Below, piece after piece: positions 1 through 64,000 of a DNA stretch of 64,000 nucleotides. This DNA comes from a virus. How positions within the stretch are numbered: the stretch's first letter is position 1; the number at the start of each line of letters is the position of its first letter. Made by a program: the position numbers and the translations under genes. The notes beneath the pieces were generated by a model. It was given only the letters and a program-made list of their open reading frames with translations. It made no database searches and was not told the origin of the DNA. The stretch covers positions 32,001 through 96,000 of IMG/VR virus record IMGVR_UViG_3300030101_003608; one strand, written 5' to 3'.

Positions 1-3000
1 AGAAATGGGTGATACACCTATTTTAAAATTTTTAAGATTATAATCCTCATCTTTACTTGGAAACTTAGAAAGGTCTGTAAGCATTAAGTTTGCTAAATCT
101 GATAAAGTCTTCCCATCAAAGTCATCTGTAGACGTTTCATAATCAGATTCACTTAATCCATATACACTAACATTATTTAAGTCTTCATCGTCCATCTCAG
201 CTTTAACCTCAATAGTTTTTAAAATTGGTTTAAGCTCAGATAAGTATTGTTGCATAGGAGGAAGATTTGGCATCTTAGAATCTACGTTAATTGTTGGTGT
301 TCCTAAAGTCATATCAGCTGTTCCAGCAGATAGCGCTTGCTGATCTACAAAACTTCTTGTTCCCGGAATTGGAGTTTTAAGATCTTGATCTTCATAGATT
401 CTATTTATTTCCTCTAAATAATTATCATATTCTGCACGTAAATTGTTACCTCTTGAACTAACTGTACCCATGCTTTCAAGAAAACCCAGGTCTTTATTAG
501 TGTTCATTCCCTCAATAAACCATTCAGGATCTTCAGCTACATACTCATCATAAGCATCCATAGCTTCGTCAGCAACAGCACCAGTTATCATTGCAGTAGC
601 TCCTCCTGCTATTGACCATATCAGATGAGCTGCAAAACCCATACCCGGTATTACATTAGCAGCTTCTAAAGCTGAACCTGTTACAGCAGCAACAGTAAAA
701 CCTTTCATAAAGTTTTGAACTGCCCCACTAGTAGTTAATCTACTGGCTGGCTCTAACTCTTGTGGACCATACTGATTTACTGCACCTCTTACATATTCGT
801 CATAAGATACAGTTCTATACCCACCGGTTATTGGATCATATGTATTCATTAGATGAGCTCTTTCATGCATATTTCCACCAACTTTTTTAGCATAGTCTAT
901 TAAAAGAGCAAGTTCTTCTTCTGATCTTTTTTTGTTAGCCTCATCTGCTTTAGCTTGTATTATATTATAATCTTCTAAATCATGAGTTAAACTATATATC
1001 TTATTATTTTGTTCTTTCATACTCTTAGAAAATAAAGCATTGTTTTCTTTAACAAAAGTTTTATAGTTTTCTAAGATTAACCCTAATTCAAAATCTTGTT
1101 TACTTCCCATTATATAATCTGTAGCAAGCATGTCTTTTGTACGTTGAGCTTGTACTTCTTCTGTTTGGTTTCTAAAGTCTCTACTACCATCATTAACCCC
1201 GCTACCTCCTAATCTAGGATCAGGCTCACCTTTTTTAGGTGCAGCTATTGCTTTTCTAAACATTGCATAAGCTGTTTTTTTATCTATTTCACCAGACTCA
1301 TACATATCTTTATATTTACGAAACTGTGCTTGATCATATCTATTATTACCCCAAGATCCAAATATATTATTAACTTCTTCAGGAGTAGTATAACCCTTAT
1401 CTAACATTTCAGACATAATGTTTTTTAAAGAAACAATTGTCTTATCCATATTTTCTTCTGCAGCTACTACATTATTATATATCAAACGCTCAACATCGTC
1501 TTTAGACATACCTCCTGGAGTTGCTCCTTTTACTGGTTCAAGTTGTACAAAATGTTTAGATTGTGTTGGTACAGGTAGCCCTTGAGGACCTATTTCATAT
1601 TCACCTGTTTCTAATTTCTTTTTTATTTCCTTGTCATATGCTATTTTAGCTTTATTTGCAGCTTCTCTAGCATTTTCATCAAGTGTAGGAAAATGTGTAG
1701 GTTCACCATTTTTATCTCTAAATAAATAAGGGTATCTTCCTGTCTTAGCCATACCATCAATAAACTTTTTCTTTTGATAGTTTTCTAATTCTTTTCTTTT
1801 AGAGTAATTTATTTTAGCAAGTTCATCTACTTTATAAGTTTGTTCAAAATTAGCTATAGACATATTTGAAGCTGTACGAAGAATGTCTCCTTCTAACATT
1901 TGACTTGCTAGATTAAGGTCTATACCATAACGTAAATTTTTAAGGTCTTCAGGATTAAATGGAGTTCCACCTTCAGTATTACCAGTTGACTTAACGTTTC
2001 CAGTAAGGGTTTCTAAAGTTTCAGTCATGGATTCTTCCATTTGTTCTAGATCAGAAAGATACTTTTCATATTGTGCTAAAGAGTTATCTACATCTTCAGT
2101 AGGGTTCTTTTCTGATTTAATCCTTAAGTTATCTACTTTATTTTGAACAATTTTCTTTTCAGATTTTATTTTATCAAGTTGTTTTTGTTGCGCATCTCTT
2201 AAAGGAGTTACTTGTTCATTTAAGTATAATCTTTCCGCATCTTGTCTAGATAAGTTAGCATCTTTAGACATTTTATCTTTAATATCAGCTTGTCCTGCAT
2301 TATATGCTTCTACTCTATAAACATCCATTACACGAGGATCTGATGCAAGGGCTTGTCTAAATCTTCTTTGTAAAGGTTCTTTTAAAAGTTCTCCATTTTG
2401 AGTTGTAACCCAGTAAGCACCATTTCGTTGCATTACTTTTACATTACCCATCTCCTTCTGAATTTCTCTCATTACCTTATCTGTATTTACATAAGGCACA
2501 TAGTTAAAAGTTTCAAAACTAGATAGTTGATCAAAAGGTAAAGCTTTAAACTCCTCCATTTTATTGTTCAAGTATTGCAAGCCACCACCCCAATACATAC
2601 CTTGTTCTTGCTTATTTTTTGAAGTAGCAAAACTTTTACCTTTAGCATACTCTGTATTAAACTGATTAGTTTTTACTATATCAGCAATCAGATTAGGGTT
2701 TTGATAAAAAGGTTTAAATACTTGTTCAGCTTGTATTACATTTTGTTTTAAAGACAGGTCCATACCTGCAACTCTACGTACATCAAAATCAATTTGTTTT
2801 AATATACTATCTTTAACTTTTTGGCTTTCAGGATTTGACACTTGCGTTTCATATAACCTACTGTATACATTATTAAGTTGACTCCAATTTTGATCATACT
2901 TAGTTTGCTTTAACTGAAGATTTCTACTTAACACATTCCAATCTAATTGGAAAGGTTGATATGATGGTATAAAGCTTGTTATTCCCTGTGGATAAGTTGC

Positions 3001-3003
3001 CAT
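1..3003 (-). CDS. Large putative virion cargo/ejection protein (C-terminally truncated by the window edge, >=1001 aa; missing from ORF track)
   Basis: ATG at 3001-3003 (MATYPQGITSFIPSYQPFQLDWN...); no in-frame stop in the segments I translated; own upstream promoter-like motif; Gly/Ala-rich hydrophobic segment at ~574-705; follows the other giant late genes. Confidence 0.75.
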   Translation of the reverse strand, partial: MATYPQGITSFIPSYQPFQLDWNVLSRNLQLKQTKYDQNWSQLNNVYSRLYETQVSNPESQKVKDSILKQIDFDVRRVAGMDLSLKQNVIQAEQVFKPFYQNPNLIADIVKTNQFNTEYAKGKSFATSKNKQEQGMYWGGGLQYLNNKMEEFKALPFDQLSSFETFNYVPYVNTDKVMREIQKEMGNVKVMQRNGAYWVTTQNGELLKEPLQRRFRQALASDPRVMDVYRVEAYNAGQADIKDKMSKDANLSRQDAERLYLNEQVTPLRDAQQKQLDKIKSEKKIVQNKVDNLRIKSEKNPTEDVDNSLAQYEKYLSDLEQMEESMTETLETLTGNVKSTGNTEGGTPFNPEDLKNLRYGIDLNLASQMLEGDILRTASNMSIANFEQTYKVDELAKINYSKRKELENYQKKKFIDGMAKTGRYPYLFRDKNGEPTHFPTLDENAREAANKAKIAYDKEIKKKLETGEYEIGPQGLPVPTQSKHFVQLEPVKGATPGGMSKDDVERLIYNNVVAAEENMDKTIVSLKNIMSEMLDKGYTTPEEVNNIFGSWGNNRYDQAQFRKYKDMYESGEIDKKTAYAMFRKAIAAPKKGEPDPRLGGSGVNDGSRDFRNQTEEVQAQRTKDMLATDYIMGSKQDFELGLILENYKTFVKENNALFSKSMKEQNNKIYSLTHDLEDYNIIQAKADEANKKRSEEELALLIDYAKKVGGNMHERAHLMNTYDPITGGYRTVSYDEYVRGAVNQYGPQELEPASRLTTSGAVQNFMKGFTVAAVTGSALEAANVIPGMGFAAHLIWSIAGGATAMITGAVADEAMDAYDEYVAEDPEWFIEGMNTNKDLGFLESMGTVSSRGNNLRAEYDNYLEEINRIYEDQDLKTPIPGTRSFVDQQALSAGTADMTLGTPTINVDSKMPNLPPMQQYLSELKPILKTIEVKAEMDDEDLNNVSVYGLSESDYETSTDDFDGKTLSDLANLMLTDLSKFPSKDEDYNLKNFKIGVSPIS

Positions 3004-3068
3004 TTTATTAGTATTATTTTATTTTTTAAATATATTAAAATTTTTAAAGTTTATTAAACTTATAAGGT

Positions 3069-5336
3069 TTAATTACCATAAGGTAATGTACTATATCTTG
3101 GTATAAAAGTACTAGAATTCACTGATCCTCCATACCTGCTACTACCACCATCAGGATCTGGAGTAGCATTAGGATCTGGAGTACCATCAGGATCTGGAGT
3201 AGTTGTAGTAGTTGTTGGTGCTTGACCCATAGTTGTAGGATCTACATTTGGATAATACTTTGCAAGACATTTAGCAGGATCATTACCTGCGCCTATACAA
3301 GCTGATAAACTTCTTCTTTGCAAGTTTGTTCCTCCTAAAAAGTTACCTAACCAATCATAGTTCTCTGCAGCATTTTCTAATGATTGTTTCATAACATTCA
3401 TTTTATAAACATCCATTGCTCTTTGATCTCTGTTAGCTCTAATTTGATTAATACCAGCTGTCTCTAAATTTTTTGTATTTGCAACAGCTCTATTATAATC
3501 TGCATCAAGACCTGCTCGCATTTTCTGCTGATTCATTCCAAGTGCTGTTTCATCTTTATAACGTGCAGCACCAAGCATTGCATTTTTATTATACACATCT
3601 GTAACAGTAGATGCTATAGGACCTGTACTAGCCGCATTTACTTTAGCTATCATAGCTTGTTTTTGACCTTCTGTTAACCCTGACATATTTCTAATATCAT
3701 TAATCTGTGCAAGCTGATTACTTTGTTGATTTTGTACAGCTGTTCTATAGTCTAAATAATTTGTTTTTGGTGTAGGCACTATATCCAAACCAACAGGGTC
3801 TGGAGTTGCTAAACGTCTTCTCATAGAAGACATGGGAGGTAAAGCTAAAGGATCACTTTTCTTTTTTTGCTGTATCTCTTCTTCAAACTCTTCTCTACAA
3901 AAAGCTTCTTTAAATCCTGTACACCTTTGTTCTACAGTATAACCTTCAATTCTACCAGAAGCAAGAATTTCTTCAAAAGTCATTTTATTGCTAACAACCC
4001 CATCTTTTTCACATTGACATCCGTTGTTTTCCTCTGTTTCCTCAACCTCAACATAAACATCCTCTATTGTTTCTTCAAATCTTGATTGATCACCTTTACA
4101 TCTTTCCCAAATTTCCTGAGCCTGTGGACTATTAGGATTTAAGTGAGTTTTTCTACTTCCTGTTTTCTCAAATGCTACATCAGGATCTGTAAGTTGTTCC
4201 CAAGTTGCACCATCTTTAATCATATCACAAATTGCACCTTCCCATCCTGATGAAGAAGGTCTTCCAGAACTTCTAGCTTCAGAAGCATTTTTTCTTTCTT
4301 CCCCAGGAGTTATAGTTGTTTCAGACTCAAATCTATCACTATCTGTACGACCTCTAGTTCCTGTACCGGGTAACCTATCAACTTTTTCAGCACGTCTACC
4401 CTCTACTGTTTCACCAGCATCTTGATATTTAGTTAAACCTCCGTTAGCCATAACAAAAGGCATATCATATCCTCCTAGTTCCATACCATAAGCAGCCATA
4501 GGCATAGGCTGTTCCATCTGAGGTGGCATCATTTGCTGTTCTTGCTGCATTGCCATCATCTGTCTAGGATCCATCATAGGTTGCTCTGGAGGAGCCATAC
4601 CTTGTTGTGGCATTGCTACAGGTTGACCATCAGGCATCATAGGAGGCATTCCTTGTGGAGCTTGTGGTTGTTGTTGCATAGCCTGAGCTTGTTGCATTTG
4701 CATAGCCTGCATCTGTTCAGCCTGAGCTTTTAATTCAGGAATTAAATCTTCTTCAGTAATTCCATTAGCTTCCATGTAAGGTTTAGCTATTTCAGGAATG
4801 CCTTGCGGGAATCCTTTCTTAGCTTCTTGAGCTAAAGCAAGAGCACCCAACTTCATGACTATATTCTTAATCATGATTTCTGCAGTGTTTCTAGATAATC
4901 TATCTGTGTCAGGATCCATAAGTATAGCTTTATACTTACTGATATCATAAGGCTTTGCAAGTTCTGCAGGAGTATAACTACCTTTAGTCTTACCAAACAT
5001 TTGTAAGATTTTAGGGTCTTTTATCTTCATTGACTTAGTGTCACTAAAAATAAAACTATCATCTGGAAGATTCATAGGTACACCACCACTAGAATGTCTA
5101 GGGCCTTTTATAGTCATATGATCTACTATACCATCTCCTGATATTTGACCTACTACAGTTTCTCCACCTTCTGCTTCTAAGTTAGCTTCTTCTCGTGGTA
5201 CTCCACCAATAGTTCTTTTAGGTTTTAAAGAGCCTGTTGAATTCTCATCCATACCTCTACCTAAAGATAATCCATAGTCTACTTGTTGCCCATAGGCAGC
5301 TTTTGGTAATCCTAAACTTTTAATTCTAACTTTCAT
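3069..5336 (-). CDS. Putative virion cargo protein, 755 aa (EAEGGE...GPRHSSGGVP N-terminal domain, Q/M/P low-complexity tract)
   Basis: ORF track; position downstream of tail genes; GG motifs (LPKAAYG, MANGG, YQDAG, SRYGG). Confidence 0.6.
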   Translation of the reverse strand: MKVRIKSLGLPKAAYGQQVDYGLSLGRGMDENSTGSLKPKRTIGGVPREEANLEAEGGETVVGQISGDGIVDHMTIKGPRHSSGGVPMNLPDDSFIFSDTKSMKIKDPKILQMFGKTKGSYTPAELAKPYDISKYKAILMDPDTDRLSRNTAEIMIKNIVMKLGALALAQEAKKGFPQGIPEIAKPYMEANGITEEDLIPELKAQAEQMQAMQMQQAQAMQQQPQAPQGMPPMMPDGQPVAMPQQGMAPPEQPMMDPRQMMAMQQEQQMMPPQMEQPMPMAAYGMELGGYDMPFVMANGGLTKYQDAGETVEGRRAEKVDRLPGTGTRGRTDSDRFESETTITPGEERKNASEARSSGRPSSSGWEGAICDMIKDGATWEQLTDPDVAFEKTGSRKTHLNPNSPQAQEIWERCKGDQSRFEETIEDVYVEVEETEENNGCQCEKDGVVSNKMTFEEILASGRIEGYTVEQRCTGFKEAFCREEFEEEIQQKKKSDPLALPPMSSMRRRLATPDPVGLDIVPTPKTNYLDYRTAVQNQQSNQLAQINDIRNMSGLTEGQKQAMIAKVNAASTGPIASTVTDVYNKNAMLGAARYKDETALGMNQQKMRAGLDADYNRAVANTKNLETAGINQIRANRDQRAMDVYKMNVMKQSLENAAENYDWLGNFLGGTNLQRRSLSACIGAGNDPAKCLAKYYPNVDPTTMGQAPTTTTTTPDPDGTPDPNATPDPDGGSSRYGGSVNSSTFIPRYSTLPYGN
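3148..3216 (-). repeat. Tandem 18-bp coding repeat (TPDPDG/TPDPNA x3) after a poly-Thr run
   Basis: ggatctggagta occurs three times at 18-nt spacing. Confidence 0.85.
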
Positions 5337-5340
5337 AGTA

Positions 5341-8300
5341 TTATTCTATAATTTCAATTGAGCCTCCTGCGGCATATATTGCATCTATTTGTTGTGGTGT
5401 TAAATCATATACACCCCCTACTCTGTATTGACCTCCTCTAGCGCCAACATAATTTATTGATGAAGGTCTTGCACTACTAGATTGAATAGGATCATTAAAC
5501 TGTGAGTTAACCATTGATTGATATCCAGTAACAGCATCAAATCCTTGATTTATATCAGTACTTATATTTGATACTTTAGAATCTGAAGTTTGTTTATTAC
5601 GGTCAAATTCTTCTTGTCTACGTGTATCTGCAGCTACACCCCTATCAACAATAAAGTCAGCAAGTCTACTAGCAGTATTAGCTATTAAGGGGTTATTAGT
5701 TTTTCTAGCAGTATTAACTTTAAAATTTTCAGATTTAACTGCGGCATTATAACAGTCACTTCCAACTCGTTGTAACTCAGCTTCTGTACAATCTTCTAAG
5801 TTAAAGTCATCATCTGAAGTATTTTCAACTAGATTCATATTAACTGCATCCTGATCTCCCATGAAATCAGTATCTATTTCTCCAGCCATAAAAAACTTAT
5901 CTAAACCACTGTATATATTTTGACCACCTTCATTAAAGTTATCTTTATTTAAAAATCCTGAATCCTTTCCAGTATAGTAATCTTTAAAACCTTCATACTC
6001 GCTACCATCTATTTTTCCATCATCATCAAATGTATTTTTATTAGGTGTCCATGTAACATTTAATCTGTCTTTTCCTATCTTTTTATCTTTATACTTTAGA
6101 TTCATATTAGCTCCTATGATTCTGTTTCCATCACTATCAAACTGTGCACTTCCATAAGGTTGTGCAATAGTATTAGGTAATCCATCTACTCCTATATATC
6201 CAAAAGCAGCATCTTTATCACCGTCTTTATGAGATAGCCAATCAAATTGTTTTGGTGCATATATATCTCTCACTGTACCAAGAACACCTCTTAAACCTTT
6301 ACCTTGAGTAATAGGTTCAAATGCTGTTTTAAAATGATCTTTAATTTGACCAAAGACTCCTTTAGATGTAGGATAAACTGTTTCTCTATATTTTTGAACC
6401 TCTGCTGAAGGAGACATTGGTCCTAGTACTGGATCCATCTTAGGTTTCTTAAATGCTCCACCTGGTGCAAAGTAAGGATCTGTAATATCTTTATACATAT
6501 CTGGATCATCCATTTCATCTCCACCATATACATACTTATATAAGTCAGGACTTACTGAACCTCCAAAAGCTACACTAGGAAAAGCACTTCTGTTATAGTC
6601 CCTTGGTGAATACTGTTTAGCATTTCCTCCACCAACAAAATCTAAGTCCCATCTTCCATTACCTTTATCTACAATTTTATATTTTTTAGGCTCTTTGATA
6701 TAGTTACGATCAGCTCTTTTAAAATACTCTATAGCAGCTTCTTTAGTCTTAGCATTCTTTGCATGCTTATTATCTAATACTTTTTTGTTTTGTTCAGTAG
6801 CTTGTTTATTTATTTCTTTTGCTCTTTTCTTCTTCTCCTCTATGGTATTCTCTCTCCATCCAGGATAGCTATCAAACCATTTCTTCAGCTTTTCTCCTCC
6901 AGGATCATCCTCATCATAATGTTCATAACCCGAATCTTTAAATATCATTTTATAAATTTCTTCTTTTGAATAACCTTGCTCTAATAGACTATCAATACGT
7001 TCATCCCAATATGCATTTTCATTCCACTTATATGAATCCGCAGGGACATCAGGATCCCCACCTGCTTTTACATAATCATAAACATCAGTAGGATCTTTTT
7101 TCCGCCAAGCCTCTATAGATTTTTCTTTTTTACTTTTTCCAACATTGTCAGGATGCCATTTACTATCACGGTGTTCATCTTGATATTCTTGAGGCATCTC
7201 AGAAAAACTTTTTGTACCATATTCCTTACCTTGCCAAATAAAAGTTGTAGCTCCAGCATCTCTAGCTGTTCTATATGCTTGTGAGAAAGTCATATCATCT
7301 GTAACACCAAAATTATCTGCAGAAACTTCAGTAACTTCATTATCTACAACCTCTTGATTCTGTAAAGCTTCAATTCTTTTTTCTTCATTATAATTTGCTA
7401 TATCTTCTTCTGTAGCATTAGGTCCTAATACCGCTAAAGCTTCAGCATTTGGATCATTTGGATCTATTACATTTTCATCAGCATTGTCCATATCATCTTC
7501 ATCATCAAATATATCTACAGCATCATCATAAGCCTCTATAGCAGGATCTCGTACTACATCAATAAATTCTTCTGAATCTTCTTTTTCATAATTAGTGTTT
7601 TCAACAGGACCAGCTGGATTTTTAGGACGGTCAACCCATTTATTTGCAGTACTATCCCAAATTAAAGTAGGATCTCCCGTTAAATCATTTAATACTTTTT
7701 TAAAATAGTCAAACTCTGACTGTCCATCATTAGGAGGATTATTCTTAAGCTTTAAAGCTCTATCACTATCATCATTGGCTTCATTAATATCTTTTATAAG
7801 AATCTCTGTTGCTGTAACTCCAGGTATTACTCTAGTACCAATATTTCTTGTTGTATTATATCCAGTACCAGCACTACTAGTTCCAAGAGTTCCTCCAAAA
7901 CCTGGTAAAGAAGTATAGTCTAAACCTGATATACCCCACTCTCTTCTACCAAATCCTTTTTTCTTAAAGTAAACATCTACATTAGTATCTTCAAGACCTG
8001 TTCCTTTTCTAGAAAATTCATTAGCTGTATTACGATGACTAAATATTTGAGGCATCATTGAACCTAAATAGTCAGAACCTATAGTAACCATGTCTTTACG
8101 AATCTGGTTATAATCAGGAGGTAATACACTTTTACCTTCATAAATAGAATCATTTAACTCTTGCCAAGTAAAATCACCTCTTTTTAAACCTTTTCTTAAG
8201 GCTTTTCTATCAGATCTTTCATACGGACTTTGTTTACTAGCTCGTCTTGCTATTCCTCTATTTGTTACTCTTCTTGTCCTCCCACCTTTTCTAAACATTT

Positions 8301-8958
8301 CTGACTCATCACTATAATTCATGTCAGCCATTTCTTTAGCATAGAATTCATTACCTTCATCTTTCACACCTTCTATAAATGTATTAAGAGTTGCTGGTTG
8401 TGGTAAAATGCTGCCAGGAGTTTCTGTTTGCATTTCTCTCCCTTCTTTAGCTTCTTTTAAAAGTTTTTTCTTATAACCACCTTTAGACATTTCAGCAGGT
8501 TGTTCTTGCATAGGTTGTTCTTGAGAACCTTCTTGCATCTTAAGAGAAACCATACCTACTAGATCTTTAAATTGAGTCAGCATTTCTTGAGTCATTTGCT
8601 GATCAACCTCTTGACCAGATTGCTGAAGTTTAGCTAAACTTACTTCTACAAATCCTCGTACAATATCATCTTCAGAAACTCCTGAACTAAGTAGTTGCAT
8701 TATAATATTAGGAGGTGTAACATTTTCCTCCATACCTTGCATAATTGCAGCTGTGGCTGAATTTTCTTGGGGTTGACCTGCACCTTGCTGTTGAAGCATT
8801 TGCTCTTGTTGTTGCTGCTGCATCATAGCCATTTCTTCTGGAGATGGTTGTTGCATTCCTTGTTCAGCCTTAAGCATAAACTGCTGCATTTTATTTATTA
8901 CACCAGGTTTTTCACCACCTAATGCTTTTCTGATTCTATATCTTTTTGTTTTTGACAT
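5341..8958 (-). CDS. Putative virion cargo protein, 1205 aa, largely low-complexity, many GG motifs
   Basis: ORF track; poly-Q and acidic tracts; FSQAYRTAR..G...FIWQGKEYGT mini-module; C-terminal DLTPQQIDAIYAAGGSIEIIE. Confidence 0.6.
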   Translation of the reverse strand: MSKTKRYRIRKALGGEKPGVINKMQQFMLKAEQGMQQPSPEEMAMMQQQQQEQMLQQQGAGQPQENSATAAIMQGMEENVTPPNIIMQLLSSGVSEDDIVRGFVEVSLAKLQQSGQEVDQQMTQEMLTQFKDLVGMVSLKMQEGSQEQPMQEQPAEMSKGGYKKKLLKEAKEGREMQTETPGSILPQPATLNTFIEGVKDEGNEFYAKEMADMNYSDESEMFRKGGRTRRVTNRGIARRASKQSPYERSDRKALRKGLKRGDFTWQELNDSIYEGKSVLPPDYNQIRKDMVTIGSDYLGSMMPQIFSHRNTANEFSRKGTGLEDTNVDVYFKKKGFGRREWGISGLDYTSLPGFGGTLGTSSAGTGYNTTRNIGTRVIPGVTATEILIKDINEANDDSDRALKLKNNPPNDGQSEFDYFKKVLNDLTGDPTLIWDSTANKWVDRPKNPAGPVENTNYEKEDSEEFIDVVRDPAIEAYDDAVDIFDDEDDMDNADENVIDPNDPNAEALAVLGPNATEEDIANYNEEKRIEALQNQEVVDNEVTEVSADNFGVTDDMTFSQAYRTARDAGATTFIWQGKEYGTKSFSEMPQEYQDEHRDSKWHPDNVGKSKKEKSIEAWRKKDPTDVYDYVKAGGDPDVPADSYKWNENAYWDERIDSLLEQGYSKEEIYKMIFKDSGYEHYDEDDPGGEKLKKWFDSYPGWRENTIEEKKKRAKEINKQATEQNKKVLDNKHAKNAKTKEAAIEYFKRADRNYIKEPKKYKIVDKGNGRWDLDFVGGGNAKQYSPRDYNRSAFPSVAFGGSVSPDLYKYVYGGDEMDDPDMYKDITDPYFAPGGAFKKPKMDPVLGPMSPSAEVQKYRETVYPTSKGVFGQIKDHFKTAFEPITQGKGLRGVLGTVRDIYAPKQFDWLSHKDGDKDAAFGYIGVDGLPNTIAQPYGSAQFDSDGNRIIGANMNLKYKDKKIGKDRLNVTWTPNKNTFDDDGKIDGSEYEGFKDYYTGKDSGFLNKDNFNEGGQNIYSGLDKFFMAGEIDTDFMGDQDAVNMNLVENTSDDDFNLEDCTEAELQRVGSDCYNAAVKSENFKVNTARKTNNPLIANTASRLADFIVDRGVAADTRRQEEFDRNKQTSDSKVSNISTDINQGFDAVTGYQSMVNSQFNDPIQSSSARPSSINYVGARGGQYRVGGVYDLTPQQIDAIYAAGGSIEIIE

Positions 8959-9018
8959 GTCTAAAAGTACTTATTTATAATATACTAATTTTTAGTTTAA
9001 TGTTTAAACATTTAATGT

Positions 9019-12000
9019 TTAATCTAATTCTTCTAATATATAACCTCCTTCTATATATTTTTTTACATCTTCTGGAGAAAGATCAGCCTCTACAGAACCT
9101 CCTTGCTTATAAGGTACAATTCGTTTTGTACCTTTTAAAACATCGTCAGGAAGTGTAATTTCCCACCAAGTATTTCCATATTCATCAGTTACTTCTCCAA
9201 CTTTTGCATTAGGATACCTTTTTTTCAAGAACTTTTGTAAGGCTTCGTATCTTTCTACTATTTTATATCTAACAGGATCTAATAATTTCCAATAATCATC
9301 TTTACCTATTTTTTCAGGAGTGTCTTTATATTTCTTTAAATAGTTTGTTATTCTTTTACCTTCACTGTTTAGTGTTTTAATTTTATCAACCTCTTCTTCA
9401 GTAAAATATTTAGACTTAAATGTTTTTATCTTTTTAGTGCCTTCACCTGTAGAAACCTCTTCTGTAACATATTGCCATAAAGGTTCATCACTTGTAGCTA
9501 TATCTACTATTTCATCAACAGTCAGTTTATTTGTTAAACCACCTGGCCACTCATTAAATAAGCCTACTAGGTTTATTTTGTCATCTTCTGTTAAATTTTT
9601 ATTAGAAATAACAGCTCCAGCTTTATTAATATCTATATTATTATGAATTAATGCGCCAAAATTTACAACATCATATCCAGATTTTGGGACCTTGCTTATA
9701 TTCTCTAAGGTATAATCTTTACGAGTATTATTGTAGCTTGAATAGTCTTGTATTCTATTAGCAGTGCTACCTGTTGGAAATCTTACTTTTTCATATTTAC
9801 CTGTACTAGCTGCATAAGCTATAGTTTCTTCAACCATTCGCTCAAAATTATACCTTTGAAACAGTCTAGCATCTGGAGCAACCTCCATTTTTTTCCTAGT
9901 CGCTGCAATTTGATTTGCATTAAAAGATTCAGAAGTAGGGTCAATAGTAAAAAGAGACCTACCTAATGCATCTTCTACACGGTTAATAACTGTCTGTAAG
10001 TCTACATCTTGATACTTTGTTTTCATTCCATCAGGCAGTTGATCCTTAAATGAATCTCGTATATAGTCAATATCCTTTTGTAATTCTTCATACTTTGTCT
10101 TAGCTGCAGCTCTTTCATTTCTGAGCCCAAAATATATATCATCAAGCACATCATTATACTGCTCACTATAATCCCACATAAACCCATATCCTTCCTCACC
10201 TTTTGTTCCTTTTACCCAATAATTTCTTCCAGTACTATCTTTTTCCCGGGTCCAACCATCCTTATTAAGTAGTTCCTCCCTATCAGCTAATCCTGCATCC
10301 GACAGTGGTCCTTGTGGTCCCTTATACATTGCACTAATGTCATTATTAGCTTGCTTCATGATTTCTACAAATTCATTTACGGCTAACTCGTCCCTCAGCC
10401 TTGCTGCTGAAGTTTGTTTTCTACCTCTGGGCTGTTGACTAAACTCAGATTGAATCTGATTTGAGAATAATGTCTTAGGAACATTAGCTCTTTCAAAAGT
10501 ATAAACACGTCCTAATGTCTTATCATCTGCACCATGAGCATCTACTCCAAAAGGAAGTTTGTCTTTATTGTTAAAAACTAACTGTCTAGGATTCTTGGTA
10601 TAATTTTTACCGCTTTTTTCAAGGTTTATATCCCAACCTGTCCAATCATTATTTCTAGGTCTACCAATGCTTCTCTGTATTTTTTTTTCATTAATTGTAA
10701 AAAGCTTCTTCTTATCATCTAATTTTGACTTGAGTATATCATATTTATATTCTTCTGCATATAGTTTTTTTCCTGGATCATTATACTTATCTCGTAAACT
10801 CAACCAAACTGGATCACGCTCAAGTATCTCATCTATATTATTTACGTTCACTCCAGGATTAGTCTCAACAATCTTTCTTTCATAATTCTGTACTTCATAT
10901 TGTATTTCATCTATCTCAGAGTTAAGGTCTTTGATTCTTGATTCTGATTGACCTATTTGATATTCTAAATCTTCAATCTCAGAATTTATCTGGTTAAGAT
11001 CTTCAATATCATAGTTCATCATACCTGGATCATACTCATTATTAGCAACAAAATCACTCATGCCTGTTTTATATCCACCATAGAGAGGGTTTCCAGTTGT
11101 ATGTTGCACTTCTATATTAAGTGGTATAATTGTAGAATTTGCTACATCATTTAATTCATCAAAACTAATTTCTGCAGGTATAGTACCATCATAACGATTT
11201 TCTAATTCCTTTTTTATTCTAGATACTTTTAGTGAAGAAGCAGACTCATCCTTTTCCATTATTTTAAATGCTTTTTCTGTAGATACATTTCCCTCACTAT
11301 TTTTTAAGTCTGCAATTTTTCCATTTTCTTCAAGTGTCTTAAATGATCTTTTTGCTTTAGGTTTAAAGGTTTTTGTAAAATCATCATAAATATATCCATC
11401 TTTTTCCCAGGTTTTCATAAATTGACCCGCATCCTTTGGTGCAACAACACCCGTGTGATAATCAGTATTAAATACTATGGATCCATCAGGATTATTTGTA
11501 GCATGATGCATTGGACTTGCTTCTGTTTTTTGTGCCGGAACTGAAGGTGTCGGCTCTATAATTTTAGCACTAGGTATAACAGGAGAAGTTATGTTAGGAA
11601 CAGATAAAGATTTTGTATTTGATAATAAAGGACCTGGGGCATTAACAACAGTAGACGTACTTTTCATTTGTTGTTGCAAAGGTTTAGTTGCAATAGCCCA
11701 CTGACCTGAACCCGTTGTTCCTTGAACTAAAGGTTTATAATTTGTTAAATTATACTCACTAGCTCCTAATCCAATGTCAATATTCCCTTTATAGTTTTTA
11801 TAACGGAATGTAAATGGAAGATTACTTTTATTTAAAAACTTCATAGAAGAAGTTCCTTTACCTAAACCATGTATATATCTACCTGCCTTAAAAGTGTTAC
11901 TATATAAACCAGTACCTATTGGTAATGTACCCACAAAAAGTCCATCATAAAAACCTTGACCAAGTTCTATATCATCTAAAGTCTTACCTGTAAATGCTAC

Positions 12001-13830
12001 CTCTGTAAGATCTTTAACTCCTTTTCCAAATTCTTTTGCAGTTTTTCCAGGTTCCTCAAATGCTCTAATAATACTTGCTCCACCAATTTCAGGAATCACT
12101 CTAAGTTGAGTTTGCAAAGTTTGACGTTTTTCTTCAGTACCTAAATCAGATAAAAGTTTCCAATAGCCTGGAAACTCTTCTTTAGTTGTAGCAGGATCAA
12201 ACCTTGCCCAGTTATTTTCTTTATAATCATCTGCAAAGTATCTAGTAGCCATAGACTTATCTGAATATCTTCCTTTCTTATTTTTAAGATCTTTTCTTGC
12301 TTGTAGATATTGTTTATACTGTAAGTCCTCATATTCTTTATCCTTATATTCCTTTATGAGACTTTGATATTTATCTATATACTTTTTCCAGTCTTCATCA
12401 TTATAACCCATGGGTAAGTCACCATAACCTCTTAATCCAGCTATAACATGATTCATCATTTCAGCTTGCTCTCTTCTAGCTTTCCATTTTTTAAAAAGAC
12501 CTTTTTTATTCTTTCCTCCTGCAATATCTGAAGTTGGTAGATCCATGAAATATCTCATGTCAGGAGCCTGTTTACCAGATAAGATTGCTTCTTGTTCCTC
12601 ATTTACATTAGGTGTATCAGGATCATCAAAAATATAATTTGGATTTAGAATTTTTTTATAACCGGATGTTGCTAAATTATACTTACCTTCTGGAATGTCT
12701 CTAAAAACATAATCTTTATATACATCATCCATGGTAGCTTTGATAAACTTTTTAAATCTTCGTCTATCTGCCCATGTTTCTTTATCTGGACTTTTAGTTT
12801 GTACTATTTTAGCTGATGTAGGTTGTTGATTTGCAGCTTGAAGGGACTTATAAAATTCTTCTAATCTTTGCTCCATAGTTACTGGTGTACCATCAGGGTT
12901 CCATTCATAGTAGCTACCGGACTCAGCCCAATCATCTAAAAACTTATTAAAAGCTTTTCTTTTATCTCTAGGAACTTGAACACCTGATTGAGCTTGTGGT
13001 AATGCACCTCCTTTATATTTTTTAGGTAATGCTTCTTCTTGTTTTTTTGCAAAATACCTGTTAATCCAATCTACTGTAAACTGATTTCTTCGACCCAAAG
13101 GTTTGCCACCTGAAGTTCTAACATGTTCCTTAAGCATTAAGTCTACATCATTGTTTACTACACCTTTTGCAAAGTTTGGAAATTCTTCTATGCCTCCAGC
13201 TACATTATATTGATAATCAGTTAATATTATTTGTTGAGGAACAGAAAGGTTTTCAAAAGTACCTTTTCCATATGTTTTGTTTATATAGTTAGATGCATAT
13301 TTCTTTTTCTCCTCGAAAATTTTTCTCATCATGGTATTCATTTCTTCAGTAGTTATACCTTTATACCAATCACGTTTCTTGGATAAACCTGACAATTTTA
13401 TTCCAGGTCCTATATCATATCCTCCACCTTCTTCTGGAGCTGGATAAGGTTTCCATAATTCAGTTATAGGGTCCCACCCAACTTTAGCCGCATTTTCTTG
13501 GGAGCGCAGTTGATTAAAATAATCATTATATATTTCTTTTTCTTTAGCAACCTTAGCAGCTTTTATCATTTTACCGAATAAACCAGTTCCTGCTTTTTTT
13601 GCAACCTTTGTTGCAGGTTTTGCTACAGCTTTTTTCTTAGGAATATTTATTACTTGACCTATAGAAAGATTGCCATAACTAATTCCTGGATTTGCAGCTC
13701 TTAACTCAGAAGGATTAAAACCATTATCATATGCTATATCGTCAAAAGTATCTCCAGATTTTACACTATAACTTGTACCTCCTCCATCTTGAAAACGTCT
13801 GGGTAATCCAACTATTTGATACTTCTTCAT
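9019..13830 (-). CDS. Virion-associated peptidoglycan hydrolase/cargo protein, 1603 aa (N-terminal LysM + lysozyme-like domain)
   Basis: LysM: YSVKSGDTFDDIA...LRAANPGI...LSIGQVINIP (~13640-13776); lysozyme-like: LRSQEN...YDIGPG...DYQYNV...FPNF...GRRN (~13085-13510). Confidence 0.75.
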   Translation of the reverse strand: MKKYQIVGLPRRFQDGGGTSYSVKSGDTFDDIAYDNGFNPSELRAANPGISYGNLSIGQVINIPKKKAVAKPATKVAKKAGTGLFGKMIKAAKVAKEKEIYNDYFNQLRSQENAAKVGWDPITELWKPYPAPEEGGGYDIGPGIKLSGLSKKRDWYKGITTEEMNTMMRKIFEEKKKYASNYINKTYGKGTFENLSVPQQIILTDYQYNVAGGIEEFPNFAKGVVNNDVDLMLKEHVRTSGGKPLGRRNQFTVDWINRYFAKKQEEALPKKYKGGALPQAQSGVQVPRDKRKAFNKFLDDWAESGSYYEWNPDGTPVTMEQRLEEFYKSLQAANQQPTSAKIVQTKSPDKETWADRRRFKKFIKATMDDVYKDYVFRDIPEGKYNLATSGYKKILNPNYIFDDPDTPNVNEEQEAILSGKQAPDMRYFMDLPTSDIAGGKNKKGLFKKWKARREQAEMMNHVIAGLRGYGDLPMGYNDEDWKKYIDKYQSLIKEYKDKEYEDLQYKQYLQARKDLKNKKGRYSDKSMATRYFADDYKENNWARFDPATTKEEFPGYWKLLSDLGTEEKRQTLQTQLRVIPEIGGASIIRAFEEPGKTAKEFGKGVKDLTEVAFTGKTLDDIELGQGFYDGLFVGTLPIGTGLYSNTFKAGRYIHGLGKGTSSMKFLNKSNLPFTFRYKNYKGNIDIGLGASEYNLTNYKPLVQGTTGSGQWAIATKPLQQQMKSTSTVVNAPGPLLSNTKSLSVPNITSPVIPSAKIIEPTPSVPAQKTEASPMHHATNNPDGSIVFNTDYHTGVVAPKDAGQFMKTWEKDGYIYDDFTKTFKPKAKRSFKTLEENGKIADLKNSEGNVSTEKAFKIMEKDESASSLKVSRIKKELENRYDGTIPAEISFDELNDVANSTIIPLNIEVQHTTGNPLYGGYKTGMSDFVANNEYDPGMMNYDIEDLNQINSEIEDLEYQIGQSESRIKDLNSEIDEIQYEVQNYERKIVETNPGVNVNNIDEILERDPVWLSLRDKYNDPGKKLYAEEYKYDILKSKLDDKKKLFTINEKKIQRSIGRPRNNDWTGWDINLEKSGKNYTKNPRQLVFNNKDKLPFGVDAHGADDKTLGRVYTFERANVPKTLFSNQIQSEFSQQPRGRKQTSAARLRDELAVNEFVEIMKQANNDISAMYKGPQGPLSDAGLADREELLNKDGWTREKDSTGRNYWVKGTKGEEGYGFMWDYSEQYNDVLDDIYFGLRNERAAAKTKYEELQKDIDYIRDSFKDQLPDGMKTKYQDVDLQTVINRVEDALGRSLFTIDPTSESFNANQIAATRKKMEVAPDARLFQRYNFERMVEETIAYAASTGKYEKVRFPTGSTANRIQDYSSYNNTRKDYTLENISKVPKSGYDVVNFGALIHNNIDINKAGAVISNKNLTEDDKINLVGLFNEWPGGLTNKLTVDEIVDIATSDEPLWQYVTEEVSTGEGTKKIKTFKSKYFTEEEVDKIKTLNSEGKRITNYLKKYKDTPEKIGKDDYWKLLDPVRYKIVERYEALQKFLKKRYPNAKVGEVTDEYGNTWWEITLPDDVLKGTKRIVPYKQGGSVEADLSPEDVKKYIEGGYILEELD

Positions 13831-13831
13831 G

Positions 13832-16800
13832 TTAAATCTCTTTTAATGTATAACCTAATTTTTCTAATTGTTCCTTAGCAGCTTTATCTATATTTACTAT
13901 ATCTCCTAACTCATGATTTACAGAACCGCCTTCCTCTCTTTTTCTTCTTTTTCCTTTGCTTTGTAATCTTCTATTTAAAGTTTTACTCTTATTTTTTTTC
14001 TTTTTTCTTTTTAATCTTCTTAACCTTCTTTTTTCTTGCCTTAGTTCTTTAGGTGTAGACATATCTAAATCATCATCTTCATATTCTATCTCAGATAACT
14101 TTAAGTTAGATTGCGGAATAGGAATAGGTTCAATGTTAAGACTTAAGTCTAAATCATTTAATTGACGCACTGACTCTTTTAATTCATTAGCCGAGTTATT
14201 AAAAGTCTCTTTAGCTTTATAACTAGGTAAATCTTCAGGTTTAGGATTTCTTTTATATTTATCATAATATTTAGCAGCATATATAAAATCTTGTAATGTA
14301 GGATACATGTCTTTATCTACATTTTTGTACGCTTCTTTATATGTTGGTTTTATTTCTTTCTCTATTCTTGTTAAAGTTTTAGTAACAAATTTAGGAGGTG
14401 TGGGTTTTTTATAAAGAGGTCCTAAACTGTAGTCTCCATCATATATATGACTCCAGTATCCTATTGGCTTAACTTTTGCTCCCCATAAACCTGTTCCCTT
14501 TAAACGGTTCCCCATGTTTATAAAATTAAGATATGCATCTATATCTTCTTTTGGAGTATTACCTGGAAAAGCATAATCATATATAAATCCTTTCTTACCT
14601 ATATAATCAGGTGGATCTTCAAGATTAAAAGGGACTTTATTAGAATAAGTTTCATCCATGCTTTTCATTCTCGCCTTAAACATACCCTCATCCATATTTC
14701 CAAGACCAAAGGGAAATCCAGTACTAGCATAAATACTAAGACCATGATTATATGCATCTAAACTATCTTGATAAGCTTGCATTGCTTTTCCATCTTGAGC
14801 TTTAGGAAGTTCTATAGTATTATGAGGACGCTCACCTTTCTTATATCTTACTTTCTTTGTTGAAGCATTTTCAATAAGTTTTCCATTTTTACGTCTAATA
14901 TTTTTATATGATTTAATACTTCCATCTTTATATCTACGTGTAACTTCTCTTTCAGTAAATTTAACTCTAGGTGTATCTTCTGTTTTATAAGTAATATCTT
15001 TAGTTAAGGTTTTACTTACTCCTCTATTTGGTCTATATACATCAACTACTTTTCTTTCTCCAAACTCTGTAGATCCTGAATCTTCTTCATAAACTCTTCT
15101 ATAACCTTTTTTCTTACGTTCACCTTCTTCCATCTCTTCTAGTATATATCCACCTTTTGCGTATTCTGCAGCTTCATCTTTTGTAAGTTCTATATCTAGA
15201 AACATTCCTTCTTTTGCCATTTGCATATCATCCCCTTCTACTTGTGGAGCTTCATTTTTAGATATATTATTTAACATCCACATTATCTCTTCATCACTGT
15301 ATGATTTTTTAAGTTGATCCATAGGATCAAGCCGTTCTCCGTCATAAGGATTTTTTAATCTTTTTAGTTTTTTATAAGCTTTCTTATCTACTTTTTGTGT
15401 AAAAGGATCATATATGCCTGCCTTTTGAGCTACTTGTCTAATCTCCATTAATCTTGCTCTAGTCTCAGTGGGTCTTTCAACATAATTCATTGTCCTTTCC
15501 TTACGTTTTACATAATCAGGATACTTTTTTTTATACCATTGCCATTGTTTTCTAGGAGTATCTACACCTTCAGGAAACCATCCTTCATCTTCAAACTGTT
15601 TTCTTCTTTTATACCAAGCAGGACTTCTATAATATTTCTTAGCCGCAGCTTTATCCATATAAGCTATATCAGAATCAGGAATTAACCTACCAGAATTTTC
15701 TAAAGATATATCTGTAGAATGACTAATCTCATGTATATTGGAATGACCATAATGTTCTAAGTTTTCAGGATTATGACCAACTTGTCCAGAATGTTCAATC
15801 CAAGCAATTGGCTGGTCGGGATCAGGAATTTCTTCATGAGTATCTTGATCATGTATCATTTTCTGTCTATACTTAGGAGCTGGCATATTTGATAAATTAA
15901 ACATTCTTTGTTCAGCTATAGATTGAGCACCCCGCTGAGGAGATACTCTTGGTTTACCATCAGCAACATCTTTTTCAAAATCAGCTTCCATTGATTGCAT
16001 AAGCATTTGCTTATACATAGGAGAATTCATATAATCTCTAAACCATTGTACATCTTTAGGAAAACTTTCATTAGCTTCTTTAATAGCTTTATTGATTTTT
16101 TCTGTTCTTGGATATTTTTCAAAATATTCTTCCTCACTAATGCAGTTTTTAGTTTGATGATCATATATCATACCTTCGTTACATGGTGATGACACTCCTT
16201 TTTTTGTAGCTTCTTTAAAAATACGTTTTCTTCTTTTCTCATCTTCTCTCTTATTATAATCTTCTACATCAAAATATATTTTATTATATTTTGAATGTGG
16301 ATACCAACCTGTCCACTCTCCAAGTCCTCTAAGTATATCCTTACGGTTTTCATCAGCCCAATTTGTTAAACTCTCATTAGCTCCATCCAGCAAATTCTTA
16401 TCAGGCTTAGGCTCTTCAGGTTTTGGAATAGATTGCATATCTATTACACCTGGTATACCAAATTGAGCTTTAGGAAGTTCTCCACCTTCATTTAGCTCTT
16501 CTAAAATATAACCTCCTTTTGCATATTCATCAGCTTCCTTTTCAGTGAGTTCCACGTCTATAAATTCTAAAGATCCTCCAAGATTTCTTTTAGGTAATGT
16601 CTTTATATTACCATTATGAGTTCTAGCATATCTAGCCTTATCAGTTTCCATACTAGGTATTAAAGTTCCTGAATATGTTTTACCCTTAAAGTTCCAAGAT
16701 ACATTCCCACCATTATCATACATTGGTATTTCATAAACAGAATTTCCCGGAAATTGATAATCATAACCAGGCATCATCATTTGTTGATTACCTTCATCAT

Positions 16801-16918
16801 CAATACCTAATACAGGATAGTTTACTCCTTTCATAGTTATGCTTCCCCCTACATTTGGAATTAATGTATTCTCTCCAGGAAACTCCCACTGTCCGTATTT
16901 ACTTTTCTTAAATTTCAT
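13832..16918 (-). CDS. Modular cargo protein, 1028 aa, with a zincin-like (HExxH) metallopeptidase domain
   Basis: HEISH at 15719-15733 with downstream Y..RPTETRAR glutamate motif; internal GGYILEE repeats. Confidence 0.65.
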   Translation of the reverse strand: MKFKKSKYGQWEFPGENTLIPNVGGSITMKGVNYPVLGIDDEGNQQMMMPGYDYQFPGNSVYEIPMYDNGGNVSWNFKGKTYSGTLIPSMETDKARYARTHNGNIKTLPKRNLGGSLEFIDVELTEKEADEYAKGGYILEELNEGGELPKAQFGIPGVIDMQSIPKPEEPKPDKNLLDGANESLTNWADENRKDILRGLGEWTGWYPHSKYNKIYFDVEDYNKREDEKRRKRIFKEATKKGVSSPCNEGMIYDHQTKNCISEEEYFEKYPRTEKINKAIKEANESFPKDVQWFRDYMNSPMYKQMLMQSMEADFEKDVADGKPRVSPQRGAQSIAEQRMFNLSNMPAPKYRQKMIHDQDTHEEIPDPDQPIAWIEHSGQVGHNPENLEHYGHSNIHEISHSTDISLENSGRLIPDSDIAYMDKAAAKKYYRSPAWYKRRKQFEDEGWFPEGVDTPRKQWQWYKKKYPDYVKRKERTMNYVERPTETRARLMEIRQVAQKAGIYDPFTQKVDKKAYKKLKRLKNPYDGERLDPMDQLKKSYSDEEIMWMLNNISKNEAPQVEGDDMQMAKEGMFLDIELTKDEAAEYAKGGYILEEMEEGERKKKGYRRVYEEDSGSTEFGERKVVDVYRPNRGVSKTLTKDITYKTEDTPRVKFTEREVTRRYKDGSIKSYKNIRRKNGKLIENASTKKVRYKKGERPHNTIELPKAQDGKAMQAYQDSLDAYNHGLSIYASTGFPFGLGNMDEGMFKARMKSMDETYSNKVPFNLEDPPDYIGKKGFIYDYAFPGNTPKEDIDAYLNFINMGNRLKGTGLWGAKVKPIGYWSHIYDGDYSLGPLYKKPTPPKFVTKTLTRIEKEIKPTYKEAYKNVDKDMYPTLQDFIYAAKYYDKYKRNPKPEDLPSYKAKETFNNSANELKESVRQLNDLDLSLNIEPIPIPQSNLKLSEIEYEDDDLDMSTPKELRQEKRRLRRLKRKKKKNKSKTLNRRLQSKGKRRKREEGGSVNHELGDIVNIDKAAKEQLEKLGYTLKEI

Positions 16919-19900
16919 TATCTCTGACTTAATTGGGATTTAGTATTTACAATCTTTAGGATCATGTTTGTATTTCGTGAATCATCTCTAATTAACTTAA
17001 CAAAGTTTAAGTAATGTCTAAACTTCTTTCTTTGTAGTAATGGTTTACTATAGTTAAGATTAAAGTCATTTAGATTTTTTACATAACCATTAGGTTCAGT
17101 AATCCATATATTATTTTGAGGATAACTTCCTAAAAGTTCAGTTGTACCTGGAATTAATGGTCCTGTAGGAGGATAATCAGATCCTTGAGGAAACTCTCCT
17201 CTATCTTTAGTAATATCCCAGAACTGATTAAATCTATATTTGTTTTCTTCTTTTGAAAATAATATATCAAATGAAGCAAGGTTAGATCCTAGTTTAGGAT
17301 ATGTTTGAGATAAAGCTACATTATTCTTTGGGAATATATTTAAGTTAAGAATTCCTGAAGCCTGTTCTGAGTTACTAATTATAGCTTTATTAAAATTATA
17401 ATCTAATACATGGAACTGATCGCTACATAGTTGAATATCTTTTCTATAACATTCAAGAACATATTCAATACTTCTCATAGTGGTAACTGTTTGTCCCGTT
17501 GGTACAGGTATCTCTATTTCAAAAGGATATTGCACACCGTAAAAATTACAGTAATCATTACAAGCACTATTATGTTTCCATATACCATCTTTTTTAGTAG
17601 TAAGGAAATGTCCTTTACTTGGTATGTATAAACCAGGGTTCCAATCATGGAATGAAATCCATAATTTATTTTTAGGATCATAACTTACTGTCCAAGACGC
17701 ATCTTTAAAAAATCTAGAATCTCCTAATGTTATAGTATAATTAACTTGATCTTTTAATTTAAATCTATTTGTACTTGGGTCAAAATCAAGAATTCCTACA
17801 AATTCTTTTTTAACCATGAAGTCTCTTTTAGAAAAGTACAAAACAGAATTTGAGTTATCATAAGTTGCAGAACAGCCTATACCCGCTACAGGATTATTTG
17901 TATGAGGATAATTTGGAAACTCTTCTAAAAGCTTAAATGGTAAAAATTTATCAAACCACCACTTCATTCCAGTTTGAGATATCTCTTCTAGTTTTCCTGT
18001 ATAAGCAAAGATTTTACCTTGCTCTTGTGATATAAAGTATATACCTGCTGGAGTAGATATTACAGAATATATATCTTGGCAAGAACCATATTGATAAGGT
18101 TGATCTGATACTACTACATTTTGAGGCGTAGTAGCAAATAATCCACCATCACCTATAGTAGCTTTAACTCCTAAATAAGTTTCTCTTTGATCTACACCTT
18201 GGAATACCAGAGGACTGTTATTTTTAAATGTAACTAACAAACCTGTTTTACCAAATGTCTTAACGGTATTTAATTCACTTTTAAAATCTACTTTATTCAA
18301 AGCCAAGAACATTAACCATGAATCATAAGCTTCATGCTCTTGTAAAGGTTTTGAATATTGAATTCTATTTGGAAAACTTGTATAACACAGTTCAGCTGTT
18401 TCTGGATCATAATTAGTTCCTTGTAAAGCTCCATTATTGTAGTACTGACTAAATAAGAATCTTGACGCACTTAAAGAATAATCATATCTAAAAAAATTAC
18501 CTTTGGTAAATATAGCAGGGTTCTGACTAAACAATTGTTGCAGATCTGTAAACAACCATTTGTTATAAGACTTTTCTTCAGCACTTCTACCTGCAAATCT
18601 CCAGTCTGTAATTACTTCACTTTCTACAAAGAAGTCTTTTATACCACTTACTGATGTATAGAAATATGAATTCTTTACACCTATTAAACCAGGATATCTA
18701 GTAACAAAATTAAATGCTTCATCATAACCAAAAGGTGGAGGAGCGTCTAAGTTGTAATAAGATCTTGGAAATAATCCTTCACCTACACCAGAAGAACCCG
18801 CTTGAAATATATTTAGTAAGTTATCAAAATTTAGATCACTTATATCCCATCTATTGCTGTTAACCATAAATCTAGGTTCAGGAATCATTTGTCTTCTAAA
18901 ATAATTAAACCTAGTATTATCTGGTTTATCATAAAGCCATTCATAGAAGAAAGGCATCATAGTTTTTTCAGTATGTCTTGTGACATAAGTATCTCCTCCA
19001 AAAAATGCAGGAGTGGTTTTTATTTTAGTATGTTCAAAACTTAAACTACCACAAACATTAGGAAGAGAGGATATTTGTATAGTATTAGGATCTGGCAAGT
19101 TTTCTCTAAAATCTATTCTTTGTTCATGAGGAGTTGTCATAACTTGAATGATAGATCCTAGTTGTCTATATAAATTTCTAAATGTATATTTTAAACCTAC
19201 ATAATGACTTGCAATTATTGTTTCAAACTCATTTGATTTATTGTTTTCTCTAAAAGCTTCTCCATCTAAAAATAAATCTTTCCAACCTAAACCTATATCT
19301 TTTTGAACTAAACCTAAAGTCATAGAGGATTGGTCAACACTTTTAATAAACTGAAAGTTTATACCAGCAACACCGGTAGTAAGAAAGTTTGGACCATCTG
19401 GATTTTCATCATCATCTGTAGTTCTAAGTACAACTAATTCAGGTCTTAATAAATTATTTATTCTATAATTTACCTCACCATTATATGTTGAATAAGGAAA
19501 ACTATAATTATAATTTTGAGCTTGATATGTAGGAAACTGAAATACCTGATCTTTTACATATGATCCCACAGGTAATCTAAATCTATTTACATTATCCCAG
19601 TTTTCATTACTGTTTGAAGGGCGAAATTTAGTATACTCACCATGACCAATTCCTTGAAGAGCATACTGCCTAGTTCTAACTATTGAATATAATACATCTA
19701 CAGTATCTTTAGCTCCTTCTGCAAAATAATATACAGACTGACCTAACATAGTGAACCCAGGAATAAGGTTACCTATAGCATTTGCGTTTGTAAAAATTGC
19801 AGGTAATAACTGGTATGCTGTGTAAGTTTTATCATATCCTGGTAATGTTAGTTGACCTGTTGCGCCACTAATTGCATTTGATGCTGCCGTTTGTGCAGTT

Positions 19901-22485
19901 ACTAAACCGTTTCCACCAGCTATAACATCAGTAAAAAATCCACCACCGTTAATATATCCAGGTAATGCCGTATTCATATATGTTCCTAATGATACATTAC
20001 CTGCTACTAAACCTGTCAAACCACCAGGAAGAGCTGGAGGTCCAGGGGGAGGCCCTCCAGGATCTGGAAATGATAGACCTGTTGTACTACTTCCTGCCAT
20101 TACAGGATATCTAGGAACAGTATAATTTACTTCTGGATAGTTTATATTAAGCTCTCCCGTTACATTTAGAATTACATTAATTAAACCGCCTAATATAGTA
20201 ATAAGCAATATTTCATTTCCAAGCAATTTAAACTCTGGATGTTTTTCTGGTTCAATAAACTGTTGAACAGCTTTACCTTTTAAAAACCCATAAACTTTTA
20301 ATTCAGATGCGGTAAGAGCGGGATTATTATAACTTGTATCTGGTGAATGAAATGATTGTATGTCTATAGGAATATTTTGAGCTATTCTTTTACCATCCTT
20401 TGCAGCATCTGAGGGTACAGCTCTTCTAAGCATGAAAGGATCATTATATAAATAATCAGCACGACCTGTAAACACACCTTGATTAGCTCTAGGTATTAAA
20501 CAGTTATATGGATAGTTTGCATAAAGACCTAGTGTAGGCGTATTATCAATACTTTCTGGGCTTCCCTTTATGCTATAGTTTCTAAAGTTATTTATCATAC
20601 CTTTAGCTAGAATAGTTTTATTACCATTTCTAGAACCTCTTAAAATTTCATATCCAACTACATTAGGAATATCATTACCATCATTATCTTTTGGCATAAT
20701 GATATTCTTAAATCTTACTCCCATAAGTCTAATCTTAAACTGCCCGTCACTATTCTTTTTAAAGTGATAAGTAGATTCTGTTAAATCATTATCTGGAAAC
20801 CTATGATGTCTTATAGGTTTTCCACATAAATCAAATCTACGACTAGGAGCATTAGGAGGATCATTAGTGGGTGGTAGAGGTACACCTGTCCAACACTGAG
20901 AACTAGAGTTCCATATTTCAGGTTGGTTATCAGGATAGAATTCACTTGACTGCCAGTAACCCATTTTACCAGCTGCAATTATTTGACCACCATCCTCTAA
21001 TGGTTCTATAGCTGATGAAGTTTGTGTGGCTGTATTTAGTACATGAAAGATTTGATTGTCTTCATATAATGGAGTTGTACCTACACTGTTCTGATCATCA
21101 AGAGTAGCTATGTCTGTTGTTGATACACCTGCCGGAGTTACATAATCTCCCGGAGGTCTACCCGGAATATGATATGATGCAGACTTATCCCCTGTATCAT
21201 ATACCCATCTTATGAAGAATGCATATATCTCATCTCTTAAATAACCTGCATTCTTTCCTCCATCTGTATAATACTTTTCATCATATTCTACAGATACCCA
21301 TTCTGCCTCAATTAAATTTGCTAAAGGTTGATAATTAAAATTAAATTTAGAAGTAGGTCCGATTCTTAATAGATAGTTGTTTGCAGAAAGCATTTGCTCT
21401 GATTTTTCAAACACATAATCTCTATTTAAAATGGTTAATTTATCTACGGGTTCAAACTGATCATTAAATAAATCTACTATAACTCTTTTTGTTTTAGTTG
21501 AGTAAAAACCTATAATTTTGTTATCTTCATTTTGATTAGTAAACCTTACAACAACTAATTCAAATTCATCAAAAGCTTCTTCATCTACATCAATTTCTAT
21601 ATCTAAAGATCCTCTTAAATCTGGATCATAATAAATAGGTTGAGGATGACCCACAGAAAAATAATTAGTTACCCTTACTTGATCTATAGTATATGCAATT
21701 GCTACTGCATAAGATCCATTAGGTAAGGATCCGGGTTGTTCTCCACGTTTAATATTAGTAGAAGGAGTTTTAAGCAATCTTGCTAATCTTAATTTATCAC
21801 AATCTACTTTATTTGAATCTGGGTAAGTTTCACATGGATCTGGAGTTAATGGATTTTGTAAATCTTTCTCCCAAATCACTCCTGGCCATAATACTTGAGT
21901 AGCTCCATTTGTGTAGTAATTTACTGTAGCTGAACCTGGTTGACCATTCATGTATGTAAAAGGTTCGTCAATCCAAAGTTTTGGATCTCCAATATTCATA
22001 TATCTATCAGGGTTAAAATTGTCAGCCCAATATACTTGCCATGAACAATTATCTAATAATCTAGATGCTCCTGTAATTAAATATAACTTATCAAAGTTTA
22101 AACATTTATCATTTACTATAACTCTATATCTACAAGGATCTTCTTCAAATAATCCTATTTCAGATGCTATTACATTTGAACCTAGGGCATCATACTGTAC
22201 ACTGTATATTACCCACTTATCGCTATATAAATGTATTGTACCAATAATATCTTTATTAGTACCTGTAGATGCAAACATTGCTTTAGCACATAAAGCATTT
22301 GACTCTTCATTAGAAACAGTTCCTAAATCTCCACTAGATGTATTATTGCTAGCATTTCTAGCATGTGTCCACATTCCAGCTTTTACAAAAGAAGGATCAG
22401 AATCTTTATTTAACCCTTTAATAAAAGTATTAGTTTGGACATTTCCTGTATTAGGAGTTTTTCCTTGTTTCCTTTGTTTAGCCAT
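16918..22485 (-). CDS. Tail stabilization/muzzle protein (P22 gp10-like in crAss-like phages), 1855 aa
   Basis: N-terminal NTFIKGLNKD...WTHARNA, beta-rich body, C-terminal WTVSYDP...WISFHDWNP; follows ring-protein genes. Confidence 0.7.
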   Translation of the reverse strand: MAKQRKQGKTPNTGNVQTNTFIKGLNKDSDPSFVKAGMWTHARNASNNTSSGDLGTVSNEESNALCAKAMFASTGTNKDIIGTIHLYSDKWVIYSVQYDALGSNVIASEIGLFEEDPCRYRVIVNDKCLNFDKLYLITGASRLLDNCSWQVYWADNFNPDRYMNIGDPKLWIDEPFTYMNGQPGSATVNYYTNGATQVLWPGVIWEKDLQNPLTPDPCETYPDSNKVDCDKLRLARLLKTPSTNIKRGEQPGSLPNGSYAVAIAYTIDQVRVTNYFSVGHPQPIYYDPDLRGSLDIEIDVDEEAFDEFELVVVRFTNQNEDNKIIGFYSTKTKRVIVDLFNDQFEPVDKLTILNRDYVFEKSEQMLSANNYLLRIGPTSKFNFNYQPLANLIEAEWVSVEYDEKYYTDGGKNAGYLRDEIYAFFIRWVYDTGDKSASYHIPGRPPGDYVTPAGVSTTDIATLDDQNSVGTTPLYEDNQIFHVLNTATQTSSAIEPLEDGGQIIAAGKMGYWQSSEFYPDNQPEIWNSSSQCWTGVPLPPTNDPPNAPSRRFDLCGKPIRHHRFPDNDLTESTYHFKKNSDGQFKIRLMGVRFKNIIMPKDNDGNDIPNVVGYEILRGSRNGNKTILAKGMINNFRNYSIKGSPESIDNTPTLGLYANYPYNCLIPRANQGVFTGRADYLYNDPFMLRRAVPSDAAKDGKRIAQNIPIDIQSFHSPDTSYNNPALTASELKVYGFLKGKAVQQFIEPEKHPEFKLLGNEILLITILGGLINVILNVTGELNINYPEVNYTVPRYPVMAGSSTTGLSFPDPGGPPPGPPALPGGLTGLVAGNVSLGTYMNTALPGYINGGGFFTDVIAGGNGLVTAQTAASNAISGATGQLTLPGYDKTYTAYQLLPAIFTNANAIGNLIPGFTMLGQSVYYFAEGAKDTVDVLYSIVRTRQYALQGIGHGEYTKFRPSNSNENWDNVNRFRLPVGSYVKDQVFQFPTYQAQNYNYSFPYSTYNGEVNYRINNLLRPELVVLRTTDDDENPDGPNFLTTGVAGINFQFIKSVDQSSMTLGLVQKDIGLGWKDLFLDGEAFRENNKSNEFETIIASHYVGLKYTFRNLYRQLGSIIQVMTTPHEQRIDFRENLPDPNTIQISSLPNVCGSLSFEHTKIKTTPAFFGGDTYVTRHTEKTMMPFFYEWLYDKPDNTRFNYFRRQMIPEPRFMVNSNRWDISDLNFDNLLNIFQAGSSGVGEGLFPRSYYNLDAPPPFGYDEAFNFVTRYPGLIGVKNSYFYTSVSGIKDFFVESEVITDWRFAGRSAEEKSYNKWLFTDLQQLFSQNPAIFTKGNFFRYDYSLSASRFLFSQYYNNGALQGTNYDPETAELCYTSFPNRIQYSKPLQEHEAYDSWLMFLALNKVDFKSELNTVKTFGKTGLLVTFKNNSPLVFQGVDQRETYLGVKATIGDGGLFATTPQNVVVSDQPYQYGSCQDIYSVISTPAGIYFISQEQGKIFAYTGKLEEISQTGMKWWFDKFLPFKLLEEFPNYPHTNNPVAGIGCSATYDNSNSVLYFSKRDFMVKKEFVGILDFDPSTNRFKLKDQVNYTITLGDSRFFKDASWTVSYDPKNKLWISFHDWNPGLYIPSKGHFLTTKKDGIWKHNSACNDYCNFYGVQYPFEIEIPVPTGQTVTTMRSIEYVLECYRKDIQLCSDQFHVLDYNFNKAIISNSEQASGILNLNIFPKNNVALSQTYPKLGSNLASFDILFSKEENKYRFNQFWDITKDRGEFPQGSDYPPTGPLIPGTTELLGSYPQNNIWITEPNGYVKNLNDFNLNYSKPLLQRKKFRHYLNFVKLIRDDSRNTNMILKIVNTKSQLSQR

Positions 22486-23512
22486 TGCTGTGAATATTAT
22501 GTCTTACACGTCTATTAATTAAATTTGGAGAATGAGAACTAAACATGTTGTAATACCTAGCATACATTGCTTTTCTATTAGCATTTGTTATTTCTTTTAA
22601 CTCTCTAAAGTTAGGTGTATTAACTACGCTTAATGCATTATTTCTAGCGCCTCTCAATCTTTGTTCAACAAGTTGCATTCTTTGAGCAACATCTTCACCA
22701 TTCATATAAAGATTTTCAAGAATTCTAGATTTAAATGCATATTCATAATATTCATTTATTAGATCATGATCAGGTACTAGCAAGTTACCTTCTTCATCTT
22801 CCATCTGACCTTGGTAGTTTAAATATACTTTACCTGTTTTAAAGTTTGTAAAAAGAAATCCATGTTTAATCCAACCTTCATTTTCAGTATTATGATATAA
22901 GTTGGGACACTCACAATCAATATTCTGACTAGCCTTCATTTTCAAAGGAAGCAGTTGTTTATATAGTAAAGTTTCTGAAGCATTAATTACTTGAATTAAT
23001 TCATAAGATTCTCCCTTACAGTTCATAAAAACTCTAGGTTTTACATTAGCATCTCCATAAGGTTTATTAGGATTATTAACCAAACACGTGCCTTCATTAC
23101 CTTTATCATCGCAACAAGGTGTTGGTTCATTTGTATCACAAGGATCAGGAACATCTTTTGGAAAGTCATCATATGTTACAGGAAGAGTGCCTGTTGTAAT
23201 TGGTACTTCTATCATAGTAGTTCCCCCAGCTATACCATCATAACCAATTTTTCTTTCATAGTCTCCGCAAATTAATGCATAGTTGAATGTATAAAAGTCA
23301 TCAGGTAGTTTTACTTTACCATGACAAACATCAAGTATAACCTCTTTTTGTTGATTAATTCTAAGCCCTAAATCATAATTAAGTTTTTTAGCAAGCTTAA
23401 TTAGCTGCTGCGGCTCAATCATATTTTCTAAAGCTAATGAACTTAAATCTACAGTTACATCTTCTAAAAGTTGATCAAAGGTTCTATATTTTAAAGTATA
23501 GTTATAATCCAT
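22478..23512 (-). CDS. Tail tubular/ring protein (P22 gp4-like), 344 aa
   Basis: KVKLPDDFY...GKVYLNYQG...DEEGNLLVPD pattern; synteny with the muzzle gene. Confidence 0.6.
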   Translation of the reverse strand: MDYNYTLKYRTFDQLLEDVTVDLSSLALENMIEPQQLIKLAKKLNYDLGLRINQQKEVILDVCHGKVKLPDDFYTFNYALICGDYERKIGYDGIAGGTTMIEVPITTGTLPVTYDDFPKDVPDPCDTNEPTPCCDDKGNEGTCLVNNPNKPYGDANVKPRVFMNCKGESYELIQVINASETLLYKQLLPLKMKASQNIDCECPNLYHNTENEGWIKHGFLFTNFKTGKVYLNYQGQMEDEEGNLLVPDHDLINEYYEYAFKSRILENLYMNGEDVAQRMQLVEQRLRGARNNALSVVNTPNFRELKEITNANRKAMYARYYNMFSSHSPNLINRRVRHNIHSNG

Positions 23513-24177
23513 TATCTAAGTGTATTTTGTCCATCATCCTGTCCATCTGTAGGAACTTGCATGGTCATGGTTAATTCTTTTACTACGTATTGTTCTATTT
23601 CAGAAAATAAATAGTCTGGTATATTTAATGATTGGTCTTGACGTATAATGCACTTATCAGAGTCACATGTTTCAACATCATTCTCAAATATTGCTTCAAT
23701 TTTAACTGCATCCCATTCTAAGTTAGGAAAGTATAGATAGCCGTCAAGAAACCAAAAGTATTGTCTTTTATTATATTTAAAAGTTGTAGTTTTAGTCATA
23801 GAAACAAAAGTACCGGGATCAGTTCTAAATAATTCTTTAGAACCGTCAATTGAAGATACTGTTCTAAATATAGGTCCCTGTATACCAGTTAAAAGATTTG
23901 GAAGCTTTTCTTTTGTTCTTTTAAAATAACATCCTGAGTATACCCCATAACAAGCAGCATCTACCTTATCTACTTCAATAAGTTCAACATAAGGCATTGT
24001 TTTAAAAATATTGCTAATCTTCATTAACCTAAGTTGGTTATCTTCTCTCTTCATAAGAGACTGACCGTATTTAAGAATAGAATAGTAAATAGTTCTATCA
24101 GTTAAGAAAGGATCTTCCTTAACAGCTTTAAGAGTATTTCTTACTCTAGATATTGCTTCTCCAACTGTTGTGCTCAT
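23512..24177 (-). CDS. Putative ring/neck structural protein, 221 aa
   Basis: Synteny in tail block; translationally coupled overlaps. Confidence 0.5.
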   Translation of the reverse strand: MSTTVGEAISRVRNTLKAVKEDPFLTDRTIYYSILKYGQSLMKREDNQLRLMKISNIFKTMPYVELIEVDKVDAACYGVYSGCYFKRTKEKLPNLLTGIQGPIFRTVSSIDGSKELFRTDPGTFVSMTKTTTFKYNKRQYFWFLDGYLYFPNLEWDAVKIEAIFENDVETCDSDKCIIRQDQSLNIPDYLFSEIEQYVVKELTMTMQVPTDGQDDGQNTLR

Positions 24178-24755
24178 AAGTCAAATTCATTATAGTCCTT
24201 TAAAGCATGTTCTTGCTTTTTTAATCTTATTTCATTAGCTACTTTTTTACCAAAAGCAAATTTTAATTTTTGTCTTGGATCAACTACTATATAGTTGTTC
24301 CAGTTTTCTGGATATGTTTTAGCAACTGCTCTTTTAAATTCTCTACAAGCTATGAATCCCCAAAACTCTCTATTTCTAAATTTATGTTTTATTTCACGGT
24401 TTGTAAAAAAAATCTTAGCTAGCTTACCATCACTGTCCCAATTTTTATTTGAAACCTTAACACCGTATTTTCTAGATTTAGCGTAATCAACATTTTTCTT
24501 TTTACTAGCTTGACAAGTTCCTATAAAAAGCCAACCTAATGACTCAGGTAGTTCTACACCATTTCTATTATCAATCACTGTTTCAAAAGCCAATTTATTA
24601 AAAGATTTAATAATTGATCTTATTTCTTTATCCTTTAATTTATTATACCTAGGATATTTTTCTCTAAATCTGTCAAAGAACTCTTTATTTAGAACTTCAT
24701 AAGTGTCTGCTCTAAATCTAGGAGCCTGTAAGTTTGGTGTTTTAAATGGTTCCAT
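24174..24755 (-). CDS. HU/IHF-like DNA-binding protein, 193 aa
   Basis: Basic; helix then IIKSFN...VIDNRNGVELPESLGWLFI, like the HU/IHF core; IHF-like genes occur in crAss-like tail modules. Confidence 0.55.
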   Translation of the reverse strand: MEPFKTPNLQAPRFRADTYEVLNKEFFDRFREKYPRYNKLKDKEIRSIIKSFNKLAFETVIDNRNGVELPESLGWLFIGTCQASKKKNVDYAKSRKYGVKVSNKNWDSDGKLAKIFFTNREIKHKFRNREFWGFIACREFKRAVAKTYPENWNNYIVVDPRQKLKFAFGKKVANEIRLKKQEHALKDYNEFDL

Positions 24756-24811
24756 ACTATGTAAATAATATACTAAAAATTAATGAGATTAGCAAGTATA
24801 ACAAATATAGT

Positions 24812-24848
24812 AAAAAAAGAAAACCCCCACTAGTGTGAGGGCTTTCTT
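24812..24848 (-). terminator. Intrinsic terminator after the 499-aa fibre gene
   Basis: Imperfect GC-containing hairpin followed by a U-run on the minus strand. Confidence 0.6.
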
Positions 24849-24888
24849 GTTGTTAGCCACAGAAACCAACAAACCTGCGACAGTTTTA

Positions 24889-26388
24889 TTATCCTATAAC
24901 TAATAAGTCAGTTACATTTCTAGTAGGATGATCTATTGTAAAAGTTGTAGAATTTACCAAAGCTATAAGTAAACCTTCTGTTACATCATTTAAACCATCA
25001 AAGGCTCTTATTTGAACATAAGTCTCACCAACACCGTGAGTAATAGAAAGTGGAGTAACGGTTCCAGCAGTCCAACCAACACCAGATAGCAGTTGTCTTT
25101 GTACATCAGCAACTATAGTAACAGAAACTGCATCACTACTAAGACTAATACCATCACCAGCAGTAAGACCTTTATTTGCCAACGCAGGTCCTGTACCATC
25201 ATTTACTAAAGTTTCAGTACCTCCAGCTGAAGTTAATGCTACACTTGTTGCTGGAGAAGTATTTTCAATTTCCAAAGTATCCGTTGCAGGATCTATTGTA
25301 GTTGTAATACCACCTGCCCCAATAACATTTAAAATATCAGTGTCAGTATCAGCATCTACAGCACCAACATCACCAACAAACCTTGTCCATACATTTTGAT
25401 CAACATTTGGAAGCGTGTTTTCAATTTTTAAAGTATCTGTTAGTGGGTCTATTGTAGTTTGAATACCACCTCCATTTCCAACAACAGCTAAGACATCATT
25501 AGTAGTATCAGCATTTACTAAAGTACCATCATCAGCAGTAAATCTTGTCCATACATTTTTACTATTTACCAATGGACTAGCTGCAGTACCATCACCGCTA
25601 AGACCAGAAGCAGAATCTATTGATAAACCTGCAAATGAAATTCTAATCGCATCTGTACTAGGAACGGTGCTTCCATTTAAATAGATTGCTTCACCTGCTA
25701 CAAAGTTTAATGTATCTCCAGGAGCCTCTGCAGTTTGAAGATCTGTAGGATTATTATTTGGTCCCCATGTAAATCCTGCATCTGGATTAATTTTAGCAGT
25801 TACAAAATTATTTTGGTGAGTAACTGTACCAGTTGTAAATGCTGCACCCGTTACATGACCAAATGTATCAAAACTAAAACTAGCAGCTTGTAAAAAGGTA
25901 TTACCTGTACCAGTAACAGCTAGTGGAGAAACCACAGTAGATGTATCTTGATGAGATATAGTTACTGTTCCTGCTCCAGTATCTACTGCTACATCAATTG
26001 CAGGTCCAGCTAATATTTTTGCTAAAATTTGATTAGTAATGATGGGAGCAAAGTATACTTCAAATTGAGCCATATCAGCAGATACAGTATAAGTTGTTAC
26101 ATCTGTAACAGGATCTGTTGTAGGAACTACATCAATAAACGTGCTACCCGCTACTACACTAGCAGGTGGTGCCACTTTACTACATACATAGTTTACTAAT
26201 TTTGTGATAGCCTCATCTAAATAATCATTTCTAGAAATTACAGTATCTCCATCACACGTTAAATCTACTCCTGTATAAACAATGCATTGCATGTTAAACA
26301 CTTCAGAGCAGGCTGGTGGACACGTTACTGAAACCACATGAGTTCCAGAGCATCCACAACTAGGGGTATTACAATTTGTACAAGCCAT
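24889..26388 (-). CDS. Putative tail/head fibre protein, 499 aa, Cys-rich N-terminus, internal duplicated repeat
   Basis: CxxC...CxC N-terminus, CIVYTG motif; repeated NVWTRF..D.G.V.ADT..D.L.V.G.GGI.T.IDP.TDTL.IENT; T/G/A/V-rich. Confidence 0.6.
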   Translation of the reverse strand: MACTNCNTPSCGCSGTHVVSVTCPPACSEVFNMQCIVYTGVDLTCDGDTVISRNDYLDEAITKLVNYVCSKVAPPASVVAGSTFIDVVPTTDPVTDVTTYTVSADMAQFEVYFAPIITNQILAKILAGPAIDVAVDTGAGTVTISHQDTSTVVSPLAVTGTGNTFLQAASFSFDTFGHVTGAAFTTGTVTHQNNFVTAKINPDAGFTWGPNNNPTDLQTAEAPGDTLNFVAGEAIYLNGSTVPSTDAIRISFAGLSIDSASGLSGDGTAASPLVNSKNVWTRFTADDGTLVNADTTNDVLAVVGNGGGIQTTIDPLTDTLKIENTLPNVDQNVWTRFVGDVGAVDADTDTDILNVIGAGGITTTIDPATDTLEIENTSPATSVALTSAGGTETLVNDGTGPALANKGLTAGDGISLSSDAVSVTIVADVQRQLLSGVGWTAGTVTPLSITHGVGETYVQIRAFDGLNDVTEGLLIALVNSTTFTIDHPTRNVTDLLVIG

Positions 26389-26435
26389 TTTATTTTTATT
26401 TTAATTTATATATATAATTTTTAATTTTTTACTTT

Positions 26436-28100
26436 TTAATAACATGTAGTCTCTACAATGTCTGCATCACAAGCTAAAAATGCAGTTAAACCTTCTATAG
26501 TTGCAAAAAATCCTCCTAAGTTACCAGAGTCTCCTGCATCACATGTAAAAGGCCATGTATAATCTGATCCATCAAAGTCAGTTTCTCCAACAAGGTTATT
26601 TGCACCTGCTGCTGGGAAGTTATGAATATCAGTATCAGTATTAATATAATTAGGAATACTTTCTCCTGATCTAACATTACTTGTTATAAATCTTAGATGA
26701 GAGCCTCCTATAACTCCTGTAGCAGAAGAAATTTGTTCTTGATCTCTTAGAGATGCAATATACAATACACCTGCTTCTGTTATTGCTATTCTAGATGCAG
26801 CTGTTAAAGAAGTACCTACTGTTCCTGTAATTATAATAGGTCTATTTAATACAGCAGGATAAGGCATTCTATAATCAGCATCTAAATTATTTGTTGTTAC
26901 TGCTGTAGGTATTACACTTAATCCACCATTAAACGAAATTACTCCACCAGTACTAATTGATACTGCACCTGCTCCACTAGTTCCTGGAATACAAGTTGGT
27001 ATATTATTATAATCAGAATAACTAGATAATCCATGAATACCTCCTGCACCATTATCAAGTGGCACAAAAACATACCCTCTAAAGTGAAGAACATTTCCTA
27101 TTCTTCTTACTTGAGGTTTAGTAGCTGTTCCAGAATAAAAATCAAACCCATTAAGATCTACCCAACCCGTATCCTTAACTTTTGCTGATATTTCTAAATC
27201 TGCTGTTATACTTAATTGTACAGTATTTGTCTCTTGAACAGTTACCGCTGTAGGTGGTAAACTTGCATAAATATCATAAATAGCTAACCATATGTTTGTT
27301 ATAGTATCTGATACTGTTCCTGGAGTTGTGACCCATGTTGGATATTGAGTTTGATAATTTGCAGCAGGATTAGTTAATGTAAGATCTGTATTTGCAATTG
27401 ATTGACTACCAATAGCAGTTGTTAATGAAGCTATAGTACCTGTTACTGTATAAAAATCACACCATAATGCATCAAAAAACTGTTCTAAAATCACCTGAAC
27501 CTCGCTATCTGTTGAAGCAGGTACTGTTCCAATATCACATTTTGACTGAAGTGTTAATGCGGGAAATGTAGGATCTGGTTTATTTTCTAAATTTGTTACT
27601 CTGATAGTTATGTCAGTAATTTGATCATTCATCAAACTTATTTCTGAAACAATGCTAGCAATTTTTTCACCCATTGTTACAGCATAATCTACTAACTGCA
27701 TTGTTTTTTGAGTACCTACCACAAATTCTTCAGGCACTGTTACTACACAATCTGGACAAGTTTCACTAGCACGAGCTATACTAAAAGTAGCTCCTTTAGA
27801 AGATGCAGTTGAAGAAGCAGTTGTTCCACTTTGAACTGCACAAAGCTGATCAATTATAAACTGAACTAAAGCTTGAAAGTCTTGGGGACCACAAGCTATT
27901 GTACTAAAACATGTTAAATCATAGTTAGAAACTTTTAATGTATCTAATACTGCGCAAAGCTCTGTAGCTAGTTTATGTACTACCTCAGAAACACTATCTC
28001 CAGTACATAAATTAATGCATGGAATGTCAGGTCCCTGCCAAACTATACAGTTTGAAGAGATAGGGCTACAAGGTTTATTATCTAAATTTAAAGGTTTCAT
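26436..28100 (-). CDS. Putative fibre protein, 554 aa
   Basis: N-terminal SSNCIVWQGPDIPC shared with neighbour; coiled coil; KDTGWVDL...PQVRRIGNVLHFRG fibre-tip-like motif. Confidence 0.6.
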   Translation of the reverse strand: MKPLNLDNKPCSPISSNCIVWQGPDIPCINLCTGDSVSEVVHKLATELCAVLDTLKVSNYDLTCFSTIACGPQDFQALVQFIIDQLCAVQSGTTASSTASSKGATFSIARASETCPDCVVTVPEEFVVGTQKTMQLVDYAVTMGEKIASIVSEISLMNDQITDITIRVTNLENKPDPTFPALTLQSKCDIGTVPASTDSEVQVILEQFFDALWCDFYTVTGTIASLTTAIGSQSIANTDLTLTNPAANYQTQYPTWVTTPGTVSDTITNIWLAIYDIYASLPPTAVTVQETNTVQLSITADLEISAKVKDTGWVDLNGFDFYSGTATKPQVRRIGNVLHFRGYVFVPLDNGAGGIHGLSSYSDYNNIPTCIPGTSGAGAVSISTGGVISFNGGLSVIPTAVTTNNLDADYRMPYPAVLNRPIIITGTVGTSLTAASRIAITEAGVLYIASLRDQEQISSATGVIGGSHLRFITSNVRSGESIPNYINTDTDIHNFPAAGANNLVGETDFDGSDYTWPFTCDAGDSGNLGGFFATIEGLTAFLACDADIVETTCY

Positions 28101-28132
28101 ATTTCTTGTTATTTATAATATACAAATTATTA

Positions 28133-31000
28133 TTAAGAATTGCAAGAAGAATTAGACCCAGTCTTAACACAACTATCAGTTGTTTTAGGACATGGGAACT
28201 GAGGATCATTTAAAGCTTGTAATTCTATTAGTTCTTTACTTATTAACCATTTTTCATTTAATTCAGGACAGCAATTAGATATACCGTATCTTAATGCTAA
28301 TGCTTCTTTATAAGCTATTTCTGCAAAGTTACATGTAATTTTATCATACTTTTCTGAAGAGCATATAGGTGTATTATATCCAGGTTTTACTTTTCTGTTA
28401 TTTGGAAAATACTGCGGACACTCTCCTATTTTAGTTTTTTGTTTAACACACTCTTCACTCTCTATAGTTTCTAACAATATAAGAGCTTGACCATCAGGCC
28501 AAACACCTTTTACCCACTGTGCATCTGTAAATATTGGACAATCCTCTGTTGATTCAAAACTACCTATGTCACTAGGAGCAACTGTACCTATAGTTTGACC
28601 TATAAACCATCCATTAAGAGCTTGAGAATACCATATATAATAAGTGATGTTTACACCTAATACAGTAATTTCAAAAGAATAAACATTTTTACCATCATTA
28701 GTTGTACCATTCCAGTTTGCATCACCTATAAAAGATGCTCCTTCTTCTCCTTCAATTGAGATAGTAACACAGTCACAACCATTAGCAGCACCAATTACTT
28801 CAAATACATTACAATCTCCATAGTAATTAAATATACCAGGAATTGATTCATCCCATTTTTGTACACAATGTCTTAAAGAAGACTTTCCTGAAGGAACTGT
28901 TTCTGTAGATGCAGTATCTCCATTAATATCTATGTATGAATATACTTGTTCTTTTGTAGTTGTATTAAAAACAGTTGAACATCTTGTTACTAAAGTTTCA
29001 CAATCTGTACATGTTTCAAAAGCAACTGTTACTTCTACAGGCTGTTGACTAGGAGGTTGTCCTACACCTGCATAAAGTTCAACAGTATAGCAACCTATAC
29101 AACCTTCTACTTGAACAACTTGATTTAAATAAGGTGATAAATTTGAAGGAGTAATTATTATTGCATCTGCATGTGCTGGATCACAAGGCGTTAATGTATA
29201 AAATGTAGCTAGACATGATGGGCAATCTGTAAACTCTATAATGTTACTTATAGTAACACTGCTTGGTGGTTCATGCGTAATCTGTTCTACAAACCAGCAA
29301 TTACAATCATCTTTTATAACTTTACCTATATATGCAGATAAATCTTGAATGCTGTATGTAACTTCTCCACTTTCACAATCCGTTAATTTATATGCTATAG
29401 GACCTATACATTCTATACAGCTAGTATATTCTTGTAATACTGTTACATCTACAGGACATTTGCAAGCATTATCATCAGAACATGGTGAAGTTATTATTGC
29501 TGTTACAGGATTACCATCAGGAAGAACTCCTACTACCCAAACGGTTTCATCTGCTATTGGGCAACTTGTAATACCTCCTTTTATTTCTCCTATTACTTGT
29601 GCGGGTATAGTACTACCTACATTTTGACTAATTATCCAACTACCTGCAGCAGCATTTGCCCAAATATAATAAGTAACTCCAAGTACTTCTAAAATAAATA
29701 CTTTTTCATTATTATGCGTACTTCCTGAATAATTAGCTAAATATGATATTCCGTTTATACTAACAGATACACATAAGCAGGTTGCTTCTGTAACAGTCCA
29801 ACATCCTTCATATCCTGCTAATTCAACTACAGAACTTGGATTTATATATTTAAATAAACTTTGGAGCGTTGAGGTTAGTATTGCATTTTGATTTGGATAC
29901 TTTTCAGGTTCACAATTAATTAATTGAAAACATCTTTCAACACAAACTCCATCCTCACAAAGACCTCTTTCAACAATAACAGCTGAAGGTTCACCAGGAA
30001 CTTCTTTTACTAAAGGAGGTGACTGAGCACAAAACTTATCTGGAGCATATGTAGACTGAGGATCACCATTACAATCAATATATGTAACTAATCCTGGAGC
30101 ACTAATTATTTCATAACAGTTGCAAGGACAAGGTTCTGCTTCAAAACTAGTTATTTCTAAAGTTAGCACAGGATCTGTACAAACACCTTCATTTACTTCA
30201 ACAAACCAAGATTCTGTAGAACCTGCTAGTGTAACGTAAGTTCCTACAGCAGCTGCAAAGTCTTCTATAGTAGTTTGTATTTGTGTTCCATCACAAGCAG
30301 TTAATAGATAACATATAGGATCACAAACTGGACATCCTACATCTGAATCAGAATAAGTACAATCATCAGCATGTATAAACTGTATATCTGCGCTAGCATC
30401 TGGAGGATAAAATAAAAGATTATATTCTGCTATATCAGCAGGTGCTCCAGGTAAACCATCACCAACTGTACCAACTGACCAAGTATAACATTCTCCTGGA
30501 AATAAAGGATACCCTTGTACAGGAGGTGCAACAATATTATATTGCTGTACACCCGTGTATTGTAAAAGACTAAATGAAGGCATTGAACCTCCTTGACTCC
30601 CCCCTATATAAGGCTCACCTCTAAAAAATATAGCAGGACCTCCACAACAAGGGTCTGCTTTTATATAATTTTGGTCTTTTGGACCACAATCTGGGCACAA
30701 GGCTCCAGCTGAAGTACAGTCTGAAAACTTTCCTAAAGATACCGCTGTTATTGAGCTATCACTAATAAATGGATATAAAAGACCTGTTAAAGCTCTAAAT
30801 TCAAAAAGATAACAGTTTCCATTAATAAATTCAAATATTCCACCAGCTCCTGCTACTATAGTATCAGCAATATCCCAAGTATAAACACCACTTAATGCTG
30901 TAGGATCGGGTGTTGTTGGATCAACTGTTAACCTAATATCTATAACGTTACTACCATTGCAACAATCAGTTACTCTATAGTGATAATATATAAGTGACAT
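28133..31000 (-). CDS. Cys-rich repeat structural protein, 955 aa
   Basis: Repeated Y-x-L-x-x-C ... CW/CY-x-V ... F-x-x-C-x-x-C units; two YYIW...W.I.Q..G beta modules. Confidence 0.6.
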   Translation of the reverse strand: MSLIYYHYRVTDCCNGSNVIDIRLTVDPTTPDPTALSGVYTWDIADTIVAGAGGIFEFINGNCYLFEFRALTGLLYPFISDSSITAVSLGKFSDCTSAGALCPDCGPKDQNYIKADPCCGGPAIFFRGEPYIGGSQGGSMPSFSLLQYTGVQQYNIVAPPVQGYPLFPGECYTWSVGTVGDGLPGAPADIAEYNLLFYPPDASADIQFIHADDCTYSDSDVGCPVCDPICYLLTACDGTQIQTTIEDFAAAVGTYVTLAGSTESWFVEVNEGVCTDPVLTLEITSFEAEPCPCNCYEIISAPGLVTYIDCNGDPQSTYAPDKFCAQSPPLVKEVPGEPSAVIVERGLCEDGVCVERCFQLINCEPEKYPNQNAILTSTLQSLFKYINPSSVVELAGYEGCWTVTEATCLCVSVSINGISYLANYSGSTHNNEKVFILEVLGVTYYIWANAAAGSWIISQNVGSTIPAQVIGEIKGGITSCPIADETVWVVGVLPDGNPVTAIITSPCSDDNACKCPVDVTVLQEYTSCIECIGPIAYKLTDCESGEVTYSIQDLSAYIGKVIKDDCNCWFVEQITHEPPSSVTISNIIEFTDCPSCLATFYTLTPCDPAHADAIIITPSNLSPYLNQVVQVEGCIGCYTVELYAGVGQPPSQQPVEVTVAFETCTDCETLVTRCSTVFNTTTKEQVYSYIDINGDTASTETVPSGKSSLRHCVQKWDESIPGIFNYYGDCNVFEVIGAANGCDCVTISIEGEEGASFIGDANWNGTTNDGKNVYSFEITVLGVNITYYIWYSQALNGWFIGQTIGTVAPSDIGSFESTEDCPIFTDAQWVKGVWPDGQALILLETIESEECVKQKTKIGECPQYFPNNRKVKPGYNTPICSSEKYDKITCNFAEIAYKEALALRYGISNCCPELNEKWLISKELIELQALNDPQFPCPKTTDSCVKTGSNSSCNS

Positions 31001-31001
31001 T

Positions 31002-31157
31002 TTATTTTACAAATTTGTTTAAGTTACCTTGTTTTATTTTAGCTTCATAAGCTGCTATACATGTTGAACAAACTTGTCTTCCATCTGATGCCGTTCTTTT
31101 TTGACATCCGCATGATAATTGTTTTCCACAGTTTGAACATCTTGATCCTGCTGCCAT
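31002..31157 (-). CDS. Small Cys-rich (Zn-finger-like) protein, 51 aa (missing from ORF track)
   Basis: MAAGSRCSNCGKQLSCGCQKRTASDGRQVCSTCIAAYEAKIKQGNLNKFVK; fills the intergenic gap; AACCAACAA leader. Confidence 0.8.
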   Translation of the reverse strand: MAAGSRCSNCGKQLSCGCQKRTASDGRQVCSTCIAAYEAKIKQGNLNKFVK

Positions 31158-31180
31158 AATTTGTTGGTTTTAATTTTGGT

Positions 31181-31723
31181 TTAACAATGTCTACAATCTA
31201 ATTTATTTAAAAGTTTTAGTGCATAATTATAAAGTGTCATACCTTCTTGTTGTTCATGACAAGTTTCTACTTTAGCTTTTGCTGCATCTAAATACATTCT
31301 AATTAATCTAAGATGATTTAATTTATCTTTTACAGCTTTAGGTGGATCACAATCTGCCACATCTATATCACATAAAATCTTTTGATATAAATCCATAGCC
31401 TGAGTCATTCTTAAATGGTTATACTCTACATAGACCACATGATTTGGATCTACTACATATTTTATTACATAAATTCCATCAGGTAAATTCACATATGATT
31501 GACCGCAGTGTTCTGTTTGCAATCCTAAATCACAAGCTGTTAAATTGCAAGATGACTCAGGTTGAAAATGAACTTCTGTAGCATAAGTATACCCAGGAAC
31601 TGTAATTTGAAGTTTTGGTTCAAAAATAGCAACCTGTGCAGAATATACACTTGTATCAAAAATCTTCATGACACAGGCATTTCCTACAGGAGGTATTTCT
31701 AAACTTAATACATGATTTGCCAT
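31181..31723 (-). CDS. Putative structural (tail hub-like) protein, 180 aa
   Basis: LPDGIYVIKYVVDP motif; synteny. Confidence 0.45.
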   Translation of the reverse strand: MANHVLSLEIPPVGNACVMKIFDTSVYSAQVAIFEPKLQITVPGYTYATEVHFQPESSCNLTACDLGLQTEHCGQSYVNLPDGIYVIKYVVDPNHVVYVEYNHLRMTQAMDLYQKILCDIDVADCDPPKAVKDKLNHLRLIRMYLDAAKAKVETCHEQQEGMTLYNYALKLLNKLDCRHC

Positions 31724-31734
31724 ATTAGATGAAA

Positions 31735-31773
31735 TAAAAAAAGGGAGAGGAGAAATTAGATCTCACTCTCCCT
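31735..31773 (-). terminator. Intrinsic terminator after the 465-aa gene
   Basis: Minus strand AAGGGAGAG...CTCTCCCTT followed by a U-run. Confidence 0.85.
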
Positions 31774-31793
31774 TATATGAGTAATTAATTATA

Positions 31794-33191
31794 TTATACT
31801 GCTACAATAATACTTGCAGCGGCACATGCAACACCTGCCTCAGCAGCTTGTGCAACACAGTCATTACCAACAGCATCTGTTACAACTTTAATATCATCTG
31901 CAAGATTAACAAGCTGAGTATTTAATGCAGCACCTGCACCTGTTTCAGCAGCAATCTCAAGTAAGTATTGATCATTATCAAATGTACCTGTTGGATTGTT
32001 GTATCTTGGAATGCTATGTAAGATAAATAATCTGTCATATAATGCAGTTCTATTTACTTGACCAGCAGCAGTACCTAACATATCATTTCCTTGAGTAATC
32101 TCACGGATTCTTAAGTCAGTTGCAAAAGGAACTTGTCTGTAAGATTCAGATAAGATAAAATCTCTTGCTACAGTCTCACCAAGTCCTTGTGGTTTTCTAC
32201 CTTTACACTCATGCTCAATACATATTCCCGTAAACTCACATGGATCACCATTTAAATCTACTTCAGAAGCAAATAACCTTAGAGGCTCAGTTCCGTAGAA
32301 ATCTGAAGGTTGGAAAGTACAATCTCCAAACTTAGTTTCTTCGTAAGCACCAACTAGTGTTAAACCTGCACAATCTCCAACAGCAAATGCTGATGTATAT
32401 GCATCTACAGTACTAATAGTTGGACCAGCACCTTGACCAGTTACAGCTTGAACTGCAGCTTGAGCAGCAGCTACAAATCCAGCAGCAGCTATATCAAAAC
32501 CTTCTGGATATAAAAGTGTAGTTATATGACCAGCAGCAACATCAGCTGCAGAAGCTACACTAACTACAGGAATGATAAATGGAGCTGGATTAGAGTTACC
32601 ATTAGGACCAGCACCTGTAAGAATGACACTTTCACTAATTCCTTTTGCCCACTGAATCATTACAAGCGCTGGATCTACAGCAACAGGAGCAACAGCTCCA
32701 TCTGGACAACATCCAGTGTAAGCAGTAATTTCTTGATATGCTTGATGATTTAACATTCTTAATGCAGCAGATCCTTTTACATCTACTCTTAAGTGATAGT
32801 TCTCACCACATAAGAAAGTTGGACAACAACCAGCATTACCTACAGTACTTGGTGTAGTACCAATATTTAAAATAGACTGTTGAGCAGGATTTGCTTTGTT
32901 AGTCCATACTTTGGTAATAAATTTAGGATTAATACCTTTTGATTTAATTGATTCTGTATATCCACCGTGAAAAGGTCCAACTTTGTCATCTGCATAAGGA
33001 GCACCTGATGCAATAACAAATTGACATTTTGATGGGGTAGCCACATCTAGTGGAGCCCAAGTCTTTGCATCATACAAAGATAATTGTCCTGAAGTTAGTG
33101 CACCACTGGCAGTAGAAGCTGGAGCTACTACAGGATCAACATACGCATCCATAATGAATGTCTTTCTAAAAGCGTGATTAAAATAAGCCAT
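31794..33191 (-). CDS. Putative auxiliary capsid/decoration protein, 465 aa
   Basis: Own tandem promoter motif and strong terminator; Ala/Gly-rich; lies close downstream of MCP as in crAss-like phages. Confidence 0.55.
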   Translation of the reverse strand: MAYFNHAFRKTFIMDAYVDPVVAPASTASGALTSGQLSLYDAKTWAPLDVATPSKCQFVIASGAPYADDKVGPFHGGYTESIKSKGINPKFITKVWTNKANPAQQSILNIGTTPSTVGNAGCCPTFLCGENYHLRVDVKGSAALRMLNHQAYQEITAYTGCCPDGAVAPVAVDPALVMIQWAKGISESVILTGAGPNGNSNPAPFIIPVVSVASAADVAAGHITTLLYPEGFDIAAAGFVAAAQAAVQAVTGQGAGPTISTVDAYTSAFAVGDCAGLTLVGAYEETKFGDCTFQPSDFYGTEPLRLFASEVDLNGDPCEFTGICIEHECKGRKPQGLGETVARDFILSESYRQVPFATDLRIREITQGNDMLGTAAGQVNRTALYDRLFILHSIPRYNNPTGTFDNDQYLLEIAAETGAGAALNTQLVNLADDIKVVTDAVGNDCVAQAAEAGVACAAASIIVAV

Positions 33192-33271
33192 TGTTTTTTG
33201 TTTTTAATTTTATAAATAAATAAATAATATACTATAATATACTAAAAGTTTTTTAATTAATCAAATTAAGA

Positions 33272-33970
33272 TTAATTATTTCTTTCAGCAGTTTGCGAAC
33301 CTCTTGGATATTGTACTGGTGATTCTATATCTCCAGCTAATATACTAACAGCTTCATCAATAATTACTTCAATAATATCATCCTTAAATTCAGATTCTAC
33401 TTCTACCAAAGTTTCTTGATTAGTATAAGGATCTACACAACCTTGTATTTGAATTTTTCTAGGTTGTCTATAATAGACTAAGTCTGCTTGTGATATTTCA
33501 AATTCATCATTAGTGTAAATATGAATTTGATTATCAATTAATGTAATAAAAGTTTCTCCCCATTCAAATGAAGGTTGCTTAGATTTATCTCTTAACAATT
33601 GATTTAAATTACCTTCCTCTGCAAGATATACCGTCATTCTTCTATCTTTACAACAATCCTGACATGCAAATACATCTACTCTTTTAAACTGTAAATAGTT
33701 TTCAGGAATAGATCCTCGGAAATGATCTTTCTTATCAGTCAATGAAAGTTGATTATCAGAAAGTAATACCTGAAGATCATCTTTTCTTCTAGTAGATTGT
33801 TCATCACCTTCTTTAACAATATTAAGACCATGCAATTGTCTTCTGCACCATTCTACTTGTGCTTTATTAAAAGCCTCAACAGCTTGCCAACATTCTATAT
33901 TATCATAGTCTTGACTATCAAGCTTGTTAACTCTTTGTTTTAATTTTATGACTATTGCGCTATTTAACAT
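33272..33970 (-). CDS. Putative ring/head-tail connector protein, 232 aa
   Basis: NKLDSQDY...FNKAQ...EQSTRRKDDLQVLL...YYRQPRKI...IIDEAVSI pattern; synteny. Confidence 0.55.
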   Translation of the reverse strand: MLNSAIVIKLKQRVNKLDSQDYDNIECWQAVEAFNKAQVEWCRRQLHGLNIVKEGDEQSTRRKDDLQVLLSDNQLSLTDKKDHFRGSIPENYLQFKRVDVFACQDCCKDRRMTVYLAEEGNLNQLLRDKSKQPSFEWGETFITLIDNQIHIYTNDEFEISQADLVYYRQPRKIQIQGCVDPYTNQETLVEVESEFKDDIIEVIIDEAVSILAGDIESPVQYPRGSQTAERNN

Positions 33971-34179
33971 TATTTCTTTTTCTTTCTTAGTTTACCTAAT
34001 GTAATTGCAAATCTAGCACGTTGAGCAGTCTTACCTTTACCCTTAGCTTTTTCTCTAAGCCAAGATTTTTTAATTCTCTTATTCTTTTTATCATAACCAC
34101 CTTGTCTTTTAGCAGTAGCTGTAAGAGAACCTGGCTTTTTGATTGCCTTCTTGATATTTAACTTCTTCTTTTGTGCCAT
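33970..34179 (-). CDS. Small basic protein, 69 aa
   Basis: K/R-rich; IKKAIKKPGSL...AQRARFAITL. Confidence 0.8.
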   Translation of the reverse strand: MAQKKKLNIKKAIKKPGSLTATAKRQGGYDKKNKRIKKSWLREKAKGKGKTAQRARFAITLGKLRKKKK

Positions 34180-34181
34180 TT

Positions 34182-34247
34182 TTAATATTCCCAGTAGATA
34201 AAAATTTGATCATTTTCTTCTTCTGGTTCTTTAAAAGTTTTATTCAT
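34182..34247 (-). CDS. Possible 21-aa acidic micro-peptide MNKTFKEPEEENDQIFIYWEY
   Basis: ATG 3 nt downstream of a late-promoter motif; fills the gap up to the next gene. Confidence 0.4.
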   Translation of the reverse strand: MNKTFKEPEEENDQIFIYWEY

Positions 34248-34269
34248 ATAGTAATATACAAAAAAATGA

Positions 34270-34542
34270 TCAGCATTTCCATCTTCTCCTAGCTTTTCTC
34301 AAACGGCTGTTTGGATCTTTAGCAGCTTTAGGAAACTTTTTCATTTGACCAAGAGATCTTGCACAATAACTTTTCTTTCTAGCTCCACCACCTGGTTGAG
34401 GTGCTTTAAGATTAGAGCCAGTCTTTCTATTAATCATTTTACGGCCTTTAGCAGTAAGACCACCTTTCTTAGACTTACAACCATTCTTGATTGTACAGCC
34501 TTTCATAGCTCCTTTTTTCTTACTACTTTTTTTAGTTGCCAT
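34270..34542 (-). CDS. Small basic protein, 90 aa (DUF6321-like)
   Basis: KGGLTAKGR...GSNLKAP...RKKSYCARS.GQ...KDPNSRL..ARRRWKC. Confidence 0.75.
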   Translation of the reverse strand: MATKKSSKKKGAMKGCTIKNGCKSKKGGLTAKGRKMINRKTGSNLKAPQPGGGARKKSYCARSLGQMKKFPKAAKDPNSRLRKARRRWKC

Positions 34543-34757
34543 TACTTTTTCTTTTTAAGTCTACGCTTATCGTGATTATATCCTTTAGCTTTTAATTCAA
34601 GATGCTTTTTCATTGTACCAGCCCTAACAGCTTTACCTGATTTTGAATACATCATGTGAGCTTTAAACTTCTTCTTAGCAGTGCTTTTCTTAGCTCCACC
34701 TTTTTTCATTTTAGCCATTTTAGTAGCATCTTTAGTCATTACTTTTGCATATGCCAT
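34542..34757 (-). CDS. Small basic protein, 71 aa
   Basis: K-rich; MKKGG; FKAHMMY...HLELKAKGYNH module. Confidence 0.8.
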   Translation of the reverse strand: MAYAKVMTKDATKMAKMKKGGAKKSTAKKKFKAHMMYSKSGKAVRAGTMKKHLELKAKGYNHDKRRLKKKK

Positions 34758-35029
34758 TATTTCTTTTTTTTAGTTGTTTTTCTTTTTCTTATAGCACTGG
34801 TTCTTCTACCCATGCCAACTCTTTTCTTTTCTGCAACAGCTTTTGTCTTTTGTGACTTAGACATAGAACCCCAGGTTCTAGGAGTCTTTTTAGAAATTTT
34901 TTTACTAGGTCTACACTTCTTAGTTTTCTTATTCTTAGAAGAGCCGCAAGGATTTCCTTTCTCATCCTTCCACTTTTCTTTAAACCACCTTTTCAGTGCA
35001 AGACCCTTAGCTGTTTTTCTTACTGCCAT
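34757..35029 (-). CDS. Small basic protein, 90 aa
   Basis: K/R-rich; LKRWFKEKW...PCG...KCRPSK..S.KTP.T. Confidence 0.8.
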   Translation of the reverse strand: MAVRKTAKGLALKRWFKEKWKDEKGNPCGSSKNKKTKKCRPSKKISKKTPRTWGSMSKSQKTKAVAEKKRVGMGRRTSAIRKRKTTKKKK

Positions 35030-35220
35030 TATCCTATCTTACCTCTACGTTTTCTACATTTAGCAATATATCCACTTGCATAAGCAGATGGAAATACTCT
35101 ATACTTAGCCTTAGCTTTATGATAGCAAGCATCTTTCTTAGACTTTTTTTTCTTAGATCCTCCTTTTCTGAAATATTCTAAAATTTCACCATCAGTATTA
35201 ATTCTTCCGTAACCAGGCAT
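35029..35220 (-). CDS. Small basic protein, 63 aa
   Basis: FRKGG then KDACYHKAK..Y.VFPSAYASG.IAKCRK. Confidence 0.8.
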   Translation of the reverse strand: MPGYGRINTDGEILEYFRKGGSKKKKSKKDACYHKAKAKYRVFPSAYASGYIAKCRKRRGKIG

Positions 35221-35221
35221 C

Positions 35222-35452
35222 TTATTTTCTTTTAAGGGTTTTCTTTCTAGGTAAAGTTTTCTTAGGTGCAGCAGATGATTTACCAGCTATAGTCTGTAGT
35301 TTTTTAACTTCAGCCATAGCAGCTTTTCTAATATCAGCCATTAATTTAGTATCCTTTTGGATATCTTGAGCTCTTTGTAAAGTACTCATTGCTGAAGCTA
35401 CTTCAAACTCACGCATTTCTTTTTTAGTCATAGTGTTAGTAAATTTAATCAT
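35222..35452 (-). CDS. Small basic protein, 76 aa
   Basis: Helical, basic C-terminus; coupled to neighbours. Confidence 0.75.
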   Translation of the reverse strand: MIKFTNTMTKKEMREFEVASAMSTLQRAQDIQKDTKLMADIRKAAMAEVKKLQTIAGKSSAAPKKTLPRKKTLKRK

Positions 35453-35664
35453 TTTACTCTATACTGTTTCATAGGTGTAGCTACTCCACCAGTTCTAAGC
35501 GTTCTTCCTTGAATAGTTCTGGGATTATTAGAATACTTAGGCATTGTTTTACCACAACCGCAGCCTCCACCATATTTCATTTTTTTCATCATTTTGAAAT
35601 CTTGAGCATCAATCTTTCCATTTTTGTTTTTGTCCAGTTTATACTGGTTTCCTTTTAGTGCCAT
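35449..35664 (-). CDS. Small basic protein with EF-hand-like loop, 71 aa
   Basis: DKNKNGKIDAQD (35599-35634); MKYGG and LRTGG motifs. Confidence 0.75.
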   Translation of the reverse strand: MALKGNQYKLDKNKNGKIDAQDFKMMKKMKYGGGCGCGKTMPKYSNNPRTIQGRTLRTGGVATPMKQYRVK

Positions 35665-35675
35665 ATCTTATAATT

Positions 35676-36146
35676 TTACATACATCTTCTACTACCTTTT
35701 GGGTTTCTTGTCCATTGACCACCATGTCCATATTTACCACCCTTTTTCATATTTGTATAGTACTCTGGTTCCGGGCTTGGTTCCTGTGGCCCAAGAGGAA
35801 TTGGTGGAGGATTAAACGGTTGGTCTTTTGGTTCTAGATCTTTAAACTTTCTATTATAGAATTTTTGCATTCTAGCATCTACTCTACCTTTCTTTCTGTC
35901 TAATCTAGCAGCTTGTCTATAAGCTTTTGCTTCTCCTCTCATGTCTTGTCTTGCTTGACGGCCTGGAAACATATTATCTAAGAATGCATCAGCTTTGCTA
36001 TAAAAATTTTGAATAGCTTTTCCTGTTTGTCTTCCTGGTTGAGCTTTAGGTAGCTTTTTTTTCATTTTCTTTACTCCACCTTTTTTATAAGCTTTCATAC
36101 TAGCACCACCTGTTCCATACATCATTTTTTTTCTATATCCTGGCAT
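35676..36146 (-). CDS. Basic protein with multiple GG motifs, 156 aa
   Basis: YGTGG, YKKGG, LPKAQPG, MKKGG, YGHGG. Confidence 0.8.
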   Translation of the reverse strand: MPGYRKKMMYGTGGASMKAYKKGGVKKMKKKLPKAQPGRQTGKAIQNFYSKADAFLDNMFPGRQARQDMRGEAKAYRQAARLDRKKGRVDARMQKFYNRKFKDLEPKDQPFNPPPIPLGPQEPSPEPEYYTNMKKGGKYGHGGQWTRNPKGSRRCM

Positions 36147-36164
36147 AACTTTTATTTTTTAAAT

Positions 36165-37184
36165 TTAACTTTTCCAATAATTTTCACACTCTTTAGTTAA
36201 ATCATCTAAGACATCTTCATTAAGAGGATTCTTTAAGAATTCAACTGTATCAGAAACATTTCTTCCCAACATGACATTCTTCTTGTTGTGATAGATATGT
36301 CCATCGCTCTTAGTAATAATATACTTAAAAAAGCTGGAATCTTTAACAATACTTCTAATTTTTAATGATTCCATGTCTGAATTTACTACATCTAAGAAAG
36401 TATTAACCGCTCTTTCCATATTGCTTTCAGCTCCATCTCCGTGAATATATGTATCCATATTTTCATATAAAATATCCAGTGGAGTAGACTTTTTATATTG
36501 TGTACTACTTGCATCTACAACTTTTGCTACATAGAATAATTTAGTACTATTCTTATCAAACAACTTTTGTAGCTCAGATAGTGCTTTATTTCTAAGCTTC
36601 TTATATTCAGTTCTACTAGATACAGTTTCTGCATCTTTATCTAAATAAAACTTAGGTGGTCTAGGTTTTGCTTTTGCATCTTCATAACTTTTTGCAATTA
36701 AAGAAAACCCACCTGCCTCAATAGCATGCAATTTAATTCTATCATAAGGATCAGACATATTTAAAAACAAAGGTTCATTTCCTACACTTATGTCTATCTT
36801 ATTCCAGAATTCATTGTTATCTGGTTTTAATAATTTTACTTTATTCCAAAAATCTTTGTCTTCTGGATCAAGTATGTTAGAAGCTAATTCTGCTTCTAGA
36901 TCTGCAACAGATTCTCTAATCTGTCTTACCTTAGCTTCTCTAGCTTCTTTGGAAAGTTTTTTGACTTCTGGAGCAAACTCATTAAGACCTGTTAGATATC
37001 TATTAATTCCATTAATCTCTAGACATGCTAATTGTTCTTGATGTTTTATTCCATCAAATAAACTTAATCCATAATTTTCTAATCCCATATTTTCTGATCT
37101 TGCATCAAAATAGGGTCTAATAGTAATCTTTGATTCTCTACTAGCTGATGGTGTTTCCACCATTGTAAATTGTTCTTTTGCCAT
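36165..37184 (-). CDS. Head-module protein downstream of MCP, 339 aa
   Basis: Position immediately after MCP as in crAss-like head modules. Confidence 0.5.
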   Translation of the reverse strand: MAKEQFTMVETPSASRESKITIRPYFDARSENMGLENYGLSLFDGIKHQEQLACLEINGINRYLTGLNEFAPEVKKLSKEAREAKVRQIRESVADLEAELASNILDPEDKDFWNKVKLLKPDNNEFWNKIDISVGNEPLFLNMSDPYDRIKLHAIEAGGFSLIAKSYEDAKAKPRPPKFYLDKDAETVSSRTEYKKLRNKALSELQKLFDKNSTKLFYVAKVVDASSTQYKKSTPLDILYENMDTYIHGDGAESNMERAVNTFLDVVNSDMESLKIRSIVKDSSFFKYIITKSDGHIYHNKKNVMLGRNVSDTVEFLKNPLNEDVLDDLTKECENYWKS

Positions 37185-37223
37185 TGGTTTTTATTTTTGT
37201 TGGTTATTATTTTGTTGGTTATT

Positions 37224-37257
37224 AAAAAAAAAGGGAGAGGAATAGCCCTCCCCCTTT
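37224..37257 (-). terminator. Intrinsic terminator after the major capsid gene
   Basis: Minus strand AAGGGGGAGG-GCTATT-CCTCTCCC followed by a long U-run. Confidence 0.85.
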
Positions 37258-37277
37258 TATAAGAATCTATTGTTAGA

Positions 37278-38897
37278 TTAGAATGATCCTCCAGTAACTG
37301 GGTTTCTCATAACAATCTTCAATACCTTAGTTGGGTCTTTTACCCATACAGCTGGCATTGTTTGAGACATCATTACTCTGTATCCATTGAATTGACCAGA
37401 AGACTGGAATCCTTGGCTACGTCCCATGTAGTCCATTGTACCATTTTGATACCACCACTTAAGTTGATTATCCCAAGATAACTTCAATAAGAAGATGTTA
37501 TCGTTAGTATTATCAGTGATGTCAAAGATAATGAATGAATAAGAAGATAATGGGAATCCATCAATAATTGGGTTCTCAATATCATTAGTATTAACATTAT
37601 CAAATGCTGGGTTAAGTACAAACTTAACGTTAGCTAAGAAAGGAATCACATAAGAAGTGTAAGCAAAACCAAAGTTAAGATCCATTCCTTGACCAGTGAT
37701 TGCACCTATATCAGCAGCTTGAATTACAAGACCTGATGCTACAGCTTCACGTTTGATAGCTTCATTAACCATTCTCATTCCACCCATACCAGTTTGTACA
37801 ATCAATTGTCTACTTGGATCTGGACCTTGGAATTCAACTTTTCCATTAAAGAAGTTATAAATCTCAGAACGGAATAAGTCAAGGTTAAAGTTATTCTTAT
37901 TGTATACTCTTTTGAAAGAGTTATCAAGTTGTTGCCAAAGACCTACAGATAATCTTAAATCATCTGGTCCGTCTTGTCTAACTCTACCACCTTGTCCCCA
38001 CATTAGGTAAGACTCAATATCATTTGATACCTTAGTTAAGTGAGCAGCTTCCATGTTAGTAAGGAAAGATCTAGAAAGATCACCATTATCAAATGCTTTC
38101 TTTACACCATCTTTACCCATTTTTGATACCATATCTTCTAATGAAGTTATAGAACTATCCATGCTATCTCCTGAAGATCTCCAGATCTCAGTTACAGGAA
38201 TAGTACCATCAGCATTCATTCCACCTTTGATCATAAGATCAGCTCTAGAAGAAACTGAGTAGTGAACGTGAGCTTCTGCTCCTCCTACATAGTTGTAGAA
38301 TTCACGGAAACCTGTTCCTGTTGTGATGTCAGAAAATCTTTCACCATACTCACCTCTAGCAGAACCTTTTCTAAAGTATTTAGTTCCATTTGCTAAAAAT
38401 GCAGAATCAAAAGTTGCAGAGTTATTATTATTAACCATCTGAACTGTGTAGATAAACCCATCACCTGTAGGAAGAATATCCTCATCAGTAATGTAAAGTT
38501 CAGCTCCATTGTATTTGTCATAAGTGATGATATCACCATGTCCAAATTCTCTGCAGCTCATCTTGATACGGAAAGTAGTACCATCAGCACCTCTAGTATT
38601 TGCCAAAGTTGGATCAATATCCTCAATTATATAAGGAAGATCTCTTGACACAGGTGTTTGCCACTTATACTCTCCACGAGCATTATCTACTTCAATTACA
38701 TTTTTGCCACCAAAGCTAGACATTTGATAAAGAGGCATTTCAACTTTCTGAGACATTGCCCATAAGTCCACTGGACCTAAATCCATTGGTTCTGCATCCT
38801 TCAACATGTTAACCAGGTGGTAAGAGTCTACGTGTGAACTTGCGCTGTACGCTGTATCCCGTAGAAAGATACCATTGTTTAAAACTGGAGTTGCCAT
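37278..38897 (-). CDS. Major capsid protein (crAss-like), 539 aa
   Basis: Order terminase-portal-acidic protein-this gene; biased codon usage; strong terminator; C-terminal VWVKDPTK motif. Confidence 0.85.
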   Translation of the reverse strand: MATPVLNNGIFLRDTAYSASSHVDSYHLVNMLKDAEPMDLGPVDLWAMSQKVEMPLYQMSSFGGKNVIEVDNARGEYKWQTPVSRDLPYIIEDIDPTLANTRGADGTTFRIKMSCREFGHGDIITYDKYNGAELYITDEDILPTGDGFIYTVQMVNNNNSATFDSAFLANGTKYFRKGSARGEYGERFSDITTGTGFREFYNYVGGAEAHVHYSVSSRADLMIKGGMNADGTIPVTEIWRSSGDSMDSSITSLEDMVSKMGKDGVKKAFDNGDLSRSFLTNMEAAHLTKVSNDIESYLMWGQGGRVRQDGPDDLRLSVGLWQQLDNSFKRVYNKNNFNLDLFRSEIYNFFNGKVEFQGPDPSRQLIVQTGMGGMRMVNEAIKREAVASGLVIQAADIGAITGQGMDLNFGFAYTSYVIPFLANVKFVLNPAFDNVNTNDIENPIIDGFPLSSYSFIIFDITDNTNDNIFLLKLSWDNQLKWWYQNGTMDYMGRSQGFQSSGQFNGYRVMMSQTMPAVWVKDPTKVLKIVMRNPVTGGSF

Positions 38898-38925
38898 TTA
38901 TTATTTGTTTTTATTGTTTACTAAT

Positions 38926-40227
38926 TTAAAATCTTTTGAACATATTGTTCTTTCTTTGTACTGTTGGTTGTTTTCTTGTTGTCCCTTTTCTCTTAGCATT
39001 GCCAGAAGCTTGTGCTTGAGATGAAGAACTAATTTTCTTAGACTGTGCAGTTTTCAGTTTTCTTACTGTATCTGCAACAGCTTCTTGACTACCAAGACTT
39101 TTAACTTTGTTTTTATATCCGTCTGGATCTGAAAGTAACCAAAGTGCTTCTGCAATAAGGTCATGTCTTGGTTCTACAAACTGATATTTTTCAAGAAGAT
39201 GCCCTAATAAATTTGTAGGCTTTCCTGATATAGAAGGATAATTAGGTTGTACTAATCCAGAGTATAAATGATTTTGTAGCTTTCTATCTAATTTAATGTC
39301 TCCTAATTTGCCTTGTGAAAGTGTAGTATATACATTATCCATATACTGTGCAGCAGCTTGTTCTTGTTGAACTTTCTTTTGCTCTTGTTCAGCTAACTTA
39401 TTAGCAACCATCTTCTCTTGCATTTTATCAAGCTTTGGTTTAAACTGTTTAGCTTTTTTCTCTAGCCTCTCAATATCTGCCCAATCTTGTATTTCTGCTT
39501 CTATTTCTTCTGCTGTACCAAAATTAGTTGCTGTAAGATATTGTCTTGCAATCTCTGCTTGATGATTTTCATTTTCTGGATCTAGTTGTATAACTTCTTC
39601 AACATGTGATAAAGTTCTAAACAATCCTTTCATGTCTGTACCACCATCTGCAACATATTTAGCAGCTACTTGAAGTTCAGAAGGCAATGAATTAAAAAAT
39701 TCTTTTGGAGTATTTTCTCTAATTTGAGCTTCTCTTTCTTGAAAGTTAGCTTCAAACAGTTCTCTAAAATCTTTAGTAGTGTATTCTTCAATAGGCTTAT
39801 CATCATCAAAGCCAAAAAGAGTACCCTCTTCAATCATTTTATGAGCTAAATCAACTAGACCACTTTTATCAGTTTTACGTCTACCTGGTTTAGTTTCTCC
39901 TACTTCCTCTTCAGTAATTGCATCATCTAGTTCAGCTAGTGCTTCATCAACCAGTTCCTTTTTTTGTTCAGGCGTTGCTGGTTGCTCTGTCTCTGCACCT
40001 ACTTCTTCAGTTGTAGTTTCAGTCTTGTCAATGAACGTTGTGTCAAGTTCTTCTGGTTTAGAGAAGATGTTTGACTTTTTTTCTTGTGGTTCCGGTTCAA
40101 CTTCTTCTGCTGGTAACATTATACTCTCAGCGCCTGGTTGACCAAAAATCTCATCAAGGTTTACATCTACTTCCTCTACCGTTGTAGAGTCTTGTACTTG
40201 AGTTTCCTCATTTAATTCTTCTGCCAT
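38926..40227 (-). CDS. Acidic scaffold-like protein, 433 aa
   Basis: Very acidic N-half, coiled coil, basic C-tail; between portal and MCP. Confidence 0.6.
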   Translation of the reverse strand: MAEELNEETQVQDSTTVEEVDVNLDEIFGQPGAESIMLPAEEVEPEPQEKKSNIFSKPEELDTTFIDKTETTTEEVGAETEQPATPEQKKELVDEALAELDDAITEEEVGETKPGRRKTDKSGLVDLAHKMIEEGTLFGFDDDKPIEEYTTKDFRELFEANFQEREAQIRENTPKEFFNSLPSELQVAAKYVADGGTDMKGLFRTLSHVEEVIQLDPENENHQAEIARQYLTATNFGTAEEIEAEIQDWADIERLEKKAKQFKPKLDKMQEKMVANKLAEQEQKKVQQEQAAAQYMDNVYTTLSQGKLGDIKLDRKLQNHLYSGLVQPNYPSISGKPTNLLGHLLEKYQFVEPRHDLIAEALWLLSDPDGYKNKVKSLGSQEAVADTVRKLKTAQSKKISSSSQAQASGNAKRKGTTRKQPTVQRKNNMFKRF

Positions 40228-40325
40228 TTGTTAGTTTTTGTTGGTTATTACTTTAATATACTAAAATAAATCTTAAAAATTTAAAATTACGGTAAAAATT
40301 TATACATTTTTTTCCCATTATATAG

Positions 40326-40598
40326 CTATTTTAGTTTTTTAAATATTTTTTCAAGCTGTTTTATGTAAAATTCTCTTTCTTCAGATCTTACTAATGAAAC
40401 CTCTTTTATAAAGTTTTCTCTTTCAGCATGACATTGTGTTAAAAATTGTTCTCTTTCCTTATGCCATGTCTCTCTTTCTCTTGTAGATCTTTCGGATATT
40501 TCTTCAATTTTTCTAAGAAGCCATCTTTCTCTAGTAATAGCATATAAAACCCAGATACCAAGTACCCCATATTGTGTTAATATTTCAAAGGCATCCAT
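40326..40598 (-). CDS. Single-TM holin-like (BhlA/UviB-like) membrane protein, 90 aa
   Basis: LTQYGVLGIWVLYAI hydrophobic helix followed by a charged coiled coil. Confidence 0.45.
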   Translation of the reverse strand: MDAFEILTQYGVLGIWVLYAITRERWLLRKIEEISERSTRERETWHKEREQFLTQCHAERENFIKEVSLVRSEEREFYIKQLEKIFKKLK

Positions 40599-43357
40599 TA
40601 CTTCTTATTCTTTTTAGGAGTTTTGACATCATACTTGTTTTTATTCTCTCTAGCTATTTGCAATTGTTTATCAGCTACTTCTCTTTGAGCTTGAATTCTT
40701 TGTTCTTCAATGCTCATTTTTTGAGAATGCTTAACCATATCATCACTAAGCTTTTGTCTTTGTATATTAGTTTGTTGAGTATATTGTTCACTTTTTCTAA
40801 TCTCTGACATAGCATCTCTATAGTCATTCATTTGATTTTTGTCTATATCTACCATAGAACCATAACCAGCAGCTCTAATTTCTGCAATAAGAATATCTTT
40901 TTGTCTTTCTTTTTCTGCCTCTGCTGCTTCAGCATCAAGCTTAGTTTGTTGCATCTGTTGTTGAGCTTGAGTTTGCTGTTGCTGCATTTGCTGCGCCTGT
41001 TGCATTTCCTCTTGTTTTTGTTTCTCTTGTTTATCCTGACTATCTTTTAATACATGAGATAGTTCAGCTACGGAATCAGATTGAATGATTTGACCTAAGT
41101 CATAAATGCTAGCACCTGTAGTATTATTATTCATAGCTAACTGTTTTAATTGTTCTAATACAGCTCTGTGATTAGCGGTAGTTGTGCAAAAGATATTTAG
41201 CTCTCTTAATAACATTTCTGTACCTTCTATTTCAAAGTTTACTTTTTCTTCTTTATTTGTAAGATATGTAAGTCTTTTTGAAGGATTATTGCTATGATAA
41301 TACTGGGCAAGATCTGTTCTCATTTGATGTACTCTTGGCATTAAGTAATCAGAATGTTGAATAAAATACATTTCAGTTTGCGCATATGATGCATTAGCGG
41401 CTTGCTCTACTCCTGTTGCAGTCATTTGAGATAACTGTTGTCCCATTCTTTGCGGGTTAACTCCAATTGTTTCATAAGCTTGTTGCTTAAAGTAATTAGA
41501 TAACTGAATTCTAGACATAAGTCTATTAGTCTGTTCTAAGTCAAGCTTTTGAAAATGCTGGAAGTTTAATGCATTCTCCGTATTTGTAATAGAAGTATCT
41601 AAAGGTAACATTTGGAAATCCTTCATAGCTACATAAGCTTTTGCTAGATTACCTTTACCCCAATCTTCTCCTAATGAATGTTTAGGAAGTGTGTTTTGAT
41701 CAAGCATTATGACTGTACCTAATTCATCTACCAGTATATCTGCTATTTGATTATTTACTAAGTTATATCCAATTTGAAAAGGTTTCATTAAGTCAATTAA
41801 TGATGTTGACTTAGTATTTCTATCTGAGAATACAGCTCCTTCTACAGGGAGCTTACAACCGTATAAATTATCATCACCTTTAAATTGAAACTTAAGTGGG
41901 CCAGGAGTCTTTTTATCTATTCCTACATAAATAGGAGTAAAGCCATTATTAATATCCATACCATAATAACTTGGAATATTTGGTCCTATTTTTACACCAC
42001 CCCAAACTTGATTAATCCATATCCACTCAATATGTTCACCAAAAAGTAAATTGTCTTTATTTTTATTTTTAAACAATCTATTATCATAAAGAGGTTTATC
42101 CATTACTTTGTAATCCTCTGTTACTATATCTGTAAACACATTTCCTACTTCATCTATCTTTGTAAGATGACCAAGTTTTCTTTGAGACTTCCAGTAAGCA
42201 GTTGTAACTCTAATTAAATTATTTTGATTATAGATATTATTATTGTAACCTTCTCCTTCTGATAAGATTTGATTTACTATATCTCCGTTAGTTGTTTGAT
42301 CATTAGCTAAAGCTGTAGTATACTGTCTCATTGCTAATGAAGGCATTTCTGTATTCCACTTATGCGATCTGCTTGCATCATAAAAAGTTCCATCATTCTG
42401 GTAACCTCCCATTGCATAAGTTGCTGATTGAATAGGATAAGCTGCTTCTAAAGATGCTAATTGCTTTTCTGACATTAAATACCCATACTGATCTATTACA
42501 TCAGATGGAGTTAACATATCAGTTTTACCAACCCAGTTAGATTGAGAAATATATCTTGCTTGAGGCGATTTATGATAAAATGTTAATACAGGATTCCAAA
42601 GTTCTACATCATAGTCATCCTCCATCATTCTCATATGCCAGAACTCTCTATCTGTAATAAGCATATCTCTGAAAGCTCTTTCTTCTAACTCATCCATTCT
42701 ATATCTTTCTGCGTCCACACTATGCTGATGTGTTGCCCACTGTTCTAACATAGATCTATAATCTTTCTTAAAAAAAGATTCTATCTCAGGTAAAGTTTTA
42801 ATATTTTCAGGATTAAGTTGTTTTTGAGCTTCTTCAGATTGTGGGTCTAAACCTTGTTCAATTAACGCAGCAATAATTTTTTCTTCTGCATCAGACATCA
42901 AAGTTTCTTCTACCATCTTTCTTTTTTCTTCCATGAGCTCATTATAAGAATGCTCATCAACAGCTCTATAGGTAAGTTTAGTAGATCTTTTTGCAAACTC
43001 TGCAGTCAATACATTTATTACATTGGGTATAATAGGATAGAATTTAAGTTCTAATGCAGCATCTTCATCTCTGTTTGCTATCATATCTACTATGTCTGCA
43101 TACTCATTATCTTCTTCTACAATATAATCCGATTTATCAATTATACCTTTTGCAAGTTTATAATTTTTCATTAGTCTTCTAGAGTTTCTTCGGATTTGTT
43201 TAAGACCTTCCCACTCTAACCAATCTAAATTCCAAGCAGCCCATTCTTCATTTTTTTTCTTATTGGGTAAGAACTGAAGAGGTTGAGTAATAGCACCCAT
43301 TCTATTTCTTTCAACCTTTGCTCCTTTTTTTAATTGAAGTGCATTATATACCTGCAT
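40598..43357 (-). CDS. Portal protein, 919 aa
   Basis: Directly after terminase; YPIIPNVINVL.AEF.KR; Q-rich C-terminal coiled-coil barrel typical of podoviral portals. Confidence 0.85.
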   Translation of the reverse strand: MQVYNALQLKKGAKVERNRMGAITQPLQFLPNKKKNEEWAAWNLDWLEWEGLKQIRRNSRRLMKNYKLAKGIIDKSDYIVEEDNEYADIVDMIANRDEDAALELKFYPIIPNVINVLTAEFAKRSTKLTYRAVDEHSYNELMEEKRKMVEETLMSDAEEKIIAALIEQGLDPQSEEAQKQLNPENIKTLPEIESFFKKDYRSMLEQWATHQHSVDAERYRMDELEERAFRDMLITDREFWHMRMMEDDYDVELWNPVLTFYHKSPQARYISQSNWVGKTDMLTPSDVIDQYGYLMSEKQLASLEAAYPIQSATYAMGGYQNDGTFYDASRSHKWNTEMPSLAMRQYTTALANDQTTNGDIVNQILSEGEGYNNNIYNQNNLIRVTTAYWKSQRKLGHLTKIDEVGNVFTDIVTEDYKVMDKPLYDNRLFKNKNKDNLLFGEHIEWIWINQVWGGVKIGPNIPSYYGMDINNGFTPIYVGIDKKTPGPLKFQFKGDDNLYGCKLPVEGAVFSDRNTKSTSLIDLMKPFQIGYNLVNNQIADILVDELGTVIMLDQNTLPKHSLGEDWGKGNLAKAYVAMKDFQMLPLDTSITNTENALNFQHFQKLDLEQTNRLMSRIQLSNYFKQQAYETIGVNPQRMGQQLSQMTATGVEQAANASYAQTEMYFIQHSDYLMPRVHQMRTDLAQYYHSNNPSKRLTYLTNKEEKVNFEIEGTEMLLRELNIFCTTTANHRAVLEQLKQLAMNNNTTGASIYDLGQIIQSDSVAELSHVLKDSQDKQEKQKQEEMQQAQQMQQQQTQAQQQMQQTKLDAEAAEAEKERQKDILIAEIRAAGYGSMVDIDKNQMNDYRDAMSEIRKSEQYTQQTNIQRQKLSDDMVKHSQKMSIEEQRIQAQREVADKQLQIARENKNKYDVKTPKKNKK

Positions 43358-43362
43358 AGTTT

Positions 43363-45579
43363 TTATTTAATATTTTTAAAGGCAGATCTTTTTATAGATT
43401 TGCCATTTATTTTCTTTCTTTTTCTACCCATATGTCTGAACGGACTACTATTTAATTTAAACAAATTTTCTGACTTTTGCAACTTTTTGGCTGCATCATC
43501 TCTTATGATTTGCTTAGTGTAACCTCTATTAGATTCTTGTATTCTCATAAAAGATACAAGTGCTACAAATGATACTAATCTATCCACATTGACTCCGTCT
43601 GCATATTCTTGCATTTCTTTTATAAGCATTGGATCTGGAATTCTTTCTATTCCATAAGTTGTTTTGAGAACAGTTCCATCTTCTGCTGTTTCTTGATCAA
43701 GCTCTTCTCTTACAAACTCTATCCCATAACTTAACAAGTGTGACTTAAATAATGTTCCTGTATTTTTCCATCCATATTCTTGGAATACATTCTTATTAGC
43801 ACCTAAGTCTTTTAAAAACATTATTTGACTTTTAGGTACAAGATACTTTTGCTTCTTTCTGCTTATCATGTAGTTAATAAATAATGATATGTTATTCTCT
43901 ATTACTGTCCACGCATTATACCATTCTATTATAAGCTCTAATCTTTGGTGTGTTTGCTTTATGTCATCAAACCTTCCGCACCAAGCAGCTACAATCTTAC
44001 TTTGTTCAATATAAGTTTCTGTTTCAGTACCGGTTACTTTAGTAACCTCTATAGAGTTTTTCATTACATATATAGAACATAGTGAATCAGATGTTGTAGT
44101 TTTACCTTCAGCTACAGGGTCAATAGAAGCATAGTAGGTTCCAAAGTCTGGTTTTTCTTTATTTGGTCTTTCCCATACCACCAAACAGCCTGTTTTGTCT
44201 TCAGTCTTTTTATTTACAGGAAAATCTTTTATAGGTTGTTTGTTACTTTTTACAACGCTAGGTTTACCATTAGCATCTGCAGATATATCTAGAAACTCAT
44301 AGCCATATTCTTTTTCTTCTATTCTTCTTGCTTGTGCAGAAAGAAGATGTGTAGGAAATACAGAAACAGATCTATTATCAAACGCTTCTTTAATATTTCT
44401 TGGATGCTGAGATATTCTCAATTGATAATCTTCTGGAGCTAGATCTCTTTTCCAATCATCAAATTGTTTTTGTAAAGCTGCAGTAGCTTCTTCTACTTTA
44501 GAATTACCATACTCATCTATGTGCGGAGGCATTGACCATTGTTCAGGAATAAATAAACCTGACATACCTTCAGTACCTTTATGATCAATCAAATTAGTTT
44601 CTACAGCATAAACATCTTTAGAAGTTGGATTAAGTATCATATCCTTAAGTGGATTACATTGTGACAAATCACCCACAGATCCTGCTGCTATAAATAATCC
44701 AGTAGTAGTAAGCCCTGATCTCATTGCTGGTCTCATATACTCATATGTCTTATCCATCTTAGGTGCAATTCCTGCCTCCTCATGAAAGAAGTATTTAACT
44801 GGACCCCCTACACCATTTGTTGGATCTTTCTCAAATGACATGCCTTGTATAGTTCCTTTAAGCCCTACTTCTGTTTTTCTGTTACCTTTCCTAACTTCAA
44901 TCTTTTGTTGCCACATCATTACCTTACTAGGATTCATTGGTCTATACCATGCAGTATGTTCATTTAAGAATGCAGCATACTCATCTAAGAACTTCCAAGA
45001 TCCTTTCTCATTGATGTAATCTTTAAGACTAGCGCCTATTTTTAATGTTACCCCCGATTCAAACCATTGCTGATTTATAAGCTTTGCCATATGATAATAA
45101 GAAGAAGCTATCTGACGTTTCTTTAATATAGCAACATGTTTATAATTTAACTCTGCTAGTACTTCATATAATGCCATGTGATATTGAGCATCTCTAATAT
45201 CAGCAAATCCAAATCTTTGTATTTCTTTATTAAAGATTGGTAAAAAGTTTAGCCACATATAATAGTCTCTAGCTATGTACCAAGTTTTATCTTTTGTTTT
45301 AAATATTACTCCTTTTCTACATTTCTTTTTTTCACTTTCCCAGTAATTAATAAAATCTCTTGATTTAAATGGAGCTGCACAATAAAATCCTTGTTTGTTA
45401 AATCTACTAGCTTCTGCATTAAATTCTGCAGAAGTTTTATCAAAGTCATACTGACCAGGTTCTTTAAATAAATCTCTTACATAAGTAGCAAAGTCTTCTC
45501 TACTGTCAAAGTCTGTACTGGTCCATGTACCATTGTCCCATGTAGGAATATCCTGATATATCTCTGTATCATTGGTCAT
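43363..45579 (-). CDS. terL: Terminase large subunit, 738 aa
   Basis: Walker A-like KKRQIASSY, Walker B YFFHEEAG, RNase H-like nuclease YASIDPV...DSLCS...DRL. Confidence 0.92.
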   Translation of the reverse strand: MTNDTEIYQDIPTWDNGTWTSTDFDSREDFATYVRDLFKEPGQYDFDKTSAEFNAEASRFNKQGFYCAAPFKSRDFINYWESEKKKCRKGVIFKTKDKTWYIARDYYMWLNFLPIFNKEIQRFGFADIRDAQYHMALYEVLAELNYKHVAILKKRQIASSYYHMAKLINQQWFESGVTLKIGASLKDYINEKGSWKFLDEYAAFLNEHTAWYRPMNPSKVMMWQQKIEVRKGNRKTEVGLKGTIQGMSFEKDPTNGVGGPVKYFFHEEAGIAPKMDKTYEYMRPAMRSGLTTTGLFIAAGSVGDLSQCNPLKDMILNPTSKDVYAVETNLIDHKGTEGMSGLFIPEQWSMPPHIDEYGNSKVEEATAALQKQFDDWKRDLAPEDYQLRISQHPRNIKEAFDNRSVSVFPTHLLSAQARRIEEKEYGYEFLDISADANGKPSVVKSNKQPIKDFPVNKKTEDKTGCLVVWERPNKEKPDFGTYYASIDPVAEGKTTTSDSLCSIYVMKNSIEVTKVTGTETETYIEQSKIVAAWCGRFDDIKQTHQRLELIIEWYNAWTVIENNISLFINYMISRKKQKYLVPKSQIMFLKDLGANKNVFQEYGWKNTGTLFKSHLLSYGIEFVREELDQETAEDGTVLKTTYGIERIPDPMLIKEMQEYADGVNVDRLVSFVALVSFMRIQESNRGYTKQIIRDDAAKKLQKSENLFKLNSSPFRHMGRKRKKINGKSIKRSAFKNIK

Positions 45580-46084
45580 ATCCTAGTCCTATTCCTCCCC
45601 TTACATTACTTTGCTGTTCTTCTTGAAGATCCTTATATGCACCTTTAAACGATTCTCTAATTTGTTGATATTTAGCTGCAGCATTAACTAAAGAATTTAT
45701 ATTACCATCTCTACCATGTTCAATTGGTGTAGTTTGCATGTACCTGCCTAATCTATCTAACATAGCGGCAATACCTTTATATGCTCTAGATGTTGGCGTT
45801 TCATACATCTTTTCACAAAATTTTAATGCTAAGTATATATCATCATCTTCTGTAGAAAACTCACCATCCACTTCCTTCATTATAACTTCTTCTTTTTCAT
45901 GCTCAGGAGTATGAAAGAATGGATTCATGTCAGGATTAGGACAAGTCATATAAAAAAGATACTGATAAATTTTAAGGTGGTCATCGGGATAGTTATTCAT
46001 TATATCTTTAAGAGACTTTAATGTATAACAGTGTTCTGTTGGCACAACTTTGCCATTTTGTATATCAAACAGTTTTGCAATCAT
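45569..46084 (-). CDS. Protein upstream of terL (terminase small subunit candidate), 171 aa
   Basis: Overlaps terL start; helical C-terminus ending VRGG. Confidence 0.45.
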   Translation of the reverse strand: MIAKLFDIQNGKVVPTEHCYTLKSLKDIMNNYPDDHLKIYQYLFYMTCPNPDMNPFFHTPEHEKEEVIMKEVDGEFSTEDDDIYLALKFCEKMYETPTSRAYKGIAAMLDRLGRYMQTTPIEHGRDGNINSLVNAAAKYQQIRESFKGAYKDLQEEQQSNVRGGIGLGYDQ

Positions 46085-46917
46085 TTCTTTTTAAATTTAG
46101 ACGTATTATCTTTTAAATAGTGTATTATAGAGATAACCTCATCTTTTAAATATGGCACAGGTATTTGTACTACTTCTTTTACAACAGGGTCACCTTTATC
46201 TGTATATTTATGAATAGGATAACCATACTCATCTTTTCCTTCTTCCTCAAATTGAACATGATAAATAAACATATTACCAGGTCTAAGTTTAGGATTGTGT
46301 TTTAATATAATATACATATAAATGCTGAGTTGTAAAGCATAATGATTAAAATTACAATCATCTAAATGAGATACAGGAAACTTCATTTTTTGTGAAATAC
46401 CCTCCCAATCTTTCCAGGATTGCATTTTAATTTCTTTATTTGTTTTATAGTCTATTATAGAAACCTTTCCGTTTACAACTTCTACTAAATCTGATTGACC
46501 ACATATACCCGCTGACTTTAAATAAACCATGTGTTCTGGATAAACACCTGGATCTAGTTTTTGATTTGGCGCAAGTTTAACACCTTCAGATTTTATTATA
46601 GGTGCAAATACAGGAACTGTTAAACCTTCTCGTTCAATTGAAGCCAAAGAGCACAAATCATCTTCTCTTTGATTATGATAAAACGTTCCTAAACTCATAG
46701 CTCTTTCAGATTCTTTTTTCCAAACCTCTTGTATCTGCTTTGGTTTCATACCAAACCATTTTGAGTTTTTTCTTTTACAAACTTTTTGTGCTACTTTTTT
46801 TGCATCAAAAGGTTCTTTAAAATAAGATGTTAATGTTGTTACACTAATCCAATCAATAAAACCATCTTTATTTGTAGACTTATAGCTATGGTCTTTTTCT
46901 GTAAATACTATACTCAT
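46081..46917 (-). CDS. PD-(D/E)XK exonuclease, 278 aa
   Basis: SVTTL, GTFYH, GQSDLV, IIDYKT, HYALQLSIY motifs. Confidence 0.85.
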   Translation of the reverse strand: MSIVFTEKDHSYKSTNKDGFIDWISVTTLTSYFKEPFDAKKVAQKVCKRKNSKWFGMKPKQIQEVWKKESERAMSLGTFYHNQREDDLCSLASIEREGLTVPVFAPIIKSEGVKLAPNQKLDPGVYPEHMVYLKSAGICGQSDLVEVVNGKVSIIDYKTNKEIKMQSWKDWEGISQKMKFPVSHLDDCNFNHYALQLSIYMYIILKHNPKLRPGNMFIYHVQFEEEGKDEYGYPIHKYTDKGDPVVKEVVQIPVPYLKDEVISIIHYLKDNTSKFKKK

Positions 46918-47210
46918 AATTCTCCTAATTTATCTTCTTCTTCTAATGTCATTAATGCAGGCCACTCTCCTATTGGACAGTGCGATGATAAAGCTCTTGT
47001 TTTAAATGCAAGCGAGCATCCGCAATTACCACAGCAAGGTTGTGTACCAGGAACTTCACACTTAGAACCTTTTAAATCTATTTCTAAACACTCTTTGCAG
47101 ATAGCCATTCTTTTCATAGATACTTTTTCTACAAAGTCATCTCTCATTACTGAGTTTTTAATTCCTTCATAAATCTGTTTTCTATTTTTCCATATTTTTT
47201 TTAGATTCAT
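46914..47210 (-). CDS. Zn-finger protein (DUF6171-like), 98 aa
   Basis: R..IC..C ... CGNCGC...K......CP..W. Confidence 0.7.
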   Translation of the reverse strand: MNLKKIWKNRKQIYEGIKNSVMRDDFVEKVSMKRMAICKECLEIDLKGSKCEVPGTQPCCGNCGCSLAFKTRALSSHCPIGEWPALMTLEEEDKLGEL

Positions 47211-47565
47211 TTTTTCTTTTTAAAAATTCTTCTTTTCTTTTCTTTTCAGTTTCAATCTGTTCTTTTATTGAACATAGATACTCTAGTTTTTCTTCTAGCA
47301 TTTTTTTATTATAATAAGCTGAGTAAGTAGATGTATCATGATTTTTTAAATACTTTTTGCATCTCGGTATAGCTCTGTTTACTGATCTTTTTTTAGCTGT
47401 AAAAATACCAAGTCCTGTTACATTTATTCTAGGATGGTAAAGTTCACTCAATAATGTTCTAACATTTCTATAGTAAAACTCTACTGCTGTTTCCACTAAA
47501 GCTTTTGATATATCTTTAGTTTCTGCTATTTCTTGATATAAATCTTTTGATTTTTTAGGTTTCAT
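47182..47565 (-). CDS. HU/IHF-like DNA-binding protein, 127 aa
   Basis: KDLYQEIAE...SKALVE..V...INVTGLGIF. Confidence 0.65.
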   Translation of the reverse strand: MKPKKSKDLYQEIAETKDISKALVETAVEFYYRNVRTLLSELYHPRINVTGLGIFTAKKRSVNRAIPRCKKYLKNHDTSTYSAYYNKKMLEEKLEYLCSIKEQIETEKKRKEEFLKRKNESKKNMEK

Positions 47566-47921
47566 TTAGCAAGAAATTTAAAATCTAACATTACTGTACC
47601 TAAAGTTTCTATATTTAACTTTTCATTAAGTTTAATCAATTTCTTATTTTTAGAATCTTTAAGAATAAGGTTAGATTTAATGCATTTATTAATACAATTT
47701 CTTACAGTTTGTTGAGATTTAAAAATCTTATGCTCTTCAGCAGCATCATAACAAAAATGAGTTAACTCTAATGGACCTAAAAGACTAAGTAATGTTAAAC
47801 ATTCAAGATCTGAGTTACTCACCGTTATTTTGTTAAGATAACAGTGAGTAATCAATTGAAACTTAATAATGTCTTTTTTTGACATTACTACTTTTTTTTG
47901 AACTTGTTTAACAACAGCCAT
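47562..47921 (-). CDS. Putative winged-HTH protein, 119 aa
   Basis: KSQQTVRNCINKC.K.NLI.K pattern. Confidence 0.45.
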   Translation of the reverse strand: MAVVKQVQKKVVMSKKDIIKFQLITHCYLNKITVSNSDLECLTLLSLLGPLELTHFCYDAAEEHKIFKSQQTVRNCINKCIKSNLILKDSKNKKLIKLNEKLNIETLGTVMLDFKFLAK

Positions 47922-48190
47922 TATACTTCTTGTTTTTTCAAAGTTCTCTTTTTACTCGTTTTTGGTTTAGCCTCTGGTTCAGGCATTGAGTCTTCTTCTG
48001 ATGGATTCATCATCATAGCATATTGCATTTGAATTTGAGTTCTTTTAAATCTCATTTCATCAATTTCAGCAAGCTTTGTTTCATAATTTAATTGTGCATC
48101 AAGATAAGGCATTGATTCCTTATAAAAAGTTAGCATTTCTTCTTTTCTTTGCGCAAGTTCTTCAGGTGATAAATTTTCTGGATTTTCCAT
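47921..48190 (-). CDS. Hypothetical protein, 89 aa (start revised to ATG at 48190)
   Basis: The track's TTG start lies inside the TATATTTG promoter element. Confidence 0.7.
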   Translation of the reverse strand: MENPENLSPEELAQRKEEMLTFYKESMPYLDAQLNYETKLAEIDEMRFKRTQIQMQYAMMMNPSEEDSMPEPEAKPKTSKKRTLKKQEV

Positions 48191-48250
48191 TGGTTTGTTT
48201 TTAAATTTACCCAAATATACAAATAAAGTTTAAACTACAGAAGTTTAAAT

Positions 48251-48279
48251 AAAAAACCTAGATAATTAAATCTAGGTTC
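48251..48279 (-). terminator. Intrinsic terminator after the endolysin
   Basis: AACCTAGAT...TCTAGGTT hairpin with U-run on the minus strand. Confidence 0.7.
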
Positions 48280-48307
48280 TTTCATTTATTATGAACAAGA
48301 AATATTT

Positions 48308-49012
48308 TTACACTGTACCTTCAGCTTCTACTTGTTGAATCATTTCAAAGTGTATTTTAGCTACTCTATCTCTACCTTCTTCAGGTAAAAGGTATTTATG
48401 ACAGTTATCATAGTTAGTCATAAAAAAGTTTTCACTTAATATAGCTGGCATAGATGTATTTACTAATACATAAAAGTTTGATTCTTTATCAGGATCTCCA
48501 TCAGTAGTATCTTTTCTCATATACTCACCTTTAAATTCTCTCATAGATTTTTCAAATAATATTGTAGCAATATCATCTGATTTAGTTTTACCTGGAGAAG
48601 TATATACTGACCATCCATTAGCAGACTCTTTATCAAAACCATTAGCGTGTATGCTTACATATATACACTTTTTATCTGAGGATTTGGCTATACTGTTAGC
48701 TGATCTTACTCTGTCTCCCAAACTTACATCCTCTTGAGTATCTACAAGGTTAACGTAATCAATATTATTCTCTTTACAAAGCTTTACTAATCTATTTACT
48801 ATAGCTCTATTAAATTCTCCTTCATATAAAATAGATCCATCATCCCATACTGGAGATCTTTTACCAGAAGTTTGATAAACACCATCTATAATACCTCCGT
48901 GACCATTATCAAATAACCAAAGATATTTTGATTCTTGAGATCCGGAAGATTTGATTGATAAGTCAAATTGTGCATTACAATTTGGACAAGTTATAATTTT
49001 CTCCATAACCAT
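48308..49012 (-). CDS. Endolysin, N-acetylmuramoyl-L-alanine amidase (Amidase_3)
   Basis: LFDNGHGG, E, YVSIHAN, PAILSENFFMTN Zn-amidase motifs; N-terminal CPNC. Confidence 0.92.
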   Translation of the reverse strand: MVMEKIITCPNCNAQFDLSIKSSGSQESKYLWLFDNGHGGIIDGVYQTSGKRSPVWDDGSILYEGEFNRAIVNRLVKLCKENNIDYVNLVDTQEDVSLGDRVRSANSIAKSSDKKCIYVSIHANGFDKESANGWSVYTSPGKTKSDDIATILFEKSMREFKGEYMRKDTTDGDPDKESNFYVLVNTSMPAILSENFFMTNYDNCHKYLLPEEGRDRVAKIHFEMIQQVEAEGTV

Positions 49013-49083
49013 CTAATTAATGTAGGTAAAATGTACATTAGTAAAAATACAAAGCATATTGTTCCTAATGATATTACCCCATG

Positions 49084-49317
49084 TTATTTTCTTTTTCTAA
49101 TTTTAGTTAATTTGTCAATAGATGTTAAACCTAAAGAGCCAAATGCAAATAATGCTACTGCATCTACCAAATACTCGGCTGGTTTAATATCACCATGAGT
49201 AAATGTATTTGCTATTAGAGATGTTACTAGTGCTAGTACACATAATAATCCTCCTAATCTTTTAGATGAATAATGTCCTGTTTCATCACTTAATAATTCT
49301 TTAAAAAATGTTTTCAT
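49084..49317 (-). CDS. Holin-like two-TM protein, 77 aa
   Basis: SSKRL then two hydrophobic helices, basic C-terminus; adjacent to endolysin. Confidence 0.65.
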   Translation of the reverse strand: MKTFFKELLSDETGHYSSKRLGGLLCVLALVTSLIANTFTHGDIKPAEYLVDAVALFAFGSLGLTSIDKLTKIRKRK

Positions 49318-49769
49318 AATTTAGTTTTTAAAAATCTACATAGTCTATATATACCATATAGAATTATTAATATTAATGATAAATAAATTCCTTTATTTAT
49401 AAGTTGTTTCCATTTAGGTGTCTTTTCATAATACTTTACAGGAATTTTCTTTTCTATTATTTTTTCTACTGTTATGGTATCGCATTTACCACTAACATAT
49501 ACAGAATCATGTATAGTATCATGAAATATTTCAATTCTTAATCTTTCTTTTTCAATTATTAAAGTATCCTTTCTAATCTCAGTCCAAAAATGTTGAGTAA
49601 ATACTGTATCATGCTCTACTTTTTCTATAGTAAATTTTACAGTATCTATTACTTCTACACTATCTATAGTAAGTAAATAAGGGTGCTTTTCTACCAATCT
49701 GGTAAATCTAGCTTTTGGACTGCAAGCAACTAATACTAGCAGTAATACTACAAAGAACTTTTTTATCAT
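49314..49769 (-). CDS. Unimolecular spanin-like lipoprotein, 151 aa
   Basis: Lipobox LVAC after a signal peptide, beta-rich middle, C-terminal TM GIYLSLILIILYGIY; in the lysis cassette. Confidence 0.65.
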   Translation of the reverse strand: MIKKFFVVLLLVLVACSPKARFTRLVEKHPYLLTIDSVEVIDTVKFTIEKVEHDTVFTQHFWTEIRKDTLIIEKERLRIEIFHDTIHDSVYVSGKCDTITVEKIIEKKIPVKYYEKTPKWKQLINKGIYLSLILIILYGIYRLCRFLKTKL

Positions 49770-50059
49770 TTAGTTTTAATTGCATGAATAGCCTCAATAA
49801 TTTCTATCTTCATTTTAGCCATATCATCTCTTAAGTCAGCTATAGATTTTTCTTGCTTTTCTCTGTTTACTTCAACCTTATCTTTTACATCATCTATTCT
49901 TTTATGAACCACACCAACATCTTTACTTAAATTATTTAAAACCATTTGTTGTATTGCTACTTTATTTTTTAATGTAAACCAAACTGTTAATGCTCCCACT
50001 AAGGCTGATAGGATTGATAGCAGAGCATCAAAACCCACCTGCATACTTGAAATTTCCAT
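49766..50059 (-). CDS. Single-TM coiled-coil membrane protein (lysis accessory/holin-like), 97 aa
   Basis: N-terminal TM plus coiled coil. Confidence 0.5.
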   Translation of the reverse strand: MEISSMQVGFDALLSILSALVGALTVWFTLKNKVAIQQMVLNNLSKDVGVVHKRIDDVKDKVEVNREKQEKSIADLRDDMAKMKIEIIEAIHAIKTK

Positions 50060-50125
50060 TCTTTAATATTTTATACATAAATAACACTTATTATAATATA
50101 CGAAAATTATTTAAATTATGAAAAT

Positions 50126-51019
50126 TTACACAGGGAACTTATGTGAGTCAATACCTCTATGATAGATATCATTGCCTCCTTTTGTAGATCTTCTATATCT
50201 AATATTTAAGATTCTTCCTCCTACAGGTTTAATTGGGGCACCTCTTTCAACATGCCAACCTTTAGATCCATCACCATATTCTTCTTTATATGTACCTGTA
50301 AGCATCATATGAATTTGTCTTTGCTCTTGTCTATAACTATCTCTGCCTTGTAGCAGTTTATCCCTTACATCATTTCTAGCTGCATTCTCATGTATATGAC
50401 CCATAGTAAACACATCAAAGTCTTCATACATTTCTAAAGCTCTAGTAAGATTCAAGGCCCCTTTAGTTACAATACCTCCTCCACCAGATCCGTGAAAGTA
50501 TCTTATCTTCATAGTTCTTATTACACCACCTTTTTCTTTTGTGGTACCTCTAAGAATTTGATTCACAAGTATCCAACCTCCATAGCCACCTACTTGTACA
50601 TTAGTATTATTTTCATGATTTAGCATTTTAACAAATCTAGTAAGTATATCCGTTTCTTGCCATTTAATAATAGCTGTTTCATGATTACCATATCCTATTA
50701 CTGTAAGTAAATGAGAGTATGGTGACCACCATTCAACAGCAGTTTCCACAATACTATCTAAATATTTTGCATTATTATGTTCTGGTCTTATATCAGATTT
50801 GTTTTTTCTATTATCTCCTCTTCCCTGCATCAAGCAAAACATATCACCATTTATCATAATAGGAATAGACTCCTTTACACAGTAATCTAAATCTCTTTTT
50901 AATGTCTCCCAGTCACACTTTGGGTTATCCCAATGTATATCTGACAACATGGCAATCCTTGCATGTGTACCCTCAAGTTTAATCTCATGGATATTAGCAG
51001 CATGTGCTTTTATTTTCAT
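50126..51019 (-). CDS. Calcineurin-like metallophosphoesterase, 297 aa
   Basis: SDIH, NGD, GNHE, FHG, GHIH motifs. Confidence 0.88.
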   Translation of the reverse strand: MKIKAHAANIHEIKLEGTHARIAMLSDIHWDNPKCDWETLKRDLDYCVKESIPIMINGDMFCLMQGRGDNRKNKSDIRPEHNNAKYLDSIVETAVEWWSPYSHLLTVIGYGNHETAIIKWQETDILTRFVKMLNHENNTNVQVGGYGGWILVNQILRGTTKEKGGVIRTMKIRYFHGSGGGGIVTKGALNLTRALEMYEDFDVFTMGHIHENAARNDVRDKLLQGRDSYRQEQRQIHMMLTGTYKEEYGDGSKGWHVERGAPIKPVGGRILNIRYRRSTKGGNDIYHRGIDSHKFPV

Positions 51020-51039
51020 ATTTCTTTTTTTAATTTCTT

Positions 51040-51333
51040 CTACTCAGGTGGAGTAGGATCATACTTTTCAGAAGGACCTTGGAATTTACTATTTTCAGAT
51101 TCTACTGCATCTTTATAGTAATCTGCAATACCTACATCTTCATTTACAAATAATTCTAACTCATCTTCAGTTAAAAAAGCACTTATAGTAGGTTGACCAG
51201 TTACAACTTGTGTAATTCCTTGATCACCAGCATATCCAAATACTACAAGACCGGCTTCTCCTTGACCATTCATTACATAGAACCATCTATTAGGATTATT
51301 TTTTGTTATTTCATTTATACTAAACTGTGCCAT
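51040..51333 (-). CDS. Hypothetical protein, 97 aa
   Basis: ORF in operon. Confidence 0.6.
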   Translation of the reverse strand: MAQFSINEITKNNPNRWFYVMNGQGEAGLVVFGYAGDQGITQVVTGQPTISAFLTEDELELFVNEDVGIADYYKDAVESENSKFQGPSEKYDPTPPE

Positions 51334-51344
51334 ATCTTTTTATG

Positions 51345-53108
51345 TTATACTGATCCTCCATCTGATATTGTCCAACTATGATCTGCTATTAATGCTGTTC
51401 TTGCAGTATCTGCTGCACTTCCTGCAGTATATTGAGAAGCATTAACATTTAAAGTAACAGTATTACTATTTGTTGCCTCAAGCCTAACTAAAAGAGCATC
51501 ATAACTTGCTGTTGTCATTTTTCTTGTTGATCCACTTCCTACTAAACTTCCTATAGTTGTTAATGCTCCAAAGTCTGCAGATGCATCAAAAGTAAGAGTA
51601 GTAGGAGTAGTAGATATTTGGAAGAATGCACTTGACATATCAGTAACTCCACTAAAATCCATGTTGGAACCAAAAATAATACTTGATAAGCTAGATGCCT
51701 GTTTAAATGAATCTTTAAGACTAGTTAATGCATTTGTAGTAGTCATGTTAATATTTATTGCACTAACACCTTTTGTTATAAAGAAAGCAAGAAGAAAACT
51801 TGTACAAGCAGGATAGTTCCAGTTTAAAGTAATAGTACTTCCTGAAGCATATTGTGCTTCCCTAAATAATTCCTGTATGTTTCCTGTAGCACTAGGCATA
51901 GACCAAGCTGATACTGTAGGAGGAGGTCCTGCATCTACAGCTGCAAGACTGTATCCATTCCTATAAAAGAATTTGGCAAAAGTAGTTGTACATGCTGCCC
52001 AATTATTCCAACTTGGACCAAAATTATGGTTATCAAATTTAAGTTTTCTTGTATTAAAGAACATTTCCCTTGCATCAGTAACACTTGAAATATCTATTGT
52101 GCTTAATCCTGCTATTTCTTGAATATGTAGACAACCATAAAATGCTCTATACATGTCAGTAACATTAGATGTATCCCAATTTGTTACATTAATATTTTTT
52201 AAAGCACTAGAGTTGTATGCATAATATTGCATGTTATTAATTCCTGAAGTATTATTCCAAGTAGACATATCTAACTCAGTTACTCCAGCAAATGTTGGTG
52301 AACTAAATGCACCTGATTCATAGAAGAATCTTGCCAAACTAACTCCTGAAGCGTTTAATGTCCAATTACTTACATCTGAATTAGCTTTAACACAAGCTCT
52401 ATAAAACATTCTATAAAGAGTATTAGTCCCACTAAAATCTAAATTAGGTGCTGTTACTGTGCATCCACCCGCAGTTCTACCACAATGAGCCATAAAATCT
52501 TGGGTATTAGTCATATTACTAGTATCCCATCCTGTAAGGTTAATATTAGTACAGTCAAGAAAACCGTAAAGCATGCCTAAAGCATCCCCTGAAAAGTTTC
52601 CTGTATTTTGCCAATTAGATAAATCACAGCTAGTAAGGGCTGGTAAATTATAAAACATTTTCCTAGCTCTTGTATCTGTTAAACCTGATATATCAGGATA
52701 ATCTGTAGGCAAAGAATTTAAATTATCAAACCCAGTAAAAGCTTGATAAAAAGATTTCCATTGTATATTACCCCACTGAACTATTTTAGTTAGATAATCT
52801 TTCCAACCTCCTGATATTGTTCCATACTCAAATCCAGAAAAATCACCACTTATTTTAACTAGATAGGTTCCTGTAGAAGAGTAAGTGTGAGAACCTCCAT
52901 TATAAGTAGTTACTGTATCTATAGTACCATCTCCCCAATCTACATCATAATTATAAGTACCTATAGCTCTTCCTCTTAGCTGAAAAGCAGATGTTCCTGT
53001 AACAGTAAGCTCCATTATAAATCCATCAAAAGAAGAAGTTGCTGGAGGTACAATATGAGTATGTATACCTACCCCTAGACTACCATGAGTGTTAATTGAA
53101 ACAGGCAT
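51345..53108 (-). CDS. PKD-like + DUF285/BspA-type repeat protein, 587 aa
   Basis: YDVDWGDG; repeated W(D)TSNVTDM..(A/M)F units. Confidence 0.8.
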   Translation of the reverse strand: MPVSINTHGSLGVGIHTHIVPPATSSFDGFIMELTVTGTSAFQLRGRAIGTYNYDVDWGDGTIDTVTTYNGGSHTYSSTGTYLVKISGDFSGFEYGTISGGWKDYLTKIVQWGNIQWKSFYQAFTGFDNLNSLPTDYPDISGLTDTRARKMFYNLPALTSCDLSNWQNTGNFSGDALGMLYGFLDCTNINLTGWDTSNMTNTQDFMAHCGRTAGGCTVTAPNLDFSGTNTLYRMFYRACVKANSDVSNWTLNASGVSLARFFYESGAFSSPTFAGVTELDMSTWNNTSGINNMQYYAYNSSALKNINVTNWDTSNVTDMYRAFYGCLHIQEIAGLSTIDISSVTDAREMFFNTRKLKFDNHNFGPSWNNWAACTTTFAKFFYRNGYSLAAVDAGPPPTVSAWSMPSATGNIQELFREAQYASGSTITLNWNYPACTSFLLAFFITKGVSAININMTTTNALTSLKDSFKQASSLSSIIFGSNMDFSGVTDMSSAFFQISTTPTTLTFDASADFGALTTIGSLVGSGSTRKMTTASYDALLVRLEATNSNTVTLNVNASQYTAGSAADTARTALIADHSWTISDGGSV

Positions 53109-53111
53109 GGC

Positions 53112-53837
53112 TTATGCTACATATATTATCAAAAGATCTCCTGCATTTCCACCTGATATATCAGCATCATAATCAAAGGTGTTTCCAGCAAATTTATTCA
53201 TATTGCCACCTGCATCAAAATTTACAGTTTCTCCTTGTTTAAGAACTACTCCTAAAACATTTGCATCTCCTGCAGCTGCATTATAAAAAGATACAGACTT
53301 CATGGGAGCAGCAATTGTTACTAGACCTGAAGCAGTTGCTCTTAACATTGCAGGCATTGCTGAAGTATCATTAAGAGAACTAGTATCATCCTCTATAGCT
53401 GTAGTATTAGTAGCTGTAGTTGCAGCCGATGTAGCAATAGCAGTTGTATCAACTTCTATTTCAGTATTTTTTGTTAAGATCTCTGCTAATGTAGCCTCTG
53501 TAGCATCACCTGCTTCTAGATAAGTAACTGTACAGCCTGCAAAATCTACAGCTGGATACGCAGTATTACTTCCTGGAAGATAGTAGCTTACATTAGTAAA
53601 GCCTCCAGTTACAGTATCCCAAGTTCTAACCTCTAAATAAAGTTTTACTCCTGCATGAGGTGCTGGAGGTACAATTGGGTCTGGACAATCAATATTAACC
53701 AACTGAGCTTCATACTCTGATCCATTAGCTGTACTATTAATTACATCAATGATGCCTTGCAAGCCTTTAAGCATTTTATATTGCCAAGGCCAATTAGTAC
53801 CTTTACCTCCATCTGTTTTTAAATTTCCTATTGACAT
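53112..53837 (-). CDS. Putative virion accessory protein, 241 aa
   Basis: ATEATL motif, A/T-rich coiled segment, beta-rich C-terminus. Confidence 0.5.
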   Translation of the reverse strand: MSIGNLKTDGGKGTNWPWQYKMLKGLQGIIDVINSTANGSEYEAQLVNIDCPDPIVPPAPHAGVKLYLEVRTWDTVTGGFTNVSYYLPGSNTAYPAVDFAGCTVTYLEAGDATEATLAEILTKNTEIEVDTTAIATSAATTATNTTAIEDDTSSLNDTSAMPAMLRATASGLVTIAAPMKSVSFYNAAAGDANVLGVVLKQGETVNFDAGGNMNKFAGNTFDYDADISGGNAGDLLIIYVA

Positions 53838-53848
53838 ATTTTTATTTT

Positions 53849-54781
53849 TTAATAAATTTTAGCACCTACGTTGAATGCTTCTTGAGCTGCTCCACCAGCA
53901 TTTACAGCTGTTATGACTAAGTATTGATCTATTGTCCAATCAATTGCAAAAGTATCAATAGAATCTGATGTTTGAAAAGAAGAACCATTTTGAGTTTGAG
54001 AATCTGAATCTTGATAAGATGTAAATGTAGGTTCAACATAAAAATCTCTACTTACCGTCATTCCTCTAGAAGTTGCATTCATTTTATGAGTAGCAATTCT
54101 CTCATAGTTGACTCCAATTACACCTGATAAAGTTGTTGAATCTGAAATATACATTTTTACAGAACATACAGCTCCTGGAAAAATTACACCTTTATAAAAA
54201 AATGCTTTATAACTCCAAACATCACCTGCAGAAAACGTATTAGCTGGAATAAGTATGTAATTTAAAATAACTTGTGTTATACTAGCGCCTGTACCTGCTC
54301 TGTTAACTACAGAAGCACTAAAACCTGATCCAGGAACTCCTTGTATTCCCTGTAAACCTTGTAATGCTAAAAAATTCCAGTTAGCAGTATCTACAGATGG
54401 ATCAGAACCACCTGAGCCAACAGCATTAATGCACACATAACTAGATCCACTAAAAAATGCTACGTCATCTTGAGCATAAGCATTGGTTGTATCCCAGTTA
54501 CCTGTAAAGTTTAATCCTGCTGCACCTACTGCACCTGGTACACCTTGAATACCTTGAGGTCCTTGTGCACCTGCAGGTCCTGTAGCACCAGGAGGTCCTT
54601 GAGGAGCATTTAAAGCAATCTGCGTTTCAAGATCTTTAAATGTAATAGCAGTATCTTGATATTCAGACTTATTAACAGCATCTCTTGTACCAACAGGTAT
54701 CATATCATTATCCTCAAGAGTGCTCTTCACCCTCCCATTTTTAATGATGTTAAAAAAGTTACTTATGTTTCTTAATGACAT
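53849..54781 (-). CDS. Collagen-repeat fibre protein with a CBM5/12-like module, 310 aa
   Basis: G-X-Y repeats; FTGNWDTTNAYAQDDVAFFSGSSYVC...W. Confidence 0.75.
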   Translation of the reverse strand: MSLRNISNFFNIIKNGRVKSTLEDNDMIPVGTRDAVNKSEYQDTAITFKDLETQIALNAPQGPPGATGPAGAQGPQGIQGVPGAVGAAGLNFTGNWDTTNAYAQDDVAFFSGSSYVCINAVGSGGSDPSVDTANWNFLALQGLQGIQGVPGSGFSASVVNRAGTGASITQVILNYILIPANTFSAGDVWSYKAFFYKGVIFPGAVCSVKMYISDSTTLSGVIGVNYERIATHKMNATSRGMTVSRDFYVEPTFTSYQDSDSQTQNGSSFQTSDSIDTFAIDWTIDQYLVITAVNAGGAAQEAFNVGAKIY

Positions 54782-54791
54782 TTTTTAAATA

Positions 54792-55004
54792 TTAATCATG
54801 CACAATATGCAATTCACTAGTACCAGTCTTTCTAAAAAAGTCTCCTTTTTTAAGACCAGCAGCTTTAGCTGCCGCATTATTAGCATATTCATTATTGTTC
54901 ATTTGGTGTAACATATGATTAATGTGTCCAAATTTAGTTTGACCCATATCATTATTTTCAGTTAAGTATGGATCTGGTGATTCTATTATAAATTTTTCTG
55001 GCAT
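54792..55004 (-). CDS. Hypothetical virion-type protein, 70 aa
   Basis: YANNAAAKAAGLKKGDFFR motif. Confidence 0.6.
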   Translation of the reverse strand: MPEKFIIESPDPYLTENNDMGQTKFGHINHMLHQMNNNEYANNAAAKAAGLKKGDFFRKTGTSELHIVHD

Positions 55005-55024
55005 AATTCTTATTTTAAATTAGT

Positions 55025-55732
55025 TTATCCTTCTACTTTATTTTGAGCACTAGTTGCAAGTGCGGCATCTATAGCCAGTCTTCTTTCTTCTTCTTGTGCT
55101 CTATCACGAGTAATTTGATTAAGTTTGATCTCTATATCGCTTGGGATATCTCCTATTAGATATGTTTCAGGTTCTTCTCCTGGTTTAGAAGTTACAGGAA
55201 GTACAAGTATTGTTTCTGTATAAAAAGCAGGAGGAGGAGCATCTATACTAGGAGATGCTACTATTTTTAATGTAGTTGCCTCAAGATTAGCAGCAGGCCA
55301 ATCTTCTCCCTCAAAAAGATCTCTTGTATCAAGTACACCATTACCAATAGCTGCACTTGTAATTACATTTTGACTATTCTCATCTTCTGCACACTCTGCA
55401 GGAATTTCTACACCCACTACTTCATCAAGAAATTGTGCAGCTGAAGGCTCTTCAAAACCTGCAGCAAGTATAGCATCTTTCCACTGACATGCTGTATTAG
55501 CAGAATCATTCTCTTGCCATGTTGGATATGCTGTATCCATTGGTGCAAGTATAACTGATGTCTCTGGTGGCTCTTCTACATTCCACAAGTTAAAACTTTC
55601 TATAAGAGTTACTGGATCAAATTCTTGATAGGTTGTTCCAGGCTTTTGGTAAAACGCAGATACTTCCATGTATCCAGTAGCTAAACCACTAAGTAATGTA
55701 CCTGCTTTATTAAATATTTTTATTTTTGACAT
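55025..55732 (-). CDS. Hypothetical acidic protein, 235 aa
   Basis: ORF in operon. Confidence 0.6.
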   Translation of the reverse strand: MSKIKIFNKAGTLLSGLATGYMEVSAFYQKPGTTYQEFDPVTLIESFNLWNVEEPPETSVILAPMDTAYPTWQENDSANTACQWKDAILAAGFEEPSAAQFLDEVVGVEIPAECAEDENSQNVITSAAIGNGVLDTRDLFEGEDWPAANLEATTLKIVASPSIDAPPPAFYTETILVLPVTSKPGEEPETYLIGDIPSDIEIKLNQITRDRAQEEERRLAIDAALATSAQNKVEG

Positions 55733-55756
55733 GATATTTTATTTAAACTTTTAATT

Positions 55757-56362
55757 TTAATTTACTTCTAATTCAACAGTTGCTCCTTTTACTACAGCAA
55801 ACTTAAAGTCAAGATGTACTGTTGCTTCCCACTGAGCTGCATGTAAACCGACAACCTTTACAAGATTTTCTGTAACAGGTAAAGAATTGTTAAATACTGT
55901 AAGATACATTAGTGTTCCTACAGCAGTTGCATTTGTACCAACATCTGTAATTAATGTGCCTGCATTAGCTAGTGGTGTACGATCTACTGTAACTCCTTGA
56001 TCTAAAGCAGATATTAAACTAGAATCTTCAATAAGTTTTATTGCTTGACCTTCTGAAACATTTATTGTCCCCATTCCTTGAACAATCTCATAATTTCCTG
56101 CTCCATTTAATGTAGGGATTAATAACTTTTCTCCTTGATATTTCCAAACATCATGTTCAACTCCATCTACAACATATGATTCATTCTCACACTTTTGAAT
56201 GAAGCAAGCTCCATCGGTAGTTCCTGAAACAAGTTTTGAAGTAGTTCTTAAACCAAGATCTCTAAGAAAAAAGTCTATGCTTGTATTTAAATATTGCCAA
56301 AGTTGCGTTCTTTTAGAAGCAAACTCTTTTAAAATTTTTGCTCTGTATTCTGATAATGCCAT
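55757..56362 (-). CDS. Hypothetical protein, 201 aa (start revised to MALSEYR at 56362)
   Basis: The track's extension runs through promoter/terminator DNA; A-rich leader before ATG 56362. Confidence 0.65.
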   Translation of the reverse strand: MALSEYRAKILKEFASKRTQLWQYLNTSIDFFLRDLGLRTTSKLVSGTTDGACFIQKCENESYVVDGVEHDVWKYQGEKLLIPTLNGAGNYEIVQGMGTINVSEGQAIKLIEDSSLISALDQGVTVDRTPLANAGTLITDVGTNATAVGTLMYLTVFNNSLPVTENLVKVVGLHAAQWEATVHLDFKFAVVKGATVELEVN

Positions 56363-56429
56363 TTTTTTGTTTTTGATAAATATACATTTATAATATAATA
56401 AAAAATTATGTAATATAAAAGTATAGATC

Positions 56430-56464
56430 AAAAAAAGACCCTTTAGCAGATAAACTTAAGGGTC
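56430..56464 (-). terminator. Intrinsic terminator
   Basis: GACCCTT...AAGGGTC followed by a U-run on the minus strand. Confidence 0.7.
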
Positions 56465-56500
56465 ATAAACAATATCTTGGGAGGTGGTTAAGATATTGTT

Positions 56501-56872
56501 TTAGTATAAACTTTTATAAAATATAGTAAAGCTGATTCCGTAAATTACTCTTGCAATTATTACATGTAGTAGTACAGGCCAAAAACCGCAATAGTTATAT
56601 GCTAAGAAAAATATAGCAATAAATAAAAATAGATTTCTTAACAGTTTAAATAAATGCCATGCATCAGTTATTCCTACAAAGAAGGTAGTGCTTCCCCAAA
56701 ACTTTGGACCTGCACCAGGTTCACCACCCTTATACTTATTCTTCCAAGATATTGATGGATCCCAAAATTCTGAATCAAACTTGCTAAATATACTACTTGA
56801 ATAGTGAAATTGTATTGTGTCCATTACTGCTTCAGCAAGACCCGCAAGTGCCATAAATATAATATACATCAT
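56501..56872 (-). CDS. Membrane protein, 123 aa
   Basis: Hydrophobic helices; FWDPSISWKNKY...TDAWHLFK. Confidence 0.7.
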   Translation of the reverse strand: MMYIIFMALAGLAEAVMDTIQFHYSSSIFSKFDSEFWDPSISWKNKYKGGEPGAGPKFWGSTTFFVGITDAWHLFKLLRNLFLFIAIFFLAYNYCGFWPVLLHVIIARVIYGISFTIFYKSLY

Positions 56873-57075
56873 TTGTTACTTTTTTTCCAATGAAGGATTC
56901 CACCAATTAAAGCTCCTATAGATGCAATACCTACAACTATCTTTAAATACCAACTATCTAAATAATTTGTACATGTAATAAAATACACATACGCTATTGT
57001 CATACATAGTGCAAAAAGTATTTGTAAAATATCTAAAACTTTAAATGCTTTTGGTTTTTTATTATTTAAACTCAT
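56869..57075 (-). CDS. Small 2-TM membrane protein, 68 aa
   Basis: Two hydrophobic helices. Confidence 0.65.
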   Translation of the reverse strand: MSLNNKKPKAFKVLDILQILFALCMTIAYVYFITCTNYLDSWYLKIVVGIASIGALIGGILHWKKSNK

Positions 57076-57080
57076 AATAT

Positions 57081-57284
57081 TTAACTTTTAAAAATGTAAT
57101 TATAAAGACCATATAAAATTAAAAGACAACCAAAATACCCTATATAACCCATTAACCTACCCTCTTTATCTACATGACGCTCCTGAGTAACAGGGTCAAT
57201 AAAATCTTTTGTCAATGCCATAGATAGTATTGCTAAAATAAATGCAGCTACAATAGTAAATGTAGTTATTAGTACTTTAATCAT
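57081..57284 (-). CDS. Small 2-TM membrane protein, 67 aa
   Basis: Two hydrophobic helices. Confidence 0.65.
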   Translation of the reverse strand: MIKVLITTFTIVAAFILAILSMALTKDFIDPVTQERHVDKEGRLMGYIGYFGCLLILYGLYNYIFKS

Positions 57285-57616
57285 AACGTTTCTATTCTTT
57301 TTTGTAAATACAATAATGCTTTTTGTAATTCCTTTTTTTGTTTGGCCTTATCTCCTCTTCTAGATTTTACCACATACTTAATTACATTACCTAAATAAAA
57401 ATCCTTATCAAGATTCCAAGATTCTAATGCCTTAAATACTTCATAAGGATTATCTTTACTTACAGACATGCATTCAGTTTTAAAATTTATATTGTAATCT
57501 GTCAATGAAGGTTTTCTTATTTCATCGTTAATTATACCCTTACACATACTATCATATGGAGTTGTATTATGATGCATATTATTATACCAGTCATTTGATG
57601 ATTCTTTTATTCCCAT
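57281..57616 (-). CDS. DUF3310-like protein, 111 aa
   Basis: FYLGNVIKYV...K..ELQKALLYL signature. Confidence 0.7.
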   Translation of the reverse strand: MGIKESSNDWYNNMHHNTTPYDSMCKGIINDEIRKPSLTDYNINFKTECMSVSKDNPYEVFKALESWNLDKDFYLGNVIKYVVKSRRGDKAKQKKELQKALLYLQKRIETL

Positions 57617-57906
57617 ACCATTATAATATCATGAATTAACACCATCATCTTTAACTTACCGTCCATATCTATAATCTCAGCATTGTGAAGAGCACCAGTG
57701 CGGACATATACTTTATCCCCCTCCTTAAGATCATTAACTTCTGTTCCCACTGCAAAGACATTAAGATGAGTCCACTCTTTCATTAACTCCTTCTCTTGTT
57801 CTTTCTCCATGTCATCAGTAAGTATAAGATCTAACTTACCTTCTTCTTTCTTTTTCTCAGGCTTATCTAACATAACCCTGTTTCCTCTCAATATAAATTT
57901 ATTCAT
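57607..57906 (-). CDS. groES: GroES/Cpn10-like co-chaperonin, 99 aa (start revised to ATG 57906)
   Basis: LRGNRVML...VFAVG...LKEGDKVY...DG...HDII pattern. Confidence 0.7.
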   Translation of the reverse strand: MNKFILRGNRVMLDKPEKKKEEGKLDLILTDDMEKEQEKELMKEWTHLNVFAVGTEVNDLKEGDKVYVRTGALHNAEIIDMDGKLKMMVLIHDIIMVWE

Positions 57907-57938
57907 TTCTTTGTTGGTTTTGAACAAATATAGTAAAA

Positions 57939-58661
57939 TTAATTTAAAAGATTTATATGACCTATGATTTGCTTTTTATTACCCATTACATCACTATATA
58001 CTACGACATATACATATGCTCCGCTTAAACTATTACCCGACCAGCCCTCTTCTAAGCTGTATGTTTCAAAAACTATATTGTTCCATCTATCATAAATAAC
58101 CCAATGAAAATCTACTATTCCGTTTCCTATAGCTTTAATTACATCATTAGAGTTATCATCATTTGGTGTAAAAGCATTAGGTATGTACAGAGACACATCA
58201 CATTCTATACCCATCTTAATATACCCACTATAAACTTTGTAAGGTACATTACCCCCGCATACACTAGATGAAAGAACAGACATGTCTAGATCTAACTCAT
58301 CACAACTTTCTTTTGTAACAGCTTGTACACAAAATGAACGTATGCAAGATCCAGTAAAATCCCAATCACCAGGAAAGAAACTAAAATACCACCCATTATC
58401 TAACCAGACCCAGTCACCCTCTGTAGTAACAGAACAATTAGTAGGAGTATCTATAGGCATGATAGTATCCCATCCAGATCCTGGGATAACCACCATAGAC
58501 TGAAGCATGCACTCATGACCCCCGAACCAATCAGCTATCTCATAACACAAAGTAACAGTATCCCCAGAGTAATAATACTCAGAATAAGGATCTACAGAAC
58601 TACTCTCTGTTTGACCAAAGCAAGTTAAAGGCACAATAAGCAGTAAGAGTCTTAGCAACAT
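57939..58661 (-). CDS. Secreted protein with a T9SS type B (gliding-motility-associated, CHU_C) C-terminal sorting domain, 240 aa
   Basis: Signal peptide MLLRLLLLIVPLTCFG|Q; YIPNAFTPNDDNSND...IYDRWNNIVFE...GW.G...GAYVYVV...G.I.L. Confidence 0.88.
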   Translation of the reverse strand: MLLRLLLLIVPLTCFGQTESSSVDPYSEYYYSGDTVTLCYEIADWFGGHECMLQSMVVIPGSGWDTIMPIDTPTNCSVTTEGDWVWLDNGWYFSFFPGDWDFTGSCIRSFCVQAVTKESCDELDLDMSVLSSSVCGGNVPYKVYSGYIKMGIECDVSLYIPNAFTPNDDNSNDVIKAIGNGIVDFHWVIYDRWNNIVFETYSLEEGWSGNSLSGAYVYVVVYSDVMGNKKQIIGHINLLN

Positions 58662-58855
58662 ACCTAAATATAAGAATTTTCCCCTTAAGGAAAAAATACC
58701 ATGTTAGAGGTTGTAGTGGATCCTATGCTGCAGCACCCCACCCCTCAACAGCTTTGGTGCACACCCCCTATGTTTTTAAAACAAAAAACATTTTTTTGCA
58801 AAAAGAATTCCTAATTTTTTTGACTGCTGAATGTTTGCTATGCCTACTACCTATC

Positions 58856-58879
58856 CTAGCCTATAACTTGAATTGAATT
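58856..58879 (+). promoter_or_regulatory. Early promoter-like repeat 1 (CTAGCC TATAACTTG AATTGAATT)
   Basis: Conserved motif 40 nt before ATG 58896. Confidence 0.75.
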
Positions 58880-58895
58880 AATAAATTAAAGTACT

Positions 58896-59078
58896 ATGAA
58901 ATATAATTGGAAGAAACATGTCAGAGATTCATCAAAGAAGAATTCTAACAAAAGATTGTGTAAGATGATTAATCAAAGATTAAGTCATTTAAGATGTTAT
59001 GAGAATCAATTCTTAACTCAACAAAATGCTGAGTTGAAGGAATTGCTTAGTGATGTTGAACTAAAACTGAGGGAGTAA
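58896..59078 (+). CDS. Early hypothetical protein, 60 aa
   Basis: Own promoter motif and terminator. Confidence 0.75.
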   Translation: MKYNWKKHVRDSSKKNSNKRLCKMINQRLSHLRCYENQFLTQQNAELKELLSDVELKLRE

Positions 59079-59091
59079 ATCCCTCTTTTTT
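59069..59091 (+). terminator. Intrinsic terminator
   Basis: GAGGGA-GTAAA-TCCCTC-T6; stop codon in the loop. Confidence 0.85.
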
Positions 59092-59097
59092 ATTTCC

Positions 59098-59121
59098 CTA
59101 GCCTTTAACTTATATTGAATT
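59098..59121 (+). promoter_or_regulatory. Early promoter-like repeat 2 (CTAGCC TTTAACTTA TATTGAATT)
   Basis: 39 nt before ATG 59137. Confidence 0.75.
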
Positions 59122-59136
59122 ATAAATAATTACAAT

Positions 59137-59340
59137 ATGAAAGTTATACCACATAATGCTTTATACTTTATTATAAATAAAAGAACTATAAAGCTATTAT
59201 CTCTATGCCAAGTATCTTGGTTCTATGCTTACCGCAATTATGAAGAGTTTAAATATGGCTACAAACATATATGTGTTGTAGACCAACCCTTCATTAACAC
59301 GTTTAACATTGTTAAACAGAAATATCTTAAAGAACAATAA
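59137..59340 (+). CDS. Early hypothetical protein, 67 aa
   Basis: Cassette structure. Confidence 0.7.
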   Translation: MKVIPHNALYFIINKRTIKLLSLCQVSWFYAYRNYEEFKYGYKHICVVDQPFINTFNIVKQKYLKEQ

Positions 59341-59363
59341 AGAGGTTTACACCTCTTTTTTTT
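59339..59363 (+). terminator. Intrinsic terminator
   Basis: AGAGGT-TTAC-ACCTCT followed by a T-run. Confidence 0.85.
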
Positions 59364-59367
59364 CTTC

Positions 59368-59391
59368 CTAGCCCTTAAATTATATTGAATT
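59368..59391 (+). promoter_or_regulatory. Early promoter-like repeat 3 (CTAGCC CTTAAATTA TATTGAATT)
   Basis: 38 nt before ATG 59406. Confidence 0.75.
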
Positions 59392-59405
59392 AAAAATTAA
59401 ATATT

Positions 59406-59771
59406 ATGAAAACAATTACATTACTTATTTTCAAACTCCTACTAGATGCAGGAGTTGTTGTCCCAATGAATCAAACAAATGATGGTAGAGAACTCTACAC
59501 ATTATTCCCAAATGCAAACTCAGTTGCCTTTGAAGGCATAGGGCTAACCATCATTGATGCCCAAGAAGAGGGCACATACAATGATGCTGATGAATCATTA
59601 GCCTTTCTATACCTTGATGAATCAATGCGTCTGCAAGAACTACCTACTGATGATACCAGTAGAGCAGTTATGTTTGACCATTGTTACAAGGGAGAAATAC
59701 TAAACTGGATTCAAACACTAGAATTCTCATACAATGAGAAATTCCCTGATGAACCAGTAAAGGCTGAATAA
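59406..59771 (+). CDS. Early acidic hypothetical protein, 121 aa
   Basis: Cassette structure. Confidence 0.75.
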   Translation: MKTITLLIFKLLLDAGVVVPMNQTNDGRELYTLFPNANSVAFEGIGLTIIDAQEEGTYNDADESLAFLYLDESMRLQELPTDDTSRAVMFDHCYKGEILNWIQTLEFSYNEKFPDEPVKAE

Positions 59772-59780
59772 GCCTTTTTT
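59759..59780 (+). terminator. Intrinsic terminator
   Basis: AAGGCT-GAATA-AGCCTT followed by a T-run. Confidence 0.85.
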
Positions 59781-59786
59781 CTTTCC

Positions 59787-59810
59787 CTAGCCCAAATATT
59801 ATAATGAATT
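59787..59810 (+). promoter_or_regulatory. Early promoter-like repeat 4 (CTAGCC CAAATATTA TAATGAATT)
   Basis: 38 nt before ATG 59825. Confidence 0.72.
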
Positions 59811-59824
59811 TAAATTAATTAATT

Positions 59825-59956
59825 ATGAAGCATCTACAACAATATGTGCAAGCACTAATTATTGCACATGGAAAGCCTGTTAGATTACCTAACAGACAAT
59901 TGACCATTGGCCAAGCCAATTTGACTAAAGTCAAGAAGAAAAAGAAAAGGGATTAA
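59825..59956 (+). CDS. Early basic peptide, 43 aa (MKHLQQYVQALIIAHGKPVRLPNRQLTIGQANLTKVKKKKKRD; missing from track)
   Basis: Between repeat 4 and a terminator, same spacing as the other cassettes. Confidence 0.75.
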   Translation: MKHLQQYVQALIIAHGKPVRLPNRQLTIGQANLTKVKKKKKRD

Positions 59957-59968
59957 ACCCTTTTTTTT
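59945..59968 (+). terminator. Intrinsic terminator
   Basis: AAAAGGG-ATTAAA-CCCTTTT followed by a T-run. Confidence 0.75.
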
Positions 59969-60008
59969 CTTTACCCTTCTTTGTCTTCGCAGCTAAAGCT
60001 GCTCAGAC

Positions 60009-60032
60009 CTAGCCTTAATATTGTATTGCAAT
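60009..60032 (+). promoter_or_regulatory. Early promoter-like repeat 5 (CTAGCC TTAATATTG TATTGCAAT)
   Basis: Upstream of GTG 60063; overlaps a perfect palindrome. Confidence 0.65.
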
Positions 60033-60062
60033 ATTGCAATATAACCACTTAAATCTAAAATT

Positions 60063-60608
60063 GTGGAAAATCCAAATTTAACATTTTATGCTACGTTTTA
60101 CAAAACTACCATAACAGGTAAGCATCTCTTCAAAGTTCACGGAACTGATGAAGAAATTAACTCTTATGTTGAACATCTCAAAAAGAGAGGTGCAACAAAG
60201 ATTTCATATTTAACCCAAAGTGACCAAAAGACACTTGTGTTAAATGAGAATGGACAAAAAGTTCCTTTGCACTTTTCACAGGATAAACCTGTTTCAAAGT
60301 TGCTAAATGAACGTTACCCTATGGTTACCACCCAAACAGGTGTTAACAAGGGGTCCATTAATCCTGACCTTAGATTAATCAAATTCGTTAATGATGCCAT
60401 TAAAGAATATGGACCATCTAACTTAGACTTCTGCATATCAGAAGCAAGAACAAGTCTTGCTCATGCTATTGCACAAGACTATCAGGATACTGAAGAGTCT
60501 TCTCCTTCCCAAGAAGAAGAATCTCCAGTTACTGAAGAATCTACTGTTGATACTAAAAGTATCATCAATAAGATTGCTTCAGGTACAAAGAAGAAGAGCA
60601 AGTCTTAA
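60063..60608 (+). CDS. Early hypothetical protein, 181 aa
   Basis: GTG start; acidic repeat and basic C-tail. Confidence 0.75.
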   Translation: MENPNLTFYATFYKTTITGKHLFKVHGTDEEINSYVEHLKKRGATKISYLTQSDQKTLVLNENGQKVPLHFSQDKPVSKLLNERYPMVTTQTGVNKGSINPDLRLIKFVNDAIKEYGPSNLDFCISEARTSLAHAIAQDYQDTEESSPSQEEESPVTEESTVDTKSIINKIASGTKKKSKS

Positions 60609-60619
60609 TCTTTGTGAAT

Positions 60620-60656
60620 CAACAAGGGATCATAGATCCTTTGTTGTTTCTTTTTT
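60620..60656 (+). terminator. Intrinsic terminator
   Basis: CAACAAGGGATC-ATA-GATCCTTTGTTG followed by a T-rich tail. Confidence 0.8.
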
Positions 60657-60675
60657 CTTTAAAACCCTCTTTTTG

Positions 60676-60698
60676 CTAGCCATCAACTTACGTTGATG
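60676..60698 (+). promoter_or_regulatory. Early promoter-like repeat 6 (CTAGCC ATCAACTTA CGTTGATG), no downstream gene
   Basis: Same register as repeats 1-5, directly after a terminator. Confidence 0.55.
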
Positions 60699-61138
60699 TC
60701 ATTTTGCAATACCAAAACCACAGCCAAAAGTGGATTGCAAATTTTATTTGGCTTGCTTTTTAACTAAAAGCAAAGACATCAGCACAAATAGTTGCAAAAC
60801 TGAAAACTGAAAGCTAGTTATCAATGTTTTGTAATTGTTTTGCGGAAATACTTGTGTGTTTTAATCTTTATAAGATAGTACAACATATACCTATATCATT
60901 GGTTGTAAGTATAAATTATTATTTCTCTATAGTATATAGTATATATAATATTTTATATAGCTAACTTTGTTGTAAAACAGATGTTAGTTTACCTTATACA
61001 GTATTAGTACTCTCTCTATATAGAGGAAGAGCATATGAGTTTCCCGATTTAATTAATAAGGTTAATCCATTAAGGGATTATTAAATGATATCCGTATGTG
61101 AAGATGCCTTATTATTATATTACTGCTTAAGTAGGCGT

Positions 61139-61545
61139 TGGTAGGTCTCGCAGGGTTGATCACCTAAATTCTACCACTAAAGACATAGGAAGTTCCTTTA
61201 TACTATAACAGACAAAAGAATTACTTCCCGTCTTTATTACACCAAAAAATGGTATCCTAGGGAAAGACCTGGGTTGAGGTAGCGCCTCTGGATGGTGGAT
61301 TAAAACCAAAGTGTCAGTTCCTGTTTTAAACCTAAAACAGAGAAGAGATGCTATTGTACAGAGTTTGAAAGTAAATCAGACAATTATACTGACCGTCTTA
61401 CTGTGGTCTCTGTTGTGATAGTGTGTCGTGGGAGTTAAATGGCTGAAAATCCCGTTTTAGAGTAGGCCGAGAGTAGAGAAGATATAAAGTGTTCCTTTTA
61501 CACAACTAAAAGATATTACACTTCATCTTCTTTACTCTTATTTTT
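61139..61545 (+). ncRNA. Candidate large structured ncRNA (unclassified)
   Basis: No ORF >=60 aa; higher GC than flanks; many nested stems (see findings). Confidence 0.45.
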
Positions 61546-61569
61546 TCACTTATTAATACTTATTGAATT

Positions 61570-63369
61570 ATGGCAAATTTTGCTGAACTTCGTTTATTTG
61601 GTCAAGCACTGAGAAAGACCAATGCTTCTGACACAGTTAACTCTGTACTTGTTAGAACTTGTGCATCTAAAGGATATGTTATGCGTATTGGATGTGATCC
61701 TGAAAGAGTAATGTCTTATATGCAGTCGTTACCAAACAATTATAATTCTACTTTCTATAAATCATTTAATGATGTTATTAATAGAAGTGAAGAAGCATGG
61801 TGGGTAGACCAGTGTATGCATTATGCATCTACATATGGTACAGGTCATACAGATACACCTTATGTTCCTAATAATAATCCTAGTCTAATTAACTTTTCTG
61901 AATGTAAGGTTATTGATCCTATTACAATGGAAGAGCTTCATGATAAAATCCAAAATATGGCAGATTCAGGTATTGCTCTTAAGAATGATACTCTGAATGA
62001 TATCTTCGAGTTAATTGAAGAGTTTGATATGTCATTTTGGACTGATAATATTAAGAACCGTGAGTTCTTGATTAGATATCATATTGCAAAAGGTATACCT
62101 TTTAAGAATGTAATTGAATCATTACAAGCTATTAACTTTATCATTACTGGTAGCACTTGTATTGTTAAAAGTCATGATGCAATGAATGCGTATAGTTGTT
62201 CTAGTTCTTGGGATAGGTTTTCTAATATCAAGGCATGTTTTTATTCACATTCTTTAGAAGAATGGGCAAGTATCTTCAATAGATATAAGCCCTTGTTTCT
62301 TGCTTTGAGAAATAGTGAGTTGAGACCTATGATTAACAAGATATCTAAGTTATCTAAGAAACATCACGTTCCTACTGTTATGCCTATGAGTACAAAGTTC
62401 TTGACTCCTGAATATGTTAACAATGATAAGTTAACTTTTCAGTCAAGACTTTGGTTACGTAAGTATGAGGATAGATCTTTATTTGAACTTGTAAAGTATT
62501 ACAATGCTATACAAAAAAGAAGAACAGGAAAGTTTATTGATACAATTAATATCAGAAATGGTAAAAGTTGGGTTAAAAAGAGTTCTTGGGAGCTTAATGA
62601 AGATAACTTGGATAAACTTAACAGTCAGGTTAGACGTTCAATATCTCATAAGATGAGAGAGAAATTACAAGGTAAAACTTTAAATCTCCCTTCTGGCTTA
62701 GGCATTACTCTTCCTACATCAGAAAAGAATTTCATTGGTACATTACCTATTGGTTCTTATATTGATGTTATGCCTCAAGATAATCTCATTGTTGGGATTT
62801 ATTGGAAAGGTGAGGATGGTGCAAGCGATCTTGACTTGTCATTTACTGATATAGATGGTAAAACTATCTCTTGGTGTAATTCATACACTGATGCGGGTAA
62901 TAACATTGTCTATTCAGGTGATATGACATCTGCTGATCCTGAAGCTTCAGAGTATTTATTGTTCCGTAATGATATGCCTAATGGTATATTTATGTGTAAC
63001 AATTATTCTGGTGCATCAGAAGCAAAGTATACATTTATTGTTGCTAGACTTCCTGAAGGTGAGAGTTTTAATACAAATCATATGGTACATCCAGATGATA
63101 TTATATTTCAAACTCCTATGGTTATGAGAAGTAATCAAATGTCTATGGCTATCCATATTGGTAGTAGATTTATCTTTACTGATAGAGCTATTGGCAATGG
63201 TAGAGTTGCTAGAGCAGGTGTTACTACTCGTGACCTAATTCAGAGTCAAATTGAGATGGCAGATATGTCATTGACATTGAATGAATTTATAGATCATACT
63301 GAACTTGATGGTGAAGTAGTAGATCTAACTACTGATGACAAGTCAGCTTTAATTAGCTTATTGTCATAA
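61570..63369 (+). CDS. Helical-domain + TerD-like stress-response-family protein, 599 aa
   Basis: NSTFYKSF, QCMHYASTYG, PTSEKNFIG.LPIGS, GIYW...DLDLS...ISW...YSGDMTSA...ASEYL; DLDLS/SGD are TerD-type motifs. Confidence 0.55.
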   Translation: MANFAELRLFGQALRKTNASDTVNSVLVRTCASKGYVMRIGCDPERVMSYMQSLPNNYNSTFYKSFNDVINRSEEAWWVDQCMHYASTYGTGHTDTPYVPNNNPSLINFSECKVIDPITMEELHDKIQNMADSGIALKNDTLNDIFELIEEFDMSFWTDNIKNREFLIRYHIAKGIPFKNVIESLQAINFIITGSTCIVKSHDAMNAYSCSSSWDRFSNIKACFYSHSLEEWASIFNRYKPLFLALRNSELRPMINKISKLSKKHHVPTVMPMSTKFLTPEYVNNDKLTFQSRLWLRKYEDRSLFELVKYYNAIQKRRTGKFIDTINIRNGKSWVKKSSWELNEDNLDKLNSQVRRSISHKMREKLQGKTLNLPSGLGITLPTSEKNFIGTLPIGSYIDVMPQDNLIVGIYWKGEDGASDLDLSFTDIDGKTISWCNSYTDAGNNIVYSGDMTSADPEASEYLLFRNDMPNGIFMCNNYSGASEAKYTFIVARLPEGESFNTNHMVHPDDIIFQTPMVMRSNQMSMAIHIGSRFIFTDRAIGNGRVARAGVTTRDLIQSQIEMADMSLTLNEFIDHTELDGEVVDLTTDDKSALISLLS

Positions 63370-63376
63370 GACTACT

Positions 63377-63404
63377 GAGCAGGATGTAAAAGTCCTGCTC
63401 TTTT
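63377..63404 (+). terminator. Intrinsic terminator
   Basis: GAGCAGGAT-GTAAAA-GTCCTGCTC-TTTT. Confidence 0.8.
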
Positions 63405-63432
63405 AAACATAAACAATTTAAATTTTATTTAG

Positions 63433-63567
63433 ATGCAAGAAACAACTGTATATTACATATACATTAAAAATGGAAAGGAGTACTTTACTCCAAATCAAGA
63501 TGTTGCTCATAAAAGAGCAGATGAAGGCACAGAAATTAAATTAAAAACAATTAGAAATATTATTTAA
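63433..63567 (+). CDS. Small hypothetical protein, 44 aa (missing from track)
   Basis: MQETTVYYIYIKNGKEYFTPNQDVAHKRADEGTEIKLKTIRNII. Confidence 0.65.
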   Translation: MQETTVYYIYIKNGKEYFTPNQDVAHKRADEGTEIKLKTIRNII

Positions 63568-63579
63568 TACTAAAACGTT

Positions 63580-63780
63580 ATGATTGAAAATATGATTGAA
63601 GAAATTCAAGATTTACACTTAGCTGTACATCAAGAAGAATTACAAAAAGAGCAAATAACTGAAAGATATAACTGCAGACTTACTGTACTAAATTTAAAAG
63701 CAATTAGAAATAGATTGGTTTTATTACATCAGAGAATGATGATTCCACAGTATGGTTTTGCTAATTTTGATGAGTTATGA
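63580..63780 (+). CDS. Hypothetical protein, 66 aa
   Basis: ORF track. Confidence 0.65.
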   Translation: MIENMIEEIQDLHLAVHQEELQKEQITERYNCRLTVLNLKAIRNRLVLLHQRMMIPQYGFANFDEL

Positions 63781-63950
63781 AAAAGAGAAGTTTAAAAACA
63801 GACCTATTTGTAGTAGGATTAGGGTTTACTTATATACTATGTGTACTAATTTTTTTATTAGTCAGTAGTTGTAAATCCGCATCATCTTGTGAAGCATATG
63901 GTCAAAATAATATGAATCATGGGAACATATCAGAAAATAAAACAAGCTAA
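63777..63950 (+). CDS. Small lipoprotein, 57 aa (missing from track)
   Basis: Basic N-terminus, hydrophobic core, VSSC lipobox, then SSCEAYG; ATGA overlap with the previous stop. Confidence 0.65.
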   Translation: MKKRSLKTDLFVVGLGFTYILCVLIFLLVSSCKSASSCEAYGQNNMNHGNISENKTS

Positions 63951-64000
63951 AGCAGATATTACAAGACTAGAAGAAGAACTTGATCAGTCCGCATATTGGG
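63919..64000 (+). CDS. Start of a hypothetical protein (runs off the window)
   Basis: MGTYQKIKQAKADITRLEEELDQSAYW... Confidence 0.5.
   Translation, partial: MGTYQKIKQAKADITRLEEELDQSAYW

What the first reader, a model, noticed from the sequence alone, without database searches (positions are those of the whole stretch)
3069..36146. Shared double-glycine signal links giant cargo proteins and small basic proteins: candidate GG-directed polyprotein processing or capsid-loading system
Seen: a motif resembling [MFYLA]-x-x-G-G, or the variant LP(K/Q)AQxG, recurs about 30 times in two distant gene sets. 755 aa: LPKAAYG, MAAYG, MANGG, YQDAG, SRYGG. 1205 aa: KALGG, MSKGG, FRKGG, VAFGG, YVYGG, FAPGG, FNEGG, GARGG. 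1603 aa: FQDGG, KYKGGALPQAQSG, YKQGG. 1028 aa: YDNGG, RNLGG, LNEGGELPKAQFG, LPKAQDG, REEGG. Basic proteins: YGTGG, YKKGG, LPKAQPG, MKKGG (twice), YGHGG, MKYGG, LRTGG, FRKGG. The motifs tend to sit at domain boundaries, e.g. FQDGG just before LysM and KYKGG just after the lysozyme-like domain. Three cargo genes start with a short basic leader ending in the motif (MKKYQIVGLPRRFQDGG, MKVRIKSLGLPKAAYG, MSKTKRYRIRKALGG). Established: adenovirus protease cleaves (M/I/L)xGG|x in core proteins, ASFV polyproteins are cut at GG|x, and T4 internal proteins carry a cleaved capsid-targeting sequence. Inference: these proteins are packaged in the head and cut or docked at GG sites, releasing effector modules for injection.
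Basis: partly seen in the sequence, partly recalled or inferred. Interest (0 to 1): 0.88.

Follow-up and report, generated by a model that had tools for sequence, protein, structure and literature searches.

The report
Gly-Gly seam cassette in crassvirus cargo
A crAss-like phage marks the ends and joints of the cell-wall-attacking proteins it most likely carries in its particle, and several tiny basic head proteins, with one conserved short peptide grammar plus a new 35-residue acidic module; this is real and apparently undescribed, but nothing yet shows that it is cut.

Summary
Every quoted motif is present. [MFYLA]xxGG is enriched over Gly-matched shuffles only in the four genes after the muzzle gene (17 vs 6.6) and in the eight small basic proteins (8 vs 1.6). 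It is not enriched in the other giants or the rest of the proteome.

The motifs belong to a larger cassette:
- a bulky-x-x-GG seam;
- a roughly 35-aa acidic module ending in GGYI[VL]EEL;
- a tail, PKAQxG(G).

Cargo genes often end in the module. The next gene opens with a basic leader that copies the module's last strand and tail.

The cassette recurs in 27 related viral contigs, always just after the muzzle gene, and in at least 967 protein clusters. It has no Pfam, NCBIfam or PDB match.

Processing is unsupported. No peptidase family was found, the bulky residue sits one position further out than in adenain sites, and leaders persist after gene fission.

My best reading is an uncut hinge and docking or packing handle, as for the docked segments of crAss001 gp45. 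Cleavage remains a live rival, because HExxH domains exist.

This scan has noted the same motif in several other genomes of the clade.

The parts
16918..22485 (-). Muzzle protein gene (1855 aa), the landmark directly upstream of the cargo genes
   Evidence: Pfam crAss_MUZ 2e-29. Homologues at 44-61% identity precede every module-bearing gene in 27 loci.
13832..16918 (-). Cargo protein 1 (1028 aa): N-terminal beta domain, module, tail, zincin-like payload, module, PKAQxG site, degenerate C-terminal module
16718..16918 (-). Conserved N-terminal beta domain (residues 1-67), ending at the YDNGG seam
   Evidence: AF2 pLDDT 82-91 for residues 1-67, falling after residue 67. The GG at 70-71 is nearly invariant in 16 relatives.
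16490..16603 (-). Acidic module copy a (residues 106-143)
   Evidence: Module HMM 46.6 bits, iE 5e-14.
16454..16489 (-). Post-module tail (residues 144-155), containing NEGG and LPKAQFG
   Evidence: The tail consensus P-K-A-Q-x-G follows 74 internal modules.
15719..15733 (-). HEISH (HExxH) motif of the variable zincin-like payload
   Evidence: The motif is kept as HE[LVWY]SH in some relatives and lost in others.
15128..15232 (-). Acidic module copy b (residues 563-597)
   Evidence: Module HMM 46.8 bits.
14789..14809 (-). LPKAQDG site (residues 704-710), not preceded by a module
13835..13939 (-). Degenerate module-like C-terminus (residues 994-1028)
   Evidence: Seen only in alignment A1. The strict HMM does not detect it.
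9019..13830 (-). Cargo protein 2 (1603 aa): basic leader, LysM, lysozyme-like block, seam and tail, long unknown region, C-terminal module
13780..13830 (-). Basic N-terminal leader (residues 1-17) ending in FQDGG
   Evidence: Internal equivalents sit just before LysM in relatives (L012).
13060..13521 (-). Shuffled lysozyme-like payload (residues 104-257)
   Evidence: Found at varied positions in 9 other proteins, bracketed there by seams and modules. ESM Atlas neighbours are Phage_lysozyme clusters at 0.92, which is a lead only. No Pfam or PDB sequence hit.
12982..13020 (-). KYKGG + LPQAQSG seam after the lysozyme-like block (residues 271-283)
9022..9126 (-). C-terminal acidic module (residues 1569-1603); the protein ends in EELD
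   Evidence: Module HMM 46.0 bits.
5341..8958 (-). Cargo protein 3 (1205 aa): basic leader (8914-8958), Q/M-rich region, many seams, weak C-terminal module (5344-5433)
   Evidence: The leader family is conserved in 8 phages (A6). The C-terminal module scores only 3.0 bits.
3069..5336 (-). Cargo protein 4 (755 aa): basic leader with LPKAAYG (5289-5336), then a conserved domain
   Evidence: The domain is N-terminal in some relatives and internal in others.
33970..36146 (-). Cluster of eight small basic proteins (63-156 aa) carrying the bulky-x-x-GG motif
   Evidence: The proteins belong to different families, including DUF6321 and DUF5872. Equivalent clusters occur in 6 relatives.
36033..36146 (-). 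38-residue leader of the 156-aa basic protein, with two seams and LPKAQPG
   Evidence: The same PKAQPG-RQT string follows a module in L009.

Best explanation
The window comes from a 110-kb crAss-like phage of a Bacteroidota host.

The four genes after the muzzle gene encode the first-ejected, cell-wall-active cargo proteins, the equivalents of crAss001 C1 and C2. They are strings of exchangeable payload units: LysM, lysozyme-like, zincin-like and others.

Each unit is framed by a conserved junction cassette:
- a seam, [Y/F/M]-[Q/K/R]-x-G-G;
- a roughly 35-residue acidic module (strand, short helix, GG, strand YI[VL]EEL);
- a tail, P-K-A-Q-x-G(G).

When units are split into separate genes, the upstream gene ends with the module. 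The downstream gene then starts with a basic leader that copies the last strand and the tail.

Most likely the glycines are hinges that let the string unfold and thread through the tail. The strand-plus-tail and the module are then uncut handles that a conserved virion part (portal, ring or muzzle proteins, or scaffold) grips to pack and order these proteins.

The small basic head proteins reuse the short seam as a repeated handle.

What is shown: the cassette, its distribution and its positions. What is inferred: virion location, docking, and absence of cleavage.
For: Identity and context:
- Crass_capsid, Ring 1 and 2, and crAss_MUZ Pfam hits set the gene order.
- In crAss001 the genes after the muzzle are virion cargo. 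Short segments of gp45 dock in 12 copies on the portal and on rings R1/R2 (PMC10172136).

The cassette is real and specific:
- Shuffle tests.
- Module alignment of 38 copies.
- 27 loci, all directly after a muzzle homologue.
- 967 protein clusters at E<=1e-3, with 2-4 copies each. In the best 150, 87 of 149 proteins end exactly in the module, and 74 internal copies are followed by P-K(47%)-A(73%)-Q(74%)-x-G(81%).
- The seam logo over 1425 GG sites has Y/F/M 48% at -3, Q/K/R 54% at -2 and Y/I/V after GG.

Argument for a handle rather than a separator:
- In 13 of 17 unique cargo gene junctions the upstream gene ends in the module. All 17 downstream genes start with a conserved basic leader carrying the seam or tail.
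- Module conservation matches that of the structural proteins, while payloads turn over.

Further support:
- AF2 gives only an isolated helix flanked by extended arms (pLDDT 72-88 in the core). That fits strands needing a partner.
- Seams lie at fold borders.
- In crAss001 gp45, A-[Y/F]-GG sites lie 4, 2 and 10 residues from three of the four ends of the cryo-EM-resolved docked segments. This was a post hoc observation.
- The seam also occurs 4 times in the MS-detected virion protein gp040 of cultured Cellulophaga phage phi4:1.
Against: - No binding partner has been identified.
- The RNAP-type giants, which should also be packed, lack the cassette, so it is not a universal loading signal.
- The G001 and G002 basic proteins lack the seam.
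- Three virion-type proteins carry HExxH motifs. Two are conserved in G001 and could be processing peptidases, as proposed for polyvalent proteins (PMC5512222).
- crAss001 proteomics used a single excised gel band with trypsin, so cleavage was never tested there.
- Virion location of these particular proteins is inferred from synteny only.
Confidence: 0.42

Rival explanations
1. Processing model. The seams and PKAQxG tails are cleavage sites. The cargo proteins are polyproteins cut in the head or after ejection, by a phage zincin-like peptidase or an unrecognised or host protease. Cutting releases enzyme modules, acidic 35-aa peptides, leaders and basic peptides, as in adenovirus core maturation or T4 capsid-targeting-sequence removal.
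For: - Sequence-specific sites lie exactly at domain borders and at the end of short N-terminal leaders on unrelated proteins.
- Gene ends and internal joints are interchangeable.
- HExxH motifs occur in cargo 1 and in two giants, and are conserved in G001.
- Iyer et al. predict autoproteolysis by such domains in packaged polyvalent proteins, and P1 DdrB is processed (PMC5512222).
- Published crAss001 MS could not have detected cleavage.
Against: - No peptidase family was detected in any ORF.
- The cargo-1 zincin is missing or has lost HExxH in many relatives that keep the cassette.
- The spacing differs from adenain, ubiquitin-like and bacteriocin GG sites.
- Many tails have a single Gly.
- Tandem seams 9 residues apart and seams 5-7 residues from C-termini in basic proteins make odd cleavage products.
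- Leaders are retained and strongly conserved after fission.
- N4 vRNAP carries an HExxH domain yet is packaged unprocessed (PMC5512222).
Confidence: 0.28
2. Passive linker model. The glycines and flanking residues are only flexible, protease-resistant linkers. The acidic module is a small spacer or solubility domain that travels with payload cassettes by recombination. No factor reads them.
For: - Payload cassettes are shuffled together with their flanks, and recombination at repeated linkers would itself preserve them.
- Overall GG density is only 1.2 times expectation in 150 family members.
- The module has low to moderate AF2 confidence on its own.
Against: - Inert linkers rarely keep specific residues (P, K, A, Q, G; Y/F/M at a fixed offset) across proteins whose payloads are unalignable.
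- The same seam appears in unrelated small basic proteins encoded 17 kb away, in 5 of 7 genomes examined.
- N-terminal leaders copy the strand and tail although nothing lies upstream to be linked.
Confidence: 0.2
3. Head-to-tail coupling. The basic leader of each cargo protein pairs with the acidic C-terminal module of the protein encoded just upstream. Separate gene products would then form a non-covalent train that leaves the tail in gene order.
For: - Charges are complementary: module core mean -5.1, leaders mean +4.4.
- In 13 of 17 junctions a module end meets a leader start.
Against: - In 4 of 17 junctions, including G001 and L009, the leader is present although the upstream protein has no C-terminal module.
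- In fused forms there is no extra strand to pair.
Confidence: 0.07

Closest known systems
Cargo proteins C1 (gp45) and C2 (gp46) of Bacteroides phage crAss001 (Bayfield et al. 2023, PMC10172136)
   Same: - They are encoded directly after the muzzle gene and are packed in the virion.
- They are thought to leave first and act at the envelope.
- Short segments of C1 dock in 12 copies on the portal and ring proteins.
- gp45 also has a basic N-terminal leader ending in GG, A-[Y/F]-GG sites next to the docked segments, and a basic GG-containing C-terminal tail.
   Different: - No detectable sequence homology (no Pfam or PDB hit).
- gp45 lacks the 35-aa acidic module and the PKAQxG tail.
- Its bulky residue directly precedes GG.
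- The clade studied here has 3-4 modular cargo genes carrying swapped enzyme payloads.
Polyvalent proteins of phages and conjugative elements (Iyer, Burroughs, Anand, de Souza, Aravind 2017, PMC5512222)
   Same: - Large virion-delivered proteins that combine unrelated effector domains: lysozyme or transglycosylase, and zincin-like HExxH domains.
- Rapid domain shuffling.
- Autoprocessing was proposed but is mostly untested.
   Different: - The word 'linker' does not occur in that paper's main text, so it appears to describe no conserved junction peptide, acidic module or leader.
- The HExxH regions here match no peptidase HMM.
Adenovirus protease (adenain) sites in core and cement precursors; ASFV pS273R GG|X sites
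   Same: A bulky residue followed by Gly-Gly recurs in small basic DNA-associated proteins and in large internal proteins of a dsDNA virus particle.
   Different: - The consensus is offset by one residue: bulky at P5 here, P4 in (M/I/L)XGG (the adenain consensus is from established knowledge).
- No clan-CE protease gene was found.
- No cleavage data exist.
Capsid targeting sequences of phage T4 internal proteins
   Same: A short conserved N-terminal leader is shared by otherwise unrelated proteins that are packed in the head and ejected.
   Different: - T4 leaders end in L/I-x-E and are removed by the gp21 prohead protease. No such protease or motif occurs here.
- The signal here also occurs internally and pairs with a C-terminal module.

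Membership tests
crAss-like (Crassvirales-type) virion module | Crass-type major capsid, ring 1, ring 2 and muzzle proteins in conserved order | tested here: met
   Pfam Crass_capsid 1e-29, CrAss_Ring_1 1e-11, CrAss_Ring_2 1e-22, crAss_MUZ 2e-29.
crAss001-type cargo proteins C1/C2 | Encoded immediately downstream of the muzzle gene | tested here: met
   Genes at 13832-16918, 9019-13830, 5341-8958 and 3069-5336 follow the muzzle gene on the same strand. The same holds in 27 loci.
crAss001-type cargo proteins C1/C2 | Sequence homology to gp45/gp46 | tested here: not met
   No Pfam, PHROG or PDB-sequence hit for the 1028, 1205 and 755 aa proteins. The module HMM finds nothing in gp45-gp47.
crAss001-type cargo proteins C1/C2 | Presence in virions, with segments docked on portal, rings or muzzle | not testable with these tools
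   Needs proteomics or cryo-EM. The distant relative phi4:1 gp040 and gp041 are annotated as MS/MS-detected virion proteins.
Adenain/ASFV-type GG-directed processing | Substrate consensus (M/I/L)-X-G-G|X or (M/I/L)-X-G-X|G | tested here: not met
   Over 1425 GG sites the bulky residue lies two residues before GG, and the residue directly before GG is D/K/E. PKAQxG tails often have a single Gly.
Adenain/ASFV-type GG-directed processing | A clan-CE cysteine protease gene in the genome | tested here: not met
   hmmscan of all ORFs of 50 aa or more in the 110-kb genome against Pfam found no peptidase family at E<=0.001-0.01.
Adenain/ASFV-type GG-directed processing | Neo-termini at GG in virion proteins | not testable with these tools
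   No proteomic data are available for this clade.
T4-type capsid targeting sequence | Short conserved N-terminal leader on unrelated packed proteins | tested here: met
   Leaders are present on 3 G000 cargo genes, on the 156-aa protein, and on all 17 unique downstream cargo genes in relatives.
T4-type capsid targeting sequence | Removal by a prohead serine protease (S77/S78) at L/I-x-E | tested here: not met
   No prohead protease family was found, and the motif differs. The protein between portal and MCP looks scaffold-like only at lead level.
Polyvalent proteins (Iyer et al. 2017) | Two or more unrelated effector domains in one phage polypeptide delivered with the DNA | tested here: met
   The proteins combine LysM (4.5e-9) with a lysozyme-like block, an HExxH block and unknown blocks, and these are shuffled among relatives. 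Delivery with the DNA is inferred.
Polyvalent proteins (Iyer et al. 2017) | Zincin-like metallopeptidase domain | tested here: inconclusive
   HExxH motifs occur at residue 396 of the 1028-aa protein and in the 2635- and 1632-aa giants, and are conserved in G001. No HMM or PDB match confirms the fold.
Double-glycine bacteriocin leader / C39 peptidase system | Leader consensus LSxxELxxIxGG plus a C39 peptidase | tested here: not met
   The module helix before its internal GG resembles this leader, but the hydrophobic register is shifted by one. There was no NCBIfam hit at E<=10 and no C39 domain in the phage.

The most novel reading that the evidence does not exclude
The seams and PKAQxG tails are true cleavage sites read by a virion-packaged zincin-like peptidase (the conserved HExxH domains of the giant proteins) or by an unrecognised protease. 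This would be the first polyprotein-maturation system of crAss-like phages. It would release enzyme modules for the periplasm, acidic 35-residue peptides, and small basic DNA-bound peptides, a bacterial-virus parallel to adenovirus core maturation. It could also explain how parts of crAss001 gp45 sit on both sides of the portal.
Probability: 0.25. Interest if true: 0.85.

Novelty: new variant of a known kind. Interest (0 to 1): 0.62.

Why it matters
How crassviruses load about 5 MDa of protein into the particle, keep it in order, and feed it through the tail is unknown.

A short signal conserved across about a thousand protein clusters, framing every exchangeable enzyme unit of the first-ejected cargo, gives that question a concrete handle:
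- It predicts which peptides to look for in cryo-EM maps.
- It predicts where neo-termini should appear if processing occurs.
- It shows where payloads can be swapped.
- It defines an unannotated 35-residue module that would improve annotation of many marine and freshwater phage genomes.

Tried and rejected
- Complex prediction of the C-terminal module (A5) against the next gene's leader (A6): no verdict, score 0.31 against a mark of 0.32, controls not run. This counts neither for nor against binding.
- Megablast of the cargo region against INPHARED: no match.
- tblastn of the module against 50,697 phage records: no match at E<=1.
- Pfam and NCBIfam on module peptides: nothing, apart from a sub-threshold XkdX hit at E 0.02.
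- PDB sequence searches for cargo 1, the lysozyme-like block, the 433- and 339-aa head proteins and the two giant HExxH regions: nothing meaningful.
- Foldseek of the N-terminal beta domain: no match at E<=0.001.
- First attempt at search for related loci with all eight module copies failed because the alignment was too divergent.
- Cargo-1 zincin as a universal maturation protease: rejected. Only some relatives have it, and several have lost HExxH.
- Module as part of the basic proteins: rejected. HMM scores are below 1 bit, and only the 5-residue seam is shared.
- Paper searches for the motif strings and for DUF6321/DUF5872 found nothing relevant.
Full report
**What the window is.** The window is bases 32001-96000 of a 110,525-base virus record.
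- On the minus strand it encodes terminase, portal, a scaffold-like acidic protein, and a Crass-type major capsid protein (Pfam 1e-29).
- These are followed by a cluster of eight small basic proteins, fibre proteins, ring proteins 2 and 1, and a 1855-aa muzzle protein (crAss_MUZ 2e-29).
- After the muzzle gene comes a run of very large genes of 1028, 1603, 1205, 755 and 1174 aa. Outside the window the run continues with 2160, 1632, 1917 and 2635 aa.
- A CHU_C type IX secretion domain points to a Bacteroidota host. So do distant cultured relatives that infect Cellulophaga and Flavobacterium.
- In crAss001 the genes after the muzzle gene are the virion cargo proteins C1 and C2, followed by RNA-polymerase-associated giants (PMC10172136).

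**Checking the observation.** I shuffled each protein separately, which preserves its glycine content:

| Pattern and protein set | Observed | Expected |
|---|---|---|
| [MFYLA]..GG, four post-muzzle proteins | 17 | 6.6 (0/400 shuffles reach it) |
| [MFYLA]..GG, eight basic proteins | 8 | 1.6 (0/400) |
| [MFYLA]..GG, five further giants | 7 | 7.8 |
| [MFYLA]..GG, other 85 ORFs | 14 | 19 |
| LP[KQ]A[QA].G, whole proteome | 5 | about 0 |

All five LP[KQ]A[QA].G copies fall in the cargo and basic sets.

**What the motifs are part of.** Self-comparison and inspection showed that many of the GG strings belong to one roughly 35-residue acidic module.
- Its layout is: bulky-x-x-x-GG, a short strand, [D/E]-L-[T/S], a 9-residue helix ending in Y-x-x-GG, then the strand YI[VL]EEL.
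- G000 has three strong copies: two inside the 1028-aa protein and one at the C-terminus of the 1603-aa protein, at 46-47 bits each.
- Degenerate copies end the 1028- and 1205-aa proteins.
- LPKAQxG is the tail that follows the module.

**Relatives.** One relative, G001, has an 85% identical capsid protein but almost unalignable cargo payloads. It carries the same module, tails and seams with the same enrichment: 21 vs 6.8, and 4 vs 0.04 for the tail.
- A pattern search with the module found 27 viral contigs. In every one the module-bearing gene lies directly after a muzzle homologue of 44-61% identity.
- A profile search of 1.84 billion representative proteins found 967 proteins at E<=1e-3 and 449 at E<=1e-10, mostly with 2-4 copies each.
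- In the best 150, 87 of 149 proteins end exactly in the module.
- There, 74 internal copies are followed by P-K(47%)-A(73%)-Q(74%)-x-G(81%). The other internal copies are followed by SVPSLTKAQxG-type or [D/N]-x-[Y/F]-[Q/K]-x-GG-type tails.
- A position count over 1425 GG sites gives the seam logo [Y/F/M]-[Q/K/R]-[D/K/E]-G-G-[Y/S]-[I/V].
- The module matches nothing in Pfam, NCBIfam, PHROGs, PDB sequences or the 50,697 INPHARED phages. I also found no paper naming it.

**Gene junctions.** In 13 of 17 distinct junctions between cargo genes, the upstream gene ends in the module.
- All 17 downstream genes open with a conserved basic leader. Its strand and tail copy the end of an internal module, with K/R in place of E.
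- The three junctions in G000 follow this rule.
- Net charge is about -5 for the module core and about +4 for leaders.
- So the same unit can be fused or split: leader or tail, then payload, then module. After a split, both handles are kept.

**Domain borders.**
- FQDGG ends three residues before the Pfam LysM domain.
- The YDNGG seam follows a confidently predicted beta domain, residues 1-67 with pLDDT 82-91. Its GG is nearly invariant in 16 relatives.
- The lysozyme-like block (residues 104-257 of the 1603-aa protein) occurs at different positions in nine other proteins. It is always preceded by a seam and followed by a module.
- That this block is a lysozyme is supported only at lead level by ESM Atlas neighbours.

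**The basic proteins.** The eight small proteins are not paralogues. One is DUF6321 and one is DUF5872, and none contains the module.
- The short seam is strongly over-represented in them.
- It is also over-represented in the equivalent clusters of four of six further relatives, for example 11 vs 1.5 in G005, where all 11 start with Met.
- There it forms tandem units about nine residues apart. It also lies 5-7 residues from several C-termini.
- The 156-aa protein shares a ten-residue PKAQPG-containing string with a cargo protein of another phage.
- The link between the two gene sets is therefore real, but it is limited to the short seam and tail. It is missing in G001 and G002.

**Cut or not.** I found no peptidase family in any ORF of the genome.
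- The zincin-like payload of cargo 1 is present in only some relatives. Several of them have lost HExxH, so it cannot be the general reader of the signal.
- Two giants carry HExxH motifs conserved in G001.
- Such domains are the commonest peptidases of 'polyvalent proteins' and were proposed to autoprocess. However, N4 vRNAP carries one and is packed unprocessed (PMC5512222; PMC13434306).
- The seam differs by one residue in register from adenain, ubiquitin-like and bacteriocin GG sites.
- Leaders retained after gene fission argue that the signal has a role beyond separating domains.
- AF2 sees only a helix with extended arms for the isolated module. This fits strands that need a partner.
- In crAss001 gp45, A-[Y/F]-GG sites lie 4, 2 and 10 residues from three of the four ends of the two cryo-EM-resolved docked segments. 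That protein also has a basic GG leader and a basic GG tail. This was noticed after the fact, and I put the chance probability very roughly at 0.01.
- The crAss001 mass spectrometry could not have revealed cleavage.

**Verdict.**
- The best reading (0.42) is an uncut hinge-and-handle cassette that packs and orders the first-ejected, wall-active cargo.
- Cleavage (0.28) and a passive linker (0.20) remain open.
- Head-to-tail coupling is weak (0.07).
- Other agents of this scan reached the same open question on other genomes of this clade. I found no publication describing the cassette.

Noticed in passing
L038:4482-4739 (G000 100381-100638, outside the window): An 85-aa phage gene matches the ClpS adaptor of the ClpAP N-degron pathway (Pfam 7.6e-12 among the members of A4). 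If any cargo were cut after GG, many new N-termini would be Y, F or L, the residues ClpS recognises.
   Followed up: no
L036:6328-14235 (residue 847) and L037:86-4984 (residue 993); G001 counterparts: HExxH motifs with conserved flanks occur in the 2635- and 1632-aa giants of both phages. No HMM or PDB match was found. N4 vRNAP carries a comparable unexplained HExxH domain.
   Followed up: partly
window 35029-35220 and 34757-35029; L040 2068-2406, L041 1755-2093: The 63-aa basic protein (minus its GG leader) and the DUF5872 protein are separate genes here. In two relatives they form one 112-aa protein. The GG-bearing leader is therefore an optional add-on.
   Followed up: partly
window 35449-35664: The 71-aa basic protein has an EF-hand-like calcium loop near its N-terminus (EF-hand_1 E 2.9e-4, below Pfam's cut-off), followed by a CGCG motif.
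   Followed up: no
window 24889-31157: The three fibre-like proteins (499, 554, 955 aa) and a 51-aa ORF all begin with Cys-rich N-termini. These are conserved in G001 and may be disulfide or metal anchors to the tail.
   Followed up: no
window 57939-58661: A 240-aa protein has a signal peptide and a CHU_C type IX secretion domain (Pfam 8.5e-10 among the members of A4). It looks like a phage-encoded T9SS substrate.
   Followed up: no
L044 (Cellulophaga phage phi4:1) 26296-31202: The cultured, MS-verified virion proteins gp041 (tail-lysozyme-like N-terminus, two HExxH) and gp040 (four [F/Y]-Q-x-GG seams, a degenerate module) form a distant version of the same cargo system. They offer an experimental entry point.
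   Followed up: partly
L045 (crAss001) 3988-6516: gp45 has five A-[Y/F/E]-GG sites. Three of them lie within 10 residues of the ends of the cryo-EM-resolved docked segments 214-245 and 425-552.
   Followed up: partly
window 38926-40227: The 433-aa acidic protein between portal and capsid genes has no family. Its nearest named ESM Atlas clusters are phage scaffolding proteins (0.82, lead only).
   Followed up: partly

What the first reader, a model, noticed from the sequence alone, without database searches (positions are those of the whole stretch)
5341..16565. A ~22-aa module (D-[LI]-[ST]-x6-Y-x-x-GG-Y-x-[LI]-E-E) ends three adjacent cargo proteins and recurs inside one
Seen: five copies. DLTPQQIDAIYAAGGSIEIIE* (1205 aa C-terminus, ~5341-5410). 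DLSPEDVKKYIEGGYILEELD* (1603 aa C-terminus, ~9019-9085). NIDKAAKEQLEKLGYTLKEI* (1028 aa C-terminus, ~13832-13895; most divergent). Internally DIELTKDEAAEYAKGGYILEEM (~15130-15196) and DVELTEKEADEYAKGGYILEEL (~16493-16558). Each follows a GG-type motif. Inference: this is a portable C-terminal docking or packaging tag, and the 1028-aa gene is a concatenation of three tagged units.
Basis: partly seen in the sequence, partly recalled or inferred. Interest (0 to 1): 0.8.

Follow-up and report, generated by a model that had tools for sequence, protein, structure and literature searches.

The report
End-cap peptide on crAss-like cargo proteins
Three neighbouring giant proteins that this uncultured crAss-like phage probably carries in its particle end in the same short acidic helix-plus-strand peptide. 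The peptide is conserved and apparently undescribed, and it closes the modules of such proteins in hundreds of related phages, but what it binds is not shown.

Summary
The window is a crAss-like phage with Pfam-recognised muzzle, ring 1, ring 2 and capsid proteins. The three tagged genes directly follow the muzzle gene, where phage crAss001 encodes its virion cargo proteins.

The peptide is widespread. A whole-library search with the internal form gave 770 cluster representatives at E <= 0.001. The best 150 carry 2-4 copies each, and 111 of them end with a copy. In a separate search with the C-terminal form, 119 of the best 120 proteins carry it at the C-terminus. Terminal copies stop 0 or 1 residue after the last hydrophobic residue. 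Tagged proteins have unrelated bodies (at least 24 BLAST groups).

New here:
- Internal copies are followed by the L-P-K-A-Q-x-G seam.
- The gene after a terminally tagged gene nearly always opens with a basic leader ending in L-P.

A gene boundary therefore looks like a split internal seam. My best reading is a docking handle that couples successive cargo units. This is inferred, not shown.

The scan had already noted the neighbouring Gly-Gly/LPKAQ junction peptides in other crAss-like genomes, but not this tag. I found no Pfam, PHROG or NCBIfam model and no paper that covers it.

The parts
16918..22485 (-). Muzzle protein gene (1855 aa). It marks the start of the cargo block.
   Evidence: Pfam crAss_MUZ E 2e-29. 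Homologs lie just upstream of the tagged genes in about 75 of 80 loci and in 42 of 46 loci.
13832..16918 (-). Cargo gene 1 (P0003, 1028 aa). Order of parts: module A, module B, tag, seam, zincin-like region, tag, a further 400 aa, terminal tag.
16709..16918 (-). Module A, the conserved all-beta N-terminal domain of the first cargo protein.
   Evidence: 120 of 122 homologs share it. AF2 pLDDT is about 90. No PDB fold match.
16490..16579 (-). Internal tag copy 1 (P0003 aa 114-143), canonical form E-L-T-x-x-E-A-x-E-Y-x-x-G-G-Y-I-L-E-E-L.
   Evidence: E 1.3e-11 with a profile free of window sequences. AF2 gives a helix at 126-133 after a disordered linker at 113-121.
16451..16489 (-). Seam peptide after copy 1 (G-G-E-L-P-K-A-Q-F-G).
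   Evidence: Internal copies in relatives show the same continuation.
15713..15733 (-). H-E-x-x-H motif of the zincin-like region between the two internal copies.
   Evidence: The region is conserved in P0004 and several loci, but no Pfam model hits it.
15128..15217 (-). Internal tag copy 2 (P0003 aa 568-597).
   Evidence: E 6.5e-10 with a profile free of window sequences.
13835..13918 (-). Terminal tag of P0003, third sub-variant (E-L-G-D ... L-G-Y-T-L-K-E-I, then stop).
   Evidence: 18 C-terminal relatives by BLAST. Independent profile E 1.8e-10. Not reached by the main tail profile.
9019..13830 (-). Cargo gene 2 (P0002, 1603 aa): basic leader, LysM domain, long body, terminal tag.
   Evidence: (LysM E 4.5e-9)
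13771..13830 (-). Basic N-terminal leader of P0002 (K-K-Y-Q-I-V-G-L-P).
   Evidence: leader statistics
9022..9108 (-). Terminal tag of P0002 (G-G-S-V-E-A-D-L-S ... G-G-Y-I-L-E-E-L-D, then stop).
   Evidence: E 9.5e-8 with a profile free of window sequences. AF2 of the 42-aa tail gives a helix at 25-33 with pLDDT about 87.
5341..8958 (-). Cargo gene 3 (P0001, 1205 aa): basic leader, low-complexity body with no detectable relatives, terminal tag.
8899..8958 (-). Basic N-terminal leader of P0001 (R-Y-R-I-R-K-A-L-G-G).
   Evidence: A homologous head follows a tagged gene in L060.
5344..5424 (-). Terminal tag of P0001, of the A-A-G-G/A-A-G-A-D type.
   Evidence: E 2.2e-7 with a profile free of window sequences.
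3069..5336 (-). Conserved 755-aa protein. It starts with a basic leader plus L-P-K-A and carries no tag. It closes the tagged series.
   Evidence: A homolog follows the tagged gene in 44 of 49 loci. N-termini shown.
5277..5336 (-). Basic leader of the 755-aa protein (K-V-R-I-K-S-L-G-L-P-K-A).
22478..24177 (-). Tail ring proteins 1 and 2, giving the context as a crassvirus tail.
   Evidence: Pfam CrAss_Ring_1 E 1.3e-11 and CrAss_Ring_2 E 1.2e-22.

Best explanation
The module is a self-contained, non-enzymatic peptide of about 25-28 residues. It consists of a Gly-Gly linker, a short acidic strand, a 9-12 residue helix that starts with a Ser/Thr cap, a Gly turn and a final strand of alternating hydrophobic and acidic residues. 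It forms the upstream half of the seam between successive units of the modular cargo (polyvalent-type) proteins that crAss-like phages encode after the muzzle gene.

Inside a protein, the module is followed directly by the L-P-K-A-Q-x-G junction. Where the chain is split into separate genes, the upstream protein ends 0-1 residue after the module. The downstream protein then starts with a basic strand (K-hydrophobic-K-hydrophobic-x-K) that leads into L-P.

I propose that the module is a docking handle. Its acidic end strand would pair with the basic leader of the next cargo protein, and perhaps with a repeated site in the particle. Separately encoded cargo proteins would then be held in the same order as the fused versions.

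Shown: the anatomy, the conservation, the positional rule, the gene context and the link between tag and leader. Inferred: any binding, and the identity of the partner.
For: - Context. The genes lie in the cargo position of a crassvirus, defined by the muzzle, ring and capsid models and by synteny in about 120 loci.
- Position. Terminal copies end 0 residues (36 cases) or 1 residue (62 cases) after the last hydrophobic residue. 119 of 120 and 111 of 150 top hits are C-terminal.
- Seams. Internal copies are followed by P-K-A-Q-x-G or S-V-P-x-L-T-x-A-Q-K-G-G.
- Leaders. The gene after a tagged gene has the basic leader in 40 of 44 cases, against 10 of 318 other genes. At one fixed gene position the figures are 24 of 30 against 10 of 53, p 8e-8, not corrected for phylogeny.
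- This window. All three tag-to-leader boundaries are present. The series stops at the 755-aa protein, which has no tag, and the next gene has no leader.
- Charge. The tags carry a net charge of -4 to -5, and the leaders are rich in Lys and Arg.
- Fold. AF2 places the module after a disordered linker, with a confident helix, not packed on modules A or B.
- Selection acts on the protein.
Against: - No binding was tested.
- Internal copies are at least as conserved as terminal ones. In the fused state a coupling role seems unnecessary, so the module must do something more.
- About ten leader-bearing genes follow an upstream gene without a detected tag.
- The tag-leader statistics are not corrected for shared ancestry, and both features are typical of the cargo block in any case.
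- crAss001 cargo proteins gp45-gp50 have neither the tag nor module A, so its solved structure gives no direct support.
Confidence: 0.35

Rival explanations
1. This is the first reader's idea: a packaging or address tag. Each copy would bind a repeated receptor in the procapsid or tail (portal, capsid interior, ring or muzzle). That would load or anchor the cargo, like encapsulin cargo-loading peptides or the portal-bound domain of crAss001 gp45.
For: - Location at the extreme C-terminus after a flexible Gly-rich linker.
- The tag sits on unrelated bodies.
- It is restricted to the genes after the muzzle gene.
- crAss001 gp45 is anchored to the portal by an internal domain, and an unassigned 14-residue helix sits on the muzzle (PMC10172136).
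Against: - No receptor was identified.
- No other protein of this genome carries a similar peptide, so scaffold mimicry is not supported.
- crAss001 lacks the tag.
- This reading does not explain why the next gene starts with a matching basic leader.
Confidence: 0.25
2. This reading treats the module as a passive structural cap. It would be a stable mini-fold that closes each unit and tolerates gene fission and fusion at the flexible seam beside it. It could also help ordered unfolding and refolding during ejection. It would have no specific partner.
For: - The module is autonomous and bounded by linkers.
- Units of median 378 aa are each closed by a copy.
- Modules are shuffled among homologs.
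Against: - Sequence is strongly conserved over very divergent phages, including surface acidic residues.
- The 0-1 residue rule at termini and the matching leader on the next gene are more than a passive cap would need.
Confidence: 0.18
3. This reading treats the module as a processing site. A protease, possibly the embedded zincin, would cut the cargo polyproteins after each module. The products would then end like the naturally terminal copies.
For: - Internal copies match natural C-termini, and the seam follows at once.
- P0003 carries an H-E-x-x-H region bracketed by two copies.
- Autoproteolysis by embedded zincins was proposed for polyvalent proteins (PMC5512222).
Against: - Most proteins with internal copies show no match to this zincin region.
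- The residues after the module are not a single conserved cleavage motif.
- Cleavage would not explain the basic leader that split genes add.
- No proteomic data exist for this clade.
Confidence: 0.12
4. This reading treats the module as a short linear motif that acts after injection, by binding a host hub protein or the cell envelope.
For: Acidic C-terminal peptides that end in hydrophobic residues are used as hub-binding tails elsewhere, for example the SSB tail (from general knowledge). Several carriers hold cell-wall enzymes (Pfam columns).
Against: - The motif varies by phage clade rather than tracking a conserved host target.
- Its link to gene order and to the next gene's leader points to a role within the virus.
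Confidence: 0.05

Closest known systems
Cargo proteins C1 (gp45) and C2 (gp46) of Bacteroides phage crAss001 (Bayfield et al. 2023, PMC10172136)
   Same: - The genes directly follow the muzzle gene.
- The proteins are large and partly disordered, and are expected to be stored in tail and capsid and ejected before the DNA.
- Short helical segments of gp45 are docked on the ring proteins and the portal.
   Different: - There is no detectable sequence similarity.
- gp45-gp50 have no tag, no module A and no basic leader.
- The docking elements of gp45 are internal, not C-terminal.
Polyvalent proteins of phages and conjugative elements (Iyer, Burroughs, Anand, de Souza, Aravind 2017, PMC5512222)
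   Same: - They are strings of unrelated enzymatic and binding modules in one polypeptide, encoded next to virion genes.
- Zincin-like peptidases are embedded in them.
- Homologs of P0003 carry ART-PolyVal, SLT, LysM, YkuD and other domains.
   Different: In the passages I read, that paper does not describe a conserved peptide that closes each module or the protein end. The term 'linker' does not occur in it.
Gly-Gly / L-P-K-A-Q-x-G junction peptides of crAss-like cargo proteins
   Same: They occur in the same proteins and the same clade. The junction sits directly after internal copies of this module and directly after the basic leaders.
   Different: The module is a separate, longer element that lies upstream of the junction. 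It is the part that remains at protein C-termini.
Encapsulin cargo-loading peptides and the phage T4 capsid-targeting sequence
   Same: These are short portable peptides on unrelated cargo proteins. They are joined by flexible linkers and direct the proteins into an HK97-fold shell.
   Different: - The consensus is different.
- The T4 signal is N-terminal and is cleaved off.
- Neither occurs as internal repeats.
- Binding is unproven here.

Membership tests
Crassvirus virion cargo proteins (by position) | Encoded directly downstream of the muzzle gene in a crassvirus tail and head block | tested here: met
   Pfam crAss_MUZ, CrAss_Ring_1, CrAss_Ring_2 and Crass_capsid hit the flanking genes. 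Synteny holds in about 120 loci.
Crassvirus virion cargo proteins (by position) | Sequence homology to crAss001 gp45 or gp46 | tested here: not met
   phmmer finds no similarity in either direction.
Crassvirus virion cargo proteins (by position) | Detected in purified virions | not testable with these tools
   None of the 50,697 GenBank phage records in the collection matches modules A/B.
Polyvalent proteins (Iyer et al. 2017) | Two or more unrelated effector or enzymatic domains in one polypeptide next to virion genes | tested here: inconclusive
   P0002 has a LysM domain plus a long unassigned body. P0003 has an H-E-x-x-H region. Homologs carry ART-PolyVal, SLT, YkuD, glucosaminidase and SET domains. 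Few domains in the window's own proteins reach Pfam thresholds.
Polyvalent proteins (Iyer et al. 2017) | Embedded zincin-like metallopeptidase recognised by a family model | tested here: not met
   No Pfam, PHROG or NCBIfam hit on P0003. Only the motif and homologs of the region were found.
Encapsulin-type C-terminal cargo-loading peptide | Short conserved peptide at the extreme C-terminus after a flexible linker, on unrelated cargo | tested here: met
Encapsulin-type C-terminal cargo-loading peptide | Binds the inner face of the shell protein | not testable with these tools
T4-type capsid-targeting sequence | N-terminal peptide removed by the prohead protease | tested here: not met
   The module is C-terminal or internal. 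No protease model hit among the ten tail-ring and head-block proteins (22478-45579) scanned.
Ankyrin repeat | Match to the repeat models in tandem copies | tested here: not met
   One ankyrin protein was the only non-terminal hit of the tail profile, through the shared stretch L-I-A-A-G-A-D-I. No Pfam family matches the tag fragments, even at E 10.

The most novel reading that the evidence does not exclude
Separately encoded cargo proteins of these phages are joined head to tail inside the particle. The acidic C-terminal tag of one protein pairs by strand addition with the basic N-terminal leader of the next. This forms a non-covalent 'cargo train' equivalent to the fused polyproteins of related phages. 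The train would fix the order in which proteins leave through the tail.
Probability: 0.22. Interest if true: 0.8.

Novelty: new variant of a known kind. Interest (0 to 1): 0.6.

Why it matters
How crassviruses load megadaltons of protein into capsid and tail, and how they release it in order, is an open question raised by the crAss001 structure. A short, portable and very conserved peptide closes every cargo unit, and the next protein carries a matching leader. Together they give a concrete, testable handle on that question. They also give a simple marker for finding cargo genes in uncultured crAss-like genomes. If binding is confirmed, the peptide could become a tag for loading foreign proteins into such particles in laboratory phage-host pairs.

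Tried and rejected
- Chance or low complexity. Rejected by independent profiles and by the absence of further genome hits.
- A DNA-level signal such as a promoter or RBS for the next gene. Rejected, because conserved columns use many synonymous codons and internal copies lie far from gene starts.
- Recent duplication of the two internal copies. Rejected: they share only 55 of 78 nt.
- The tag docking in cis on modules A or B. Not supported by AF2, which puts it behind a disordered linker with lower confidence.
- Known families. Pfam, PHROGs and NCBIfam gave nothing for the tag or for P0003. Foldseek against the PDB gave nothing for either model.
- Double-glycine bacteriocin leaders (recalled from memory). 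The spacing differs by one residue, the location is wrong, and I saw no C39 peptidase, so I rejected this without a formal test.
- Scaffold-tail mimicry, a lead from earlier notes. No other protein of this genome carries a similar peptide.
- Cultured relatives. No DNA match was found, and tblastn with modules A/B and with the tag (internal and tail forms) gave only chance-level matches (E 7-9) in 50,697 phage records.
- The search for related loci with P0002 alone found nothing.
Full report
**What the window is.** The window lies in a 110.5-kb virus record that is 97% complete. Pfam recognises a crassvirus muzzle protein (16918-22485), tail ring proteins 1 and 2 (22478-24177) and the crassvirus major capsid protein. 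All of these are on the minus strand.

After the muzzle gene comes a run of giant genes:
- P0003 (1028 aa)
- P0002 (1603 aa)
- P0001 (1205 aa)
- a 755-aa protein
- five more proteins of 1174-2635 aa outside or at the edge of the window

[quoted passage not shown] By position, the three genes of the finding are cargo genes. By sequence they are unrelated to gp45-gp50.

**The observation.** A profile of the five finds no sixth copy in the six frames of the whole genome.

To avoid circularity I built profiles from other phages only.
- An internal-copy profile scores the two internal copies at E 1.3e-11 and 6.5e-10, and the P0002 end at 9.5e-8.
- A tail profile scores the P0001 end at 2.2e-7.
- The P0003 end is not reached by the tail profile when it is left out. 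It scores 2.8 bits, and 720 of 2000 shuffles score as high.

BLAST with the last 32 residues of P0003 finds 18 relatives (E 1.6e-7 to 0.03), and all of them lie at protein C-termini. A profile of 14 of these, with no window sequence, hits only the P0003 end in this genome, at E 1.8e-10. So there are three flavours of one theme:
- the canonical form, found internally and at the P0002 end
- the A-A-G-[AG]-[DE]-I-E type (P0001)
- the E-L-G-D ... L-G-Y-T type (P0003 end)

Right-aligned, the tails align without gaps. Conserved columns use up to four synonymous codons. The two internal copies differ at 23 of 78 nt, including 8 synonymous codon changes. The constraint is therefore on the peptide.

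**Distribution.** The homologs of P0003 mostly share only its N-terminal modules, and these sit at varying positions in large proteins. Those proteins carry SLT, LysM, ART-PolyVal, YkuD, glucosaminidase and other domains, on contigs of about 100 kb.

I fetched 80 viral loci through module A, so the choice did not depend on the tag. They show one gene order: ring protein, muzzle, a first cargo protein that starts with module A, a protein with the terminal tag, then a homolog of the 755-aa protein. The gene before that homolog is tagged in 44 of 49 loci. Among 623 ORFs of at least 150 aa, 56 are tagged. All 56 are on the muzzle strand, and their bodies fall into at least 24 BLAST groups.

Three wider searches agree.
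- A search of 5.8 billion proteins with the tail alignment gave 772 hits at E <= 10 among a capped candidate set. In 119 of the best 120 the tag is 0-1 residue from the end. The exception is an ankyrin protein that shares L-I-A-A-G-A-D-I.
- A filter-free search of 1.84 billion cluster representatives with the internal alignment gave 770 proteins at E <= 0.001 and 278 at E <= 1e-10. The best 150 have 2-4 copies each, and 111 of them end with a copy.
- Of 46 viral loci fetched by the motif alone, 42 have a muzzle homolog just upstream, and the other four are cut by contig ends.

The module has no Pfam, PHROG or NCBIfam model. No GenBank phage carries it or module A. No paper in the library holds the motif strings.

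**Anatomy.** In the terminal copies of the 150 best library hits, the protein stops 0 residues (36 cases) or 1 residue (62 cases) after the last hydrophobic residue. The stretch closed by each copy has a median length of 378 aa.

AF2 of the 42-residue P0002 tail, with 46 aligned tails, gives a helix at residues 25-33 flanked by extended segments, at pLDDT about 87. AF2 of P0003 residues 1-150 gives:
- a confident all-beta module A and a beta-rich module B
- a disordered linker at 113-121
- the module with a helix at 126-133, at moderate confidence and not packed on A or B

Neither model has a PDB fold match. The four tags whose charge I computed (both internal copies and the ends of P0001 and P0002) have a net charge of -4 to -5.

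**The new point: seams and gene boundaries match.** Internal copies are followed at once by P-K-A-Q-x-G or by S-V-P-x-L-T-x-A-Q-K-G-G. These are the Gly-Gly junction peptides that this scan has already noted in other crAss-like genomes.

The gene that follows a terminally tagged gene opens with Met, a basic strand (K-hydrophobic-K-hydrophobic-x-K) and L-P, often continuing K-A-Q-x-G. This leader is present in 40 of 44 genes after a tagged gene, against 10 of 318 other genes. That control is confounded, because it includes non-cargo genes, so I repeated the test at one fixed position: the first cargo gene and the gene after it. There the counts are 24 of 30 against 10 of 53, with an odds ratio of 17 and p 8e-8, not corrected for phylogeny.

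In the window, P0002, P0001 and the 755-aa protein all start with such a leader. The 755-aa protein has no tag, and the next gene has no leader. First cargo proteins without the tag end in other conserved peptides. The next gene then begins with a different conserved head.

A gene boundary of the form 'tag, stop, Met, basic strand, L-P-K-A-Q' therefore looks like an internal seam 'tag, (L)P-K-A-Q' that has been split.

**Mechanism.** Nothing here measures binding. The reading I favour (0.35) is a docking handle that couples successive cargo units. Its acidic end strand would pair with the basic leader of the next protein.

Weak points of that reading:
- Internal copies stay strongly conserved although the link there is covalent.
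- Some leaders follow genes without a detected tag.
- Shared ancestry inflates the statistics.

The rivals:
- A passive cap (0.18) explains the modularity, but not the conservation of surface residues.
- A processing site (0.12) fits the match between internal copies and natural ends, and the H-E-x-x-H region bracketed by two copies in P0003. However, most carriers of internal copies lack that region, and cleavage would not call for a leader.
- A motif that targets a host protein (0.05) is least consistent with the tie to gene order.

**Limits.**
- The best-hit lists favour multi-copy proteins and the most populous sub-variant.
- Counts over relatives are not independent events.

Noticed in passing
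window 16709-16918 (-), and the first 70 aa of the first cargo gene in L002-L081: Module A is a highly conserved, all-beta N-terminal domain, with AF2 pLDDT about 90 and core I-T-M-x-G-V-x-x-P-V-L-G ... P-G-x-x-Y-x-F-P-G. It opens the gene right after the muzzle gene in every locus fetched. It has no Pfam or PHROG model and no PDB fold match.
   Followed up: partly
L040-L076 and L015-L029, C-termini of the first cargo gene and N-termini of the next gene: First cargo proteins without the tag end in one of two other conserved peptides: Y-D-K-L-N-R ... P-N-Y-I-M-T, or G-G-x-T-x-W-L-N-K-Y-K followed by the stop. Each type is followed by a gene with its own conserved head (M-x-x-N-L-N-K-K-S ... G-G, or M-K-D-K-F-L-x-M-A-G-V). 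These are further tail-head pairs at cargo gene boundaries.
   Followed up: partly
window 3069-5336 (-) and homologs in 49 loci: The 755-aa protein family that closes the tagged series has a conserved N-terminal region. After the leader comes V-P-R-E-E-A-N-L-E-A-E-G-G-E-T. It has no family assignment, apart from a weak GA-module hit below the cut-off.
   Followed up: no
window 13828-13834 and 5336-5343: Two of the three tag-to-leader boundaries are very tight, with 1 nt and 4 nt between stop and start. This suggests translational coupling. The third gap is 60 nt.
   Followed up: no
P0239 (805 aa): An ankyrin-repeat protein was the only non-terminal hit of the tail profile. The A-A-G-A-D-I-E type of tag resembles the second helix and turn of the ankyrin consensus.
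   Followed up: partly
genome C1:20086-24984 (outside the window): A run of 10 N (read as X-X-X-X) interrupts the 1632-aa giant gene near its C-terminus.
   Followed up: no
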